The notes under the pieces: model-generated
Told to the model about the DNA's origin: nothing
Databases searched by the model: none
The model's input: the letters and a program-made list of their open reading frames with translations, nothing else
Made by a program: the position numbers and the translations under genes
Part shown: positions 1-64,000 of the stretch, piece by piece
Position numbering within the stretch: the stretch's first letter is position 1
Layout: every line of letters starts with the position of its first letter
DNA from: an uncultured Bacilli bacterium
Lineage (GTDB): Bacteria; Bacillota_I; Bacilli_A; RFN20; CAG-826
Assembly: GCA_944327845.1 (NCBI GenBank)
Contig: CALVHN010000002.1
Location: 5,326 to 69,325, forward strand
DNA length: 64,000 bases
Reading direction: 5' to 3'

Positions 1-154
1 GGACATTTCTATATAGTTATTAGAAAAGATAAAGGGGCATTGTCTCATATGAAATATCTTTCTTCTTTATACCAAAAAGTAGAGATTATTAATAAAGAAA
101 AAGGATATTTTGTAATATTAGCTATAAAGGAATGAAATAATAAAGGAGTAATTG

Positions 155-3100
155 ATGGAAACATATAAAAACTACCCAATATTGAATAATGGACGTATAA
201 ATTTTTCAAAAATTAGCGGAAATTTAGAAGTCCCTTATCTTGTTGAAATTCAAACCGACTCTTATAAAAGTTTTTTAACAGATGGCATTAAAGAAGCATT
301 AGAAGATGCTTTTCCTATTGCTAATCCAAGTAAAACTTTAACAGTTCATTATGTTAAACATGAATTAGGTAAATGTGAAATTTCACCAACAGAATGTAAA
401 CAAAGAAATTTAACTTATGCAGCACCTTTAACAGTCACATTAAGATTATATGATAGTGCAACACAACAATATACCGAAAGTGACGTATTTATGGGAACTA
501 TTCCACTTATGACAGATAGTGGAACTTTTATCTTTAATGGTTCTGAAAAAGTTATCGTTTCTCAAATTGTTCGTTCTCCAGGTGCTTATTTAAGTAAATC
601 TTTCGATAATCACTTAGGAAAATATTTATATAACGCTGATCTTATTCCAGGAAGAGGAACTTGGTTAGAATTTGAAAATGATTCTAAAAACTTTTTATGG
701 GTAAGAATTGATCGTCAAAGAAAAATCCCAGCTACAGTTATTTTAAAAGCTTTAGGATTTGGAAGCGATGATGATATTTTTGGCTTATTTGGTCATAGAG
801 CTTCTTTAGAGCAAACTCTTATTAAAGACAAAGATATTGATTCTCCAGAGAAAGCTTTAAGAGAAATCTTTAAGAAATTAAAACCAGGCGAACCTTATAC
901 TGAAGAAGGTGGTGTAAAATTCTTAGTTCAAAAATTCTTTGATCAAACTAAATATGATTTAGGAAGAGCAGGAAGATTTAAATATAATGCAAAATTAGGA
1001 ATTTATAATCGTCTTGCTGGTAGAATTCTTGCTGAAAATTTATGCAATGCTGATGGTGAAATTGTTTATGTAAAAGGCACCGAATTAACTAAAGAAATGG
1101 TTGATGATTTAAAAGAACAAGAATTCTTTGAAAAAGGTGCTCATCTTGTTGATTTAAGAAAGAAATGTTTCAAACCTTTATTAAAATCAATTTGTGAAAC
1201 TAACGAAATTGAAGACGATAGTTGCTATGTAAACATGGTTAAAGTTTATGCAACTAACAAGAAAGATGTTGAATCTATTGTTATCGGTACAGATTTAAAT
1301 TCAACTTATTCACGTGTTATTATTTCCGATATTATCGCTGTTTTCTCATACTTTATGAACTTAATGGATGGATTTGGCGATACCGATGATATTGATAACT
1401 TATCAAATAGAAGAATTAAATGTGTTGGCGAACTTATTCAAAATCAATTTAGAATTGGTTTAAGTAAACTTACAAAAAATGCTATTGGTAAGATGTCTAT
1501 TTCTCAAATGGAAAAAGATTCAACATTTAGTGTTAAAAGTTTAATCAATATTAAACCTTTAACTTCCGCAATTAGAGAATTCTTTGCAAGTTCTCAATTA
1601 TCTCAATTTATGGATCAAACTAATCCATTAGCTGAACTTGCTAATAAAAGAAGAATCTCTGCTTTTGGACCTGGTGGTTTAACTCGTGACCGTGCATCTA
1701 TGGAAGTTAGAGATGTCCACTCAACTCACTATGGTCGTATTTGTCCTATTGAAACTCCTGAAGGACAAAACATTGGTTTAATTAATAATCTCGCAACTTA
1801 TGCAAAAGTTGATCAATATGGTTTCATCCAAACTCCTTATCGATTAGTCGATAAAACAACTGGAAAAATTAGCGATGAAGTAGTTTATTTAACTGCTGCT
1901 GATGAAGTAAATCATGTTATTGCTCAAGCTACAAGAGATGATATTAAAGACGGATATTTAAATGGAGATAAAGTTGTTGCAAGATTTAATGGAGAAAATA
2001 TTCTTGCAAATAGAGAAGATGTTGATTTTATCGATGAATCTCCAATGCAAGTAGTTTCTGTTGCTGCTGCTTGTATTCCTTTCCTTGAAAACGATGATAA
2101 TACCCGTGCTTTGATGGGTGCTAACATGCAAAGACAAGCTTTACCTTTATTAAGACCTCATGCACCATATGTTGGTACAGGTCTTGAACATCGTATTGCT
2201 CATGATTGTGGTCTTGCAGTTGTTGCTGTTGAAGATGGTGTTGTAAGTTATGTTGATAGTACTCAAATTAGAATTAAAGAAAGTGAAGGTCAAAGAACAT
2301 ATAAACTTCAAAAATTCGTTGGTTCTAACCAAGGTACTTGTATTAATCAAAGAGCTATTGTTCATAAAGGTGATAAAGTTAAAAAGAACCAAATTATCGC
2401 TGATGGTCCATCAATGGAAAATGGTGATTTAGCTTTAGGACAAAACGTCACTGTTGCTTTTATGACTTGGGATGGTCTTAACTATGAAGACGCTGTTATT
2501 ATGTCTGATCGTTTAGTTAAGGATGATGTTTATACAACAATTCATATTGAATCATATGAAATTGAATGCCGCGATACTAAAAATGGTGTAGAAACTATCA
2601 CTCCAGATGTTCCAAATATTAAAGCTGAACATAAATCACATTTAGATGCTCGTGGTATTGTTGTTCCTGGAACTGATGTTAAAGAAGGAGATATTTTAGT
2701 TGGTAAAGTTACTCCAAAAGGAACAAGTGAACCTACTCCAGATCAAAAATTATTAGATGCAATCTTTGGAGATAAATCTAAAGATGGTAAAGATAGTTCA
2801 TTAAGAGTTCCTCATGGTGGAGCTGGTACAGTTTTATCTGTCCAAATTTTTACAAGAGAAAACGGTGATGAATTACCTGCTGGAGTTAATGAAAAAATTA
2901 AAGTATACATCGTTCAAAAAAGAAAAATCACAGAAGGTGATAAGATGTCAGGAAGACACGGTAATAAAGGTGTTATCTCACGTATTGTCCCAGAATGTGA
3001 TATGCCTTATTTAGAAGATGGTACCCCAGTTGATATTATTCTTAACCCACAAGGTGTCCCTTCCCGTATGAACATCGGACAAATTCTTGAAGTTCATTTA

Positions 3101-3769
3101 GGAATGGCACTTAAAAAACTTGGTGGAGTTAAAATCGCTACTCCAGTCTTTGATGGTATTTCTAATGATGAAATTAATGATTTAATGAAACAAGCTGGAA
3201 TGCCAAAAGATGGAAAATATACATTATATGATGGAAGAACTGGTGAAAAGTTTGATGAAAGAATTAACGTTGGTGTTATGTATATGATTAAACTTGTTCA
3301 CATGGTCGATGATAAGATTCACGCTCGTGCTACTGGACCTTACTCTATGGTTACACAACAACCTTTAGGTGGTAAGGCTCAAAATGGTGGTCAAAGATTT
3401 GGTGAAATGGAGGTTTGGGCACTTGAAGCTTATGGTGCTGCAAATACTTTACAAGAAATGATGACTATTAAGAGTGATGACCGTGTCGGTAGAAAGAAAG
3501 CTTATGAATCTATTATTAAAGGAAAACCTCTCCCTAGACCTTCAATTCCTGAAGCATTTAAAGTTTTCACAAAAGAATTAATGGGTCTTGCACTTGATGT
3601 TGAATTGAGAGATAAAAATGGTAAGTTACTTGATATGGATCAAATTGCTCGCCAAACTAAGAAAGAAGAAGAACGTGCTAATCATGCATTAAGAGATTCT
3701 AATGTTTATGATAACCATGATGATATCTTCTCATTGCTTGGCAACAATGATGGTAACGGGTTGAACTAA
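155..3769 (+). CDS. rpoB: DNA-directed RNA polymerase beta subunit
   Basis: 1204-aa ORF with canonical RpoB blocks (GPGGLTRDRA, NIGLINNLA, GGQRFGEMEVWALEAYGAA). ATG at 155 preferred over TTG at 152 because AAAGGAG RBS lies 7 nt upstream. Confidence 0.97.
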   Translation: METYKNYPILNNGRINFSKISGNLEVPYLVEIQTDSYKSFLTDGIKEALEDAFPIANPSKTLTVHYVKHELGKCEISPTECKQRNLTYAAPLTVTLRLYDSATQQYTESDVFMGTIPLMTDSGTFIFNGSEKVIVSQIVRSPGAYLSKSFDNHLGKYLYNADLIPGRGTWLEFENDSKNFLWVRIDRQRKIPATVILKALGFGSDDDIFGLFGHRASLEQTLIKDKDIDSPEKALREIFKKLKPGEPYTEEGGVKFLVQKFFDQTKYDLGRAGRFKYNAKLGIYNRLAGRILAENLCNADGEIVYVKGTELTKEMVDDLKEQEFFEKGAHLVDLRKKCFKPLLKSICETNEIEDDSCYVNMVKVYATNKKDVESIVIGTDLNSTYSRVIISDIIAVFSYFMNLMDGFGDTDDIDNLSNRRIKCVGELIQNQFRIGLSKLTKNAIGKMSISQMEKDSTFSVKSLINIKPLTSAIREFFASSQLSQFMDQTNPLAELANKRRISAFGPGGLTRDRASMEVRDVHSTHYGRICPIETPEGQNIGLINNLATYAKVDQYGFIQTPYRLVDKTTGKISDEVVYLTAADEVNHVIAQATRDDIKDGYLNGDKVVARFNGENILANREDVDFIDESPMQVVSVAAACIPFLENDDNTRALMGANMQRQALPLLRPHAPYVGTGLEHRIAHDCGLAVVAVEDGVVSYVDSTQIRIKESEGQRTYKLQKFVGSNQGTCINQRAIVHKGDKVKKNQIIADGPSMENGDLALGQNVTVAFMTWDGLNYEDAVIMSDRLVKDDVYTTIHIESYEIECRDTKNGVETITPDVPNIKAEHKSHLDARGIVVPGTDVKEGDILVGKVTPKGTSEPTPDQKLLDAIFGDKSKDGKDSSLRVPHGGAGTVLSVQIFTRENGDELPAGVNEKIKVYIVQKRKITEGDKMSGRHGNKGVISRIVPECDMPYLEDGTPVDIILNPQGVPSRMNIGQILEVHLGMALKKLGGVKIATPVFDGISNDEINDLMKQAGMPKDGKYTLYDGRTGEKFDERINVGVMYMIKLVHMVDDKIHARATGPYSMVTQQPLGGKAQNGGQRFGEMEVWALEAYGAANTLQEMMTIKSDDRVGRKKAYESIIKGKPLPRPSIPEAFKVFTKELMGLALDVELRDKNGKLLDMDQIARQTKKEEERANHALRDSNVYDNHDDIFSLLGNNDGNGLN

Positions 3770-3783
3770 GGAGGGCCTAAATA

Positions 3784-6700
3784 ATGTTTGATGTCAATGA
3801 TTTAGCTAGTATTAAAGTTGGTCTTGCTTCTCCTGAGAAAATTAGATCTTGGTCTCATGGCGAAGTTAAAAAACCTGAAACTATAAATTATCGTTCACAA
3901 AAACCTGAGATGGATGGTTTATTCTGCGAAGCTATTTTTGGACCTTCTAAAGATTACGAATGCCATTGTGGAAAATATAAAAAAGCCCGCTATGCTGGGG
4001 TTGTTTGTGAAAAATGTCATGTTGAAGTTATCTCAAAAGATGTTAGAAGAGAAAGAATGGGACATATTGAACTTGCTTCACCATGTTCTCATATTTGGTA
4101 TTTAAAAGGTATCCCTTCAAGAATGGGATTAGTTTTAGATATCTCCCCAAAACAACTTGAAGATGTAATTTATTTTGCAGCTCATATTTGTTTAGATCCA
4201 GGAACTGCAAAAGGATTACAAGCAAAACAATATATTGATGATCGTGAAGGAAGAAATGCATTTAGCATTGCAATTACTGACATTTTAGAAAAAATGGAAG
4301 ATAAAACATCTTTCGATTATCAAAGAGGACAAGAATTACTTGAAGTTTTAAATGATCCTCATCAAACTTTTGATTACTTTGGTTGTTCAGATTTTATTAC
4401 TGAAAAAACTAACGCTGAATTTGGAGAAGGTGCAGAAGCTATTAAAAAACTTCTTCAAAGAGTTAATTTAAAAGAAGAATTTAACAATGTTAAAGCTGAA
4501 CTTACTAAAGCAAGTGGTCAAAAAGCTACAAAATTATTAAAACGTTTAGAAGTTTTAAATGCTTTTATTGAATCTAATAATCGTCCTGAATGGATGATTT
4601 TAGATGCACTTCCAGTTATACCACCAGATTTAAGACCTATGTTACAACTTGATGGTGGTAGATTTGCTGCTAGTGATTTAAATGATTTATATCGTCGTAT
4701 CATTTCAAGAAATAATCGTTTAAAACACCTTATTGAATTAGATGCACCTACTGTTATTCTTGTTAATGAAAAGAGAATGCTTCAAGAAGCTGTCGATGCT
4801 TTAATTGATAATGGTAGAAGAAATGGAAAACCTGTTACTGGTGCTAGTGGAAGACCTTTAAAATCATTAAGTGGTGCTTTAAAAGGTAAACAAGGTAGAT
4901 TTAGACAAAATCTTTTAGGTAAACGTGTTGACTATTCAGGAAGATCCGTTATTGCTATTGGACCTCAATTAAGAATGTATCAATGTGGTTTACCAAGAGA
5001 AATGGCTATTAATTTATTAAGACCATTTATTGCAGCTATTTTAATTAAAACTGGTAAATGTATGCTTCATAAACAAGCTGATATTAAAATTGATCAAAGA
5101 GATGCTGATGTTTATGATATCGTCGAACAAATTATTTCTGAACACCCAGTATTATTAAACCGTGCTCCTACTCTTCATAGATTAGGTATTCAAGCTTTCC
5201 AACCTGTCCTTGTTGAAGGTAGAGCTATCAGATTACATCCACTTGTTTGTACTGGATTTAATGCTGACTTTGATGGTGACCAAATGGCAGTTCACGTTCC
5301 TCTTGGAAAATATGCTCAAGAAGAAGCAGTTCATTTAATGCTTGCAAGTAATAACATTCTTGCTCCAAAAGATGGAAAACCTATTGTTACTCCTGGCCAA
5401 GATATCTTAATTGGTAACTACTATTTAACAATGGAAGCTACTAAAGATGAATTTATTGCTTTAGCTAATAAATTTAAAGAAGCAGGTGATATTGAAAAAG
5501 CTAATCAATATATTGAATTCTCTAAATTAGAAGGTAAAGTTTTTAAAGATATGGATGAAGTCGTTAAAGCTTATGAAATGGGCAAAATTCATCTTCATAC
5601 ACGTATTGCTTTACGTGGATCAAGCATGAAAAAAGTTAATTTTACTGAACAAATGATGAATTCTTACTTAATTACAACAGTTGGTAAAGTAATATTTAAC
5701 TTCGCTTTCCCTAATGATTTCCCATATATTAACTCAAATAAGAGTGAAAATTTAACTTCAAATTTAATGGAATATTTTGTTCCAAAAGGAACAGATATTG
5801 TTTCTTACATTGAAAAACTTCCAGTAAGAGATGCAATCGTTAAAAAGAATATTACATCAATTATTGACCAAGTTTATCATAAATATGGAACATTAAAGAC
5901 AAGCGCTATACTTGATAAAATTAAAGATCAAGGTTATAAATATGCAACAATTTCTGGTTTAACTGTTGCTATTAGTGATATTAACGTTATTAAAAATAAA
6001 GATGAATTACTTCATGGTGCTGATGAAAAAGTCGAAGAAATCAATAACTTATTTGATGAAGGTTTCTTAACTGATGAAGAAAGACATAAACAAGTCGTTA
6101 AGATTTGGAACGATGTTACAGATAACGTTAAAAATGAAGTTAAAACTGAACTAGATCATCAAAATAGAAATCCACTTTATATCATGTGGCACTCTGGAGC
6201 TAGAGGAAGTGACTCTAACTTCTTACAACTTATGGGAATGAGAGGCTTAATGGCTTCTACTAGCGGTGATACAATTGAAATTCCTGTTAAATCTTGTTTT
6301 AGAGAAGGTTTGAATATTTCCGAATTCTTTACTGGTACCCATGGTGCTAGAAAAGGTGGTGCTGATACCGCTTTAAAAACTGCTGACTCAGGTTACTTAA
6401 CAAGAAGACTCGTTGATGTTTCTCAAGACGTCATTGTTAGAGAAATTGATTGTCATACAGATCATGGTACTGTCGTTTCTGATATTATCGATACTGCTAG
6501 AGATCAAGTCATCGTCCACTTAAAAGATCGTTTAATTGGTAGATTCTCTTGCCACAATGTAGTAGATCCTAATAGTGGAGAAGTTTTAGTTGATGCAAAC
6601 ACAATGATTGATGAAGATACTGCTCAAAGAATCGTTGATGCTGGTATTAAAGAAGTTGAAATCAGATCATTATTTGGTTGTGAAACTAAAGATGGTGTTT

Positions 6701-7743
6701 GTGCCCATTGTTATGGTAGAAACCTTGCTACTGGTGAAATTGTTCAAATTGGCGAAGCTGTTGGTATTATGGCTGCTCAATCAATTGGTGAACCTGGTAC
6801 CCAATTAACTATGAGAACTTTCCACTCTGGCGGTGTTGCTACTAGTGACGATATTACTCAAGGTTTACCTCGTGTCCAAGAATTATTTGAAGCTCGTAAT
6901 CCAAAAGGTGAAGCTTTAATTACTCAAATTTCTGGTGAAGTTGCTAATATTGAAGATAAGGGTGGATATTACTCTGTAACAATTACTAATGACTTAGAAG
7001 CAAAAACATATGATACAACATATGGTGCTCATTTAAGAGTTAAAAAAGGTGATAAAGTTACCAATGGTGATAAAATTACTGAAGGTGCTATTTCGCCTAA
7101 GAAATTACTTGAATGTAGCGATGTTACTACAGTTGAAAAATATATTGTTAAAGAAGTTCAAAAGATTTATCAAGGACAAGGTATTGCAATTTCTGATAAA
7201 CATATTGAAGTTATCACACGTCAAATGCTTAGAAAAGTTGTCATTGTCGATGGTGGTGATACACCTTTAATTCCTGGTACAAGAATCGATGTTGTTGACT
7301 TTACTGAAAAGAATAAAGAAGCATTAATTTATGGTAAAAAACCTGCAGTTGGTCGCCCATTAATCTTAGGTATTACTAAGGCTGCTCTTGAAACTTCATC
7401 CTTCTTATCAGCTGCATCCTTCCAAGAAACAACACGTGTCTTAACCGATGCTGCTATTAAAGGAAAACTTGATCCATTGCATGGTTTAAAAGAAAACGTT
7501 ATAACTGGTAAATTAATTCCAGCTGGTCGTGGTTTATTAACTCCTCAAGAAAGAAAGAACTTAATTAGTAATTTCTCAGTCAAAGAAAGTATGAAAGAAG
7601 TTGAAGAAAAATATGTTGGAGTTCATGATCAACCTCAAGTTGATGAAACTTACGATGAATCTTTAGCGGAAATGGAATCTCTTGATATGGAAGGCGAAGA
7701 AGTTAATCATACTTCATTGCTTGGTGAAGACCATTTCAATTAA
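3784..7743 (+). CDS. rpoC: DNA-directed RNA polymerase beta-prime subunit
   Basis: 1319-aa ORF with Zn-finger [19 protein letters not shown] and the catalytic [14 protein letters not shown] motif. GGAGGG RBS upstream. Confidence 0.97.
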
Positions 7744-7773
7744 ACCTTTAATTTAATATAATTTAACTTTCTA

Positions 7774-7807
7774 AAAAGAGGCAAAATTTGCCTCTTTTTT
7801 GTTTTTT
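7774..7807 (+). terminator. rho-independent terminator after rpoC
   Basis: Hairpin GAGGCA-aaatt-TGCCTC followed by a T-run (ttttttgtttttt). Confidence 0.75.
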
Positions 7808-7874
7808 AAACTGTTTTTGCAAGGTTTTTACAAAAAATAGAATAATTTAATATTAAAGATGATATAATAAAAAC

Positions 7875-8945
7875 ATGAAATTTATTCATACAGCTGATCT
7901 ACATATTGGAAGTAAAATTAATGTAAGAATTAATAATTTATCCTCGACTATTATTCAACGAGTCAATAATTCTTTAGATGAATTATCTCAATATGCTAAG
8001 AATAACGATATTGAAGTAATAGTAATTGCTGGAGATCTTTTTGATTCAAAAAATATGAGTATAAGTATTATTAATTCTATTTTAAATACGATTAATAATT
8101 ATCCAAATATCTATTATCTATATGCTTTAGGAAATCACGATAAGGTTAATTTTTTATCTAATTTTGAATTACCTAAAAATTTAATTATTTTTAATAAAGA
8201 TTATGAAATGATTACAATTCACGATGTCAATTTTATTGGTGTTAATTTTTATAATGATTCAGTTTTAGATAAATATAAAAATATTCCTTGTTTAGATAGT
8301 GATAAGAAAAATGTATTAATTATACATGGCGAAATTTATAGTGGTGATAAAATCGATGCAAAGAAAATTAATTTAAAGAAATTTATCGATAAAAATATAA
8401 ATTATTTAGCTTTAGGACATATTCATATGAACTCAGTTAATATTCTTGATGGTAATGGAGTTTATGTTTATCCAGGCTGTTTATTTGCTCGAGGATTTGA
8501 CGAATTAGACAAGAAAGGATTTTATCTTGTTGATAGTTTAAATTTGTTACATCCTACATTTATTACAAATGATTTTTTAAGACCTATTTCTTTTTATAAA
8601 CTTGACATTGACATCTCAAAAGCAAAAAATAATCAAGAAATCATAGGGTTAATTAAAGATAAGACAAAAACTTTAGGAACAAATTTGGCTTTATCTATTA
8701 CTTTAATTGGTGAATATAGTGAAGAAGTAAATAAAGATATAAATTATATTTTGGATTATTTAAAAGATGATTATTTATATCTTGAATTAAAAGACGAATC
8801 GGTTTTAAAGTTTAATATAGATAAGCTAAAAGATGAATTTTCTTTAAAAGGAGAATTTATTCGTAAAGTTTTCGAAGAAGAAAATGATGTTAATGAGCGC
8901 AATAAGATAATTGAAATTGCATTAAAGGAGTTTAAGAATCGATGA
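7875..8945 (+). CDS. metallophosphoesterase DNA-repair exonuclease, SbcD/YhaO-like
   Basis: N-terminal FIHTADLHIGS plus GDLFD and GNHD calcineurin-like phosphoesterase motifs. Overlaps the downstream ATPase gene (ATGA). Confidence 0.8.
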   Translation: MKFIHTADLHIGSKINVRINNLSSTIIQRVNNSLDELSQYAKNNDIEVIVIAGDLFDSKNMSISIINSILNTINNYPNIYYLYALGNHDKVNFLSNFELPKNLIIFNKDYEMITIHDVNFIGVNFYNDSVLDKYKNIPCLDSDKKNVLIIHGEIYSGDKIDAKKINLKKFIDKNINYLALGHIHMNSVNILDGNGVYVYPGCLFARGFDELDKKGFYLVDSLNLLHPTFITNDFLRPISFYKLDIDISKAKNNQEIIGLIKDKTKTLGTNLALSITLIGEYSEEVNKDINYILDYLKDDYLYLELKDESVLKFNIDKLKDEFSLKGEFIRKVFEEENDVNERNKIIEIALKEFKNR

Positions 8946-11158
8946 AAATTCTTTCTTTAAAAATAAATAATTTTGGAAAATTTAGCGGTTTTGCAAGGAA
9001 TTTTAATGAAAACGAGGCAATTTCTGAATTTTTATACCCTAATGGATATGGTAAAACAACTATTACAACTTTTTTATTAGGATGTTTTTATACTCTTGAT
9101 AAGGATCTTAAGACTAAATATGTTTCATGGATTAATCCTAATGGAGAATACAGTGGTTCTTTAAAAATTTCTTTTAATAATGAAGAATATTTATTAGAGA
9201 GAAATTTTAAAGATAATTCTGTAATATTAAAAAATTTAACTAAAAACAAAATCGTAGATTTAAATGGTAAAGAACCTGGTGAATATTTCTTTCATGGAGA
9301 AAATAAAGGAACATTTTTAAAAACTTTATTGATAACACAAGAAACTTTTAATCAAAAAGCAACATCAAATCTCAATATTCATGATTTACTGAATTCTAAA
9401 ATTAATGGTGTTTTTGATAGTTTAGAATATGATAATGTTAAAGCATCCTTAGAAGAAAAGGTAAATAACATTTCTTCAAATAGAAAGAAAGTTTCAATTA
9501 TTAAACAAATAAGTAATGAAATAGAGGATAATAATAAAAAAATAGAGTCATTAAGAAAACTAATTTTTGAGAAGAATAATATATATAATGAAGACAAATA
9601 TAAAGAATATTTAGAAAAAGAAAAATCTTTAAAACTAGCCCAAGAAAAAGCACTAGAAAAACAAAAAGAATTGAATGTTTTAATTTCTCTTGAAGAAAAG
9701 AATAATAATTTACAGTTAAATTTAGAAAATCTAAATAATGAGCTCAAAAATTTAAATGAAACCATTATTTTAGAAAATTTTGATGAACTTAAAAACCTTG
9801 TTTCTGATTTTGATAGTTATAAAGAAGAGTACAATTTTTTAAAAAGTAAGCTTCAATCAGATAAACTTGAATTAAATGATTATCAAAAATATCAAAATGT
9901 ATCAGGTGATGAAATAAAAACAGTTTCCTTAGAAATTAATAATTTAAATAACAGAGAACAAAATAAACATAATAAAGAAAATAGATTTAAATTATTATAT
10001 CTGTGGTTTATTCCAATATTAGTTTTTCTTATTGGTGGAATTTCTTCACTAATTGTTTTAGAAAATAAAATTTATATTGGAATTATCTTATTAGTTTTAG
10101 GAGCAATATCGATTTTAGGTTTTATTTTTAATTATTTATTATTAAAGAAAAATAGTAAAAAAATAGAAAAAAAGTTTGATTTAGAAGGGTTTTTTAATAA
10201 ATTAGGCTTAAATGGAAACTTTAACGACTGTTTAGAAAATGTTATAACTGGTAGAAAAAATTATGAAAAACTTTTAATTTTAATAAAAGATAGTGAGAAA
10301 AAATTAATTGAACATGAGAATGAATTAGAATTAAAAAAGAATAAAATAATTAACTTATTTATCAAATCTTATAAAAAGTTTGATAATTCAATTAGTTTTC
10401 ATGAGAATTTATTTTCTTATAGTAATCTTATTAATAATAGAAATGTTCTTTCTAATAAAATTGATAAAGCAAAAAAAGAATACGACAATTTTTTAGAAGA
10501 AAATAAATTAAATTTAGATAAAGTTAATTTAATTAAAGAAGAATTAAAAGAATATGAATCTTTAGAAACAGAAAATTTAGACGAATTACACCGAAAAATA
10601 ATTGAACAAGAAAAAGCATATGATTCAATTATTAATTCAGAAAATGAAATTGAAGAATTAGAACAAAAAAATGAAAAATTAAAAGAAGATTTTAAAAAAT
10701 ATAAAGAAAAGGCTAATCTTTATAAAAAAGCAATTAATTACTTAGAACAAGCATATTCTAAATTAAAAAGTTTATATATTAGTCCTTTAAAAGATAAGCT
10801 TGATAATTATTTAAAAGCTTCTAACTTTGATGCTTTTAAAGATTATGAGATTAATATTAATAATAAAAATAAAGATACAAGGATTTTTTCACTTTCTTAT
10901 AATTTAGATAATTCAAATTTAAAACCAGATGAAAAAACTTTATCAAAAGGATATAGCGATTTCTTAGATGTTTTAATTCGTATTACATTAATTGATTTAA
11001 TATATAAAGATGAAGAAAATGTGATTTTAATTTTAGATGATCCATTTGTAAATATGGATGAAATAAGGTTCAATAATATGAAAAAACTATTGAATTCCTT
11101 ATCCGATCGTTTTCAAATCTTATATTTCACTTGTCATAAATCTCGTTCTTTAAAGTAA
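8942..11158 (+). CDS. SbcC/YhaN-like AAA ATPase with long coiled coil and internal TM segment
   Basis: P-loop NGYGKTT near N-terminus, a long K/E-rich coiled-coil middle, a hydrophobic stretch (LYLWFIPILVFLIGG...) and a C-terminal LILDDPFVNMD D-loop. Paired with the upstream nuclease, as yhaO-yhaN are in Bacillus. Confidence 0.75.
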   Translation: MKILSLKINNFGKFSGFARNFNENEAISEFLYPNGYGKTTITTFLLGCFYTLDKDLKTKYVSWINPNGEYSGSLKISFNNEEYLLERNFKDNSVILKNLTKNKIVDLNGKEPGEYFFHGENKGTFLKTLLITQETFNQKATSNLNIHDLLNSKINGVFDSLEYDNVKASLEEKVNNISSNRKKVSIIKQISNEIEDNNKKIESLRKLIFEKNNIYNEDKYKEYLEKEKSLKLAQEKALEKQKELNVLISLEEKNNNLQLNLENLNNELKNLNETIILENFDELKNLVSDFDSYKEEYNFLKSKLQSDKLELNDYQKYQNVSGDEIKTVSLEINNLNNREQNKHNKENRFKLLYLWFIPILVFLIGGISSLIVLENKIYIGIILLVLGAISILGFIFNYLLLKKNSKKIEKKFDLEGFFNKLGLNGNFNDCLENVITGRKNYEKLLILIKDSEKKLIEHENELELKKNKIINLFIKSYKKFDNSISFHENLFSYSNLINNRNVLSNKIDKAKKEYDNFLEENKLNLDKVNLIKEELKEYESLETENLDELHRKIIEQEKAYDSIINSENEIEELEQKNEKLKEDFKKYKEKANLYKKAINYLEQAYSKLKSLYISPLKDKLDNYLKASNFDAFKDYEININNKNKDTRIFSLSYNLDNSNLKPDEKTLSKGYSDFLDVLIRITLIDLIYKDEENVILILDDPFVNMDEIRFNNMKKLLNSLSDRFQILYFTCHKSRSLK

Positions 11159-11234
11159 TTTATAGCTAAAATTTATAGTATATATAAGTGTCAACTATTT
11201 ACAGTTTTTTAAAAATTAATTTAAAATTATTTTT

Positions 11235-12095
11235 ATGAAGAAAATTAGTTTTGAAAAGATTATTGATAAAACATTTCCTAATGAAAGGGATTTATACAAT
11301 CACCATGATTTATATTTAGAAAATGTAAGATTTAGTGGTGTAGAAGATGGAGAATCGGCTTTAAAAGAATCATCAAATCTTGTAATTAAAAAATGTTTTT
11401 TTGATTTAAGATATCCTTTATGGCATGTAGATAATGCAAGTATTAGTGATTCTGTATTTACTGAAAATTCTCGAGCTGCAATATGGTATTCAAATAATAT
11501 TTTTATAAGTAATTCTAAAATGTATGGAATTAAAGCTTTAAGAGAATGTAAAAAAGTTACTTTATTAGATGTTGATGTTAAATCTCCAGAGTTTTTGTGG
11601 AAATCTTATAATATCGTTGGTAATAATTTAAATGTTGAAAGTGAATACTTTTTACTTGAATCAAATTATATCAGCTTAACTAATCTTAATTTTAAAGGTA
11701 AATATTCTTTTCAATATACGAAAAACCTTATGATTTCTAACTCGAATTTGGATACAAAGGATTGTTTTTGGCATTCTGAAAATGTTGTAATTCGAAATTC
11801 TATTGTTAAAGGAGAATATCTTGCTTGGTATTCTAAGAATTTAACTTTTATTAATTGTGAAATCATTGGAACTCAACCATTTTGTTATGCTAAAAATTTA
11901 AAATTAATTAATTGTACGATGAAAGATTGTGATTTATCTTTCGAATATAGCAAAAATATAAAGGCAGATATAAATTCAAATATTACCTCAATTAAGAATC
12001 CAATTAGTGGTGAAATTAGAGCCAAAAAGATTGATAAAATAATTTTAACTAACGATTCTAAATATCCTTGTAAGTGCAAAATTATTGAAAAATAA
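11235..12095 (+). CDS. hypothetical protein with parallel beta-helix-like NxS/NxC repeat pattern
   Basis: 286-aa ORF. Repeated short motifs (WYSNNIFISNS, LMISNSNL, VVIRNSIV, LTFINCEI, LKLINCTM) every 20-25 aa. Confidence 0.5.
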   Translation: MKKISFEKIIDKTFPNERDLYNHHDLYLENVRFSGVEDGESALKESSNLVIKKCFFDLRYPLWHVDNASISDSVFTENSRAAIWYSNNIFISNSKMYGIKALRECKKVTLLDVDVKSPEFLWKSYNIVGNNLNVESEYFLLESNYISLTNLNFKGKYSFQYTKNLMISNSNLDTKDCFWHSENVVIRNSIVKGEYLAWYSKNLTFINCEIIGTQPFCYAKNLKLINCTMKDCDLSFEYSKNIKADINSNITSIKNPISGEIRAKKIDKIILTNDSKYPCKCKIIEK

Positions 12096-12282
12096 TAAGG
12101 TTTTGCAATGGTTTTTAAAAAATAAAGAAAAATACATAATAATCCTTTAGATTTGCAATGTTTTTAAATTATTTGCTAATCTTTGATTAAATTTTAATTA
12201 TCTTCCTTCTACTAAAATTAGATTTAAAAATATATTGAATTTTATTATATTTGGTTTGCCTTAAATGGAGGACTGATTTCAT

Positions 12283-12987
12283 ATGGAAGATAATCAAAGT
12301 GTAGAAGTTTTAAATAAAGATGAACTTAATTTAAATGATGTTAATAACAAAGAAAGTATAGAAGAAAAAGAAGGATTATTTTTTAAAAAATATACTTTAA
12401 GTGATATTGGTATTTTTATTTGCACAATCTTTTTAACTTTTTGCTACATCGGAACTTTTATATATGGTATCTTTCAAAAAATTGATCCTACTAATGTTGT
12501 TTCAGTTGCTCAAGCTCAGTTAATAATTAATAGTTCAATATTTGGAATTTTATGTGCTTGGGTACCTTATTTTTTAAAATATATTTTAAGAATTAAAATT
12601 GGTTTCTCAATTAATTTAGGTATTCAAATTATTGCAACTTCTGGTCTTATTTTAGGTGAAGTTTTTCAATTTTATTATTTAATTCCAGGTTGGGATTCGA
12701 TATTACATTTTTCAACTGGTGCAGGTTTTTGTTTTTTAGGTTATGCATTATTTATGCTTTTTGTTAATAAAAGTAATTTAAAACGTAAAGTTTTACTTGG
12801 TATTATGTTTGGAATTTTTTGTTCATTAGGAATAGCTTTACTTTGGGAAATTTACGAATTTACTTGCGACACCTTAGGTGGATTAAATATGCAAAAGGTA
12901 TTGCCTGAAGATGTTCCTTGGTTTAATGGTGGTGATACTTTTGCAGATATTGTTGCAAGTGATGAAGAGATCGCTGATTTTTATTGA
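12283..12987 (+). CDS. polytopic membrane protein; reading frame continues past an in-frame TGA to 13151
   Basis: GGAGG RBS. Several TM segments. The ORF stops at TGA (12985-12987) but the same frame continues with plausible protein, including another TM helix, to TAA at 13149-13151. Confidence 0.6.
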   Translation: MEDNQSVEVLNKDELNLNDVNNKESIEEKEGLFFKKYTLSDIGIFICTIFLTFCYIGTFIYGIFQKIDPTNVVSVAQAQLIINSSIFGILCAWVPYFLKYILRIKIGFSINLGIQIIATSGLILGEVFQFYYLIPGWDSILHFSTGAGFCFLGYALFMLFVNKSNLKRKVLLGIMFGIFCSLGIALLWEIYEFTCDTLGGLNMQKVLPEDVPWFNGGDTFADIVASDEEIADFY

Positions 12988-13297
12988 AGCCCAGAAGGTT
13001 ATAAATATGCTTTAAAAGATACGATGAGTGATATTTTATATTGTTTTGCTGGAACTGGTTCATTTGCTGTTATTGCTTCAATTATTTCTTATTTTAAACC
13101 TCATTCATTTGATAATTTAATTCAAATTGTTCCAAGTAGAAAAGTAAAATAATATTTTAAATTTATTTAAAAATAGCAAGATATTTTAAAAAAAACAAAA
13201 TAAATTAGTCGTTAAATTTAGTTAAAATTATTCTCTTTTAAAAATTGAAAGATAATAGCTTTTAAACTATAATTATTATGTTAGGCACGAACAAATA

Positions 13298-13654
13298 ATG
13301 AAACTTCAATTAAACGCAAAAGATATTCTAAATAAACAGTTTGAAAAGGATGTTAAAGGATACAATCCTGATGAAGTTGACTCTTTTTTAGATAAGGTTT
13401 TAACAGATTATCGTATGGTAGAAGGAGTTATGGAATCTTTAAAAGAGCAAATAGTTTCTTTAAAAAGAGAAAATGAATCTTTAAGGATTAAAATTAGAGA
13501 GAAAGATGATGAAATCTCGATGCAAAAATCAAAAAACATCCTTAAAAATGAATTTAAAAATGATTCTCTTGATAATTTAGAGCTTTTACAAAGATGTTCG
13601 CGCTATGAAAAGAAACTTTATCAACTTGGTGTTGATCCTAGTAAAATAAAGTAA
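13298..13654 (+). CDS. gpsB: DivIVA-domain protein GpsB
   Basis: N-terminal DivIVA motif (ILNKQFEKDVKGYNPDEVDSFLDKV) and a short coiled coil. 118 aa. Lies directly upstream of rnpB, as in Bacillus. Confidence 0.8.
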   Translation: MKLQLNAKDILNKQFEKDVKGYNPDEVDSFLDKVLTDYRMVEGVMESLKEQIVSLKRENESLRIKIREKDDEISMQKSKNILKNEFKNDSLDNLELLQRCSRYEKKLYQLGVDPSKIK

Positions 13655-13655
13655 C

Positions 13656-13996
13656 TTCAGCCTATGCAATCGCTGGTTATTTAAACTAGAGGAAAGTCCA
13701 TGCTCGCACATTCCTGTGATGGATGTAGTGATTATGCTAACTGAAAAAATAAAGTTAGGTACTTGGGAGCAAGTAACGGCCTGTTCAATCCTAAAACATA
13801 AGTCATGGAAAGAATGGATAAAGTGCCACAGAGACGAGCTTATACGAAAGTATAAGATGAAACGATGGTAAACCCCTTAAGCGAGAAATCCAAATTTTGG
13901 TAGGAGAAATTTCATTGGAGAAACGAATCTAAATGAAATAGCGTATGCTAGATAAATGATTGCATAAAACAGAACATGGCTTATGGGCTGAATACT
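13656..13996 (+). ncRNA. rnpB: RNase P RNA (Firmicutes type B)
   Basis: Universal GAGGAAAGTCC block (agaggaaagtccatgctcgcaca) and 3' ACAGAA-CATGGCTTA block. P1 pairing of 5' TTCAGCC with 3' GGCTGAA. About 340 nt and noncoding. Confidence 0.85.
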
Positions 13997-14016
13997 CAAA
14001 TTGAAAGAATTTACTT

Positions 14017-14697
14017 ATGGCTAAAGAAAAAATTAATTTACCAACAAAAATTACTATTGGACGCATTGCTCTTGCGACCTTACTTTTATTGTCCATTTTT
14101 ATCCTATATTTTCTTGATCAATTTAAAGTTTTAAATATTTCAGATTTTAATATAACTTTAAATTCTAAAGGAGCAACGATAAATATCATTAATATCGTTT
14201 TATTTGTTGTTTTTATTATTGCTTCTTTTACTGATTTCTTAGATGGATATATTGCAAGAAAATATAATCTTGTTACAGATTTAGGAAAATTTTTAGATCC
14301 AATTGCTGATAAGATGTTAGTTAATGGATTAACTATCTTTTTAGCGATTAATTTCATACGTTTAGATAATAATTTAGTTTTTCCATTTTTCTGTGTAATT
14401 TTAATGATTATTCGAGATTTAATTGTTGATGGATTAAGATTTATGGCTGCAAGAAAGAATGTTGTTATTGCTGCTAATATTTTTGGGAAAATGAAAACCG
14501 TTTTACAAATGGTTGCAATTAGTTTTGTATTATTAAATGGATGGCCATTTAGTTACTTTGATTATAATTGGATACAATATTTGCATGTAACAGATATCAT
14601 TTGTTATCTTGCAACTGTTGTAAGTGTACTAAGTGGTGTAATTTATTTAATTCAAAATAAAAATGTATTTTTGGAGGAAAAGAACAATGAAAAATAA
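14017..14697 (+). CDS. pgsA: CDP-diacylglycerol--glycerol-3-phosphate 3-phosphatidyltransferase
   Basis: CDP-alcohol phosphatidyltransferase motif DGYIARKYNLVTDLGKFLDPIADK. Multi-TM protein. Confidence 0.85.
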   Translation: MAKEKINLPTKITIGRIALATLLLLSIFILYFLDQFKVLNISDFNITLNSKGATINIINIVLFVVFIIASFTDFLDGYIARKYNLVTDLGKFLDPIADKMLVNGLTIFLAINFIRLDNNLVFPFFCVILMIIRDLIVDGLRFMAARKNVVIAANIFGKMKTVLQMVAISFVLLNGWPFSYFDYNWIQYLHVTDIICYLATVVSVLSGVIYLIQNKNVFLEEKNNEK

Positions 14698-15163
14698 TGC
14701 AAAAAAATTAGTTGAAATTCTTGAAAAAGAAGAACTTACCATTGGAAGTGTTGAATCTTTCACTGGAGGTTTATTTGGAAAAGAAATCACTGACGTTGAT
14801 GGGGCTAGTAATGTCTATAAAGGTGGTTTAATCGTTTATTCTAATGAATTAAAAGAAAAACTTTTAGGAATTAAAAAGGAACTCATCGAAGAAAATGGTG
14901 CAGTTTCTTGGCCTGTCGCTCAAGCTATGGCAATTAATGGTTTGGATGTTTTAGGAGTTGATATTTGCGTCTCTTTTACTGGAAACGCTGGACCATCAAC
15001 TTGTGATGATAAAGAAGAATTAGGTGTTTGCTATATGGGAATCGCTTTTAATGGTCAAATCTGGTCCATTCCTTTAAGATTAAGCGATTTAGATCGTGAA
15101 CAAATAAGAGAAGTTTGCACTGATGCAATCATTAATGCTGTTACTTCAATTTTAGCAAAATAA
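14687..15163 (+). CDS. cinA: CinA C-terminal domain protein (PncC-type NMN deamidase)
   Basis: LTIGSVESFTGGL motif of the CinA C-terminal domain. Start at 14687 chosen because a GGAGG RBS precedes it. Sits upstream of recA as in Firmicutes. Confidence 0.8.
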   Translation: MKNNAKKLVEILEKEELTIGSVESFTGGLFGKEITDVDGASNVYKGGLIVYSNELKEKLLGIKKELIEENGAVSWPVAQAMAINGLDVLGVDICVSFTGNAGPSTCDDKEELGVCYMGIAFNGQIWSIPLRLSDLDREQIREVCTDAIINAVTSILAK

Positions 15164-15228
15164 AAATTTTTAAAATTTTTGGTAATTTTTTGCAATTCTT
15201 GTCATCTTGTTAGTATGAGGAGATTATT

Positions 15229-16266
15229 ATGGCAAAAGAAAAAAATAGCGAAGAAGATATTTTAAAGTCTGTCATTCAACAAGTTGAACACGAATTTGGG
15301 AAAGGATCTTTAATGCGTTTAGGCGATAGGCCTTCAGCTGATAATGGTGCAATTTCATCGGGTTCGATATTGTTAGATGAAGCACTTGGAATTGGTGGCT
15401 ATCCTAGAGGTAGAATAATTGAAATTTATGGACCTGAAAGTAGTGGCAAAACTACTTTAGCTCTTTCAGCAGTTGCTGAATGTCAAAAGAAAGGTGAAAA
15501 AGTTGCTTTTATTGATGCTGAAAATTCAATAGATCCTGAATATGCAAAAAATTTAGGAGTTAATATTGATGATTTGATATTATCTCAACCAGATAGTGGT
15601 GAAGAAGCATTAGAAATTGTCGAAATGCTTGCAAAAAGCGGAGTTTTTGGATTAGTTGTCATTGATAGCGTCGCTGCACTTGTCCCACAAGCAGAACTTG
15701 ATGGAATGATGCAAGATAATTCTGTTGGTTTACAAGCTAGATTAATGTCAAAAGCATTAAGAAAAATTACAGCTATTCTTAATAAAAATGCTTGTACAGT
15801 TATCTTTATTAATCAATTAAGAGAAAAAGTTGGAGTTGTTTATGGAAATAATGAAACAACTACTGGCGGAAGAGCTTTAAAATTCTATTCTAGTGTACGT
15901 ATCGATATACGAAGAACAGAAGCAATTAAAGATGGATTAAATATTGTTGGAAATGTAGTTTCAGTAAAAGTAGTTAAAAATAAAGTTGCTCCACCATTTA
16001 AAACCGTAAAATTAGATATTATCTATGGAAAAGGTATATCAAAAGAAGGAGAACTTCTTGATTTAGCTATTGAAAAAGGAATTGCTAAAAAGTCTGGTTC
16101 TTGGTATGAAATTTATGGTGAAAGAATTGGGCAAGGCAGAGAAACAGCTAAAGAATTTTTAAGAGAACATCCTGAAATATTTGAAGCGGCAAAAGAACAA
16201 ATTAAAACTGGAAAGATTCCTGATTTTGTAAAACAAGAAGAACCTACCATTGACACTAATATATAG
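15229..16266 (+). CDS. recA: recombinase A
   Basis: Walker [10 protein letters not shown] plus the canonical RecA core ([21 protein letters not shown]). Confidence 0.97.
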
Positions 16267-16427
16267 AAAAAAAGTCTGCTTTTGATTATAATTGTTATTA
16301 GGTATCAAAAAGATACTTGTTTGTTTTTGAATTATTGCTAGAAATTACATTTAATTCTTTATATATATTTCATAAATTTTAATAAGCACTCTTTTGTACC
16401 TTTACTATAGTTAAAAGGAGAATAAAA

Positions 16428-17987
16428 ATGGAATGGTATTCAATACTATTAATTGTTATTGCTCTTGTTCTTGGAATTTTTGTTGGATTTTTAATTTGGA
16501 AGTTAATTCCTAAAATTCAAGGAAAAAAAGCTGAAGATAAAGCTGATAAAATTATTAGTGATGCAAAAATAAAAGCTGAACATATAACAAAAAATGCAGA
16601 ACTTGATGCAAAACAATATACTGATGAAGTAAAAAAACAAACTGATAAGGAAATCAAGGAAAGAAAACAAGAAGTCGTCGCATTAGAAAATAAGCTATTA
16701 GCTCGTGAACAAAACATCGATGCTAGAGATACTCAACTTTTAAGAAAAGAACAATCTTTAGAAGACAAAGAAAAAAATGTTGAAAAACTTACTGAAGAAG
16801 CAAAGAAAAAGAACGAATTCTTGCAAGAAAAAGTAAACGCTTTACTTGAAGAACTTGAAAAAGTCGCAAATATGAGCGAAAAAGAAGCTCGTGAAGAAAT
16901 ATTTAAAAATGTTAGAGAAAAAGAAGCTTTAAATATAGCCAAATATTTAAAAGATGAAGAAGAAAAAGCAGAAGCTATTGCTGATGAAAAAAGCAAAGAT
17001 ATTCTTGCTATGGCTATGGCTAGACACGCTCAAGAAACTACTACCGAAAGAACAATTAATGTTATTGCCCTTCCTAACGATGAAATGAAGGGTAGAATTA
17101 TTGGACGAGAAGGAAGAAATATTAAAACATTAGAACAATTCTTAGGGGTTGATATTTTAATTGATGATACCCCTGAAGCAATTACAATTTCTTGTTTTAA
17201 TCCAATAAGAAGAGAAATTGCTTCAAGAGCTTTAAATATTTTAATTAAAGACGGTCGTATTCAACCTGGAAGAATTGAAGAGGTTGTTGAAAGATGTAAA
17301 AAAGATGTTGATCAAGTTATTAAAAAAGCTGGAGAAGATGCAATATTTAAACTTGGATTAACAAATGTTTCAAAAGAACTTGTTCCATTTATTGGAAGAT
17401 TAAAATTTAGAACTAGTTATGGACAAAATCAACTTGAACATTCTATAGAAACAGCTAATTTATGTGGTTCAATGGCTGCAGAACTTGGGCTTGACCAAGT
17501 TTTAGCAAAACGAGCCGGTTTATTACATGATATTGGAAAAGGTGTTGATTTTGAAGTTGAAGGAAGCCACGTTGAATTAGGTGCTAGAATAGCAAAAAAA
17601 TGCGGTGAAAAAGACATTATTGTTAATGCTATTGAATCTCATCACGGCGATGTTCCTCCAAAGAGTGTTATTGCTTATTTAGTTCAAGCCGCCGATACTT
17701 TATCTGCTGCGAGACCAGGAGCTAGAAGCGAAACTTTAGAAACCTATATTAAAAGAATTGAACAACTTGAAACTATTTGTAAATCATATGATGGAGTTCA
17801 AAGTTCTTATGCAATGCAATCAGGAAGAGAAGTTCGTGTTATTGTAATTCCTGAAAAAATTGACGATCTTAAAGCATTTAAGTTGGCTAAGGATATTAAA
17901 GATAGAATTGAAAATGAAATGAAATATCCTGGACAAATTAAAGTTAATGTTATCCGTGAATATCGTGCAGTAGAAACTGCTAAGTAG
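16428..17987 (+). CDS. rny: ribonuclease Y
   Basis: N-terminal TM helix, a coiled coil, a KH domain (GRIIGREGRNIKT) and an HD domain (LLHDIGK). Confidence 0.93.
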   Translation: MEWYSILLIVIALVLGIFVGFLIWKLIPKIQGKKAEDKADKIISDAKIKAEHITKNAELDAKQYTDEVKKQTDKEIKERKQEVVALENKLLAREQNIDARDTQLLRKEQSLEDKEKNVEKLTEEAKKKNEFLQEKVNALLEELEKVANMSEKEAREEIFKNVREKEALNIAKYLKDEEEKAEAIADEKSKDILAMAMARHAQETTTERTINVIALPNDEMKGRIIGREGRNIKTLEQFLGVDILIDDTPEAITISCFNPIRREIASRALNILIKDGRIQPGRIEEVVERCKKDVDQVIKKAGEDAIFKLGLTNVSKELVPFIGRLKFRTSYGQNQLEHSIETANLCGSMAAELGLDQVLAKRAGLLHDIGKGVDFEVEGSHVELGARIAKKCGEKDIIVNAIESHHGDVPPKSVIAYLVQAADTLSAARPGARSETLETYIKRIEQLETICKSYDGVQSSYAMQSGREVRVIVIPEKIDDLKAFKLAKDIKDRIENEMKYPGQIKVNVIREYRAVETAK

Positions 17988-18007
17988 TTTAAAGGGTATT
18001 TTATTAG

Positions 18008-19450
18008 ATGAGAAAATTAAATATTATTGAATACCCAAACATTGATAAAGGGAGAATAAGATTAAAATCATTTTGCACCTATAATTATTCATATGTTCCT
18101 AGTGATGATTTACTTTTAAAATTAAAAAATAAAAAATATTTTATTAAAACTCATGGTTGCCAAGCAAACATTCGAGATGAAGAAACTCTTTCCGGCCTTC
18201 TAAATAGCTTAAATATGGAAAGAGTGGAAACTAAAGAAGAAGCAGATATTGCAATAATTAATACGTGTGCTGTAAGAGAAAACGCTGAAGATAAAGTTCT
18301 TGGTGAAATTGGAGAGTTTAAAAACTTAAAAGCAAAGAAGAAGGATCTTATTTTATGTATTTGTGGGTGTATGGTTGGTCAACCACATATAGTAAATAAA
18401 TTAACAGACACATACGAGCATGTTGATATTATTTTTGGTACACATAATATTCAGGATTTTGTTCGTTTATTAGATATTTATATTAAAAATCCAGGCACAA
18501 GACTTGTAGATGTATCTTCAAAAAGTGGTGATATCTATGAAGATATGCCTTCACTTAGAGTTAATAAATTTAAAGCTTTCGTTAATATTTCTTATGGATG
18601 TGATAAATTTTGTACCTATTGCATTGTTCCTTATACTCGCGGGAAAGAAAGAAGTAGAGATATTAAGGATATTTTAAAAGAATGTTCCGAACTTGTTAAA
18701 CAAGGATACCAAGAAATTACTTTACTAGGCCAAAATGTTGATAGTTATGGTAAAGATTTAAATTCTAATGTTGATTTTGCTTACTTATTAGAGGAAGTTG
18801 CTAAACTTGGAATTCCAAGATTAAGATTTTTAACATCTTATCCTAGTGATTTTAAAGATAATGTAATTGATGTTATGGCTAAATACCCTAATATCATGAA
18901 ATATTTACATTTACCAGTTCAATCAGGTAGTGATTCAATTCTTAAAAAAATGGGAAGACGATATACTAAAGAACAATACTTAGATTTAGTTAAAAAGATT
19001 AAAGAAAAAATTCCCGAAATTGCAATTTCAACTGATATTATCGTTGGTTTTCCTAACGAAACATATGAAGAATTTTTGGAGACTGTAGATTTAGTTAAAC
19101 AAGTTGGATATGCTTCAGCTTTTACTTTTATTTATTCTCCTCGAAAAGGAACACCAGCCGCAAGATTAAAAGATGATGTATCATATGAAACAAAAGTAAA
19201 ACGTTTTAAAGAATTAGTTGAAGTTTTAGAAGTTGATGTGAATAAATATGCTAATTCTCTTATTGATAAAGTGATACCTGTATTAGTTGAAGGTCCTTCA
19301 AAAAAAGATCCTAATATTTTAACAGGTGTAAGTGAAGCAAATAAAATTATTCATTTTGTTGGGGATAAATCTTTAATAGGAAAGATTGTTAATGTAAAAA
19401 TAACAAAAAATCATGTTTATTCTCTTGTTGGAGAAATGATTAATGAATAA
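18008..19450 (+). CDS. miaB: tRNA methylthiotransferase (MiaB/YmcB family radical-SAM enzyme)
   Basis: MTTase N-terminal domain (IKTHGCQAN), radical-SAM CxxxCxxC (GCDKFCTYC) and a C-terminal TRAM domain. Confidence 0.85.
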   Translation: MRKLNIIEYPNIDKGRIRLKSFCTYNYSYVPSDDLLLKLKNKKYFIKTHGCQANIRDEETLSGLLNSLNMERVETKEEADIAIINTCAVRENAEDKVLGEIGEFKNLKAKKKDLILCICGCMVGQPHIVNKLTDTYEHVDIIFGTHNIQDFVRLLDIYIKNPGTRLVDVSSKSGDIYEDMPSLRVNKFKAFVNISYGCDKFCTYCIVPYTRGKERSRDIKDILKECSELVKQGYQEITLLGQNVDSYGKDLNSNVDFAYLLEEVAKLGIPRLRFLTSYPSDFKDNVIDVMAKYPNIMKYLHLPVQSGSDSILKKMGRRYTKEQYLDLVKKIKEKIPEIAISTDIIVGFPNETYEEFLETVDLVKQVGYASAFTFIYSPRKGTPAARLKDDVSYETKVKRFKELVEVLEVDVNKYANSLIDKVIPVLVEGPSKKDPNILTGVSEANKIIHFVGDKSLIGKIVNVKITKNHVYSLVGEMINE

Positions 19451-19736
19451 TGAAATTCTTGAAATAGTTAAATCTTTAAAAAGTGATATTTTAAGCCTTG
19501 AATTATTTAATGAATATGTTTCTCTTAAAAAAGCAGTAAATAATTTTAAAACCTTGCAAAAATCAATTAAAAATTTAAAATATTTAAAAAAATGTGATTG
19601 CACAGACTTTGAAAAAGAGGAATACAATCAAGTTAAAAATAAAATTGAAAGCGATCCACTTATACATAATTTCATGATTGTTCAAGATGAAATAAACGAT
19701 TTATTTAAAGAAATAAGAGATATATTAAGTATATGA
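19443..19736 (+). CDS. small helical protein, possible YmcA/YlbF (RicA) family
   Basis: 97-aa ORF overlapping both neighbours. The position downstream of miaB mirrors Bacillus ymcB-ymcA. No strong motif, so the assignment is tentative. Confidence 0.4.
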   Translation: MNNEILEIVKSLKSDILSLELFNEYVSLKKAVNNFKTLQKSIKNLKYLKKCDCTDFEKEEYNQVKNKIESDPLIHNFMIVQDEINDLFKEIRDILSI

Positions 19737-20608
19737 TTTATGCTATTTTAGGTCCGACAGCTTCACAAAAATCAGATTTAGCAGAAAAAATTTCTTCAAA
19801 ATATAATTTTCCAATTATAAATTTTGATGTTTTCCAAATGTACAAGGAATTAAACATTGGAACTGCCAAACCTTCTAATGAATTATTAAACTCTGGACGT
19901 TATTTTTTATATAACAATATTTCTTTAAAAGATCCTTATGATGTTGCCTATTTTCAAGAAGATGGGAGAAATTTATTAAAAAAATTTAATAATGATAATG
20001 TAATTCTTGTTGGTGGGAATGGGTTGTATTTAAAAGCTTTACTTTTTGACTATAAATTTAAAGATGAAAAACCGATGCCTAATAATTTTATGGAAGAATG
20101 TTCAAATGAAGAACTTTATAAAACGCTTTTAAAAATTGATCATGAAGATGCATTAAAAATAGGTTCTAATAATCGAAAAAGGTTATTACGTGCTTTATAT
20201 ATTTATGAAACACATAATAAAAATAAAACTGAATTGAACGAAGGTGGAAAAGATAATTTATTGTATCCAAATACAATTTTTGTTGGAATTGATTTAGATA
20301 GAAATATTTTATATGAAAGAATAAATAAGCGAGTTGACTTGATGTTTCAAAATGGATTAAAAGAAGAAGTTAAAGAGATTATTAGAAATTATGGATCAGA
20401 TTCTAGAGCTTTCCAGGCAATTGGTTATAAAGAATTTTTATCTAATTTAGATGATAATGAAACTAAGGATTTAATTAAGAAAAATACAAGAAACTATGCA
20501 AAAAGACAAATGACTTTTTTTAAACACCAATACAAGAACATAAATTGGTTTAAAAATATTGATTTAGCAGAAAAATTTTTAGTAAAGGAAATTTCAAATA
20601 ATGGATGA
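19733..20608 (+). CDS. miaA: tRNA dimethylallyltransferase
   Basis: N-terminal P-loop-like ILGPTASQKSDLA and IPT-family fold length. Overlaps neighbours by 4 and 8 nt. Confidence 0.85.
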   Translation: MIYAILGPTASQKSDLAEKISSKYNFPIINFDVFQMYKELNIGTAKPSNELLNSGRYFLYNNISLKDPYDVAYFQEDGRNLLKKFNNDNVILVGGNGLYLKALLFDYKFKDEKPMPNNFMEECSNEELYKTLLKIDHEDALKIGSNNRKRLLRALYIYETHNKNKTELNEGGKDNLLYPNTIFVGIDLDRNILYERINKRVDLMFQNGLKEEVKEIIRNYGSDSRAFQAIGYKEFLSNLDDNETKDLIKKNTRNYAKRQMTFFKHQYKNINWFKNIDLAEKFLVKEISNNG

Positions 20609-21290
20609 TTTTGATTCACGCTCTAAATTAATACTTAGGGAAGATTTTAATAAATTACAAAATTTTAAGATTTGCGTAATTGGATTAGGCGGTGTTGGTT
20701 CGATTGTTCCAATTTCTTTAGCAAGAAGTGGTTTTAAAAATTTCTTATTAATCGATAAGGATAAAGTTGATATCTCTAATTTAAATAGACAAATAGCTTA
20801 TTCAAAAGAAGATTTAAATAGATATAAAACATCAGCATTAAAAGATCATCTTTTAAAATTGCGAGAAGATTTATCTATTAACACAAAAGAAGTAGAAATA
20901 AATTTAGATACTAATTTAGAATTTTTAGATTCCTATGATTATGTAATAGATTGCATTGATTCTATTAATGGAAAAAAAGCGATTATTAAATATTGTTTAA
21001 ATAAAAATATTAACGTTATCTCATCATTAGGAATGGGTAATAGATTAGATCCAAGTAAAGTCGAAGTTACAAAATTAAATAAAACAACTTCTGATCCTTT
21101 AGCACGAAAATTGAGATACGAATTAAAAAAAGATAATGTTGATATTTCAAAAGTTGTTGTTTCTTTTTCAAGCGAAAAACCTATAATAAATAATAAAGTT
21201 ATTGGATCAATGATATTTGTGCCAAATGCTTCTGGCTTACTAATATCAAGTTATGTTTTAAGACAATTGCTAGCTTATAAGGGGGATTAA
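20601..21290 (+). CDS. tcdA: tRNA threonylcarbamoyladenosine dehydratase (ThiF/E1-like, TcdA/CsdL)
   Basis: ICVIGLGGVGS Rossmann motif. YVIDCIDS and DPLARKLRYELKK match E. coli TcdA blocks YVIDAIDS and DPLAAKLRERLK. Confidence 0.75.
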   Translation: MDDFDSRSKLILREDFNKLQNFKICVIGLGGVGSIVPISLARSGFKNFLLIDKDKVDISNLNRQIAYSKEDLNRYKTSALKDHLLKLREDLSINTKEVEINLDTNLEFLDSYDYVIDCIDSINGKKAIIKYCLNKNINVISSLGMGNRLDPSKVEVTKLNKTTSDPLARKLRYELKKDNVDISKVVVSFSSEKPIINNKVIGSMIFVPNASGLLISSYVLRQLLAYKGD

Positions 21291-21294
21291 AATA

Positions 21295-22908
21295 ATGCTT
21301 GAACCTATTGAAAAAATTGCAAAAAAAACCAATATTAGCGAGGCTTTTTTAAAAAAATATGAGAAATATAAAGCTAAAGTTGATTTATCTCTTTTTGAAA
21401 AATTAAAAGACAAAGAAGATGGAAAATTAATTTTGGTTACAGCAATTACTCCAACTAAAGCTGGCGAAGGAAAAACAACCGCTTCTATTTCACTTGTAAA
21501 TGGTCTTAAAAAAATTGGCTATGATTCTTTACTTTGTTTAAGAGAACCTTCGTTAGGTCCTGTCTTTGGTTTAAAAGGTGGAGCTACTGGAGGAGGAAAA
21601 GTAACTATTGAACCAAGTGAAGACATTAATCTTCATTTTAATGGTGATATGCATGCATTAACTTCTTCAATTAATTTAATTGCGGCAGTTCTTGATAATC
21701 ATATATATCAAGGAAATGAATTAAATATTGATCCTGAAAAAATTGTTTGGAAAAGAGCCCTTGATGTAAACGACCGTGAATTAAGAGAGATTGAAATTGG
21801 TTTAGGCTCAAGAGTTAATGGTATAAAAAGAACTGAACATTTTGAAATTACTGTAGCAAGTGAATTAATGGCTGTTTTTTGCTTAGCTTCTTCAAAAGAA
21901 GACTTTAAAGAGAGAATGTCTAATATAATAGTTGCTTATACATTTGATGATAAACCAGTCTATGTAAAAGATCTAAAAATTACTAATGCAATTATGAAGT
22001 TAATGGAAAATGCATTAAATCCTAACCTTGTTCAAACTTCCGAACATAATCCTTGTTTTGTTCATGGCGGACCATTTGCTAATATTGCTCATGGTTGTTC
22101 AAGCCTTATTGCAACAAAATTAGCTTTAAAGCTTTCACCAATTGTTGTTACTGAAGCTGGATTTGCTGCTGATTTAGGTGCTGAAAAGTTTTTGGATATT
22201 AAATGCAGAGTCGGAAATATTAAACCTTCACTTATTGTTTTGGTTGCTACAATAAGAGCTTTAAAACTTCATGGTGGTGTTGATTTTGAAGATTTGGACA
22301 AGGAAAATATTGAAGCTTTAAAAGAAGGTTTTTCAAATTTAGAGCAACATTTTTCAAACTTAAGAAAATATAATTTACCTGTTTTAGTTGTAATAAATCG
22401 TTTTAAATCAGATACAAAAAATGAAATTAAGGTTTTGGAAGAATTATGTAAAGCAAGAATGATGAAAATTACTCTTTGCGATGGTTTCCTTAAAGGAGGA
22501 GATGGTTGTATTGATTTTGCAAATAAAACAATTGAAATGCTTGAAACAACAAATAATAGGCAATTTAATTTTTTATACAATTTAGAAGATACAATTGAAA
22601 ATAAAATTAAAATAATCGCAAAAGAAATTTATCGAGCTGATGATGTAATTTTTCTTGATGAAGCAAAAAAAGATATTGAATTAATTAATTCTTTAAATAA
22701 ATCATCATTACCAATTTGTATGGCAAAAACTCAATCATCATTTTCAGATAATCCTAAACTTATTAATACACCTCGAAATTTTAAAATTACTGTAAGAAAA
22801 CTTAAATTATCAAATGGTTCTGGCTTTATTGTTGCATATTGCGGAAATATTCTAACTATGCCAGGTCTACCAAAAATTCCTGCAGCAGTTTTAATGGAAA
22901 ATGAATAA
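21295..22908 (+). CDS. fhs: formate--tetrahydrofolate ligase
   Basis: ITPTKAGEGKTT P-loop and full-length FTHFS similarity (PCFVHGGPFANIAHGCSS). Confidence 0.93.
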   Translation: MLEPIEKIAKKTNISEAFLKKYEKYKAKVDLSLFEKLKDKEDGKLILVTAITPTKAGEGKTTASISLVNGLKKIGYDSLLCLREPSLGPVFGLKGGATGGGKVTIEPSEDINLHFNGDMHALTSSINLIAAVLDNHIYQGNELNIDPEKIVWKRALDVNDRELREIEIGLGSRVNGIKRTEHFEITVASELMAVFCLASSKEDFKERMSNIIVAYTFDDKPVYVKDLKITNAIMKLMENALNPNLVQTSEHNPCFVHGGPFANIAHGCSSLIATKLALKLSPIVVTEAGFAADLGAEKFLDIKCRVGNIKPSLIVLVATIRALKLHGGVDFEDLDKENIEALKEGFSNLEQHFSNLRKYNLPVLVVINRFKSDTKNEIKVLEELCKARMMKITLCDGFLKGGDGCIDFANKTIEMLETTNNRQFNFLYNLEDTIENKIKIIAKEIYRADDVIFLDEAKKDIELINSLNKSSLPICMAKTQSSFSDNPKLINTPRNFKITVRKLKLSNGSGFIVAYCGNILTMPGLPKIPAAVLMENE

Positions 22909-22964
22909 TTTTTGGTAATTTTATATAACTAATTGCATCTTGTTAATTATAGGTATGTAACTAG

Positions 22965-24968
22965 ATGCTTGAAGTTAAGAACATTTGTAAGTCATTTAAA
23001 ATTAATGAGTCAAAATATATTGACATTTTAAAACATGTATCTTTTAAAATAAAAAATAACGGGCTTTATTTTATTACAGGAAAATCTGGCTGTGGGAAAT
23101 CAACATTATTAAATATACTTGAATCTATTTTAACTCCTGATAGTGGAGAAGTTTTAATAGATGGGGAAAACATATTTAATTTAAAAGATAAAGAAAAAAA
23201 TAATTATTTAAAAGATACAATTGGTGTAGTTTTTCAATACTATAATTTATTTGATTCATTAACTGTTAAAGAGAATATTTTACTTTCTGAGAAAATTAAA
23301 AATGTTAATAATGAAAATTATATTAAGGAATTATCTAAAAAATTAAAAATAGATAATTTATTTAATCAAAAAGTAGCTACTTTATCTGGAGGAGAGAAAC
23401 AAAGAGTAGCAATTTTAAGATCAATTATTTCACATCCTAAAATTATTTTGTGTGATGAACCAACGGGTGCATTAGATTACGAAAGTGCATTAATTATTAT
23501 GGATATCCTTAAATCTTTAGCAAAAGATGCAATAATAATTGTTGTTACTCATAATGAAACCTTAGTTGAAAAATATGGAGATGGTTGTTTTCTTTTAGAA
23601 GATGGAACAATAAAAATTAAATTTTTAAAAGAGGATAAAGATGAGAAAAAAGAAATTTATCAAGAAAGAAATTATAAAAATAATAAAGGTTTTGCATGGT
23701 TTTTATCAAAAAAACACCTTTTGCAAGATATCAAGATTAATTTAATTTCTATTTTTTCAATATTTTTAACATTTTTTATTTTTACTTTAACATTATCTTT
23801 TTTTAATGGTTTTTCTAAGGCAAAAGGCGAAATATTAGATTCTTTTATTAACTATAATATGTTCGAAATATCTAAGGTTATTAGTCAAAATTATCAAACA
23901 AGTAATTTAGAAATCTTAAAAAAAGAAGCACCAGAAGATGAAGAAATAAAAGATTATATAAAAGTTAAATCCGATGAAATGGAAGTTTTTTACAATTTAG
24001 ATTTCTTTTTTCAAGTACCTAAAAAAGTTGTTTATCAACAAAATACATTGGAAAACATAAGGTTTTTACCATATTATTCGAATTTTAATTTGAATAATTT
24101 TTATTGTAATCATCTTTTTTATGAAATGATTGATGAATTGGATAAAAACTTTACTGTAACTTTTGAAAAAATCTATAATTTTCACGATAAAGAAAATAAT
24201 AGTTTGATAGAAAATAAATTTAAATTAGATCTTAATGTAACAATTACTGATTATATAAATGAATTTATTTATTTAAATCAGCCAACAATTTATTATCCGT
24301 ATTTTTATTTTTTAGATTTGCTTGACAGTGTTAAAGTTGAAAATGTAAATAATTTACTTGGAACAGACTATACTTGGAAAAATGTTTTAGAATTAGCGAA
24401 TAATTCTGATGAAATTAAATCTTATTCAAAATTAATTCGGATTAGCGATGAAAATATTCAAAATATTAGGAATAAAATAAAAAATTACGATCTATCAATA
24501 GATAGATTAAAAATTGAAAGTGATAGTTATACCATTGTTGATTCTTTTGATACTCTTTCTTCTACTTTATTTCTTGGAGTGAAAATATTTTTAGGAATTT
24601 CAGCATTATGTAGTGTTTTTCTTACTTCATTTATTTCTTTTTCATCGTTTTTAAAAAGTAGAAAAGAAATTGCTATTTTAAAAATATTAGGAAGTAGTGA
24701 TAATGAAATTATTAAAATTTTTATTTATCAAGAAATAATTGTTTATTTATTATCGTTTGCTTTTTCAATAATTTTGTTTCTTTTGATGATGAATCCTATA
24801 AATCAAATACTTTTTAATGTATTTGCCTTCAAACCTTTTTTAAAATTAGATTTTTTAAGCATGTTATTAATATTTCTTATTGGAATGTTTGTAATAATTT
24901 TATCTACATATATTCCTCTTAAACTTACTAAGAAGATTGATATAAGCAAGGAATTGAAAGAAGAATAA
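22965..24968 (+). CDS. MacB-type fused ABC transporter (N-terminal ATPase, C-terminal FtsX-like permease)
   Basis: Walker A GKSGCGKST, signature LSGGEKQRVAI, then TM helices flanking a large extracytoplasmic domain. Confidence 0.85.
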   Translation: MLEVKNICKSFKINESKYIDILKHVSFKIKNNGLYFITGKSGCGKSTLLNILESILTPDSGEVLIDGENIFNLKDKEKNNYLKDTIGVVFQYYNLFDSLTVKENILLSEKIKNVNNENYIKELSKKLKIDNLFNQKVATLSGGEKQRVAILRSIISHPKIILCDEPTGALDYESALIIMDILKSLAKDAIIIVVTHNETLVEKYGDGCFLLEDGTIKIKFLKEDKDEKKEIYQERNYKNNKGFAWFLSKKHLLQDIKINLISIFSIFLTFFIFTLTLSFFNGFSKAKGEILDSFINYNMFEISKVISQNYQTSNLEILKKEAPEDEEIKDYIKVKSDEMEVFYNLDFFFQVPKKVVYQQNTLENIRFLPYYSNFNLNNFYCNHLFYEMIDELDKNFTVTFEKIYNFHDKENNSLIENKFKLDLNVTITDYINEFIYLNQPTIYYPYFYFLDLLDSVKVENVNNLLGTDYTWKNVLELANNSDEIKSYSKLIRISDENIQNIRNKIKNYDLSIDRLKIESDSYTIVDSFDTLSSTLFLGVKIFLGISALCSVFLTSFISFSSFLKSRKEIAILKILGSSDNEIIKIFIYQEIIVYLLSFAFSIILFLLMMNPINQILFNVFAFKPFLKLDFLSMLLIFLIGMFVIILSTYIPLKLTKKIDISKELKEE

Positions 24969-27787
24969 TGTTAAAGATTAAAAAATTAACAAAACAATTT
25001 AATCAAAAGATCTTGTTAGAAAATATTTCTTATGAATTTAGAACAAAAGGTTTTTATACAATATGTGGTGAAAGTGGAAGTGGAAAATCGACTTTACTTA
25101 ATATTTTAAGTACAATCGATGAAAAATATGAAAAAGGGCAAATATTTTATAAAGATTATAATTATGATAATTTAAATGAAAGTGAAAAAAGACAATTAAG
25201 ATTAGCAAACTTTGGCTTTGTTTTTCAGTCATTTAATTTATTAGAAAACGATACAGTTTTAAATAATTTATTATTAGTTATTGATTATAATAAAAATTTA
25301 AATAAGAATTACAAATTACGCAAAATCGATTTTTTGCTTGAATCCTTTGGTATATTAAATTTAAAAAATGAATATGTATTAAATTTATCTGGAGGAGAAA
25401 AACAAAGAGTAGCAATTGTTAGAAGTTTAATTAACTCTCCAAAAGTAATTTTTTGTGATGAACCTACTGGTTCGTTAGATAAAGAGAATAGTGAAAATAT
25501 TTTCCAATTATTAAAGGACATTTCAAAAAATTTATTAGTAATATGTGTTACTCATGATAGAAGTTTAGCGGAAAAGTATTCTGATTATACTTTATTAATT
25601 GAAAACAAAAAAATGATTGAGTTTATAAATGAAAACCCCGCAGAAAACTCAAATAAAATAAAAATACTTAACGAGACCTCAAGAAATTTAAGACCTAAAT
25701 TAACATATAATTTTATTTTTAAACACTTAAAATCAAAATTTAAAATGAAAAAGACAAGATATAGTATATCTTCAATTTTGATTTCCTTTTCACTTGTTGC
25801 TCTAGGTGTAGCTTTATTAATATCTTTAAATATTTCTACTTCTTTAAAGAACGCTTTTTCTTCTATAATTGGTGAAAACTCATTAATTCTTTCTCGAAAG
25901 AATAGTGATTCAGAAATACTTTCATTTGAAGCAACCAATAAAAAACAAATTGAAGAACTGGCTTTTAATTATAAAAATGATATTGAGTACTATGGAACAA
26001 ATTATTTAGTAAATTTTGAAGAATTTTTTAAAGATAGGAATGTTTTATATAATGTAACAACCCAGCCAAATCAACTTATTCCTGGATTTGGTGCACGTCA
26101 TTTTAATGAATTTACTTATATTAACGATTGCTCAAAGTTTGAAATTTATCCAAGTTTAAGTAAAGATATAAAACTAGAAGATGATGAAATTATTCTTGGA
26201 TTAAATTTTACACAGGTTAAAAATATTTGTTTAAATTTTAAAATAGTTCGTTCATATGAATCTCTTGCTAATTTTATTAAAAATAATGATTTTTTAGTAT
26301 GTATTTATCTAGCAAATTCTTATTGGACTTATAGTGACGAAATAACTTTTAAAGTTAGAGGGATAATACCAACAAATAGGCCTCAAATATATCATACCAA
26401 TTCACTTTTTAATGAGATATTTTTTGAAGACGTTTTACGTTTTCCATCGACTTATGATTTATTAAAAGAAGAAGAATTACCATGGATGTTAAAAAAGATT
26501 CATTACCTAAAAACATATGATTTCCAATCTGTTTTTCTAAATAAACTTATGTATGATCCATTATATAAAAATTTAGTTTTTGATAGTGAAACTAAAGAAT
26601 ATTCACCACAAACATGTCCAGAATTTCCTTCATATACTAATAAGATATATGTTTATTCTACTTTAAATAAAAATATAGATTTGTCTTTAATAAATTTAAT
26701 AAATAGTTATCTTAAAGACATTGAAAGTTATTATTTTTCTTCAAGTGGCGGATATATCAATTATGGAACATCTTTATTTGTAGGTTTTGCGAATCCAATG
26801 TATTTAACATTATCTAAAGAAGAATCAGATTATCTTATAGATTCGATGACACTTATTAAAAATGTAGACTTACAAAATATTGTAATACCAGATTTTGCAC
26901 TTTCAGGTTATGTATTTAATAATTCTAATAATCAACTAAAATATAAACCTTTAAAAGATAATTTATTAATTTCAGGTAGTAAAGACTTATTATCTAATGA
27001 AGTCATACTTTCAAAAGGAATATTAGAATTTTATGGAATTGAGGAAAAAGATATTCTAAATAAAAAAATTTATTTAACTTTAAATAATAACGACAAGCAT
27101 TTTGAAGATCATGTAATTAAAGAATTTAAAACAATCTCTTTAAATGTTGCTGGTGTAGTTTTAAATGATTATTCTTATTCTATATATCAAAGTAGTGAAT
27201 TTTCTATTTCGTTATTTAGAGATTTGTTTAAGGAAAGTGCATTTAATTTATTGCTAAACTCAATTATTTTTGAAACAAAAGAGAAAGTAAGCCAAGAAGA
27301 TATTAAACAAATTAATAGTTATTTTGATGAGTATGAATTAGTTGATCCAATGAATGAAATTAATGAATCTATTAATGAAGTTTTGTTTTATTTAGAAATT
27401 ATTTTATATTCCTTTTCTTTAGTAACAATCATTTCTTCAATAATAGTTTTAGCGATAATTAACTTAATTAATATTGATGAAGATAAAAAAGAGATAGCAA
27501 TATTTACTTTATTAGGTTTTAATACAAATCAAATATTAAAAATGGAGTTCATCAATTCTTTATCTTTTTCACTGATTTCCTTTATTACGAGTGGGATTTC
27601 AATAGTTTTTATTAATTATTTCATCTTTAATGTTTTTAAAAATGAATTTGGATATGTATCAACTTTAACTTTTCCGACTATACCTTTAGTGTTTTTATTT
27701 TTAACAATATTATTTATGACCTTTATATCATTACTTTTTATTTATAGACCTATAAAAAATATTAATTTAATTAAAAACTTACATTAG
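24968..27787 (+). CDS. MacB-type fused ABC transporter with very large extracytoplasmic domain
   Basis: Walker A GESGSGKST, signature LSGGEKQRVAI, and a 939-aa protein with N-terminal and C-terminal FtsX-like TM helices. Start codon overlaps the upstream stop. Confidence 0.85.
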   Translation: MLKIKKLTKQFNQKILLENISYEFRTKGFYTICGESGSGKSTLLNILSTIDEKYEKGQIFYKDYNYDNLNESEKRQLRLANFGFVFQSFNLLENDTVLNNLLLVIDYNKNLNKNYKLRKIDFLLESFGILNLKNEYVLNLSGGEKQRVAIVRSLINSPKVIFCDEPTGSLDKENSENIFQLLKDISKNLLVICVTHDRSLAEKYSDYTLLIENKKMIEFINENPAENSNKIKILNETSRNLRPKLTYNFIFKHLKSKFKMKKTRYSISSILISFSLVALGVALLISLNISTSLKNAFSSIIGENSLILSRKNSDSEILSFEATNKKQIEELAFNYKNDIEYYGTNYLVNFEEFFKDRNVLYNVTTQPNQLIPGFGARHFNEFTYINDCSKFEIYPSLSKDIKLEDDEIILGLNFTQVKNICLNFKIVRSYESLANFIKNNDFLVCIYLANSYWTYSDEITFKVRGIIPTNRPQIYHTNSLFNEIFFEDVLRFPSTYDLLKEEELPWMLKKIHYLKTYDFQSVFLNKLMYDPLYKNLVFDSETKEYSPQTCPEFPSYTNKIYVYSTLNKNIDLSLINLINSYLKDIESYYFSSSGGYINYGTSLFVGFANPMYLTLSKEESDYLIDSMTLIKNVDLQNIVIPDFALSGYVFNNSNNQLKYKPLKDNLLISGSKDLLSNEVILSKGILEFYGIEEKDILNKKIYLTLNNNDKHFEDHVIKEFKTISLNVAGVVLNDYSYSIYQSSEFSISLFRDLFKESAFNLLLNSIIFETKEKVSQEDIKQINSYFDEYELVDPMNEINESINEVLFYLEIILYSFSLVTIISSIIVLAIINLINIDEDKKEIAIFTLLGFNTNQILKMEFINSLSFSLISFITSGISIVFINYFIFNVFKNEFGYVSTLTFPTIPLVFLFLTILFMTFISLLFIYRPIKNINLIKNLH

Positions 27788-28031
27788 TATAGTTTAAATA
27801 AGTTTTAGAATATATTTGGCTTTTTTAAACTAAAAACACTGCAAATCCCTATTAAATTTTTAAAAAAATAATTCTAAATAGGTATAATTTTTTATGAACT
27901 TATATAAATTTTTTAAAAAGCTAAGGAAAGAGTTAAAAGTAATAAGTCATTAAAATGTAAATTTTTAAAAAAATACTTTTTTCTTTTATAATTTTTTCTA
28001 TAATAATTACGTTAACAAGGAGTTAAAACTA

Positions 28032-28244
28032 ATGGAAAAAATTGCTGGTGTTGTTAAAACATTTAATAGTGTTAAAGGTTTTGGTTTTATTGACGATGGA
28101 GAAGGCCATGATTGCTTTTTTCATTATTCCTCTTTAAATATTGATGGTTTTAAGACAATTAAACCTGGTACAAAAGTATTATTTGAGAAAAATGAAACCG
28201 AAAAAGGTTTTAGAGCAGTAAATATAGATATCGTTAAAGACTAA
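28032..28244 (+). CDS. cspA: cold-shock protein (CspA family)
   Basis: 70 aa. RNP1-like GFGFI motif (VKGFGFIDDG) and a long AT-rich 5' UTR. Confidence 0.93.
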   Translation: MEKIAGVVKTFNSVKGFGFIDDGEGHDCFFHYSSLNIDGFKTIKPGTKVLFEKNETEKGFRAVNIDIVKD

Positions 28245-28283
28245 GCTTTATAAAACTTATTTTTCTTAATACTATAATTTATT

Positions 28284-28317
28284 AAAGCTATTACTTCGGT
28301 AATGGCTTTATTTTTTA
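28284..28317 (+). terminator. rho-independent terminator after csp
   Basis: Hairpin AGCTATTAC-ttcg-GTAATGGCT followed by TTTATTTTTT. Confidence 0.7.
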
Positions 28318-28372
28318 AGAAAAATAATAATCAAAATAGTATATAATTATTACGATTTAAAGAGAGGTGTTT

Positions 28373-29476
28373 ATGGGATTAAAAGCTGGAATTGTTGGTT
28401 TGCCAAATGTTGGAAAGTCTACTTTATTTAATGCAATTACTTTAAACCATGTTGAAGCTGCAAATTATCCATTTGCAACAATTAAACCAAATGTTGGTAC
28501 TGTTACGATAAATGATGAGAGAGTTGATAATTTGGCTAAACTTTTTAATCCAAAAAAAGTTATTTACAATACTTTTGAATTTTATGATATTGCAGGCTTA
28601 GTTAAAGGTGCAAGTAAAGGAGAAGGTTTAGGTAATCAATTCTTATCTCATATTAGAGAAGTGGATGCAATTATTGAAGTTGTTAGATGTTTTGACTCAA
28701 ATGAAATTATTCATGTAGAAAATAGTGTCGATCCAATTAGAGATATTCAAATTATTAATCTTGAGCTTATTATTGCTGATTTAGAAAGTGTAAATAATCG
28801 TTTAGCAAAAATCGCAAATAAGGCGAGAATTTCTAAAGATAAAGAAGCTTTAAATGAAATTAATTTACTTGAAAAAGCAAAAGAATGTTTGGAAAAAGAA
28901 CTTCCATTAAGATCTTTATCTTTTAATGAAGAAGAAATTAAAACTTTAAAAAACTTTAACTTTTTAACAATTAAACCAATTATTTATGTTGCTAATGTTA
29001 GTGATAATGATTTAGCAGATATTGAGAATTGTAAATATTATCAATTAGTTAAAGAATTTGCCTTAAAAGAGGGGAATATTGCTTTACCAATAAGTTGTGA
29101 GATTGAATCAGAACTAGCAAATCTTCCAAAAGAAGAAAGGCAAGAATTTTTAGAAACATTAGGCTTAAAAGTAAGTGGTTTAGATGTTTTAGTTAAAGAA
29201 GCTTATAAATTATTAAATTTATCTACCTTTTTTACTGTTGGAAGCGATGAAGTAAGAGCATGGAGCTTTAAAAACGGAATGCTTGCTCCTGATTGTGCTG
29301 GAATCATTCATACAGATTTTAAAAAAGGATTTATTAAAGCCGAAGTTTATACCTATGATGATATTATGAAATATAAAAGCGAAACTGCTTTAAAGGAAGC
29401 TGGTAAGATTAGAATAGAAGGAAAAGATTATCTTGCAAAAGATGGAGACATTTTCTTCTTTAGATTTAATGTTTAA
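28373..29476 (+). CDS. ychF: ribosome-binding ATPase YchF
   Basis: GIVGLPNVGKSTLFNA G1 motif, a YchF-specific coiled coil and a C-terminal TGS domain. AGAGAGG RBS precedes the ATG at 28373. Confidence 0.93.
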   Translation: MGLKAGIVGLPNVGKSTLFNAITLNHVEAANYPFATIKPNVGTVTINDERVDNLAKLFNPKKVIYNTFEFYDIAGLVKGASKGEGLGNQFLSHIREVDAIIEVVRCFDSNEIIHVENSVDPIRDIQIINLELIIADLESVNNRLAKIANKARISKDKEALNEINLLEKAKECLEKELPLRSLSFNEEEIKTLKNFNFLTIKPIIYVANVSDNDLADIENCKYYQLVKEFALKEGNIALPISCEIESELANLPKEERQEFLETLGLKVSGLDVLVKEAYKLLNLSTFFTVGSDEVRAWSFKNGMLAPDCAGIIHTDFKKGFIKAEVYTYDDIMKYKSETALKEAGKIRIEGKDYLAKDGDIFFFRFNV

Positions 29477-29478
29477 TT

Positions 29479-29952
29479 ATGAGAATTGGAATTGGTAAAG
29501 ATATACATAAATTAGAAGAAGGAGAGTATTTAATTTTAGGTGGTATTAAAATACCTTCTAAGCTTAAAAGTGTATCCTATTCAGATGGTGATGTTCTAAT
29601 TCATGCTTTAATAGATTCAATATTTGGAGCTTTAGGGCTTGGAGATATTGGAGAAACTTTTAAAGATAGCGATCCATTAAATAAAGGAAAATCATCCATT
29701 GAATTTTTAAAAGAAACAGTATTAATTTTAAAAAGAGAAAATAAAAAAATTGTTAATATTGATACTATTATTACTCTTGAAGAACCTAAACTTAAAGAAA
29801 ATAAGCTTAAAATTAGAAAAAACCTTGCTAATCTCTTAGATATTAATGAAAATCAAATAAACATTAAAGCAGGAACAAATGAAGGATTTGATTCTCTTGG
29901 AAGAAAAGAATCAATCGAAGCAATAGCTATTACATTATTGGAGGACTTATAA
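29479..29952 (+). CDS. ispF: 2-C-methyl-D-erythritol 2,4-cyclodiphosphate synthase
   Basis: MRIGIGKDIH...SDGDVLIHALIDSIFGALGLGDIG is the canonical IspF sequence. Confidence 0.9.
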   Translation: MRIGIGKDIHKLEEGEYLILGGIKIPSKLKSVSYSDGDVLIHALIDSIFGALGLGDIGETFKDSDPLNKGKSSIEFLKETVLILKRENKKIVNIDTIITLEEPKLKENKLKIRKNLANLLDINENQINIKAGTNEGFDSLGRKESIEAIAITLLEDL

Positions 29953-29953
29953 A

Positions 29954-31405
29954 ATGGAAGAAATTAAAAAAGTTAGAGTGAGATATGCTCCATCTCCAAC
30001 CGGATATTTACATATTGGTGGAGCAAGAAGTGCATTATTCAATTATTTATATGCTAAAAAATATCATGGTGATTTTGTTTTTAGAATTGAAGATACCGAT
30101 ATTGAAAGAAATATTGAAGGAGCAGAATATTCTCAACTTCATGATTTAATTTGGTTAGGAATTATTCCAGATGAATCAATTGAAAAACCAAATCCAAAAT
30201 ATGCTCCTTATCGCCAAATGGAAAAATTAGCCTTATATCAAAAATATGCTCATGAATTGGTTGAAAAAGGATATGCTTATGAATGCTATTGTACTGAAGA
30301 AGAATTAGCAGAAATGAAAGAAAATCAATATGCTAATGGAATCAAAGCATTTAAATATAACCGCCATTGCTTAAATTTAACTAACGAAGAAAAAGAAAAA
30401 TATATTAAAGAAGGAAGAAAACCTGTTATTAGATTAAAAATGGAAAAAGGAGTTACTTTTAAATTCCATGATTTAGTTAGAGGCGATGTTTCTTTTTTAA
30501 GCGATGACATTGGAGATTTTGTTATTTTAAAAAGTAATGGAATACCTACTTATAATTTTGCTGTTGTAATTGATGATCATATTATGGATATAACTCATGT
30601 TTTAAGAGGTGAAGAACATTTATCAAACACTCCAAAACAGTTACAAATTTATAAATATTTTGGATGGGAACCACCAAAATTTGGACATATGACAATTATT
30701 GTTAATGAAAATGGTAAAAAATTATCTAAACGAGACAACAATATTTTACAATTTATGTCTCAATATCGTGACTTAGGTTATCTTCCTGAAGCAATTTTTA
30801 ATTTTTTATTTTTATTAGGATATACATCAAGTGATTCAAAAGAATTTTTCACTAAAGAAGAGGCAATTGAAAATTTTGATCCTTCACGTTTATCTTCTTC
30901 TCCATCAATGTTTGATAATAAAAAATTAAAGTATATTAATTCAACTTATATAAAACATTTAGACGATGAAAAATATTTTGAATTTATCCTTCCTTTTATT
31001 AAAAAGTCCGCAAAAGCTAAAGATTTTGATGAAAATCTATTAAAAGAAATAGCTTTAATATATAAAAATGAGATTGCATATGGTGAAGAAATTACATCAT
31101 TACTTGATGAAATATTAGACTATGATAAAAATCAATTAACTGATGAAGAAAAAGAATTTTTAAATTTAGATTCTTCAAAACTTGCTATTTCTAAATTTAA
31201 AGAAAAAGTTATATCCTTAAAATCTTTTGATAAAGATTCAGTTAAAGAATTATTTTTAAGTGTTCAAAAAGAGACTTCTTTAAAAGGTAAAAACTTATAT
31301 ATGCCTATTAGACTTAAATTAACAAAAATGTCTCATGGTATTGAAATGCATAATATTCTTAAGATTTTAGGAATGGAGGAAATATTAAAAAGAATTGATT
31401 TATAG
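29954..31405 (+). CDS. gltX: glutamate--tRNA ligase
   Basis: Class I HIGH motif (PSPTGYLHIGGAR) and KMSKS-like KLSKR. Confidence 0.95.
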   Translation: MEEIKKVRVRYAPSPTGYLHIGGARSALFNYLYAKKYHGDFVFRIEDTDIERNIEGAEYSQLHDLIWLGIIPDESIEKPNPKYAPYRQMEKLALYQKYAHELVEKGYAYECYCTEEELAEMKENQYANGIKAFKYNRHCLNLTNEEKEKYIKEGRKPVIRLKMEKGVTFKFHDLVRGDVSFLSDDIGDFVILKSNGIPTYNFAVVIDDHIMDITHVLRGEEHLSNTPKQLQIYKYFGWEPPKFGHMTIIVNENGKKLSKRDNNILQFMSQYRDLGYLPEAIFNFLFLLGYTSSDSKEFFTKEEAIENFDPSRLSSSPSMFDNKKLKYINSTYIKHLDDEKYFEFILPFIKKSAKAKDFDENLLKEIALIYKNEIAYGEEITSLLDEILDYDKNQLTDEEKEFLNLDSSKLAISKFKEKVISLKSFDKDSVKELFLSVQKETSLKGKNLYMPIRLKLTKMSHGIEMHNILKILGMEEILKRIDL

Positions 31406-31463
31406 TATTAATAGAAATTTATATTGTATTTATATATAATTATTAAGATTTTAGGAGAAAAGT

Positions 31464-31883
31464 ATGACAACAAAGTTAGAAAACAAATCGATGGTAGATG
31501 TAGCTTATGAAATTATGGTAAAAGAAAAAAAGATTTTCAAATTCAATGAATTATTTGAACTTGTAGCTAATGAACTTGGATTTGATGATGAAACAAAAAA
31601 TGATCGTATTTCAAAATTTTATACAAATATTTCTTTAGATGGTCGTTTCGTTAATTTACCAAACAACACCTGGGATTTAAGAACAAATCAAACATTCGAT
31701 AAAGTTCATATTGATATGAAAGATGTTTATTCTGCAATCGAAGAAGAGCATGGTCTTAAAACTAATGAAGATGGTGAAGAAGTTAAAATTGAAGGTGAAT
31801 ACGACGAAGAAGACGATGAAGAAGATGATCTTCTTGATGATGAAAGTAAAGAAGAAGATTTTGAAAGCGAAAATTTTGATTAA
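31464..31883 (+). CDS. rpoE: RNA polymerase delta subunit
   Basis: N-terminal HARE-HTH-like domain (SMVDVAYEIM...FKFNELFELVANELG) and a polyacidic C-terminal tail (EYDEEDDEEDDLLDDE). Confidence 0.85.
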   Translation: MTTKLENKSMVDVAYEIMVKEKKIFKFNELFELVANELGFDDETKNDRISKFYTNISLDGRFVNLPNNTWDLRTNQTFDKVHIDMKDVYSAIEEEHGLKTNEDGEEVKIEGEYDEEDDEEDDLLDDESKEEDFESENFD

Positions 31884-31914
31884 TTTTAACTAATAAATAT
31901 AGGAGGAAGTCATA

Positions 31915-32778
31915 ATGGAATTAGTTAATATGTGTGAAATGCTTAAAAAAGCTCACGAAGGACATTATGCTGTTGGTCAATTTAACATTAATAATCTTGA
32001 ATGGGTTAGCGCTATTTTAGATGAATGTAATGAATTAAAATGCCCTGTAATTTTAGGCGTTAGTGAAGGTGCAATCAAATATATGGGTGGTTGCGATACA
32101 ATCGTTGGAATGGTTAAAGGTTATATTAAAGACAACAATATCACTGTTCCTGTTGCTTTACATGTTGATCATGGTTCATCTTTTGAAGTTTGTAAAAAAG
32201 CAATTGATGCTGGATTTACTTCTGTTATGATTGATGCTTCTCATCATTCACTTGATGAAAACATTAAAATCACTAAACAAGTTGTTGATTATGCTCATGC
32301 AAGAAATGTTTCAGTTGAAGCTGAACTTGGACATGTTGGCGGACAAGAAGATAATGTTGTTTCTCAAGGCGTTTTATATGCTGATAAAAATGAATGCTTA
32401 AAACTTGTTAAAGAAGCTGGAATCGATTGTTTAGCTCCTGCTCTTGGTTCAGTTCATGGACCATATCATGGAGAACCAAAACTTGGATTTAAAGAGATGG
32501 AAGAAATCAATGAATTAGTTAAGATTCCTCTTGTTTTACATGGTGGTAGTGGAATTCCTGATTTTCAATTAAAAATGGCTATTGATCGCGGTACTTCAAA
32601 AATCAATGTAAATACTGAAAATCAACAAGCTTTTGCTAAAATTGTTAGAGAAATTTGTGCTACAACTGATCCAGTAAAAGTTTATGATCCTCGTAAAATT
32701 TTAGGACCAGCTAAACAAGGAATCAGAGATGTTGTTAAAGCTAAATGCGAAGTCTTTGGCTGCATTAATAAAGCTTAA
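31915..32778 (+). CDS. fba: class II fructose-bisphosphate aldolase
   Basis: FbaA signature blocks ([34 protein letters not shown]). Confidence 0.93.
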
Positions 32779-32805
32779 AAAATTAATTAATTCTTAAATA
32801 AATCT

Positions 32806-32832
32806 AAACCCGTATTTATACGGGTTTTTATT
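32806..32832 (+). terminator. rho-independent terminator after fba
   Basis: Perfect hairpin AAACCCGTA-ttta-TACGGGTTT followed by TTATT. Confidence 0.85.
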
Positions 32833-32992
32833 ATGAGAAAAAATATTAATACATTGTAAAAAAACATCTACATGTAAAAATAAATGTTTATTTTGAGAGA
32901 TTTTTTCAAAAAAATAGGTTGTTTTTATTTTTTTATTTTTGAGGATTAAAAAATCTCTTGATTATTAAGCTAATTGCTATAAAAATATACAT

Positions 32993-33538
32993 ATGACTTT
33001 TGATGAGATTTATCTTTTAAATGTTATTGAGTTATTGAAAGATGTTATTCCTTTTTTTGTTTCAATAGGAACATTTTTTATTACCTATCAAATCATGAAA
33101 AGATTAACAAAATGTTACGAAGATAAATTATTTAATGGATCTATTTCATTATTTGTTACAAGTTGCTTATATTTATCGACAATATTTTTCTTTGATTTAA
33201 AAAGATTTGATTATTTTTTAGATATTTTTAAAGTTATATTACCTTATATAAACTTTTTCGGTTATCTAATAATTTCGGTGTTTAAGGAATTTTTTATTTT
33301 AAATTTAATCATTATTTTAACCTTAGTTAATTCGATTAGTTTATTATCTGATTATAATAACTTTGTTAGCTTTAAATATTTTATAGTATATATAAAACAA
33401 AATATTAAAGATAAATTTAACTTAGTTATTATCTATTTATCAAAATTAGAAAGAAAAATATTTTCTTATAACTTACTTATCAATAATTTTCAAAATAAAA
33501 ATAATATTATTAAATTAAATTCAATATATCTTTGCTAA
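32993..33538 (+). CDS. hypothetical small membrane protein at island border
   Basis: 181-aa very AT-rich ORF with 3-4 hydrophobic segments. No recognizable motifs. Confidence 0.4.
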   Translation: MTFDEIYLLNVIELLKDVIPFFVSIGTFFITYQIMKRLTKCYEDKLFNGSISLFVTSCLYLSTIFFFDLKRFDYFLDIFKVILPYINFFGYLIISVFKEFFILNLIIILTLVNSISLLSDYNNFVSFKYFIVYIKQNIKDKFNLVIIYLSKLERKIFSYNLLINNFQNKNNIIKLNSIYLC

Positions 33539-33681
33539 AAATTTTCTTTTAGCTTTTTTATATTGAGACAAATAGGTTTTAACTATTTTCTTATTATGAA
33601 TTAATCTTTAATCATTAATAATAAAATAGCTTATAAATATATTAGTATTTCATAAATTTTATTATATAGGGGGACTTAATT

Positions 33682-34464
33682 ATGAAAAAAACTATTAAAA
33701 ACAGTTCAAAAAGAAAATGGATTGTTGGTGGCGTTGCTTTCTTTGGAGCAGTAGCCTTACTTACAACAGGTTTTGCTACATGGGTTGTTGGTGCAAATCA
33801 AAATCAAGATAAAGAAGGAGTTAGCGTAACTGTTGACACTGCAAAAAATAACTCAATGCAATTTGATATAACATCAACTGGATTAACTATTACAGTTGGT
33901 GAAGGAGCTGCTGTAGCAGATGGTAAAATCTTAAACGTTCCACAAGAAGGAATAACTACACCAGATTTTGAAATTACAGTTGAATGGAGTTTATCTGCTG
34001 GTAAAGCTATTGCTGATACTATTACAGGAATAGAATTTAAACTTGAAGATACTAATAATACTGGTACTGATTTATTAGCAACTGCTTCTGATTCTGATAT
34101 AACTGGCACTGATTTAGCAGCAAGATCATCTTCAAGAACATATTTAGAATTAGTTACATCTGGTGATTCTGATACTTATAGTAATACTTATACGCATAAA
34201 ATAACTACATGGGATGAAGATTCAGAAGAATCTAGTGTAAAAACTATTGCCCATGGTGAAACTACATTGGAATTTTATTGGGGTGACTTCTTTGCTAATA
34301 AATTACCATCAGCTTTCTATAATGGTTTAACATATGGTGCTGATACAAATGCTGATATTGTCGCATGCTCTGATTATGTTTTAGATGAATTATCAGCAAT
34401 GGAAACTAATTTAGAAAAAGGTCTTACTATTACCGCTACAGTTGTAACCAATTCTGCAGATTAA
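33682..34464 (+). CDS. secreted protein with SipW-cognate signal peptide (TasA/camelysin-sized)
   Basis: N-terminus MKKTIKNSSKRKWIVGGVAFFGAVALLTTGFATWVVGA. Charged N-region, H-region, then GFATW, which is the SipW-cognate class signal. 260 aa, T/S/D-rich. AGGGGG RBS. Confidence 0.75.
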   Translation: MKKTIKNSSKRKWIVGGVAFFGAVALLTTGFATWVVGANQNQDKEGVSVTVDTAKNNSMQFDITSTGLTITVGEGAAVADGKILNVPQEGITTPDFEITVEWSLSAGKAIADTITGIEFKLEDTNNTGTDLLATASDSDITGTDLAARSSSRTYLELVTSGDSDTYSNTYTHKITTWDEDSEESSVKTIAHGETTLEFYWGDFFANKLPSAFYNGLTYGADTNADIVACSDYVLDELSAMETNLEKGLTITATVVTNSAD

Positions 34465-34491
34465 TTTTTACGACTAAAAGGATTTTTAAAA

Positions 34492-35307
34492 ATGAAAAAA
34501 TTAAGAAATAAAAAAACAATTATTCTTTCTCTTTGTGCTTTAGCTGCTATTTCATTAGGAACAGTTGGATTTGCTGCTTGGACAATTACTGCAGGAGATG
34601 CTACACCAAAAACTAGCAATATTGCTGTCACAACTGATGATTTAATCGATAAAAGATTAACTTTAAGTGACATTACAGTTGATGATGGAAATGTTAATTT
34701 TACTGCAAACACCGATACATTAGGTACTATTACTGGAACTGGTACTGAAGATTTAAGTTTTAAAATTTCTTTTACTATTTCTTCTGGGAACGCTGCATTA
34801 AATACTATAGTTGATAGCGTAAAGGTTGGTTTTTATGATTTAACCACCGGTAATACTAAATTAGATACAATTATTCCTACTTATATTCTTTCACCTATTG
34901 CAAAAACAGATAAAACTATTTTAACAGATCAACCTACTGGAGCTAGTGATGATGGTGTTGTTGAAGTTTTAACTGGTACAACTTTAGGTTCTAATGTTGG
35001 AGATACTGACGTTCTTTATAACACTCGTTATTCTGATGTTGATTCTGCTGATAAGGATAAGGTTGCATACACTTACTCAGTCAGTGATACAAATGAGCAA
35101 AAAACTACTGCTAAAGTAAGTATTACATTTAACTTTTTATGGAGTGATGTTTTTAATTATGAGAATCCAGTTTTAATTGATAAAGGTTCAAGTGATTACA
35201 CTGTCCCTAATGAAGTTGAAAATGGATTAAAAGCGATTGATAAAATTAATGATAATAGTAATGTAATTAAGATAGGACTTAAATTATTTGTTACTGCAAC
35301 AGAATAA
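34492..35307 (+). CDS. secreted protein with SipW-cognate signal peptide (paralog of upstream gene)
   Basis: N-terminus ...ALAAISLGTVGFAAWTITAG. 271 aa. Similar composition to the upstream gene. Confidence 0.75.
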   Translation: MKKLRNKKTIILSLCALAAISLGTVGFAAWTITAGDATPKTSNIAVTTDDLIDKRLTLSDITVDDGNVNFTANTDTLGTITGTGTEDLSFKISFTISSGNAALNTIVDSVKVGFYDLTTGNTKLDTIIPTYILSPIAKTDKTILTDQPTGASDDGVVEVLTGTTLGSNVGDTDVLYNTRYSDVDSADKDKVAYTYSVSDTNEQKTTAKVSITFNFLWSDVFNYENPVLIDKGSSDYTVPNEVENGLKAIDKINDNSNVIKIGLKLFVTATE

Positions 35308-35320
35308 TACTTTTTATTAA

Positions 35321-35352
35321 AACTAAGAGGACAAAATCCTCTTAGTTTTTTA
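35321..35352 (+). terminator. rho-independent terminator or attenuator between TasA-like pair and sipW
   Basis: Hairpin AACTAAGAGGA-caaaat-CCTCTTAGTT followed by TTTTT. Confidence 0.8.
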
Positions 35353-35363
35353 TAATATATTTT

Positions 35364-36488
35364 ATGTCTAGTATCGAGATTATTGCGTTAATTGTTACTA
35401 TCGTATGTCTTGTTAGCTTTTCAATTGTATTTACAGTTTTATTTAGACATTACTATAAGTCAAATATGGCAACAATTGAATCTGGAGAAGAAGATCTAGC
35501 TTTAATTGATTATGCAATTGAAGAAGAGAAAGCTAAAAAGAAAAAATCTAAGAAAGCCATACGAATTTCACTGAAAGTGTTATCTTACTTTATATTTGGT
35601 GTAATTTTAATTTTTTTTGGCATTTCTTTATATTCAAGATTTTCAAATAATGTAATGCCTTTTGGAGATACTTCCTTAATTGTAATTGCAACTGGTAGTA
35701 TGTCTGAAGTTAATGATAGTAATGATTATATATATGAACATAATCTTAATAATCAATTTAATGCTTATGATATCATTTCAATTTCAAAATATAAAAATCA
35801 AGAAGAAATCGATTTATATGATGTAATAGCATTCAAAAATGATGATGGAGATACCATTGTTCATAGAATAACTGAAATTATAACCCTAGATAGTGGAGAA
35901 GAAGTTTATATCACTCGTGGTGATGCTAACGCAGTTGATGATACTTACAATCAATATAGTAGTTATTTAACTTATGATGCAATAATTGGTAAATATAATG
36001 GTTTTAGAATTCCTGGAATCGGAATATTTGTTATATTTTTGCAGTCAAATGCTGGGATAATCACAATTATTGCTATTGCTTATTGTCTTTTCATGTTTGA
36101 TTTTTATAACACTAGATATGAAAACTTAATAACTGAAAGAACTAATAAATTAGTTGAATTATTAGATTATGATTTAGAAAAAAATAATATTGATGAATTA
36201 AATCTTATATATAAAGAAGAATTAATTTATCAAAATAATATCTACACATTTATTAAAGGAGAATTTGTTTCTAAAGAAGAAATTAAAGATGAAAATACAT
36301 TAAAGAAGATTAATGATTATCTTGTATTTATCAAAACTCAAGATGAAAAAGTTGATAAAAACAATATATTTATTAAAAAAGTATCAACAAACGAAACTAA
36401 AAAGATTGAGGATGTTGAAAAAAAAGAAATTAAAAATATTATCAATCAAGAAATTCCTGATGATAATTTAAATAATATAGATAACTAA
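35364..36488 (+). CDS. sipW: ER/archaeal-type signal peptidase I (SipW/Sec11 family) with long C-terminal extension
   Basis: N-terminal TM anchor, catalytic Ser box VIATGSMSEV, His box DTIVHRITEI, and TRGDANAVDD matching the Sec11/SipW KGDNNxxDD block. A second TM helix and a C-terminal tail of about 130 aa follow. Confidence 0.88.
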   Translation: MSSIEIIALIVTIVCLVSFSIVFTVLFRHYYKSNMATIESGEEDLALIDYAIEEEKAKKKKSKKAIRISLKVLSYFIFGVILIFFGISLYSRFSNNVMPFGDTSLIVIATGSMSEVNDSNDYIYEHNLNNQFNAYDIISISKYKNQEEIDLYDVIAFKNDDGDTIVHRITEIITLDSGEEVYITRGDANAVDDTYNQYSSYLTYDAIIGKYNGFRIPGIGIFVIFLQSNAGIITIIAIAYCLFMFDFYNTRYENLITERTNKLVELLDYDLEKNNIDELNLIYKEELIYQNNIYTFIKGEFVSKEEIKDENTLKKINDYLVFIKTQDEKVDKNNIFIKKVSTNETKKIEDVEKKEIKNIINQEIPDDNLNNIDN

Positions 36489-36506
36489 CATAGGAGGAAT
36501 GCAATT

Positions 36507-38342
36507 ATGAAAAAGTTAGCTATTAAAACGCACTTTACAAGAAAGAATTTAATCTTTCTCGGATTAATGTTCTTTTATTGCCTTTGTGCATTAATCGGAG
36601 CAGTAGGATGTGATGCTAGTGGAATGATGAAAGAAGGAAATCCAATTCAAGCAATCGGAACTGGATTTGGTTTTCCATTAATTAATGGAAGCGTTCAATC
36701 ATACATTTTAATCGTATTATTTTTAATTTATGTTTTATTCTTTACCGCTGCTTTTATTTATGAAATGAGGTTAGCTAAATATTATGAAAATAAAATATGG
36801 TCTAAAAAATGGGCAATAATATATGGTTCAACCTTTTTAATTTCTTTAGCTTTATGGTTAACAATTGGTTTAATTGCTCAATATCCATATAACGCTGAAA
36901 CAATTGGAAATTCATTCTTATTCTTAATCGAATCATTGTTTGTTGGATTTGTTATTTATGTTCTTCTCGCTTCAATTATTGCTGCAATTATTGTTTTATA
37001 TGTTAACTTTAAAAATATTGATAAACCATTTAAATTCTTCTCAAATAAAGCTGATCTTGCAATGGAAGAAGATTATTTAGAAGAAGAGCAAGAAAAGCTT
37101 GAAGCTCAAGATAATTTAGCTGCTTCATTTGGTGAAGAACAAGTAAATCAAAATGGTGAAGCTGTTTCTTCTAATGGTGCAAATATAAATAGTAACGGCA
37201 CAGGACAAGGTGTTGTAACTAATGTTAATGAAGAATTAAAAGATAAAGAAAAAGTATTTCCTGGCTTATGTTCAATTGATTTTATTATGGACAGTCAAGA
37301 AAATAATAAAACCTTTGATGATGATGTTACCTTAGAAGAACTTGTTACTAATTTTAGAAATTATTTAGCAAAAGTTGAAAAATTATACTTTGATAAAGAA
37401 ACTATTAGAGCATTTATTTCAGGTCTTGCTGCTTCTAGACTCATCATTTTAGAAGGTTTAAGTGGTACTGGTAAATCTTCCCTTGCTAGATATTTCTCTG
37501 AATTTATTGGAGAAAAATCTTTCTTTGAACCTGTTCAAGCTACATGGAGAGATCGTACTTCTTTACTTGGCTATTATAATGATTTTTCTAAAACCTATAA
37601 TGAAACAGAATTTTTAAAGAAATTATACCAAGCAACATTCCTCCCAAATAATATTAATATCATGGTTTTAGATGAATTAAATATTTCTCGTGTTGAATAT
37701 TATTTTGCTGATTTCCTTTCAATTTTAGAATATCCAATCGATCAATGGAAACTTAAAATCTTACAATTACCATATGATTTTGAAGCTCCAATGCATTTAG
37801 AAAATGGTATTTTAGATATTTCTCCAACTACTTGGTTTGTTGGAACAGCTAATAAAGATGATTCAACTTATACGATTACTGATAAGGTTTATGATAGAGC
37901 GATTACTATTTCATTTGATGATCGTAATGAACCTTTTGAAGTAGTTGAAGATGTTGAAAAAATTAATTTATCTTATACAAAACTTATTTCTTTATTTACT
38001 GAAGCTCAAGAAACTAAAGCATATCAATTCAATAAAGAAGATTATTTAAAATTTAAAAAACTTACTGATTTTACATATGATACTTTTGATGTTACTTTTG
38101 GTAACCGTATCTTACATCAAATTGAATTATTAGTTCCAGTTTATGTTGCAAGTGGTGGAAAAAAAGAAGAAGCATTAGATTTCATCTTTGCTCGTAAGAT
38201 TATCTTTAAACTTCAAGGAAGATTTGAAGATTATATTAAAAATGGTTTAAATGAATTATTAAAGATTATTAACGATACATATGGAAATGATTCATTTAAA
38301 AATACAAAACATGAAATTTCTCGTTTATTAAGAAAGTTATAG
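36507..38342 (+). CDS. polytopic membrane protein fused to McrB-like (AAA_5) NTPase domain
   Basis: 4-5 N-terminal TM helices, an acidic linker, then Walker A GLSGTGKSS. VLDELNISRVEYYFADFLSILE, WFVGTANKDDS and DKVYDRAITISFDD align with McrB blocks IIDEINRANLSKVFGELMMLME, YIIGLMNTADRS and DYALRRRFSFIE. Confidence 0.7.
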   Translation: MKKLAIKTHFTRKNLIFLGLMFFYCLCALIGAVGCDASGMMKEGNPIQAIGTGFGFPLINGSVQSYILIVLFLIYVLFFTAAFIYEMRLAKYYENKIWSKKWAIIYGSTFLISLALWLTIGLIAQYPYNAETIGNSFLFLIESLFVGFVIYVLLASIIAAIIVLYVNFKNIDKPFKFFSNKADLAMEEDYLEEEQEKLEAQDNLAASFGEEQVNQNGEAVSSNGANINSNGTGQGVVTNVNEELKDKEKVFPGLCSIDFIMDSQENNKTFDDDVTLEELVTNFRNYLAKVEKLYFDKETIRAFISGLAASRLIILEGLSGTGKSSLARYFSEFIGEKSFFEPVQATWRDRTSLLGYYNDFSKTYNETEFLKKLYQATFLPNNINIMVLDELNISRVEYYFADFLSILEYPIDQWKLKILQLPYDFEAPMHLENGILDISPTTWFVGTANKDDSTYTITDKVYDRAITISFDDRNEPFEVVEDVEKINLSYTKLISLFTEAQETKAYQFNKEDYLKFKKLTDFTYDTFDVTFGNRILHQIELLVPVYVASGGKKEEALDFIFARKIIFKLQGRFEDYIKNGLNELLKIINDTYGNDSFKNTKHEISRLLRKL

Positions 38343-38345
38343 AGT

Positions 38346-39746
38346 ATGAGTAAAGTTAACGATTATATCTTTAAATTTGATCAAGAAATAATAAAACTTG
38401 TAAAAAACATAGGTTTTAAAGACTTTTTAGAAATTTTAAGCAAGTTTTCTTTATCAACTTCTTATGATTTTGAAGATATAGCTTTAACTTTAAATGAAAT
38501 AAAAAATGTTTTAGATAAAATAACTTCAATAATTTATAAACCTCATATTAAAACAGATGTTACACCTATTATTAAAAGGAGTGAGCTTATATCTTCTTTT
38601 AATAAAGATTCTTTTATTGATACAGTTAAAGATACAAAACTTTGGAAAGAAAAGGGGTTAGAGTTTACTCCTGAATATGTTCATTCAATTGAAAATATTG
38701 ATACAATCGATAATTATGAAAATAAATTTATCGTTTTATTAATTGATTGTATTGATGAAAACTTTAATGAAATTAAAGATTCTTTATCGTTTATTAATGA
38801 TTCAATTGAAGAAAATTATCAAACTAAGAGTACTAATTTTACAAAATATGGAATATATCAAGAATTTGATACTTTTAAATATCCTTATGAAAGTTTCTTT
38901 AATTTATATGATGAAAGTATTACAACTTTAAGAGATAATATTTCAAAAATTAATCGTCGAATTAAAAATATAAAAGCTTCAGAATTTTATAAAAATCTTG
39001 CAAAATCTAAATTAAATTTAGGAAATATTATACCAACAAATGTTTTAATTCATGATGAATTATATAATTATTGTTATCGATATTTTAAAAACAATATTTT
39101 AACTAACGAAGAAAATAAATTATCTTTAAATGATTTTTTATATAACTATTTTGTAGTTAATTTAATTAAATATTTAAATATTAATAAAGTTAGGTCTAAT
39201 TATCGAACAAGTTTAACATTTAAAAATAATTTAATTAATTTTGGAGTAATTAATTTTAAAAAAGAATTTATTAATTTTTCTATCTCACATAATTTAAATT
39301 TAAATGGATTAGATATAGATGTAACTTTTAATGAAGATAAAGAAAATAATTCTAAATATTTAATTCTTTTTGAATATAACTTAATTGAAAATAATTATTC
39401 AAATTTAAAAAGAATAATCGAACAAAACCAAAATAAATATAGTGAAATTATTTTAATTACTTCAAATAATGTAATTAAAAAATTTGATAATGTAATGTAT
39501 TTTTCAATATATGATTCATTTAAAAATAAAATTAATTTATTTAATAACTTATTTAAATCTTTTAGTTTCATTTTTAAAGTATCAAGTAAATCTTATAAAC
39601 ATAAATGTCCAGTATGTGGAGAGCATAACATTTATCAAATTAATAAGAATTATCAATGCTTAGACTGTAAAAGTAGATATTCTCTATTTGATTTTAATAA
39701 TCAAAAGTTATTATGGATTAAGTCGTTAAGGAGGGATGATCAATGA
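38346..39746 (+). CDS. hypothetical protein with C-terminal zinc ribbon; possible McrC-like partner
   Basis: 466 aa, starting 4 nt after the McrB-like gene. C-terminal CPVCGEHNIYQ...CLDCKSRY is a CxxC...CxxC zinc ribbon. Any nuclease motif is not confidently seen. Confidence 0.45.
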   Translation: MSKVNDYIFKFDQEIIKLVKNIGFKDFLEILSKFSLSTSYDFEDIALTLNEIKNVLDKITSIIYKPHIKTDVTPIIKRSELISSFNKDSFIDTVKDTKLWKEKGLEFTPEYVHSIENIDTIDNYENKFIVLLIDCIDENFNEIKDSLSFINDSIEENYQTKSTNFTKYGIYQEFDTFKYPYESFFNLYDESITTLRDNISKINRRIKNIKASEFYKNLAKSKLNLGNIIPTNVLIHDELYNYCYRYFKNNILTNEENKLSLNDFLYNYFVVNLIKYLNINKVRSNYRTSLTFKNNLINFGVINFKKEFINFSISHNLNLNGLDIDVTFNEDKENNSKYLILFEYNLIENNYSNLKRIIEQNQNKYSEIILITSNNVIKKFDNVMYFSIYDSFKNKINLFNNLFKSFSFIFKVSSKSYKHKCPVCGEHNIYQINKNYQCLDCKSRYSLFDFNNQKLLWIKSLRRDDQ

Positions 39747-40555
39747 GTACAAATAAAGAATTAGATCAAACTTTAGCTATGGCTGAAGTTGAAAATAAAG
39801 ATGAAGTTAAAGAAAGTAATGATATTTTAATTATTGATCATCTTTATAAATCTTATGGAAATAAAAAGAATAAACATGATGTTTTAATTGATCTTAATTT
39901 AACTGTAAAAAAAGGTGAAGTTTTTGGATTTATTGGTAAAAATGGTATTGGAAAATCAACAACTATTGATTGTATTGTTGGTTTAAAAGAACAAGATGAA
40001 GGACATATTATTGTTGATGGAATGGATACTTTAATTAATCCATTAGAAGTTAAAGAAATTATTGGATATGTTCCTAGTGAACCAATAAGTTATGAAATGA
40101 TGAGTGGAAACGAGTATTTACAATTTATTGCTTCAATTTATGGAATGGTTCAAGCTTCATTTATTAATAATTACAATTACTTAGTTCATAAATTTAATAT
40201 GAGCAATGCTGATATGAATCGTAAGATTAAAGAATATTCTCACGGTATGAAACAAAAAATATGTTTAATGGCTTCCTTAATTCATAATCCTAAATTATGG
40301 ATTTTGGATGAACCTACTGTTGGTCTTGATATTATGGTTTATGATACTTTAGTTAAAATGATTAAAGATTTTGCTTCTAATGGTCGAACTGTATTTGTAA
40401 CATCTCATAATATTGATATGGTCACTAAGATTTGTGATCGTGTTGCTATAATTAATGAGGGAAAAGTTGTAAGACTTTATGATTTAAATTTAGATCCAAT
40501 AAAAAGAAGAGATCTTAATAAAATATTCTTTAAGATTTATGGAGAGAATAATTAA
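39743..40555 (+). CDS. ABC transporter ATP-binding protein
   Basis: Walker A GKNGIGKST, a signature-like YSHGMKQK, and Walker B ILDEPTVGLD. The start overlaps the upstream stop (ATGA). Confidence 0.85.
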   Translation: MSTNKELDQTLAMAEVENKDEVKESNDILIIDHLYKSYGNKKNKHDVLIDLNLTVKKGEVFGFIGKNGIGKSTTIDCIVGLKEQDEGHIIVDGMDTLINPLEVKEIIGYVPSEPISYEMMSGNEYLQFIASIYGMVQASFINNYNYLVHKFNMSNADMNRKIKEYSHGMKQKICLMASLIHNPKLWILDEPTVGLDIMVYDTLVKMIKDFASNGRTVFVTSHNIDMVTKICDRVAIINEGKVVRLYDLNLDPIKRRDLNKIFFKIYGENN

Positions 40556-42168
40556 TGTATTTAGATTTAATAAAAAAAGAATTTACATTAAATAAAACTG
40601 AAGATAATTCATCTTTAAAAACAAAGATTATCTCTTTCCTTTTAAAATTTATTGGAATAGCTTTATTTATTTCTTTAGAAGTATTTATTTATTATTCTTT
40701 AGATAATCAAGTAAGTGAATATAGTAATTCTTCAGAGGTTAATTTTAGCTTTTTAGTCTTAATTCTTTCAATAACCCTTCTAATCTCAATTATTTTTACT
40801 ACTTTACGAAGTCGAAAAATCTTATTTAATAAAGAAGATAAAAGGATATTAAGTACTCTTCCAATATCAGATGATATTATCATTTTATCTAAAGTAAGTT
40901 ATTTATTTATCTATCAAGTAATTTTAAATTTATTAATTACTTCTCCTATTTTAATTACTTATTTTGCTTTAAGGGGCGGAGTTCCTACAATTTATGTTTT
41001 TTCTATATTATTTTCGGTATTTATTTCTTTATTTGGATTAGGAATTTCTTTGATATTTTCTATTGTTTTTGAATTTTTCTATCGCTTAATAAAGCTATCT
41101 GATATTGTTCAATTTGCTTTAGCAGCTGTTATTGTTATTTTATTATGTTTTGCTTATCAAATAGTTTTAAATATCTTTTTAACAGGATTATCTACAAATG
41201 AAGGTAGTGGAATGCTTTCTTCAAGCTTAATTAATAACATAAATAACTTAGCTAGATTCTTATTACCAATTTATACTATTTTAAATCCTTTAATTAATCA
41301 TAATAATGTAATGAGCGGAGTATTTATTACAGTAGGGTTAATTATTTTATCCTTATTAGTTGGTTATATTGTAATTAATCTATCTTATAATTTTGTTCAT
41401 AAAACTAATATCGAATTTAATTTAAATAAGGAAAACAATAGGAATTTAAAGATGCATACTCCATTTAGAGCCTTAATTAATAAAGAATTTACTTTATTAT
41501 TTAAAGATTCAAATAATATTTTTTCCTATACTGCTTTATTAATTATGGTTCCATTTTTATCATTTGTTGTTATTACTTCTTTAAATCAAATTGTTTATCA
41601 AAATTTAAGAATCTTTGCTGTTTATTTTCCAGAATTAATTAATGGATTAAATATATTATTAATTTTATTATTTTCTTCAATTATTAACGCAAGTGCAGCA
41701 AGTTCAATAAGTCGTGAAAATAAAGCAATTCAAATTGTTAAATATTTACCAGTTGATCCTTATAAACAAGTTATTGCTAAGCTTTTACCTCCAATGGTTT
41801 TATCGTCTATTTCTTTAATAATTACTACTTTAGTATTATTAATTACCGAAAATATTGATTATAAAGTAATGCTAACCTCTATTTTTATCGGTGTTATTTT
41901 AATTATTGTTACTTCAATTTGTGGTTTATATTTTGATATGTATGATAAAGGGAATCATGAACATAATTTAAGTTATATTAATACGATTATTTCAATTGGT
42001 TTTCCAATATTAATATTTATCATTCATTTTGGTTTATCTTTCCTTAGGGTTAATGGAGCTGGAATATATTCTATTGAATGTATCTTAGCTTTAGCTTTAC
42101 TTATTCCTTTATTTATTAAATTTAAAGATCGTTGGATTAAAGTATTTCAACAAATGGAGGTTAATTAA
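40555..42168 (+). CDS. ABC-2-type polytopic permease
   Basis: 537 aa with at least 10 hydrophobic helices. Translationally coupled to the ATPase. Confidence 0.7.
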   Translation: MYLDLIKKEFTLNKTEDNSSLKTKIISFLLKFIGIALFISLEVFIYYSLDNQVSEYSNSSEVNFSFLVLILSITLLISIIFTTLRSRKILFNKEDKRILSTLPISDDIIILSKVSYLFIYQVILNLLITSPILITYFALRGGVPTIYVFSILFSVFISLFGLGISLIFSIVFEFFYRLIKLSDIVQFALAAVIVILLCFAYQIVLNIFLTGLSTNEGSGMLSSSLINNINNLARFLLPIYTILNPLINHNNVMSGVFITVGLIILSLLVGYIVINLSYNFVHKTNIEFNLNKENNRNLKMHTPFRALINKEFTLLFKDSNNIFSYTALLIMVPFLSFVVITSLNQIVYQNLRIFAVYFPELINGLNILLILLFSSIINASAASSISRENKAIQIVKYLPVDPYKQVIAKLLPPMVLSSISLIITTLVLLITENIDYKVMLTSIFIGVILIIVTSICGLYFDMYDKGNHEHNLSYINTIISIGFPILIFIIHFGLSFLRVNGAGIYSIECILALALLIPLFIKFKDRWIKVFQQMEVN

Positions 42169-42170
42169 AT

Positions 42171-50424: not shown

Positions 50425-53097
50425 ATGAAAAATAAACTTACTTATATTAAGAAACTTAATCGAAACATTATCTTCTCTTTTACAGGAGTTTTTTTATTAA
50501 CGATAGGTTTTTCATCTTGGTCAGTTTCTGCTGGTGGAGAAGGAACAACAACCCAAGGAAATATAAATGTTTCGGATACGATTACATATAAAGATTCTTT
50601 TAAGTTAAAAATAAACAAAGAATATGATAGAGAAGAATTTTTAAATGGTGCAAGTGTAAGTGATCCAAATAATTATTACAAATTAGAAAGTGAATTAAAT
50701 TGGAAAAATAAAAATTCTAACTCTAATTATAATGGTGATTTAACAGATTATTTTTCAATATATGATAGCAAAGATCCAACTGGAGAAAATTCTCCATTTT
50801 TATATAACTATGAAACATCTAAAAATATAAATTTCGAGAATTATAAAATTGCTTTTAATGATGAAGGTGGAAGTTTAACTTCGACAATACATTATGCATA
50901 TAATTATGATTACTTGGATACAAACAACTCGAGTTTTGATCAAAACGAAATAAATCGTCAAATGGAAATAGTTTCAAATTTAATTAATCCTCAAAACGGG
51001 GATGAGGTAGAATGGGGCGAATGTCAAACTTCTGGTTTCCCAAGTGGAATAAAAGTCTATTACACAAAAGTATTATCATCGAATAATTATGAATATAGAT
51101 TTCATGTCTTTTATCATTGTGTTGGCTCAAATACAATATGTCGAGCTGATTCAAGTTATAATTCCTCTGCTACAGAATCAAGTACTCAAAATGTTACTCC
51201 ATCTTTAACTTTTGTTTCGCCTATAGACCAAAGTAGCGTTCAAAAAAATGGAGCAGCAAGTTTAGTAGTTAAAGCCACTAATCTTTCAAATTCAAATAGA
51301 ACTATTTCATTATCTCAAAATAGGTTTAACAATGTTGCTGGACAAGATGGAGAATTCGATGTAGTAGATTTAAATAAAACATTATCTGATTTTGAACCTT
51401 ACTATAATTTATGTGATTCCTATGCTTTAACTCATTCAGAAGAAATTAAACCAATAAAAAGTGGGGAGACAGTCGAGGTTGAGGCTATTTCTCAAATTGA
51501 TGAAAGCAGTAATATTTCAAACTCAAATAACCCTTGGTTTTATGTAGTTGGAACAAGAAATAAAATAACTAATAGTTCAAATATAACTTATTATAACGGC
51601 TATAGATATTATTTTTTCTACTTCAGGATGCAAGATGATAAGCTTTGTGTAGCTAGTGTTAATAATACAACTGGTGTTTCAAGCCCAACTGGAGTTTATA
51701 ACAGTGCTAGTAATAATTATAACAGTTCAAATTCAATTACAAATAGTGATTGGCCTTTAGTTATTGTTCGAACTAATAATGGAAAAAGCTATAATTTTGA
51801 AGGACAATCTGCCAATTCCAATGCAAATAGTAGTTCATTAACTCCTTATAGTAGATATAGTAGAAGTTATGTTAGATATTTTGTTACTTTTAAGAAAAAT
51901 GAATCCTCTGATTATTCAAATATAAGCGATAACTACGTTTATTTTAATGGAGATTACTATAACAATATTGATAAAACTAAAAAAAGAGAAGACTTTGACA
52001 TGGATTCTTTAATAAATTATTTAAAAATAAATAATGGTTACTATAATAATTTACCAAGTGGCGACGAGACTATATTTGAGGAATATTATAACGAAGATCT
52101 TCCTTATTTATATTTTATTATTAGTAAACGTAAAAAAAGTAACAATAAATATTATTATTTTGCTATCAATATGTTTTGTTATTTTACAGGTGATAATAGT
52201 ACTAATAACAATCAAATAAAACTCACTCAAATAAATTACAGTGGCAATAGTACTAGTAACGAGACAGATTCTGATTTATTTACATTCAATGTTCATTCTG
52301 AAAGCGAGACAAGTTATCCAAGTCATATTTCAGGAAGTTATCATGATGAAGGCAGTTATATTTATTTTGATGTAAGTTATACAAATAATAATGGGAGTGT
52401 AGTTAATACAAAAAACGCTAGATTAAATTTTGCTAGTAATGCTGGTTCAAGTATAGGCTATAAACACACTGATTTTAATTGTACTGCATTAGAACAAAAT
52501 AATGAAAAATTTAATTCAATTTATAGCTTTAATAATTGTTACAGTTTATTTAATGAAATTGACAATGATAAAGATTATTCTTTTAACGCATATTTAAAAA
52601 CACATTCTTCAGGAAGAAATGTTTGGAATTTTAGTGGTTATTATAGTCGTGTAGGATATGCAAACTTTGTTGATTTTTCAAATATGTATACTTTTTCCTC
52701 AAGTTTGTACCAAACTAATTACTCCGCTCAAGGTACTACTGAAAACAATACAAATAAATTCATAACTGAAGATGAAATGGATTCTAATTATTATCTTGAA
52801 AGTGCTGAACCTTATTATGTTTCTAGAAAAGATCCTTCAATGGTTGAATATACTTTTAAAAATAGCATGACGAATGATACAAAAAAATATTTTCTTTATG
52901 TTCCATCAATTGGAAACACCACTAAAGATAGAGTTCATTTGATACTAGATAAAATCAAAACAAAAAATATTAATTTTGATTACAATATGACACTTATTCC
53001 TAAGAATGATGAAATAAAAAATAATATGCAAGAAATAGTTAATTGCTTTGATTTTGATTTAAATATTTCAATAAAGAATTACGAGGTTTTTAGATGA
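50425..53097 (+). CDS. giant SipW-cognate secreted protein, first gene of the rightward operon
   Basis: N-terminus ...IIFSFTGVFLLTIGFSSWSVSAGG. 890 aa, N/S/Y-rich. Its stop overlaps the next start (ATGA). Confidence 0.7.
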   Translation: MKNKLTYIKKLNRNIIFSFTGVFLLTIGFSSWSVSAGGEGTTTQGNINVSDTITYKDSFKLKINKEYDREEFLNGASVSDPNNYYKLESELNWKNKNSNSNYNGDLTDYFSIYDSKDPTGENSPFLYNYETSKNINFENYKIAFNDEGGSLTSTIHYAYNYDYLDTNNSSFDQNEINRQMEIVSNLINPQNGDEVEWGECQTSGFPSGIKVYYTKVLSSNNYEYRFHVFYHCVGSNTICRADSSYNSSATESSTQNVTPSLTFVSPIDQSSVQKNGAASLVVKATNLSNSNRTISLSQNRFNNVAGQDGEFDVVDLNKTLSDFEPYYNLCDSYALTHSEEIKPIKSGETVEVEAISQIDESSNISNSNNPWFYVVGTRNKITNSSNITYYNGYRYYFFYFRMQDDKLCVASVNNTTGVSSPTGVYNSASNNYNSSNSITNSDWPLVIVRTNNGKSYNFEGQSANSNANSSSLTPYSRYSRSYVRYFVTFKKNESSDYSNISDNYVYFNGDYYNNIDKTKKREDFDMDSLINYLKINNGYYNNLPSGDETIFEEYYNEDLPYLYFIISKRKKSNNKYYYFAINMFCYFTGDNSTNNNQIKLTQINYSGNSTSNETDSDLFTFNVHSESETSYPSHISGSYHDEGSYIYFDVSYTNNNGSVVNTKNARLNFASNAGSSIGYKHTDFNCTALEQNNEKFNSIYSFNNCYSLFNEIDNDKDYSFNAYLKTHSSGRNVWNFSGYYSRVGYANFVDFSNMYTFSSSLYQTNYSAQGTTENNTNKFITEDEMDSNYYLESAEPYYVSRKDPSMVEYTFKNSMTNDTKKYFLYVPSIGNTTKDRVHLILDKIKTKNINFDYNMTLIPKNDEIKNNMQEIVNCFDFDLNISIKNYEVFR

Positions 53098-55502
53098 AAA
53101 CAAAAGGTTTAGGATTTATTTTATCAATTTTAATTATATCTTTATTTTCTATTGGTTTAGCTTCTTTTAATCTTGAAAATAATGATACTAGATATGACTT
53201 TCAAGTGGATGAAACAGGAGAGAATTATATTACTTTAAATTATAATGATGGAATAACCCCTGAACATAAAGTTTATTTTGAAGGAAGTACTATAAGTATA
53301 AATTCATTTATGAAATATCCTACACCTCAAAATTCTTTAAATCATACTTTTATCGGATGGTATACTACTAAAAGTGGTTTTAATGAAGATGGAACATCTT
53401 CAAAATATAATGAAGAAGAACTATCAAGTGGTTCAACTTTATATGCAAAATATATTAATAATTCTAATCAAAGTATTACTGAAAATAATCAAATTCCTAT
53501 AACAATTAGTCCGTCTAATTTAGGAAGTTCATCAAATAATCAATACTATTATTTTTCTGGTATTTCTGATAGCACACCTATATTAGAAACAATTATAACT
53601 AAAAAAGGTTCTTTAAATGTTAATTCTTCTCTTGGAGCTTATTCTGATGGAAGTCAAGGAACGGATCAACAGGTGAAATTACCATCAGAAGCAGATTTAA
53701 TTCTTGTTCTTGATTCAGATCTTGTAATTGAAGGAGAGGTTAATATAAGCGCTGTTTTAGGTGGAAGTACAGGTAACTTACAAGCAATGATTACCAGTAA
53801 TTTTTCGGCAATAGATTTAAACGGATATACGATTACTATAAGAAATGATGGCTCTTTAAATGGTTATGGAATGATATATAATTCTCAGGATACTGGAGGA
53901 ATCATTGTAGAAAATGGAAGCATAACTACTCCGTTTGTTGTTTATGGCTTTAAAGGAGGAGGACTAACTGGTTGGTCTTGGGCTAGTGCATTGTCTCCTT
54001 TTTCTAATTTTTTATGTCCATATTTATCTTGTGAAATATTATTTACAAGCGGCGGAAAATTAGTAGGAAAAACTTCTTTATATGCAAACGATGACGAAAA
54101 TGTAACTACTATTAATTTAGTAGGAAATTCTGAAGATTATTTAGTTCAAATAAATAGAGGATTTTTAATAAGAAGGCAAACGAATTATTTAAAATATGTA
54201 AGCGAAAGACTCACTCTTAATAATACAATTACAACATTTTATGATTTACTTGATGCAAATTATCGTGAAAATTTTATTTTTACTAATAACCCATCAGAAA
54301 AGATTAAATATCTTGATAAAAAAAGAACTGAATATTATGTTTGTGATCGTGCCGATATAAATATTAATACGTTAGATATGCCAATAGAAACTGGTCTTGC
54401 ATCTTTAAATGTAAGCATGAAATATGTTGATTTTCCTATTCCTTCTTTTTTTGATATTGAATTTTATAATTCTAATATTTATTTTGGGTTAAGTTTAGCA
54501 TTTATGCCAAGTAGCACGTGTTTTATCGATGAAAATTCAATTTTAAATTTTTTTGCAACAGATGGTGGTAGAAAATACACATATGATATCTTTGCTCGAA
54601 TTAGTACGATAGACCATTATTATACAAGTTTAAACTATACTGTTAATGGAAGTAGAGTTGGTATGTTTAACCAAGGTAATCCTTCGATTTATATTTCACA
54701 AGGCTTAATGAATTCAACAAAACCTGCAGAAGTAACAATTGAAGGTTTAATTAATTTTGACTTTAATAGTTCTTATAGTTCTAGCAAGGATGCGTTATAT
54801 TCGATTTATTCAATAGGTGGCAGAGTAAATTTATCTCAAGAATCTTTAAATGAGATTTTTTTAAATTCAGAAAAAATTAATATATATAATTCTTATTGTA
54901 ATTATACTTATTTCACACCTGGGAGTAGGCAATATTATTTTAATATTTGTCATTATTTTACTTATCCTTTAATTTCAAATGATAAAGCATATATTCAGTT
55001 AGATTTAAATACTAACGATGACGAAGAAAAATATGAACTTGTTGAATGCGATAGTTTCGATTTAAATAATCAACTTTATACTTATCAGAATAAAACGTAT
55101 TTCTATAATTTTATAAATCCAACTACAAATTTAGCGTGTGGAGGTATTTTTGGCTTGACTAGTTATACTGATTGTCCTGGCGAAACCAATACTAATAATA
55201 AGTTAAATAATTTATATGGAGTTTGGACAGAATGTGAAAAAGGAATAGTAAATAACAATAAAAATTATGTTTATTATATCAAAACTACTCAAAATGGCAT
55301 TTCTACATATTACATTAAAATGGCAGGAGCATATCTTAAATGCGATGAAGAACCACAATTAAATGAGTTAAATAAGATGAATGATGTTTCTATTACTGAA
55401 AATGGAAAATTTAATGCAGATGGCTCCTCAGGTTATACAATTGGTTCAACAGCTTATTTTGATTATGACTACTTTAATGAATGGAGATTTAACTATGAGT
55501 AA
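53094..55502 (+). CDS. giant SipW-cognate secreted protein with Listeria-Bacteroides (Flg_new) repeat
   Basis: N-terminus ...ILSILIISLFSIGLASFNL. HTFIGWYTTKSGFNEDG...LYAKY Flg_new motif. 802 aa. Confidence 0.7.
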   Translation: MKTKGLGFILSILIISLFSIGLASFNLENNDTRYDFQVDETGENYITLNYNDGITPEHKVYFEGSTISINSFMKYPTPQNSLNHTFIGWYTTKSGFNEDGTSSKYNEEELSSGSTLYAKYINNSNQSITENNQIPITISPSNLGSSSNNQYYYFSGISDSTPILETIITKKGSLNVNSSLGAYSDGSQGTDQQVKLPSEADLILVLDSDLVIEGEVNISAVLGGSTGNLQAMITSNFSAIDLNGYTITIRNDGSLNGYGMIYNSQDTGGIIVENGSITTPFVVYGFKGGGLTGWSWASALSPFSNFLCPYLSCEILFTSGGKLVGKTSLYANDDENVTTINLVGNSEDYLVQINRGFLIRRQTNYLKYVSERLTLNNTITTFYDLLDANYRENFIFTNNPSEKIKYLDKKRTEYYVCDRADININTLDMPIETGLASLNVSMKYVDFPIPSFFDIEFYNSNIYFGLSLAFMPSSTCFIDENSILNFFATDGGRKYTYDIFARISTIDHYYTSLNYTVNGSRVGMFNQGNPSIYISQGLMNSTKPAEVTIEGLINFDFNSSYSSSKDALYSIYSIGGRVNLSQESLNEIFLNSEKINIYNSYCNYTYFTPGSRQYYFNICHYFTYPLISNDKAYIQLDLNTNDDEEKYELVECDSFDLNNQLYTYQNKTYFYNFINPTTNLACGGIFGLTSYTDCPGETNTNNKLNNLYGVWTECEKGIVNNNKNYVYYIKTTQNGISTYYIKMAGAYLKCDEEPQLNELNKMNDVSITENGKFNADGSSGYTIGSTAYFDYDYFNEWRFNYE

Positions 55503-57993
55503 AAATAATAAGTTAGTGAAAAAAATCTTTTATATTACTACTCCATCGTTAGTAGTAGGCTCTTTAGCTGGTGTTGGTTTTTCTTCTTTCGTTTTGGGTG
55601 AAGATCAAAGTGAAACAACAAATATAAATATTGAAACTGGTAATCTTGAAATGGTTTCAAGCGTTTATTTTAATAATGTTTCTATGCTTTCAAGAAATAT
55701 TAATTTTGATGCATTTCAATTAGATAATTTTGGAAAAGTAACATCGACTAATTCTTCAGAACAACTAACAATTAGATTTACTGGAACATTAAATGGATAT
55801 AACACAAATTGGGATGAAATTAGATTTAATATTAGAATAAGTAATGAATTTAAATATGTTTTTGAACAATTAATTGATGATAAATTAATTGAAGAACCAA
55901 TATTTCATCCACTAAAAAAGGGTAGTAGCAATAAGTCTATATCTACAAATGAGATAGGTAGTTTTTGGACAAGCGATGCAACAAGCAATGATACAAGAAA
56001 TTTTGTAGTATATGCAGAATTTAATTGGGGAGAATATTTTAATAATATGAATCCTTCGTTATTTTTTGATTCAAATAATAGTAATGGAATCAAAAAAGGA
56101 AATGAATATACTACAAATGAAATTAGAGAAATTTTAGATAGAATTAAAGAGCTGGATAATGCAGATTATACAATATATATCGATCCTTTCATTAATAGTG
56201 AAACAAATTATAGTGTAACATTAGATGCTAATGGTGGTTCTTTTGAATTTAACAACACTAACTCTACTACTAAATTGTTCGATAATTTGATTGATCACGA
56301 TAAAATTATTTTACCTGTACCTTTCTATTCTAGAAATTCTTTTCTTTATTGGAGAAATGACTCAACAGGAGAAACCTTTGATGGAAATGAAAGAATTTAT
56401 ATCGATGAAATTTTTAAGAATAATTCACAAAAAAGTTTAATTTTAAAGGCTTTTTGGAGAAATATTGAAGCAAATGGCACAGTTGAATTTAATACAAATA
56501 GTGAAAGTATGCCTTCAAATTTAACGGTTTATGTTAAATCAAAAAGTGAAACTTCAACATATTATGATTTTAATAATAATGTTGGCGGAACAATTCATGC
56601 TTTAATTGGAGATAAAATAAGAATTTCTAATTCAAGTGGTGTTAAAGAAGTTTTCTTTGAAGGTCTATCAGCACAACCTGATCTCTATGGATTTTATGAA
56701 GTTATAAATTCAAATTTTACTATAACAATTACCCCTAGGAGAGCATTTTATATTAATATTTCCTATAATACAATTTCAGGTGAAGCAGTTTCTCCTAAAT
56801 ATGTAATGTTTTCTTTAGTTAAGGACAATGGAGAACCAAGTATTTATAATCAAAGTGAAACTAATCAAATACCAGTTGGTGAAGGTGAGAAAATCTTATT
56901 AAATAATGTACATGGTGTTGATTCCATTATTTATAATGGAAATGATATAAATAATAGCGATAATTATATAAGTGTTACTGAAAACATTAATTTAAGTATT
57001 ACACCTCAAAATTCTTTAACTGTTACTTTAAATAAGGTAAACATTAATAATGGAGAAACGCCAAATGTCAACTATACAGTCACTAATAGTTCTGGAGTTG
57101 AAATTTGCAATTTAAATACTGGTAATATTAGCGGTAACAGCTATACCATTAGTAATACCCTTGCGGTAGGAGATAATATTGTATTTAATGTTAATGCTTC
57201 AACAAATGTTAGCGCAATATCACCTGATAAAATTTCTAATATTCAAGGGAATGCTTCTGTTTCTGTAACCCCAACAGAAGGTGGATGTTTTACAAAAGGA
57301 ACTTTGATTTTAATGGGGGATAATACTTATAAGAAAATTGAAGATTTGAAGGTTGGTGATATTATCAAAACATATTCGCATAATAATGGATGTTTTGAGA
57401 ACCAACCATTAACATATATCTCATATCATTCAACAAGAATTTACAAAGTATTAAAACTTACATTTGAAGATAATGTTTCAATTAATGTTTTATTTGCCCA
57501 TGGCTTCTTGAATGCTAATACAAAAAAATATGAAGAAATTGGTTATGATAATGTTAAAAATAAGATTGGAAATGAATATATTTTTGTTGAAAACAATAAA
57601 TTAGTTAGAAAAACACTAGTTTTTTATGAAATTTATGAAGAACAGACTGAATGTTATTCTTTAACAAGTGCATATAATCTTAATCATATAATTAATGGAG
57701 CGTTATGTATTGCTGACGATATTTCTGGTTTATATAATTACTTTGAACTTGATGATAATTTTAATTATGACAAAGAAAAACAAAAAGCTGATTTATTAAA
57801 ATATGGTATTTTAGAATATGATAAAGTATCGTACTTTATTCCTAAAATAATTTACGATTTATTTAACGCCAAATACTTGAGCGTTTCTATTGGGAAAGGA
57901 TTAATTACAATAGAAACAATGGAAAAATATGTAAGAACATTTTTCAACAATGAAATTATTGACAATCTGGCTATGTCTTTTCATATTAGATGA
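55495..57993 (+). CDS. giant SipW-cognate secreted protein with Flg_new repeat, C-terminal Hint domain and conserved extension
   Basis: Start moved to ATG at 55495 (MSKNNKLVKK...), which overlaps the upstream stop. N-terminus ...LVVGSLAGVGFSSFVLG. Flg_new motif SFLYWRNDSTGETFDG...LKAFW. Hint N-block GCFTKGTLILMGDNTYKKIEDLKVGDII and C-block YSLTSAYNLNHIINGALC. Tail homologous to the 45975-48887 protein. Confidence 0.7.
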   Translation: MSKNNKLVKKIFYITTPSLVVGSLAGVGFSSFVLGEDQSETTNINIETGNLEMVSSVYFNNVSMLSRNINFDAFQLDNFGKVTSTNSSEQLTIRFTGTLNGYNTNWDEIRFNIRISNEFKYVFEQLIDDKLIEEPIFHPLKKGSSNKSISTNEIGSFWTSDATSNDTRNFVVYAEFNWGEYFNNMNPSLFFDSNNSNGIKKGNEYTTNEIREILDRIKELDNADYTIYIDPFINSETNYSVTLDANGGSFEFNNTNSTTKLFDNLIDHDKIILPVPFYSRNSFLYWRNDSTGETFDGNERIYIDEIFKNNSQKSLILKAFWRNIEANGTVEFNTNSESMPSNLTVYVKSKSETSTYYDFNNNVGGTIHALIGDKIRISNSSGVKEVFFEGLSAQPDLYGFYEVINSNFTITITPRRAFYINISYNTISGEAVSPKYVMFSLVKDNGEPSIYNQSETNQIPVGEGEKILLNNVHGVDSIIYNGNDINNSDNYISVTENINLSITPQNSLTVTLNKVNINNGETPNVNYTVTNSSGVEICNLNTGNISGNSYTISNTLAVGDNIVFNVNASTNVSAISPDKISNIQGNASVSVTPTEGGCFTKGTLILMGDNTYKKIEDLKVGDIIKTYSHNNGCFENQPLTYISYHSTRIYKVLKLTFEDNVSINVLFAHGFLNANTKKYEEIGYDNVKNKIGNEYIFVENNKLVRKTLVFYEIYEEQTECYSLTSAYNLNHIINGALCIADDISGLYNYFELDDNFNYDKEKQKADLLKYGILEYDKVSYFIPKIIYDLFNAKYLSVSIGKGLITIETMEKYVRTFFNNEIIDNLAMSFHIR

Positions 57994-58030
57994 ATGCTTT
58001 TTAAAGAAGATAATTTTAGAATCTGAATTT
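57991..58030. repeat. about 40-nt copy of the 3' coding end of the convergent Y-family polymerase gene
   Basis: tgaatgctttttaaagaagataattttagaatctgaa is about 85% identical to 58278-58317 (ttgaatgcttttctaaagaagataatcttaaaatagaattg), which lies inside the polymerase CDS. Confidence 0.6.
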
Positions 58031-58232
58031 AGCCAATAAGCCCTATTTTGAGGTGTTAAGTACAATTGAAATATCACAATTTCATATCAAATAAAATCTC
58101 AATTTTTTTTATAAAATATTTGAAAATTTTTGCAAATAAAAATATCTATATTATTAAAAAATAATACGGATAAAAGTTGATAGGAATTAAAAATTTTAAA
58201 TTTTAAGGTGTTAAAAGTCTAAAAAAGTTAAA

Positions 58233-59495
58233 TTATTTCCTATGTCCACCAATCTGGTTATGTCTTTCCTTAGCTGTTGAATGCTTTTCTAAAGAAGATA
58301 ATCTTAAAATAGAATTGTCACCATATTGAGCTTTAATTTGATCTAAAGCAGTTAATTCTTTCTTTTCTTTTTGATATTTAGAATCATCTAAATCAAAAAG
58401 AGATAATTGCTTAAGACGTGCATCAGTTAATTTAGTTAAAGATATACCTATTTGTCTAATTGGCTTATCTAAACAATATTTATTAAATAAATACATTAAA
58501 GAATTGTAGATTTCTGAAGTTAAATCTGTTGGTTGCATTAGTTGTACTTGATGAGAAAAACCTTTAGCATCATCAATTGAAAAAGAATACCTAATTGAAA
58601 GATGGACACATTCAGTAAATTGTTTTCTTTTTCTTAATCTTAAAGTTAAATCATCACTCATTTCTCTTAAAATTAAAGGAATCTCTTCTTTTGAATAATC
58701 TCTCATCAAAACCTGTCCTAATGATAAATTTTTATTTAATGGAATATATTTATTTCTAATATCAGTATTATCGATACCATTAGCATTGTTATATAGCTCT
58801 TCACCCATTACACCAAATAATTTAATAAGAATATCTTTGTCATAATGAGCTAAATCATAAACCGAATATATTCCTAAAGTATTTAATTTTTTTTGATACC
58901 CACTAGCAATACCCCAAAGTTCACTTAAAGGTCTAATTGGCCAAAGCTTTGTCGGAATATCTTCTTTAGTCCACATCGAAATATAGTTGTTTTCTTTATT
59001 GTTTTTAGCGTCTTTATCATCACAAACTTTAGCTAAAAACATATTAGGACCTATTCCACAAGTTAAAGTTAATCCTGTTTTTTCATAAACTTTTTTAACT
59101 ATTTTTTTACATAGCTCAATAGGAGTAGATTTATATAATTTTAAGTAAGGAGTAAGATAAATAAAACATTCATCAATGGAATATACATGCATATCATCAT
59201 ATCCAACAAAATCAAGAATGATTGAAGTTACATAAGCTGACATTTTAACATACTTTTCCATTTGAGGTTTAGCAAGAATCATATTAGGAATATTAGTTGG
59301 TAAATCTCTTCTTCTACAGCGAGAAGGAACTCCTAAAGCTTTTAAATAAGGAGAAACACTTAAAACAATTGTTGCTTCTTTTCTTGATATATCAGTAACA
59401 GCAAGAGGGGTAGTAAAAGGATCAAGTCCTCTTTCCACACACTCAAATGAAGCATAAAAAGCTTTAATATCTAAAACTGCATAGTATTTTTCCAT
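58233..59495 (-). CDS. Y-family DNA polymerase (DinB/UmuC-like)
   Basis: N-terminal YAVLDIKAFYASFECVERGLDP matches the Y-family IHVDMDAFFASVE block. 420 aa. Confidence 0.8.
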   Translation of the reverse strand: MEKYYAVLDIKAFYASFECVERGLDPFTTPLAVTDISRKEATIVLSVSPYLKALGVPSRCRRRDLPTNIPNMILAKPQMEKYVKMSAYVTSIILDFVGYDDMHVYSIDECFIYLTPYLKLYKSTPIELCKKIVKKVYEKTGLTLTCGIGPNMFLAKVCDDKDAKNNKENNYISMWTKEDIPTKLWPIRPLSELWGIASGYQKKLNTLGIYSVYDLAHYDKDILIKLFGVMGEELYNNANGIDNTDIRNKYIPLNKNLSLGQVLMRDYSKEEIPLILREMSDDLTLRLRKRKQFTECVHLSIRYSFSIDDAKGFSHQVQLMQPTDLTSEIYNSLMYLFNKYCLDKPIRQIGISLTKLTDARLKQLSLFDLDDSKYQKEKKELTALDQIKAQYGDNSILRLSSLEKHSTAKERHNQIGGHRK

Positions 59496-59775
59496 AACTA
59501 TATTTAAGCATAAAATTTATATCTTTTTAAGTAAAATTATTAAGCAGATAATTAAGTATTTAGTAAAAATATAGTAGATTTGCAAGGTTTTTTGCTTAAA
59601 ATAGTTAATATCTAGTTACTTTTTATACTATATTTATTTTCAATATGAATAATTAGAAAAAAATATTAAGAAATTACTAATTTCTAATATCAATATAAAT
59701 AAAGAAAATGTATAATAATAAAGAAATAAAAGAAATTAGTGTTTATTTTTAAAAAAAGAGGAATTAAATAAACTT

Positions 59776-60627
59776 ATGAATGTTTTACTATGTATATTTG
59801 ATAACATTAACGCTGGTGTAATTGTGGAATTTATTTTTGTTACAATTTTATTAATATCAATTAATGTTTTTATTAATTATTTTATTAAAAGAAAGTTTGT
59901 TACTATTCCTTTATTAGTATTTACAATAGGTTTTTATTTATCATATATCTTTAACTTATATTATTTATCTTTATTATTTATTACTTTAATATTTATTTTA
60001 TTTTTAGTTGCAGTATTTACTAATCTTGCTGAGTTTAGATCATATATTGCAAATAATGTAAATAATACAAATCGAAATTTAAAAGATATTGTTAAGAAAA
60101 ATAATAATAAAGATGTAGAAAAACTATTTAATCGTGATGAATTCTATAATGAAATAAATAAAACAGTAATTTATTTATCAAAAAATAAGATTGGAGCAAT
60201 TATGACTTTTGAAAGAAAAGATAATTTATCTAATTTTTCTTTCTCTAAAAATGGTGTGAAATTAAATGCTCCAGTATCCTTTGAATTATTAATTACTATC
60301 TTTTATCCAGGTACCAGACTTCATGATGGTGCAGTAGTTATTAAAGATAATATTATTAAACTTGCTAGTGTTTTTTATACTCCATCAACTAAGCCATTAA
60401 ATGGTAAATATGGTTCTAGACATCGTGCTGCTATTGGAATTTCTGAAATTTGTGATGCAATAACGGTTGTTGTTAGTGAAGAAACAGGCAGGATTTCCAT
60501 AGCTTATAATGGTGAAATATCTTCTTATTCTGAAGATTCCTTTATTCGAGCTTTTGCTAATTTAATGCAAGAAGAGGATGTTTTAAGTTTGGATAGTGAA
60601 AATAAAGGAAATAATCTTAATGAATAA
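59776..60627 (+). CDS. cdaA: diadenylate cyclase CdaA
   Basis: Three N-terminal TM helices and a DAC domain (GAIMTFERKD, RLHDGAVVIKDN, GSRHRAAIGISE, TVVVSEETGRISIAYNG). Confidence 0.88.
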   Translation: MNVLLCIFDNINAGVIVEFIFVTILLISINVFINYFIKRKFVTIPLLVFTIGFYLSYIFNLYYLSLLFITLIFILFLVAVFTNLAEFRSYIANNVNNTNRNLKDIVKKNNNKDVEKLFNRDEFYNEINKTVIYLSKNKIGAIMTFERKDNLSNFSFSKNGVKLNAPVSFELLITIFYPGTRLHDGAVVIKDNIIKLASVFYTPSTKPLNGKYGSRHRAAIGISEICDAITVVVSEETGRISIAYNGEISSYSEDSFIRAFANLMQEEDVLSLDSENKGNNLNE

Positions 60628-61120
60628 AGATACTTTAGAGTATAAGTATTTAGTATTTTTAAATGAAGTTATTGATAAGATTAACTTATCAATAATGTTA
60701 GAGGATAATTCATATTTAAATGAATTAAAGAACGATGCATTTAACTTAATTAAATTAACGAACAATAAAATTGAAATAAATAAATTAAAAGAAAATAATA
60801 TTGAAAAGGTAAAAGTTAATTTAATTATTAAAGATAAAGATGATGTATTTTTAAAAAATAATCAACTTTTAGAAGGTTTTTTAAGTAAAAATCAAGATAT
60901 TTTTGACTTAATTAAAAATATATTATTAAAAAATAAAATATTAAAAGAAGAAAACTTAAATGTTTCTTCTTTTAACTTACTTGGAATAAGTAATGATACT
61001 AAATACTTAAATATTTATTATCAAATTAATGATGTTACAAACTTTGATTTATCTAATCTTAATAAAATAAATATCAAAGATTTAAAAATAAATAATGATA
61101 TTAAGCAAAAAATAAGTTAA
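60619..61120 (+). CDS. hypothetical protein downstream of cdaA (possible short CdaR/YbbR-like regulator)
   Basis: 167 aa, overlaps the cdaA end. The position matches cdaR in Firmicutes, but the protein is much shorter and has no clear motif. Confidence 0.3.
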
Positions 61121-61158
61121 TTTATTTATTGTTATATATAAGATTTTAGGAGGAATTT

Positions 61159-61869
61159 ATGTCAACACATATTAACGATAACGCTAAATTTGCAAAAACT
61201 GTATTAATGCCAGGAGATCCATTAAGAGCTAAATATATAGCTGAAAACTTTTTAGTTGATTATAAGCTTGTTACTGATACTCGTGGAATCTTAGGCTACA
61301 CTGGGAAAACAAAAGATGGAAAAGAAATTTCTGTTATGGCTAGTGGAATGGGTATCCCTTCAATTGGAATATATTCTTATGAATTATATAAATTTTATGG
61401 AGTTGAAAATATTATTCGAATTGGTACTTGTGGAGGATATCAAAAAGAATGTCATGTTGGAGACGTAATTTTAGTTACTTCAGCTTGCTCTTCTTCAAAT
61501 TATGCTTATCAATTTGATCTTAAAGGTGGAGTTCTTGCTCCTTGTAGTGATTTTTCTTTGCTTTTAAAAGCGTATAATAATGCAAAAGATTTAAATTTGA
61601 ATGTTCATGTTGGTCCAATATTTTCTAGTGATGTTTTTTATGATGAAGATCCTAATTACTATAAAAAATTTGCTAATTTAGGTGTATTAGGCGTTGAGAT
61701 GGAAAGTTATGGTTTATTTATTAATGCTATGAGATTACATAAAAAAGCTTTATGTATCCTTACTGTTTCAGATACATTTGTTAATAAAGATGAAAAGGAT
61801 TTAACTAAAGAAGAAAGGCAAGAAAAACTTAATGATATGTTTAAACTTGCTTTAACAATGGGAGATTAA
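61159..61869 (+). CDS. deoD: purine nucleoside phosphorylase DeoD-type
   Basis: MSTHINDNAKFAKTVLMPGDPLRAKYIAENFL plus GIPSIGIYSYEL and VEMES blocks. AGGAGG RBS. Confidence 0.9.
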   Translation: MSTHINDNAKFAKTVLMPGDPLRAKYIAENFLVDYKLVTDTRGILGYTGKTKDGKEISVMASGMGIPSIGIYSYELYKFYGVENIIRIGTCGGYQKECHVGDVILVTSACSSSNYAYQFDLKGGVLAPCSDFSLLLKAYNNAKDLNLNVHVGPIFSSDVFYDEDPNYYKKFANLGVLGVEMESYGLFINAMRLHKKALCILTVSDTFVNKDEKDLTKEERQEKLNDMFKLALTMGD

Positions 61870-61888
61870 TAATATATAATAAATTAAT

Positions 61889-62560
61889 ATGGTTAATTCC
61901 TTAGATTTTTTTATTGACTTTAAAAGTATCGAAATGATTGCAATCTATTGTTTAATAGGTGTTATTCTTTTCTTATTAATTTTATTTTTAATTTTTTACC
62001 CATCAGTTAAAGCTAAACATGATTTTAAAAATTTTCAAAATAAATATTATAAAAAGATAAGAAAGATTGCTGATATTAAAGATTATTATTTAATTAATAA
62101 CTTAACATTAAAAAATAATAATCAAGTTTTATGTCGAATTGATCATATTTTATTTGGAGAAAAATATATTTATGTTATTAAAGACCGTTATTATCGCGGA
62201 GCGATAAGCGGAGAAAAAAATGATAATACTTGGTTTTTCTATTCATTAAAAGGTACTGTTGAAGAGATGACTTCTCCAATGATGTTAAATCAAAAACGTG
62301 TTGAACAACTTTCAGCTATTACTCAAATTGATTCATCATTTTTTATCTCAGTAGTTATTATTAATGATAATTGTGAAGTTAAAAATCCTAAAGATTTAAA
62401 TAGTGATAGCTCATTTATTATTTCAATCTCTCAGCTTCCAAAATTAATTAAATTAATTGAAAGTCGAGATGTTAAGAAAATGGATGAAAAGCAACTTCAA
62501 TATGCAGTAGAGGATATTTCTAGGTTGTATGGAAAAGGAAGAAAAAAAGACGGAAAATAA
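61889..62560 (+). CDS. NERD-domain (nuclease-related) membrane-anchored protein
   Basis: N-terminal TM helix. HILFGEKYIYVIKDRYYRG NERD-like core. Confidence 0.55.
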   Translation: MVNSLDFFIDFKSIEMIAIYCLIGVILFLLILFLIFYPSVKAKHDFKNFQNKYYKKIRKIADIKDYYLINNLTLKNNNQVLCRIDHILFGEKYIYVIKDRYYRGAISGEKNDNTWFFYSLKGTVEEMTSPMMLNQKRVEQLSAITQIDSSFFISVVIINDNCEVKNPKDLNSDSSFIISISQLPKLIKLIESRDVKKMDEKQLQYAVEDISRLYGKGRKKDGK

Positions 62561-63752
62561 ATATATACTTAAAGAATCACTTAAAACTTTTAAAAATAAT
62601 TTTGCCTACACTTTACAATGTGGGGCTTTTATTTCATTAGTTATTTTAATTTTGTATTTGATTTCATCTTTAATTTTAAATTCAAATAACTTTTTTAATT
62701 CCACATTTGGAATTATTTTATTTTTAGTAACGATATTTTTAATTGTTATTATTTTATCTCCATTTATTTATTCTTACTTCATGTGTAATTTCATGTTAAG
62801 TAGTCCACTTAAAGATAGTGTTAGATTTAGATCATTTTTAAAAACTTCAGCATTAGGTTTAAATCGTCCTCAAAGAGGAACATTAAGTGTTTTTTATAAT
62901 TTAACAAGATCATTAATTGTATATATTTTAGTAATGTCTGTTCTTGAATTGATTGTCTTTTTAGTTTTGAGTCAAACAAATCCAACAGTTTTTGAGTTGA
63001 TACAAGATTATGTTAGTGGTAGGGGAATAAGTAATGAAGAATTAAATATTATTAATGAAGCTTTGCTTGAGCCATTAATGATCTGTAATTATTTTGTATT
63101 ATTAATTTCAATTGGAATGTATTTACATTTTATGTTAATTTATGTTTTTAAATATCATTTAAATACTCTTTTCTTTTATGGAAATAGAAAGATTATGAAT
63201 AATATTTTTAAATTAACGATAAAAAAGAATAAAAAAGATTTTTATTCAGGTTATTTCATGCATAGTTGGCCAATCTATGTGATATTTGTTATAGCTTTTA
63301 CTTTATCTTATTTTCTTTTCTTTTATCTTACTAATGTTGATAACTTAGTTTTAATTTCTTTAACTGCTTTATGTATTTCTTTATTTTTAATTATTCCTTT
63401 CTTTCCTTTAGTTTTTAACTATTACGGATTAAAAATTGATGATTATCAATTTAAATTTGGTGCAGAATATGTAACTTTAGGAAGAAGTTTCTTAAATGAA
63501 ATTAAAGAATCTAAAAATAATGATCCACTTTTAAAAGAATATTGTGAAAAGATGGATGAGGAATTTAGTTTTTGGGAAGATGGAATTAAAAATAAAGGAT
63601 TTGAGAAAGATAAAGAACAAGAACACTTAGATATATTTTTTGGACATCTTAATATGGAAGAAAAAATGAAAGAATCATCTAAGAAAAAAGATAATGACGA
63701 AAATAAAAATGATGATGATTCTAATAATAACGATGATTTAAACAAAAAATAA
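62529..63752 (+). CDS. hypothetical polytopic membrane protein with acidic C-terminal tail
   Basis: 407 aa with at least 6 hydrophobic helices and a D/N/K-rich C-terminus. No identifiable motif. Confidence 0.45.
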   Translation: MEKEEKKTENKYILKESLKTFKNNFAYTLQCGAFISLVILILYLISSLILNSNNFFNSTFGIILFLVTIFLIVIILSPFIYSYFMCNFMLSSPLKDSVRFRSFLKTSALGLNRPQRGTLSVFYNLTRSLIVYILVMSVLELIVFLVLSQTNPTVFELIQDYVSGRGISNEELNIINEALLEPLMICNYFVLLISIGMYLHFMLIYVFKYHLNTLFFYGNRKIMNNIFKLTIKKNKKDFYSGYFMHSWPIYVIFVIAFTLSYFLFFYLTNVDNLVLISLTALCISLFLIIPFFPLVFNYYGLKIDDYQFKFGAEYVTLGRSFLNEIKESKNNDPLLKEYCEKMDEEFSFWEDGIKNKGFEKDKEQEHLDIFFGHLNMEEKMKESSKKKDNDENKNDDDSNNNDDLNKK

Positions 63753-63866
63753 CTAAAAAAACATATGTTTTTTAAAAAAATAAATGTTATATAAATAAAA
63801 AAAGCTAGTCATTTAAACTAGCATTGATACTTTAAATTAAAGTAATAATTCAATATAATAATCAAC

Positions 63867-63940
63867 TGGAGCAGGCGACGGGAATCGAACCCGCATAACC
63901 ACCTTGGCAAGGTGGTGTTCTACCACTGAACTACGCCTGC
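63867..63940 (-). tRNA. tRNA-Gly (anticodon GCC), CCA encoded
   Basis: Reverse complement is GCAGGCGTAGTTCAGTGGTAGAACACCACCTTGCCAAGGTGGTTATGCGGGTTCGATTCCCGTCGCCTGCTCCA. Cloverleaf with 7-bp acceptor stem, anticodon loop TTGCCAA and a TTCGATT T-loop. Confidence 0.9.
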
Positions 63941-64000
63941 AACGTTTAATTATTATATTATAGAAAGTATTACTTGTCAAAGGAGAAATTATGTTAAAAC

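What the first reader, a model, noticed from the sequence alone, without database searches (positions are those of the whole stretch)
33682..57993. About 25-kb island dedicated to SipW-dependent surface or secreted proteins
At least eight proteins carry the same unusual N-terminus: a basic region, a hydrophobic stretch, then GF[AS][ST][WF] (GFATW, GFAAW, GFSTF, GFSSF, GFSSW, LASF, GFSSF). This is the class of signal peptide cleaved by the ER-type peptidase SipW in Bacillus (TasA, TapA). The genes are 33682, 34492, 48887(-), 45975(-), 50425, 53094 and 55495, with 42171 as a possible member. A bona fide SipW homolog with Sec11 catalytic motifs lies inside the cluster at 35364. Beyond the two TasA-sized proteins the cargo includes proteins of 800-970 aa carrying Flg_new repeats and Hint domains. 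This is a much larger SipW secretome than the known tapA-sipW-tasA amyloid module. In a Mollicutes-like, AT-rich genome it suggests an undescribed SipW-dependent surface fibre or adhesin system.
Basis: partly seen in the sequence, partly recalled or inferred. Interest (0 to 1): 0.8.

Follow-up and report, generated by a model that had tools for sequence, protein, structure and literature searches.

The report
Dedicated signal peptidase and cargo operon
A gut bacterium of the reduced-genome Bacilli ("RF39-like") carries a conserved operon in which an archaeal/eukaryotic-type signal peptidase sits next to a family of exported proteins that all share one unusual cleavage motif, together with a membrane GTPase borrowed from a restriction system, and next to it a DNA-inversion switch that flips between two sets of large surface proteins.

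Summary
The motif G[FL][AS][STA][WF] occurs seven times in the window (0.2 expected), always after a basic and hydrophobic N-terminus and always inside 33682-57993. 42171 is not a member. 35364 is an ER/archaeal-type signal peptidase I with invariant Ser112, His167 and Asp187/193, but it is atypical: 374 aa, three membrane helices, and just below curated HMM cut-offs.

The "island" has two parts. The left half, 33682-45835, is a nine-gene operon kept in the same order in 78 species of gut "Bacilli/Mollicutes" MAGs. It holds 1-7 motif-bearing ~250-aa proteins, the peptidase, a membrane-anchored McrB-like NxD GTPase, a McrC-like DUF2357/zinc-ribbon protein, an ABC exporter, an anchored beta-helix protein and a lipoprotein. 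The right half holds variable large cargo, two with Hint-like ends.

Between the two divergent cargo operons lies an 872-bp invertible segment carrying a serine recombinase. Metagenome contigs show it in both orientations.

The cargo does not match TIGR04088, TasA or any Pfam family, and its predicted fold is not TasA-like. Its inferred cleavage site, G-F-A|T-W, shares aromatic P2 and P2' with TasA. The GTPase-peptidase link matches "CoCoPALM", a class named in 2024 but never described. I rate it a new variant of a known kind.

The parts
33682..34464 (+). Cargo A, 260 aa. Founder of the ~250-aa 'GF-A|x-W' protein family. The signal peptide (res 1-32) ends in TTGFA|TW. The mature part is a beta-sandwich with a long C-terminal helix.
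   Evidence: Motif. Family: 328 homologues and 1766 50%-cluster representatives at E<=1e-3. No Pfam or NCBIfam hit. AF2 model pLDDT 74, pTM 0.70. No significant PDB fold match. The signal peptide is far more conserved than the mature part.
34492..35307 (+). Cargo B, 271 aa, a paralogue of A; signal ends in TVGFA|AW.
   Evidence: The A-family HMM hits B at E 1e-37. Motif. Present upstream of the peptidase in 51 of 78 loci.
35364..36488 (+). ER/archaeal-type signal peptidase I (SipW/Sec11-like), 374 aa. It has three predicted TM helices (6-24, 72-90, 221-239), the catalytic domain at about 95-215, and a conserved cytoplasmic tail of about 130 aa.
   Evidence: NF046067 SipW 56.4 bits and TIGR02228 49.6 bits, both below cut-off. 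PDB SEC11C/A E about 1e-7, with the VHR and GDxNxxDD boxes aligned. S112, H167, D187 and D193 are invariant in 27 homologues. TM helices.
36507..38342 (+). Membrane-anchored McrB-like AAA+ GTPase, 611 aa. Four N-terminal TM helices, an acidic/low-complexity linker, Walker A GTGKSS, Walker B VLDE, and the signature N449-K-D451-D (NxD type).
   Evidence: AAA_5. McrB PDB chains E 0.1-0.3 over the AAA domain. PADLOC PDC-M26A 1.5e-38. Invariant motifs. TM helices. Next to the peptidase gene in 78 of 78 loci. The NxD clade is described in PMC11090510.
38346..39746 (+). McrC-like partner, 466 aa. DUF2357 helical bundle, an alpha/beta domain with no conserved nuclease residues, and a C-terminal CxxC...CxxC zinc ribbon.
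39743..40555 (+). ABC transporter ATP-binding subunit (DrrA/ABC-2 exporter type).
   Evidence: PF00005 5.8e-25; TIGR01188 8e-53. Present in 74 of 78 loci.
40555..42168 (+). ABC permease, 537 aa, about 12 TM helices.
   Evidence: PF16949 E 0.001 over nearly the full length. TM helices. Present in 71 of 78 loci.
42171..44705 (+). N-terminally anchored 844-aa extracellular protein with a right-handed beta-helix region. It is not a motif carrier. Its TM anchor is nearly invariant.
   Evidence: PF13229 in 3 of 22 family members. Invariant M1, L10 and P13. N-termini listed. Present in 67 of 78 loci.
44726..45835 (+). Lipoprotein (lipobox LTSC), 369 aa, with tandem GEDGxGI-type repeats and a C-terminal Flg_new/List_Bact_rpt domain.
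   Evidence: PF09479 2.6e-7; TIGR02543 4.5e-6. Present in 60 of 78 loci.
45975..48887 (-). Large cargo H1, 970 aa. Signal ends in SVGFS|TF. Large passenger, then a Hint-like module starting at Cys741 and a conserved tail of about 90 aa.
   Evidence: Motif. Hint_2 E 0.0027. 32% identity to the C-terminal 220 aa of H2. Conserved Cys/His pattern.
48887..49546 (-). Cargo C, 219 aa. Signal ends in SVGFS|SF. First gene of the leftward cargo operon.
   Evidence: Motif. No family hit. No homologue in the 78 loci.
49550..50421 (.). Invertible DNA segment of 872 bp, bounded by perfect 21-bp inverted repeats TAAAAGTTCATAAATGTATAC (49550-49570 and 50401-50421). Each repeat ends 3 nt before the ATG of a divergent cargo gene.
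   Evidence: Inverted repeat. Only two copies in the window, none in shuffles. Contigs L079, L080 and L082 are 100% identical to the window but carry this segment inverted; L081 is collinear.
49642..50235 (-). Serine recombinase (DNA invertase type), 197 aa from the ATG behind a GGAGGA ribosome-binding site. It lies inside the invertible segment.
   Evidence: PF00239 1.2e-26; NF009949 Mpi-type invertase 2e-14. Gene call of 197 aa. Sequence.
50425..53097 (+). Large cargo D, 890 aa. Signal ends in TIGFS|SW. First gene of the rightward cargo operon.
   Evidence: Motif. No family hit. A D-like gene follows the lipoprotein gene in L045.
53094..55502 (+). Large cargo E, 802 aa. Signal ends in SIGLA|SF.
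   Evidence: Motif. In five other species, E-like genes with relaxed motifs sit between the peptidase and GTPase genes.
55495..57993 (+). Large cargo H2, 832 aa. Signal ends in GVGFS|SF. An A-like N-terminal domain (res about 24-221), Ig-like/Flg_new-like middle, then a Hint-like module from Cys598 and the conserved tail.
   Evidence: Motif. The A-family HMM hits at E 1.3e-7. Hint, Hint_2 and Hom_end_hint at E about 1e-3. PDB 6y75 Hint-like chain at E 0.04. Alignment.

Best explanation
The locus encodes a dedicated export and processing system for cell-surface proteins, conserved in RF39-like gut Bacilli.

Proposed steps:
1. Cargo proteins enter the membrane through Sec, using a special N-terminus: a K-rich n-region, an h-region of about 17 residues, then [TS][VTI]-G-F-[AS]-[TSA]-[WFY]-[IV][IV]-[GS].
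2. The operon's own ER-type Ser/His signal peptidase cleaves them after G-F-[AS]. P3 and P1 are small; P2 and P2' are aromatic. TasA has the same arrangement, which resists bacterial LepB-type peptidase and requires SipW.
3. The main cargo is a family of ~250-aa beta-sandwich proteins (1-7 tandem genes). Their new N-terminus, T-W-V-V-G plus a flexible stretch of about 20 residues, probably lets them assemble on the cell surface as a polymer or coat.
4. Large proteins carrying the same signal are accessory adhesin-like cargo. One of them has an A-like domain.
5. A membrane-anchored McrB-type NxD GTPase, its McrC-like partner (nuclease probably inactive), an ABC-2 exporter, an anchored beta-helix protein and a lipoprotein are obligatory partners. 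They most likely supply energy and a scaffold for assembly or release.
6. In this species a Hin-like 872-bp inversion chooses which end of the recombinase segment faces each of two alternative cargo operons (219+970 aa versus 890+802+832 aa). This gives phase variation of the accessory cargo.

Shown: the motif, its linkage to the peptidase, the catalytic residues, the conserved gene order, the McrB/McrC identity, and the inversion.

Inferred: the cleavage position, the dependence of cargo on this peptidase, polymer formation, the role of the GTPase and ABC exporter, and the transcriptional effect of the switch.
For: - Motif enrichment and position in the window.
- Across 78 species loci, 172 of 188 strict motif hits are N-terminal. 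Nearly all of the roughly 210 relaxed-motif hits lie on the peptidase strand (210 of 212), most within 7 kb upstream of the peptidase gene and a second group just downstream of the lipoprotein gene.
- In the logo, G is 100%, F 88%, A/S 97% and W/F/Y 100%.
- Unrelated proteins (A/B family, C, D, E, H1) share the motif, so it behaves as a transferable signal and not as inherited sequence.
- Peptidase: invariant S112, H167, D187 and D193, with alignment to the SEC11 His and GDxNxxDD boxes.
- PMC10269814 shows that aromatic P2' and Trp at P2 make the TasA site refractory to LepB, while SipW cleaves it.
- The nine-gene order is conserved in 60-78 of 78 loci.
- GTPase: Walker A and B and N-K-D-D are invariant, with 4 TM helices.
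- PMC11090510 reports an NxD McrB clade with TM fusions linked to signal-peptidase genes, named CoCoPALM.
- The A model has a low-confidence N-terminal arm (res 32-52) ahead of a confident beta-sandwich. SipW-processed BsaA uses a disordered N-terminal arm for donor-strand exchange (PMC11580942).
- Inversion seen in independent samples.
Against: - No cargo N-terminus matches TIGR04088. The peptidase is below the curated cut-offs.
- The A fold has no significant match to TasA or any other fibre subunit, so polymer formation is conjecture.
- Cleavage is not demonstrated. The whole signal peptide of A orthologues is much more conserved than the mature domain. That could mean it is kept as a membrane anchor and not removed.
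- I could not examine whole genomes. It is therefore unknown whether these organisms have another signal peptidase I, or whether the motif is confined to this locus.
- The roles of the GTPase and the ABC exporter are inferred only from invariant gene linkage.
- The promoter scan in the invertible segment found no more sites than chance.
Confidence: 0.55

Rival explanations
1. Housekeeping peptidase. In these reduced genomes the SipW-like enzyme is the only general signal peptidase I. G-F-A-x-W is simply the lineage's usual cleavage site, and the cluster reflects gene duplication of surface proteins beside it.
For: Many Mollicutes-like reduced genomes lack a LepB-type enzyme (my own knowledge, not tested here). 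The peptidase is present in every one of the 78 species loci. Whole genomes could not be inspected.
Against: The same loci encode secreted-looking proteins with ordinary AxA-type sites and no aromatic P2', for example two in L020 and one each in L065 and L066. Lipoproteins use lipoboxes. Within about 1.3 Mb of loci, motif carriers concentrate within 7 kb upstream and just downstream of the operon. The 39 kb of the window outside the region has none. The peptidase carries extra TM and cytoplasmic domains and is locked in an operon with an NTPase module. That is not expected of a housekeeping enzyme.
Confidence: 0.15
2. Uncleaved anchors. The conserved N-terminus is a permanent membrane anchor, with G-F-A-x-W sitting at the membrane surface. 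The proteins stay tethered or polymerise through their TM helices as pilins do, with the McrB-like GTPase as the extraction or assembly motor. The peptidase acts on only a few of them, or at a later release step.
For: The signal peptide of A orthologues is far more conserved (87% majority residue) than the mature part (40%). The TM anchor of 42171 orthologues is also nearly invariant. For BsaA, cleavage by SipW has been proposed to follow assembly on the membrane (PMC11580942). The CoCoPALM authors proposed 'pilus assembly'.
Against: G at 100% and A/S/G at 100% at the positions that fit the -3/-1 rule are the signature of a signal peptidase I site. In B, C, D, E and H cargo the h-region is generic and only the motif is kept. 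The catalytic residues of the adjacent peptidase are invariant.
Confidence: 0.15
3. Defence module plus bystanders. The McrB-like and McrC-like genes, perhaps with the ABC ATPase, form an anti-phage system of the McrBC/CoCoNuT kind that happens to sit beside surface-protein genes.
For: PADLOC candidate-defence model PDC-M26A hits the GTPase at 1.5e-38, and the ABC ATPase hits several defence ATPase models. The NxD McrB clade is mostly discussed as restriction or conflict systems (PMC11090510).
Against: The GTPase has four TM helices where McrB has its DNA-binding domain. The McrC-like protein has no invariant nuclease residues. The position between the peptidase and the ABC genes is fixed in 75-78 of 78 species. 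That pattern fits a core operon and not a mobile defence island. No methyltransferase or nuclease gene is nearby.
Confidence: 0.08
4. TasA-type amyloid or fibre module, enlarged. A and B are TasA/BsaA homologues that form biofilm fibres.
For: Similar size, linkage to a SipW-type peptidase, an aromatic P2/P2' site, and a flexible N-terminal arm in the model.
Confidence: 0.07

Closest known systems
tapA-sipW-tasA (Bacillus subtilis), sipW-calY (B. cereus) and sipW-bsaA-bsaB-bsaC (Clostridium perfringens)
   Same: An ER/archaeal-type Ser-His signal peptidase is encoded in an operon with its own substrates. The substrate site has small P1 and aromatic P2 and P2' (TasA: G-T-W-A|A-F; here: G-F-A|T-W). 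There are several cargo genes, including non-fibre cargo, as with BsaC. Mature cargo has a flexible N-terminal arm (PMC10269814, PMC11580942).
   Different: The cargo does not match TIGR04088, TasA or BsaA by HMM or by fold. The peptidase is twice as long, with an extra TM helix, a cytoplasmic loop and a tail. The operon always also contains a McrB-like GTPase, a McrC-like protein, an ABC exporter, a beta-helix protein and a lipoprotein. Cargo includes 800-1085-aa proteins with Hint-like ends. The hosts are uncultured reduced-genome gut Bacilli.
[quoted passage not shown]
   Same: McrB-like GTPase of the NxD clade, with NxD followed by a second Asp. Its N-terminal region contains TM helices. 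It is paired with a DUF2357 McrC homologue that carries a zinc ribbon and a probably inactive nuclease region. It is genomically associated with a signal-peptidase family gene.
   Different: The published description is one paragraph, with details deferred to a later paper that I did not find. The FtsB-like homology and long coiled coils described there were not tested here, and the linker looks short. Cargo, signal motif, ABC exporter, taxon range and phase switch are not described there.
Hin/Gin/Mpi-type DNA inversion switches (Salmonella flagellar phase variation, Bacteroides invertible promoters)
   Same: A serine invertase is encoded inside, or next to, a segment of about 0.9 kb bounded by short inverted repeats. 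Both orientations coexist in natural populations. The switch lies directly upstream of surface-protein operons.
   Different: This switch sits between two divergent operons, so one inversion could swap them. The repeats end 3 nt before both start codons. No promoter or enhancer was identified. The switch is specific to this species and absent from the 78 related loci.
Hedgehog/intein (Hint) and bacterial intein-like domains in secreted proteins
   Same: The module begins with a Cys after a small residue, has a conserved His in the block-B position, and is followed by a short conserved C-terminal region. It lies at the end of a large extracellular passenger.
   Different: Pfam scores are below gathering thresholds. 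The C-terminal 90-aa tail is conserved between paralogues, unlike the variable tail of polymorphic toxins, and no immunity gene follows. Autoprocessing is untested.

Membership tests
ER/archaeal-type signal peptidase I (SipW/Sec11; TIGR02228, NF046067) | Catalytic Ser and His (no Lys), with the conserved Asp residues of the GDxNxxDD box | tested here: met
   S112, H167, D187 and D193 are invariant in 27 homologues. The VHR and GDxNxxDD boxes align to human SEC11A/C.
ER/archaeal-type signal peptidase I (SipW/Sec11; TIGR02228, NF046067) | Score at or above the curated HMM cut-off | tested here: not met
   TIGR02228 scores 49.6 against a cut-off of 51.85. NF046067 scores 56.4 against 190. A 12-14-residue insertion follows the Ser box.
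ER/archaeal-type signal peptidase I (SipW/Sec11; TIGR02228, NF046067) | Compact protein of about 160-190 aa with one N-terminal anchor (SipW also has a C-terminal TM helix) | tested here: not met
   374 aa, three TM helices, a charged cytoplasmic loop and a conserved tail of about 130 aa.
ER/archaeal-type signal peptidase I (SipW/Sec11; TIGR02228, NF046067) | Cleaves the signal peptides of its neighbours | not testable with these tools
   Needs N-terminal mapping and an active-site mutant.
TIGR04088 SipW-cognate class signal peptide | HMM match at 19 bits or more | tested here: not met
   None of the 7 N-termini hits, even at E<=10.
TIGR04088 SipW-cognate class signal peptide | Small P1 flanked by aromatic P2 and P2' | tested here: met
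   Logo of 219 N-termini: F 88% at P2, A/S 97% at P1, W/F/Y 100% at P2'. The cleavage position is inferred from the -3/-1 rule. TasA comparison from PMC10269814.
TIGR04088 SipW-cognate class signal peptide | Encoded next to a SipW-type peptidase gene | tested here: met
   Motif genes lie directly upstream of the peptidase gene on the same strand in at least 69 of 78 loci.
TasA/camelysin/BsaA fibre subunits | Sequence-family match (Peptidase_M73, NF046066, TIGR04090) | tested here: not met
   No hits for A, B or C. An A-family profile search against PDB sequences finds no TasA.
TasA/camelysin/BsaA fibre subunits | TasA-like jelly-roll fold | tested here: not met
TasA/camelysin/BsaA fibre subunits | N-terminal donor strand that polymerises subunits | tested here: inconclusive
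   Residues 32-52 are low-confidence and start with the conserved T-W-V-V-G. No multimer prediction was possible.
CoCoPALM (PMC11090510) | McrB-like GTPase with NxD (not NxxD) signature, usually followed by D or E | tested here: met
   N449-K-D451-D452, with N449 and D451 invariant in 26 sequences. Definition taken.
CoCoPALM (PMC11090510) | GTPase fused to an FtsB-like TM plus coiled-coil region; coiled coils on both partners | tested here: inconclusive
   Four N-terminal TM helices are present. FtsB homology and coiled coils were not tested. The McrC-like model has long helices.
CoCoPALM (PMC11090510) | McrC (DUF2357) partner gene | tested here: met
CoCoPALM (PMC11090510) | Association with a signal-peptidase family gene | tested here: met
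   The peptidase gene is immediately upstream in 73 loci and one gene away in 5, of 78.
McrBC type IV restriction system | DNA-binding N-terminal domain on McrB | tested here: not met
   The N-terminal 170 residues are four TM helices.
McrBC type IV restriction system | Active PD-(D/E)xK nuclease in McrC | tested here: not met
Hin-type invertible switch | Serine recombinase, flanking inverted repeats, and both orientations observed | tested here: met
   PF00239 1e-26. Perfect 21-bp inverted repeats. L079, L080 and L082 are inverted; L081 and the window are collinear, all at 100% identity.
Hin-type invertible switch | Outward promoter inside the segment that drives the adjacent operon | tested here: inconclusive
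   The consensus scan found 9 sites against 8.1 expected.
Hint domain | Pfam gathering score | tested here: not met
   Scores are 17.8-19.8 bits against cut-offs of 28-32.
Hint domain | N-terminal Cys and block-B His conserved | tested here: met
   [SG]-C-[FV]xxGT and ..H[GA].. are conserved in four proteins from three species.

The most novel reading that the evidence does not exclude
A previously undescribed surface-assembly machine. An ER-type signal peptidase is physically coupled, through its extra TM and cytoplasmic domains, to a hexameric membrane McrB-type GTPase and its McrC-like activator. Together they recognise a highly conserved N-terminal segment and use GTP hydrolysis to release and polymerise beta-sandwich subunits into a fibre or coat on reduced-genome gut Bacilli. 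Interchangeable tip proteins are loaded through the same signal, processed by Hint-mediated self-cleavage, and chosen by DNA inversion. This would be the first assigned function for the CoCoPALM branch of McrBC. It would also be a clear case of a restriction-system motor re-used for protein assembly.
Probability: 0.25. Interest if true: 0.85.

Novelty: new variant of a known kind. Interest (0 to 1): 0.7.

Why it matters
RF39-like Bacilli are common, uncultured members of human and animal gut communities, and almost nothing is known about their cell surface. This locus gives them a defined, conserved surface-protein pathway with a simple sequence tag. The tag, G-F-[AS]-x-[WFY] after a hydrophobic stretch, can be used to list the pathway's cargo in any genome.

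The locus extends the SipW principle, a dedicated ER-type peptidase for sites that ordinary signal peptidase cannot cut, to a new signal variant and to a new cargo family of at least 1766 sequence clusters with no annotation.

It also gives concrete content to CoCoPALM, a branch of the McrBC family that has been named but not described. It suggests that a McrB-type GTPase has been recruited from DNA restriction to a membrane protein-assembly task.

The inversion switch is documented in natural samples. It shows that these organisms vary their large surface proteins, which bears on host and phage interactions.

Tried and rejected
- **TIGR04088, TasA, camelysin and BsaA membership.** Scanned with NCBIfam and Pfam, including isolated N-termini at E<=10 and a TasA positive control. 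No hits.
- **42171 as a motif carrier.** Rejected; it is a conserved signal anchor.
- **The 25-kb region as one mobile island.** Rejected. The left half has conserved gene order in 78 species. Base composition is not distinct. The only tRNA in the window is about 6 kb beyond the region (63870-63940). The only recombinase is the small invertase.
- **McrBC-type defence.** Considered because of the PADLOC hit. Judged unlikely for lack of a DNA-binding domain and nuclease residues, and because of fixed synteny.
- **Polymorphic-toxin reading of the Hint proteins.** Considered. The tails after the Hint module are conserved between paralogues and no immunity-like gene follows, so it was not adopted.
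- **Promoter and terminator scan of the switch.** No better than chance.
- **Rfam scan for a leader riboswitch.** Only RNase P and one tRNA elsewhere in the window.
- **Literature searches.** SipW+RF39, SipW+Mollicutes and RF39+'signal peptidase' gave nothing relevant. A search for a CoCoPALM follow-up found none, and the supplements of the eLife paper held as text had no CoCoPALM details.
- **Organism name for the window.** Not available from the cluster look-up. NCBI taxonomy places Ca. Onthovivens only in Bacilli. The RF39 assignment rests on my knowledge of GTDB.
- **Profile searches for 42171 and the GTPase against PDB sequences.** These added little.

Full report
**1. The observation**

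The window is chromosomal DNA of about 26% G+C that reads cleanly in table 11. Upstream genes include rpoB, rpoC, recA, rny and miaB. fba ends at 32778, and dinB(-) and cdaA follow at 58233. RNase P is class B.

The pattern G[FL][AS][STA][WF] occurs exactly seven times in all six-frame ORFs of at least 100 aa. All seven sit behind a K/R-rich stretch and a hydrophobic stretch near an ORF start, and all lie between 33682 and 57993. The expected count is 0.24, and the largest count in 500 within-ORF shuffles was 3.

The carriers are 33682, 34492, 45975-48887(-), 48887-49546(-), 50425, 53094 and 55495. The eighth candidate, 42171, has a different N-terminus and is not a member.

**2. The peptidase**

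The product of 35364 scores 56 bits on the SipW model and 49.6 bits on the archaeal-type signal peptidase I model. The cut-offs are 190 and 51.85. It matches human SEC11A and SEC11C at E about 1e-7, with the VHR and GDxNxxDD boxes aligned.

In 27 diverse homologues, Ser112, His167, Asp187 and Asp193 are invariant. It is therefore an ER/archaeal-type Ser-His enzyme, but an atypical one. It is 374 aa long and has an extra N-terminal TM helix and a charged loop. It also has an insertion after the Ser box, a third TM helix and a conserved cytoplasmic tail.

**3. A conserved operon, not an island**

A scan of species-representative genomes found 78 loci. All are in uncultured gut "Bacilli/Mollicutes bacterium" MAGs, Ca. 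Enteromonas, Ca. Onthovivens or Clostridium sp. CAG:568. By my own knowledge of GTDB, these are order RF39.

tblastn with every island protein shows one fixed gene order in 60-78 of the 78 loci:
- A-like and B-like cargo genes
- the peptidase
- 36507
- 38346
- the ABC ATPase
- the ABC permease
- 42171
- lipoprotein 44726

In the window these genes are separated by 57 nt or less, or overlap. By contrast, 45975-57993 is poorly conserved. Of its six genes, the 219-aa cargo gene (48887-49546) and the recombinase gene have no homologue in the 78 loci. Homologues of the other four appear in only 1-10 loci. The flanking housekeeping genes are not linked to the operon in other species.

**4. The signal**

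In the 78 loci, 172 of 188 strict motif hits are N-terminal. With a slightly relaxed pattern, 219 N-termini give this logo:
- a K-rich n-region
- a hydrophobic region of about 17 residues
- [TS][VTI]-G(100%)-F(88%)-[A57/S40]-[T/S/A]-[W85/F12/Y3]-[IV][IV]-[GS]

The genes lie in tandem (1-7 copies) within 7 kb upstream of the peptidase gene. A second group lies just downstream of the lipoprotein gene. Of the 212 hits in the loci, 210 are on the peptidase strand.

Unrelated proteins carry the motif. These include the A/B family, the E-like 840-990-aa proteins inserted between the peptidase and 36507 in five species, and 800-1085-aa proteins in L022 and L028. The motif therefore acts as a transferable signal.

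The -3/-1 rule places cleavage after G-F-[AS]. This leaves aromatic residues at P2 and P2'. TasA has the same arrangement (G-T-W-A|A-F). Experiments show that the P2' Phe and the P2 Trp make that site refractory to LepB, while the archaeal-like SipW cleaves it (PMC10269814).

Formal membership of TIGR04088 is not: none of the seven N-termini scores, whereas a TasA control scores 38 bits.

**5. The cargo**

A and B are paralogues (E 1e-37). The first 220 residues of 55495 form an A-like domain (E 1e-7).

The family has no Pfam or NCBIfam model. It comprises 1766 50%-identity clusters at E<=1e-3, almost all of 230-300 aa.

One feature is unexplained. The signal peptide of A orthologues is much more conserved than the mature domain: 87% against 40% majority residue.

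**6. The other core genes**

*36507.* It has four TM helices followed by an AAA+ domain with invariant Walker A and B motifs and N449-K-D451-D. It matches McrB weakly in the PDB and PADLOC model PDC-M26A strongly.

*Link to the literature.* The McrBC census of Bell et al. (PMC11090510) defines an NxD clade, with "NxD usually followed by E or a second D". Within it the authors name "CoCoPALM": GTPases fused to TM/coiled-coil regions and associated with signal-peptidase genes. The details were deferred to a later paper. I found no follow-up. The present operon fits that description.

*Remaining genes.* 39743 and 40555 encode an ABC-2-type exporter. 42171 is an anchored beta-helix protein. 44726 is a lipoprotein with a Flg_new domain.

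**7. The variable half and the switch**

45975-48887(-) and 55495 share a 220-aa C-terminal module at 32% identity. The module begins with a conserved Cys, has a conserved His and ends in a conserved tail of about 90 aa. It is also present in cargo of L022 and L028. Hint models hit it below threshold.

Between the divergent genes 48887-49546(-) and 50425(+) lies a serine invertase gene. It is flanked by perfect 21-bp inverted repeats at 49550-49570 and 50401-50421, each ending 3 nt before a start codon.

Three contigs from other samples (L079, L080, L082) are 100% identical to the window but carry 49550-50421 inverted. One contig (L081) is collinear with the window. The inversion is therefore real and occurs in nature. 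Its effect on transcription is inferred, because the promoter scan was uninformative.

**8. Interpretation**

The best-supported reading is a dedicated export and processing pathway. Cargo with the GF-A|x-W signal is cleaved by the operon's own ER-type peptidase. A-family subunits probably assemble on the surface, and large proteins are accessory cargo. The McrB/McrC-derived GTPase module and the ABC exporter are obligatory partners of unknown step. In this species a Hin-like switch varies the accessory set.

The rivals are scored in their own sections. They are a housekeeping peptidase, uncleaved anchors, a defence module with bystander genes, and true TasA homology.

Two gaps matter most. 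No whole genome could be inspected, and there is no direct evidence of cleavage or polymerisation.

**9. Novelty**

SipW-type dedicated processing is known, and CoCoPALM has been named. The following are new in the literature I could search:
- this signal variant
- the unannotated cargo family
- the complete nine-gene architecture and its taxonomic range
- the Hint-ended cargo
- the inversion switch

I rate the finding a new variant of a known kind, with interest 0.7.

Noticed in passing
window 49550-50421: An 872-bp invertible segment carrying a serine recombinase gene, bounded by perfect 21-bp inverted repeats. Other metagenome samples hold it in the opposite orientation at 100% sequence identity.
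   Followed up: yes
window 33682-33792 (residues 1-37 of cargo A) and alignment A2: The predicted signal peptide of A orthologues is far more conserved (87% majority residue) than the mature protein (40%). This is the reverse of ordinary Sec signal peptides. The TM anchor of 42171 orthologues is also nearly invariant.
   Followed up: partly
L048 11006-13657, L055 11031-13994, L059 9799-12312, L061 11019-13907, and L057: In five species a large (840-990 aa) relative of 53094 is inserted between the peptidase and the McrB-like gene. These proteins carry relaxed motifs (ANGTF, GSSSF, GNASF, GSAAY).
   Followed up: partly
window 32993-33538: A 181-aa three-TM protein is encoded just upstream of cargo A. 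It has homologues in the same position in only 2 of 78 loci (L002, L034) and no family hit.
   Followed up: no
window 55381-55502: The longest ORF for the last cargo gene starts at 55381 inside the previous gene. The signal-peptide pattern shows the real start is 55495, overlapping the stop of 53094 by 8 nt.
   Followed up: yes
window 49547-49570 and 50401-50424: Both divergent cargo genes lack a recognisable Shine-Dalgarno sequence, because the inverted repeat occupies positions -4 to -24. Cargo A (GGGGGA) and the recombinase (GGAGGA) have strong ones.
   Followed up: no
window 13658-13987 (+) and 63870-63940 (-): RNase P RNA class B (258 bits) and one tRNA. The class B RNase P fits a Bacilli/Mollicutes-type host.
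   Followed up: no
window 22965-27787: Two adjacent genes for fused ABC ATPase-permease proteins of 667 and 939 aa, unrelated to the operon's ABC exporter.
   Followed up: no
L008 and L063: Two contigs of the same MAG (CALVMF01) each carry a copy of the peptidase-GTPase pair. Some genomes may therefore hold two such operons, or the MAG may be mixed.
   Followed up: no
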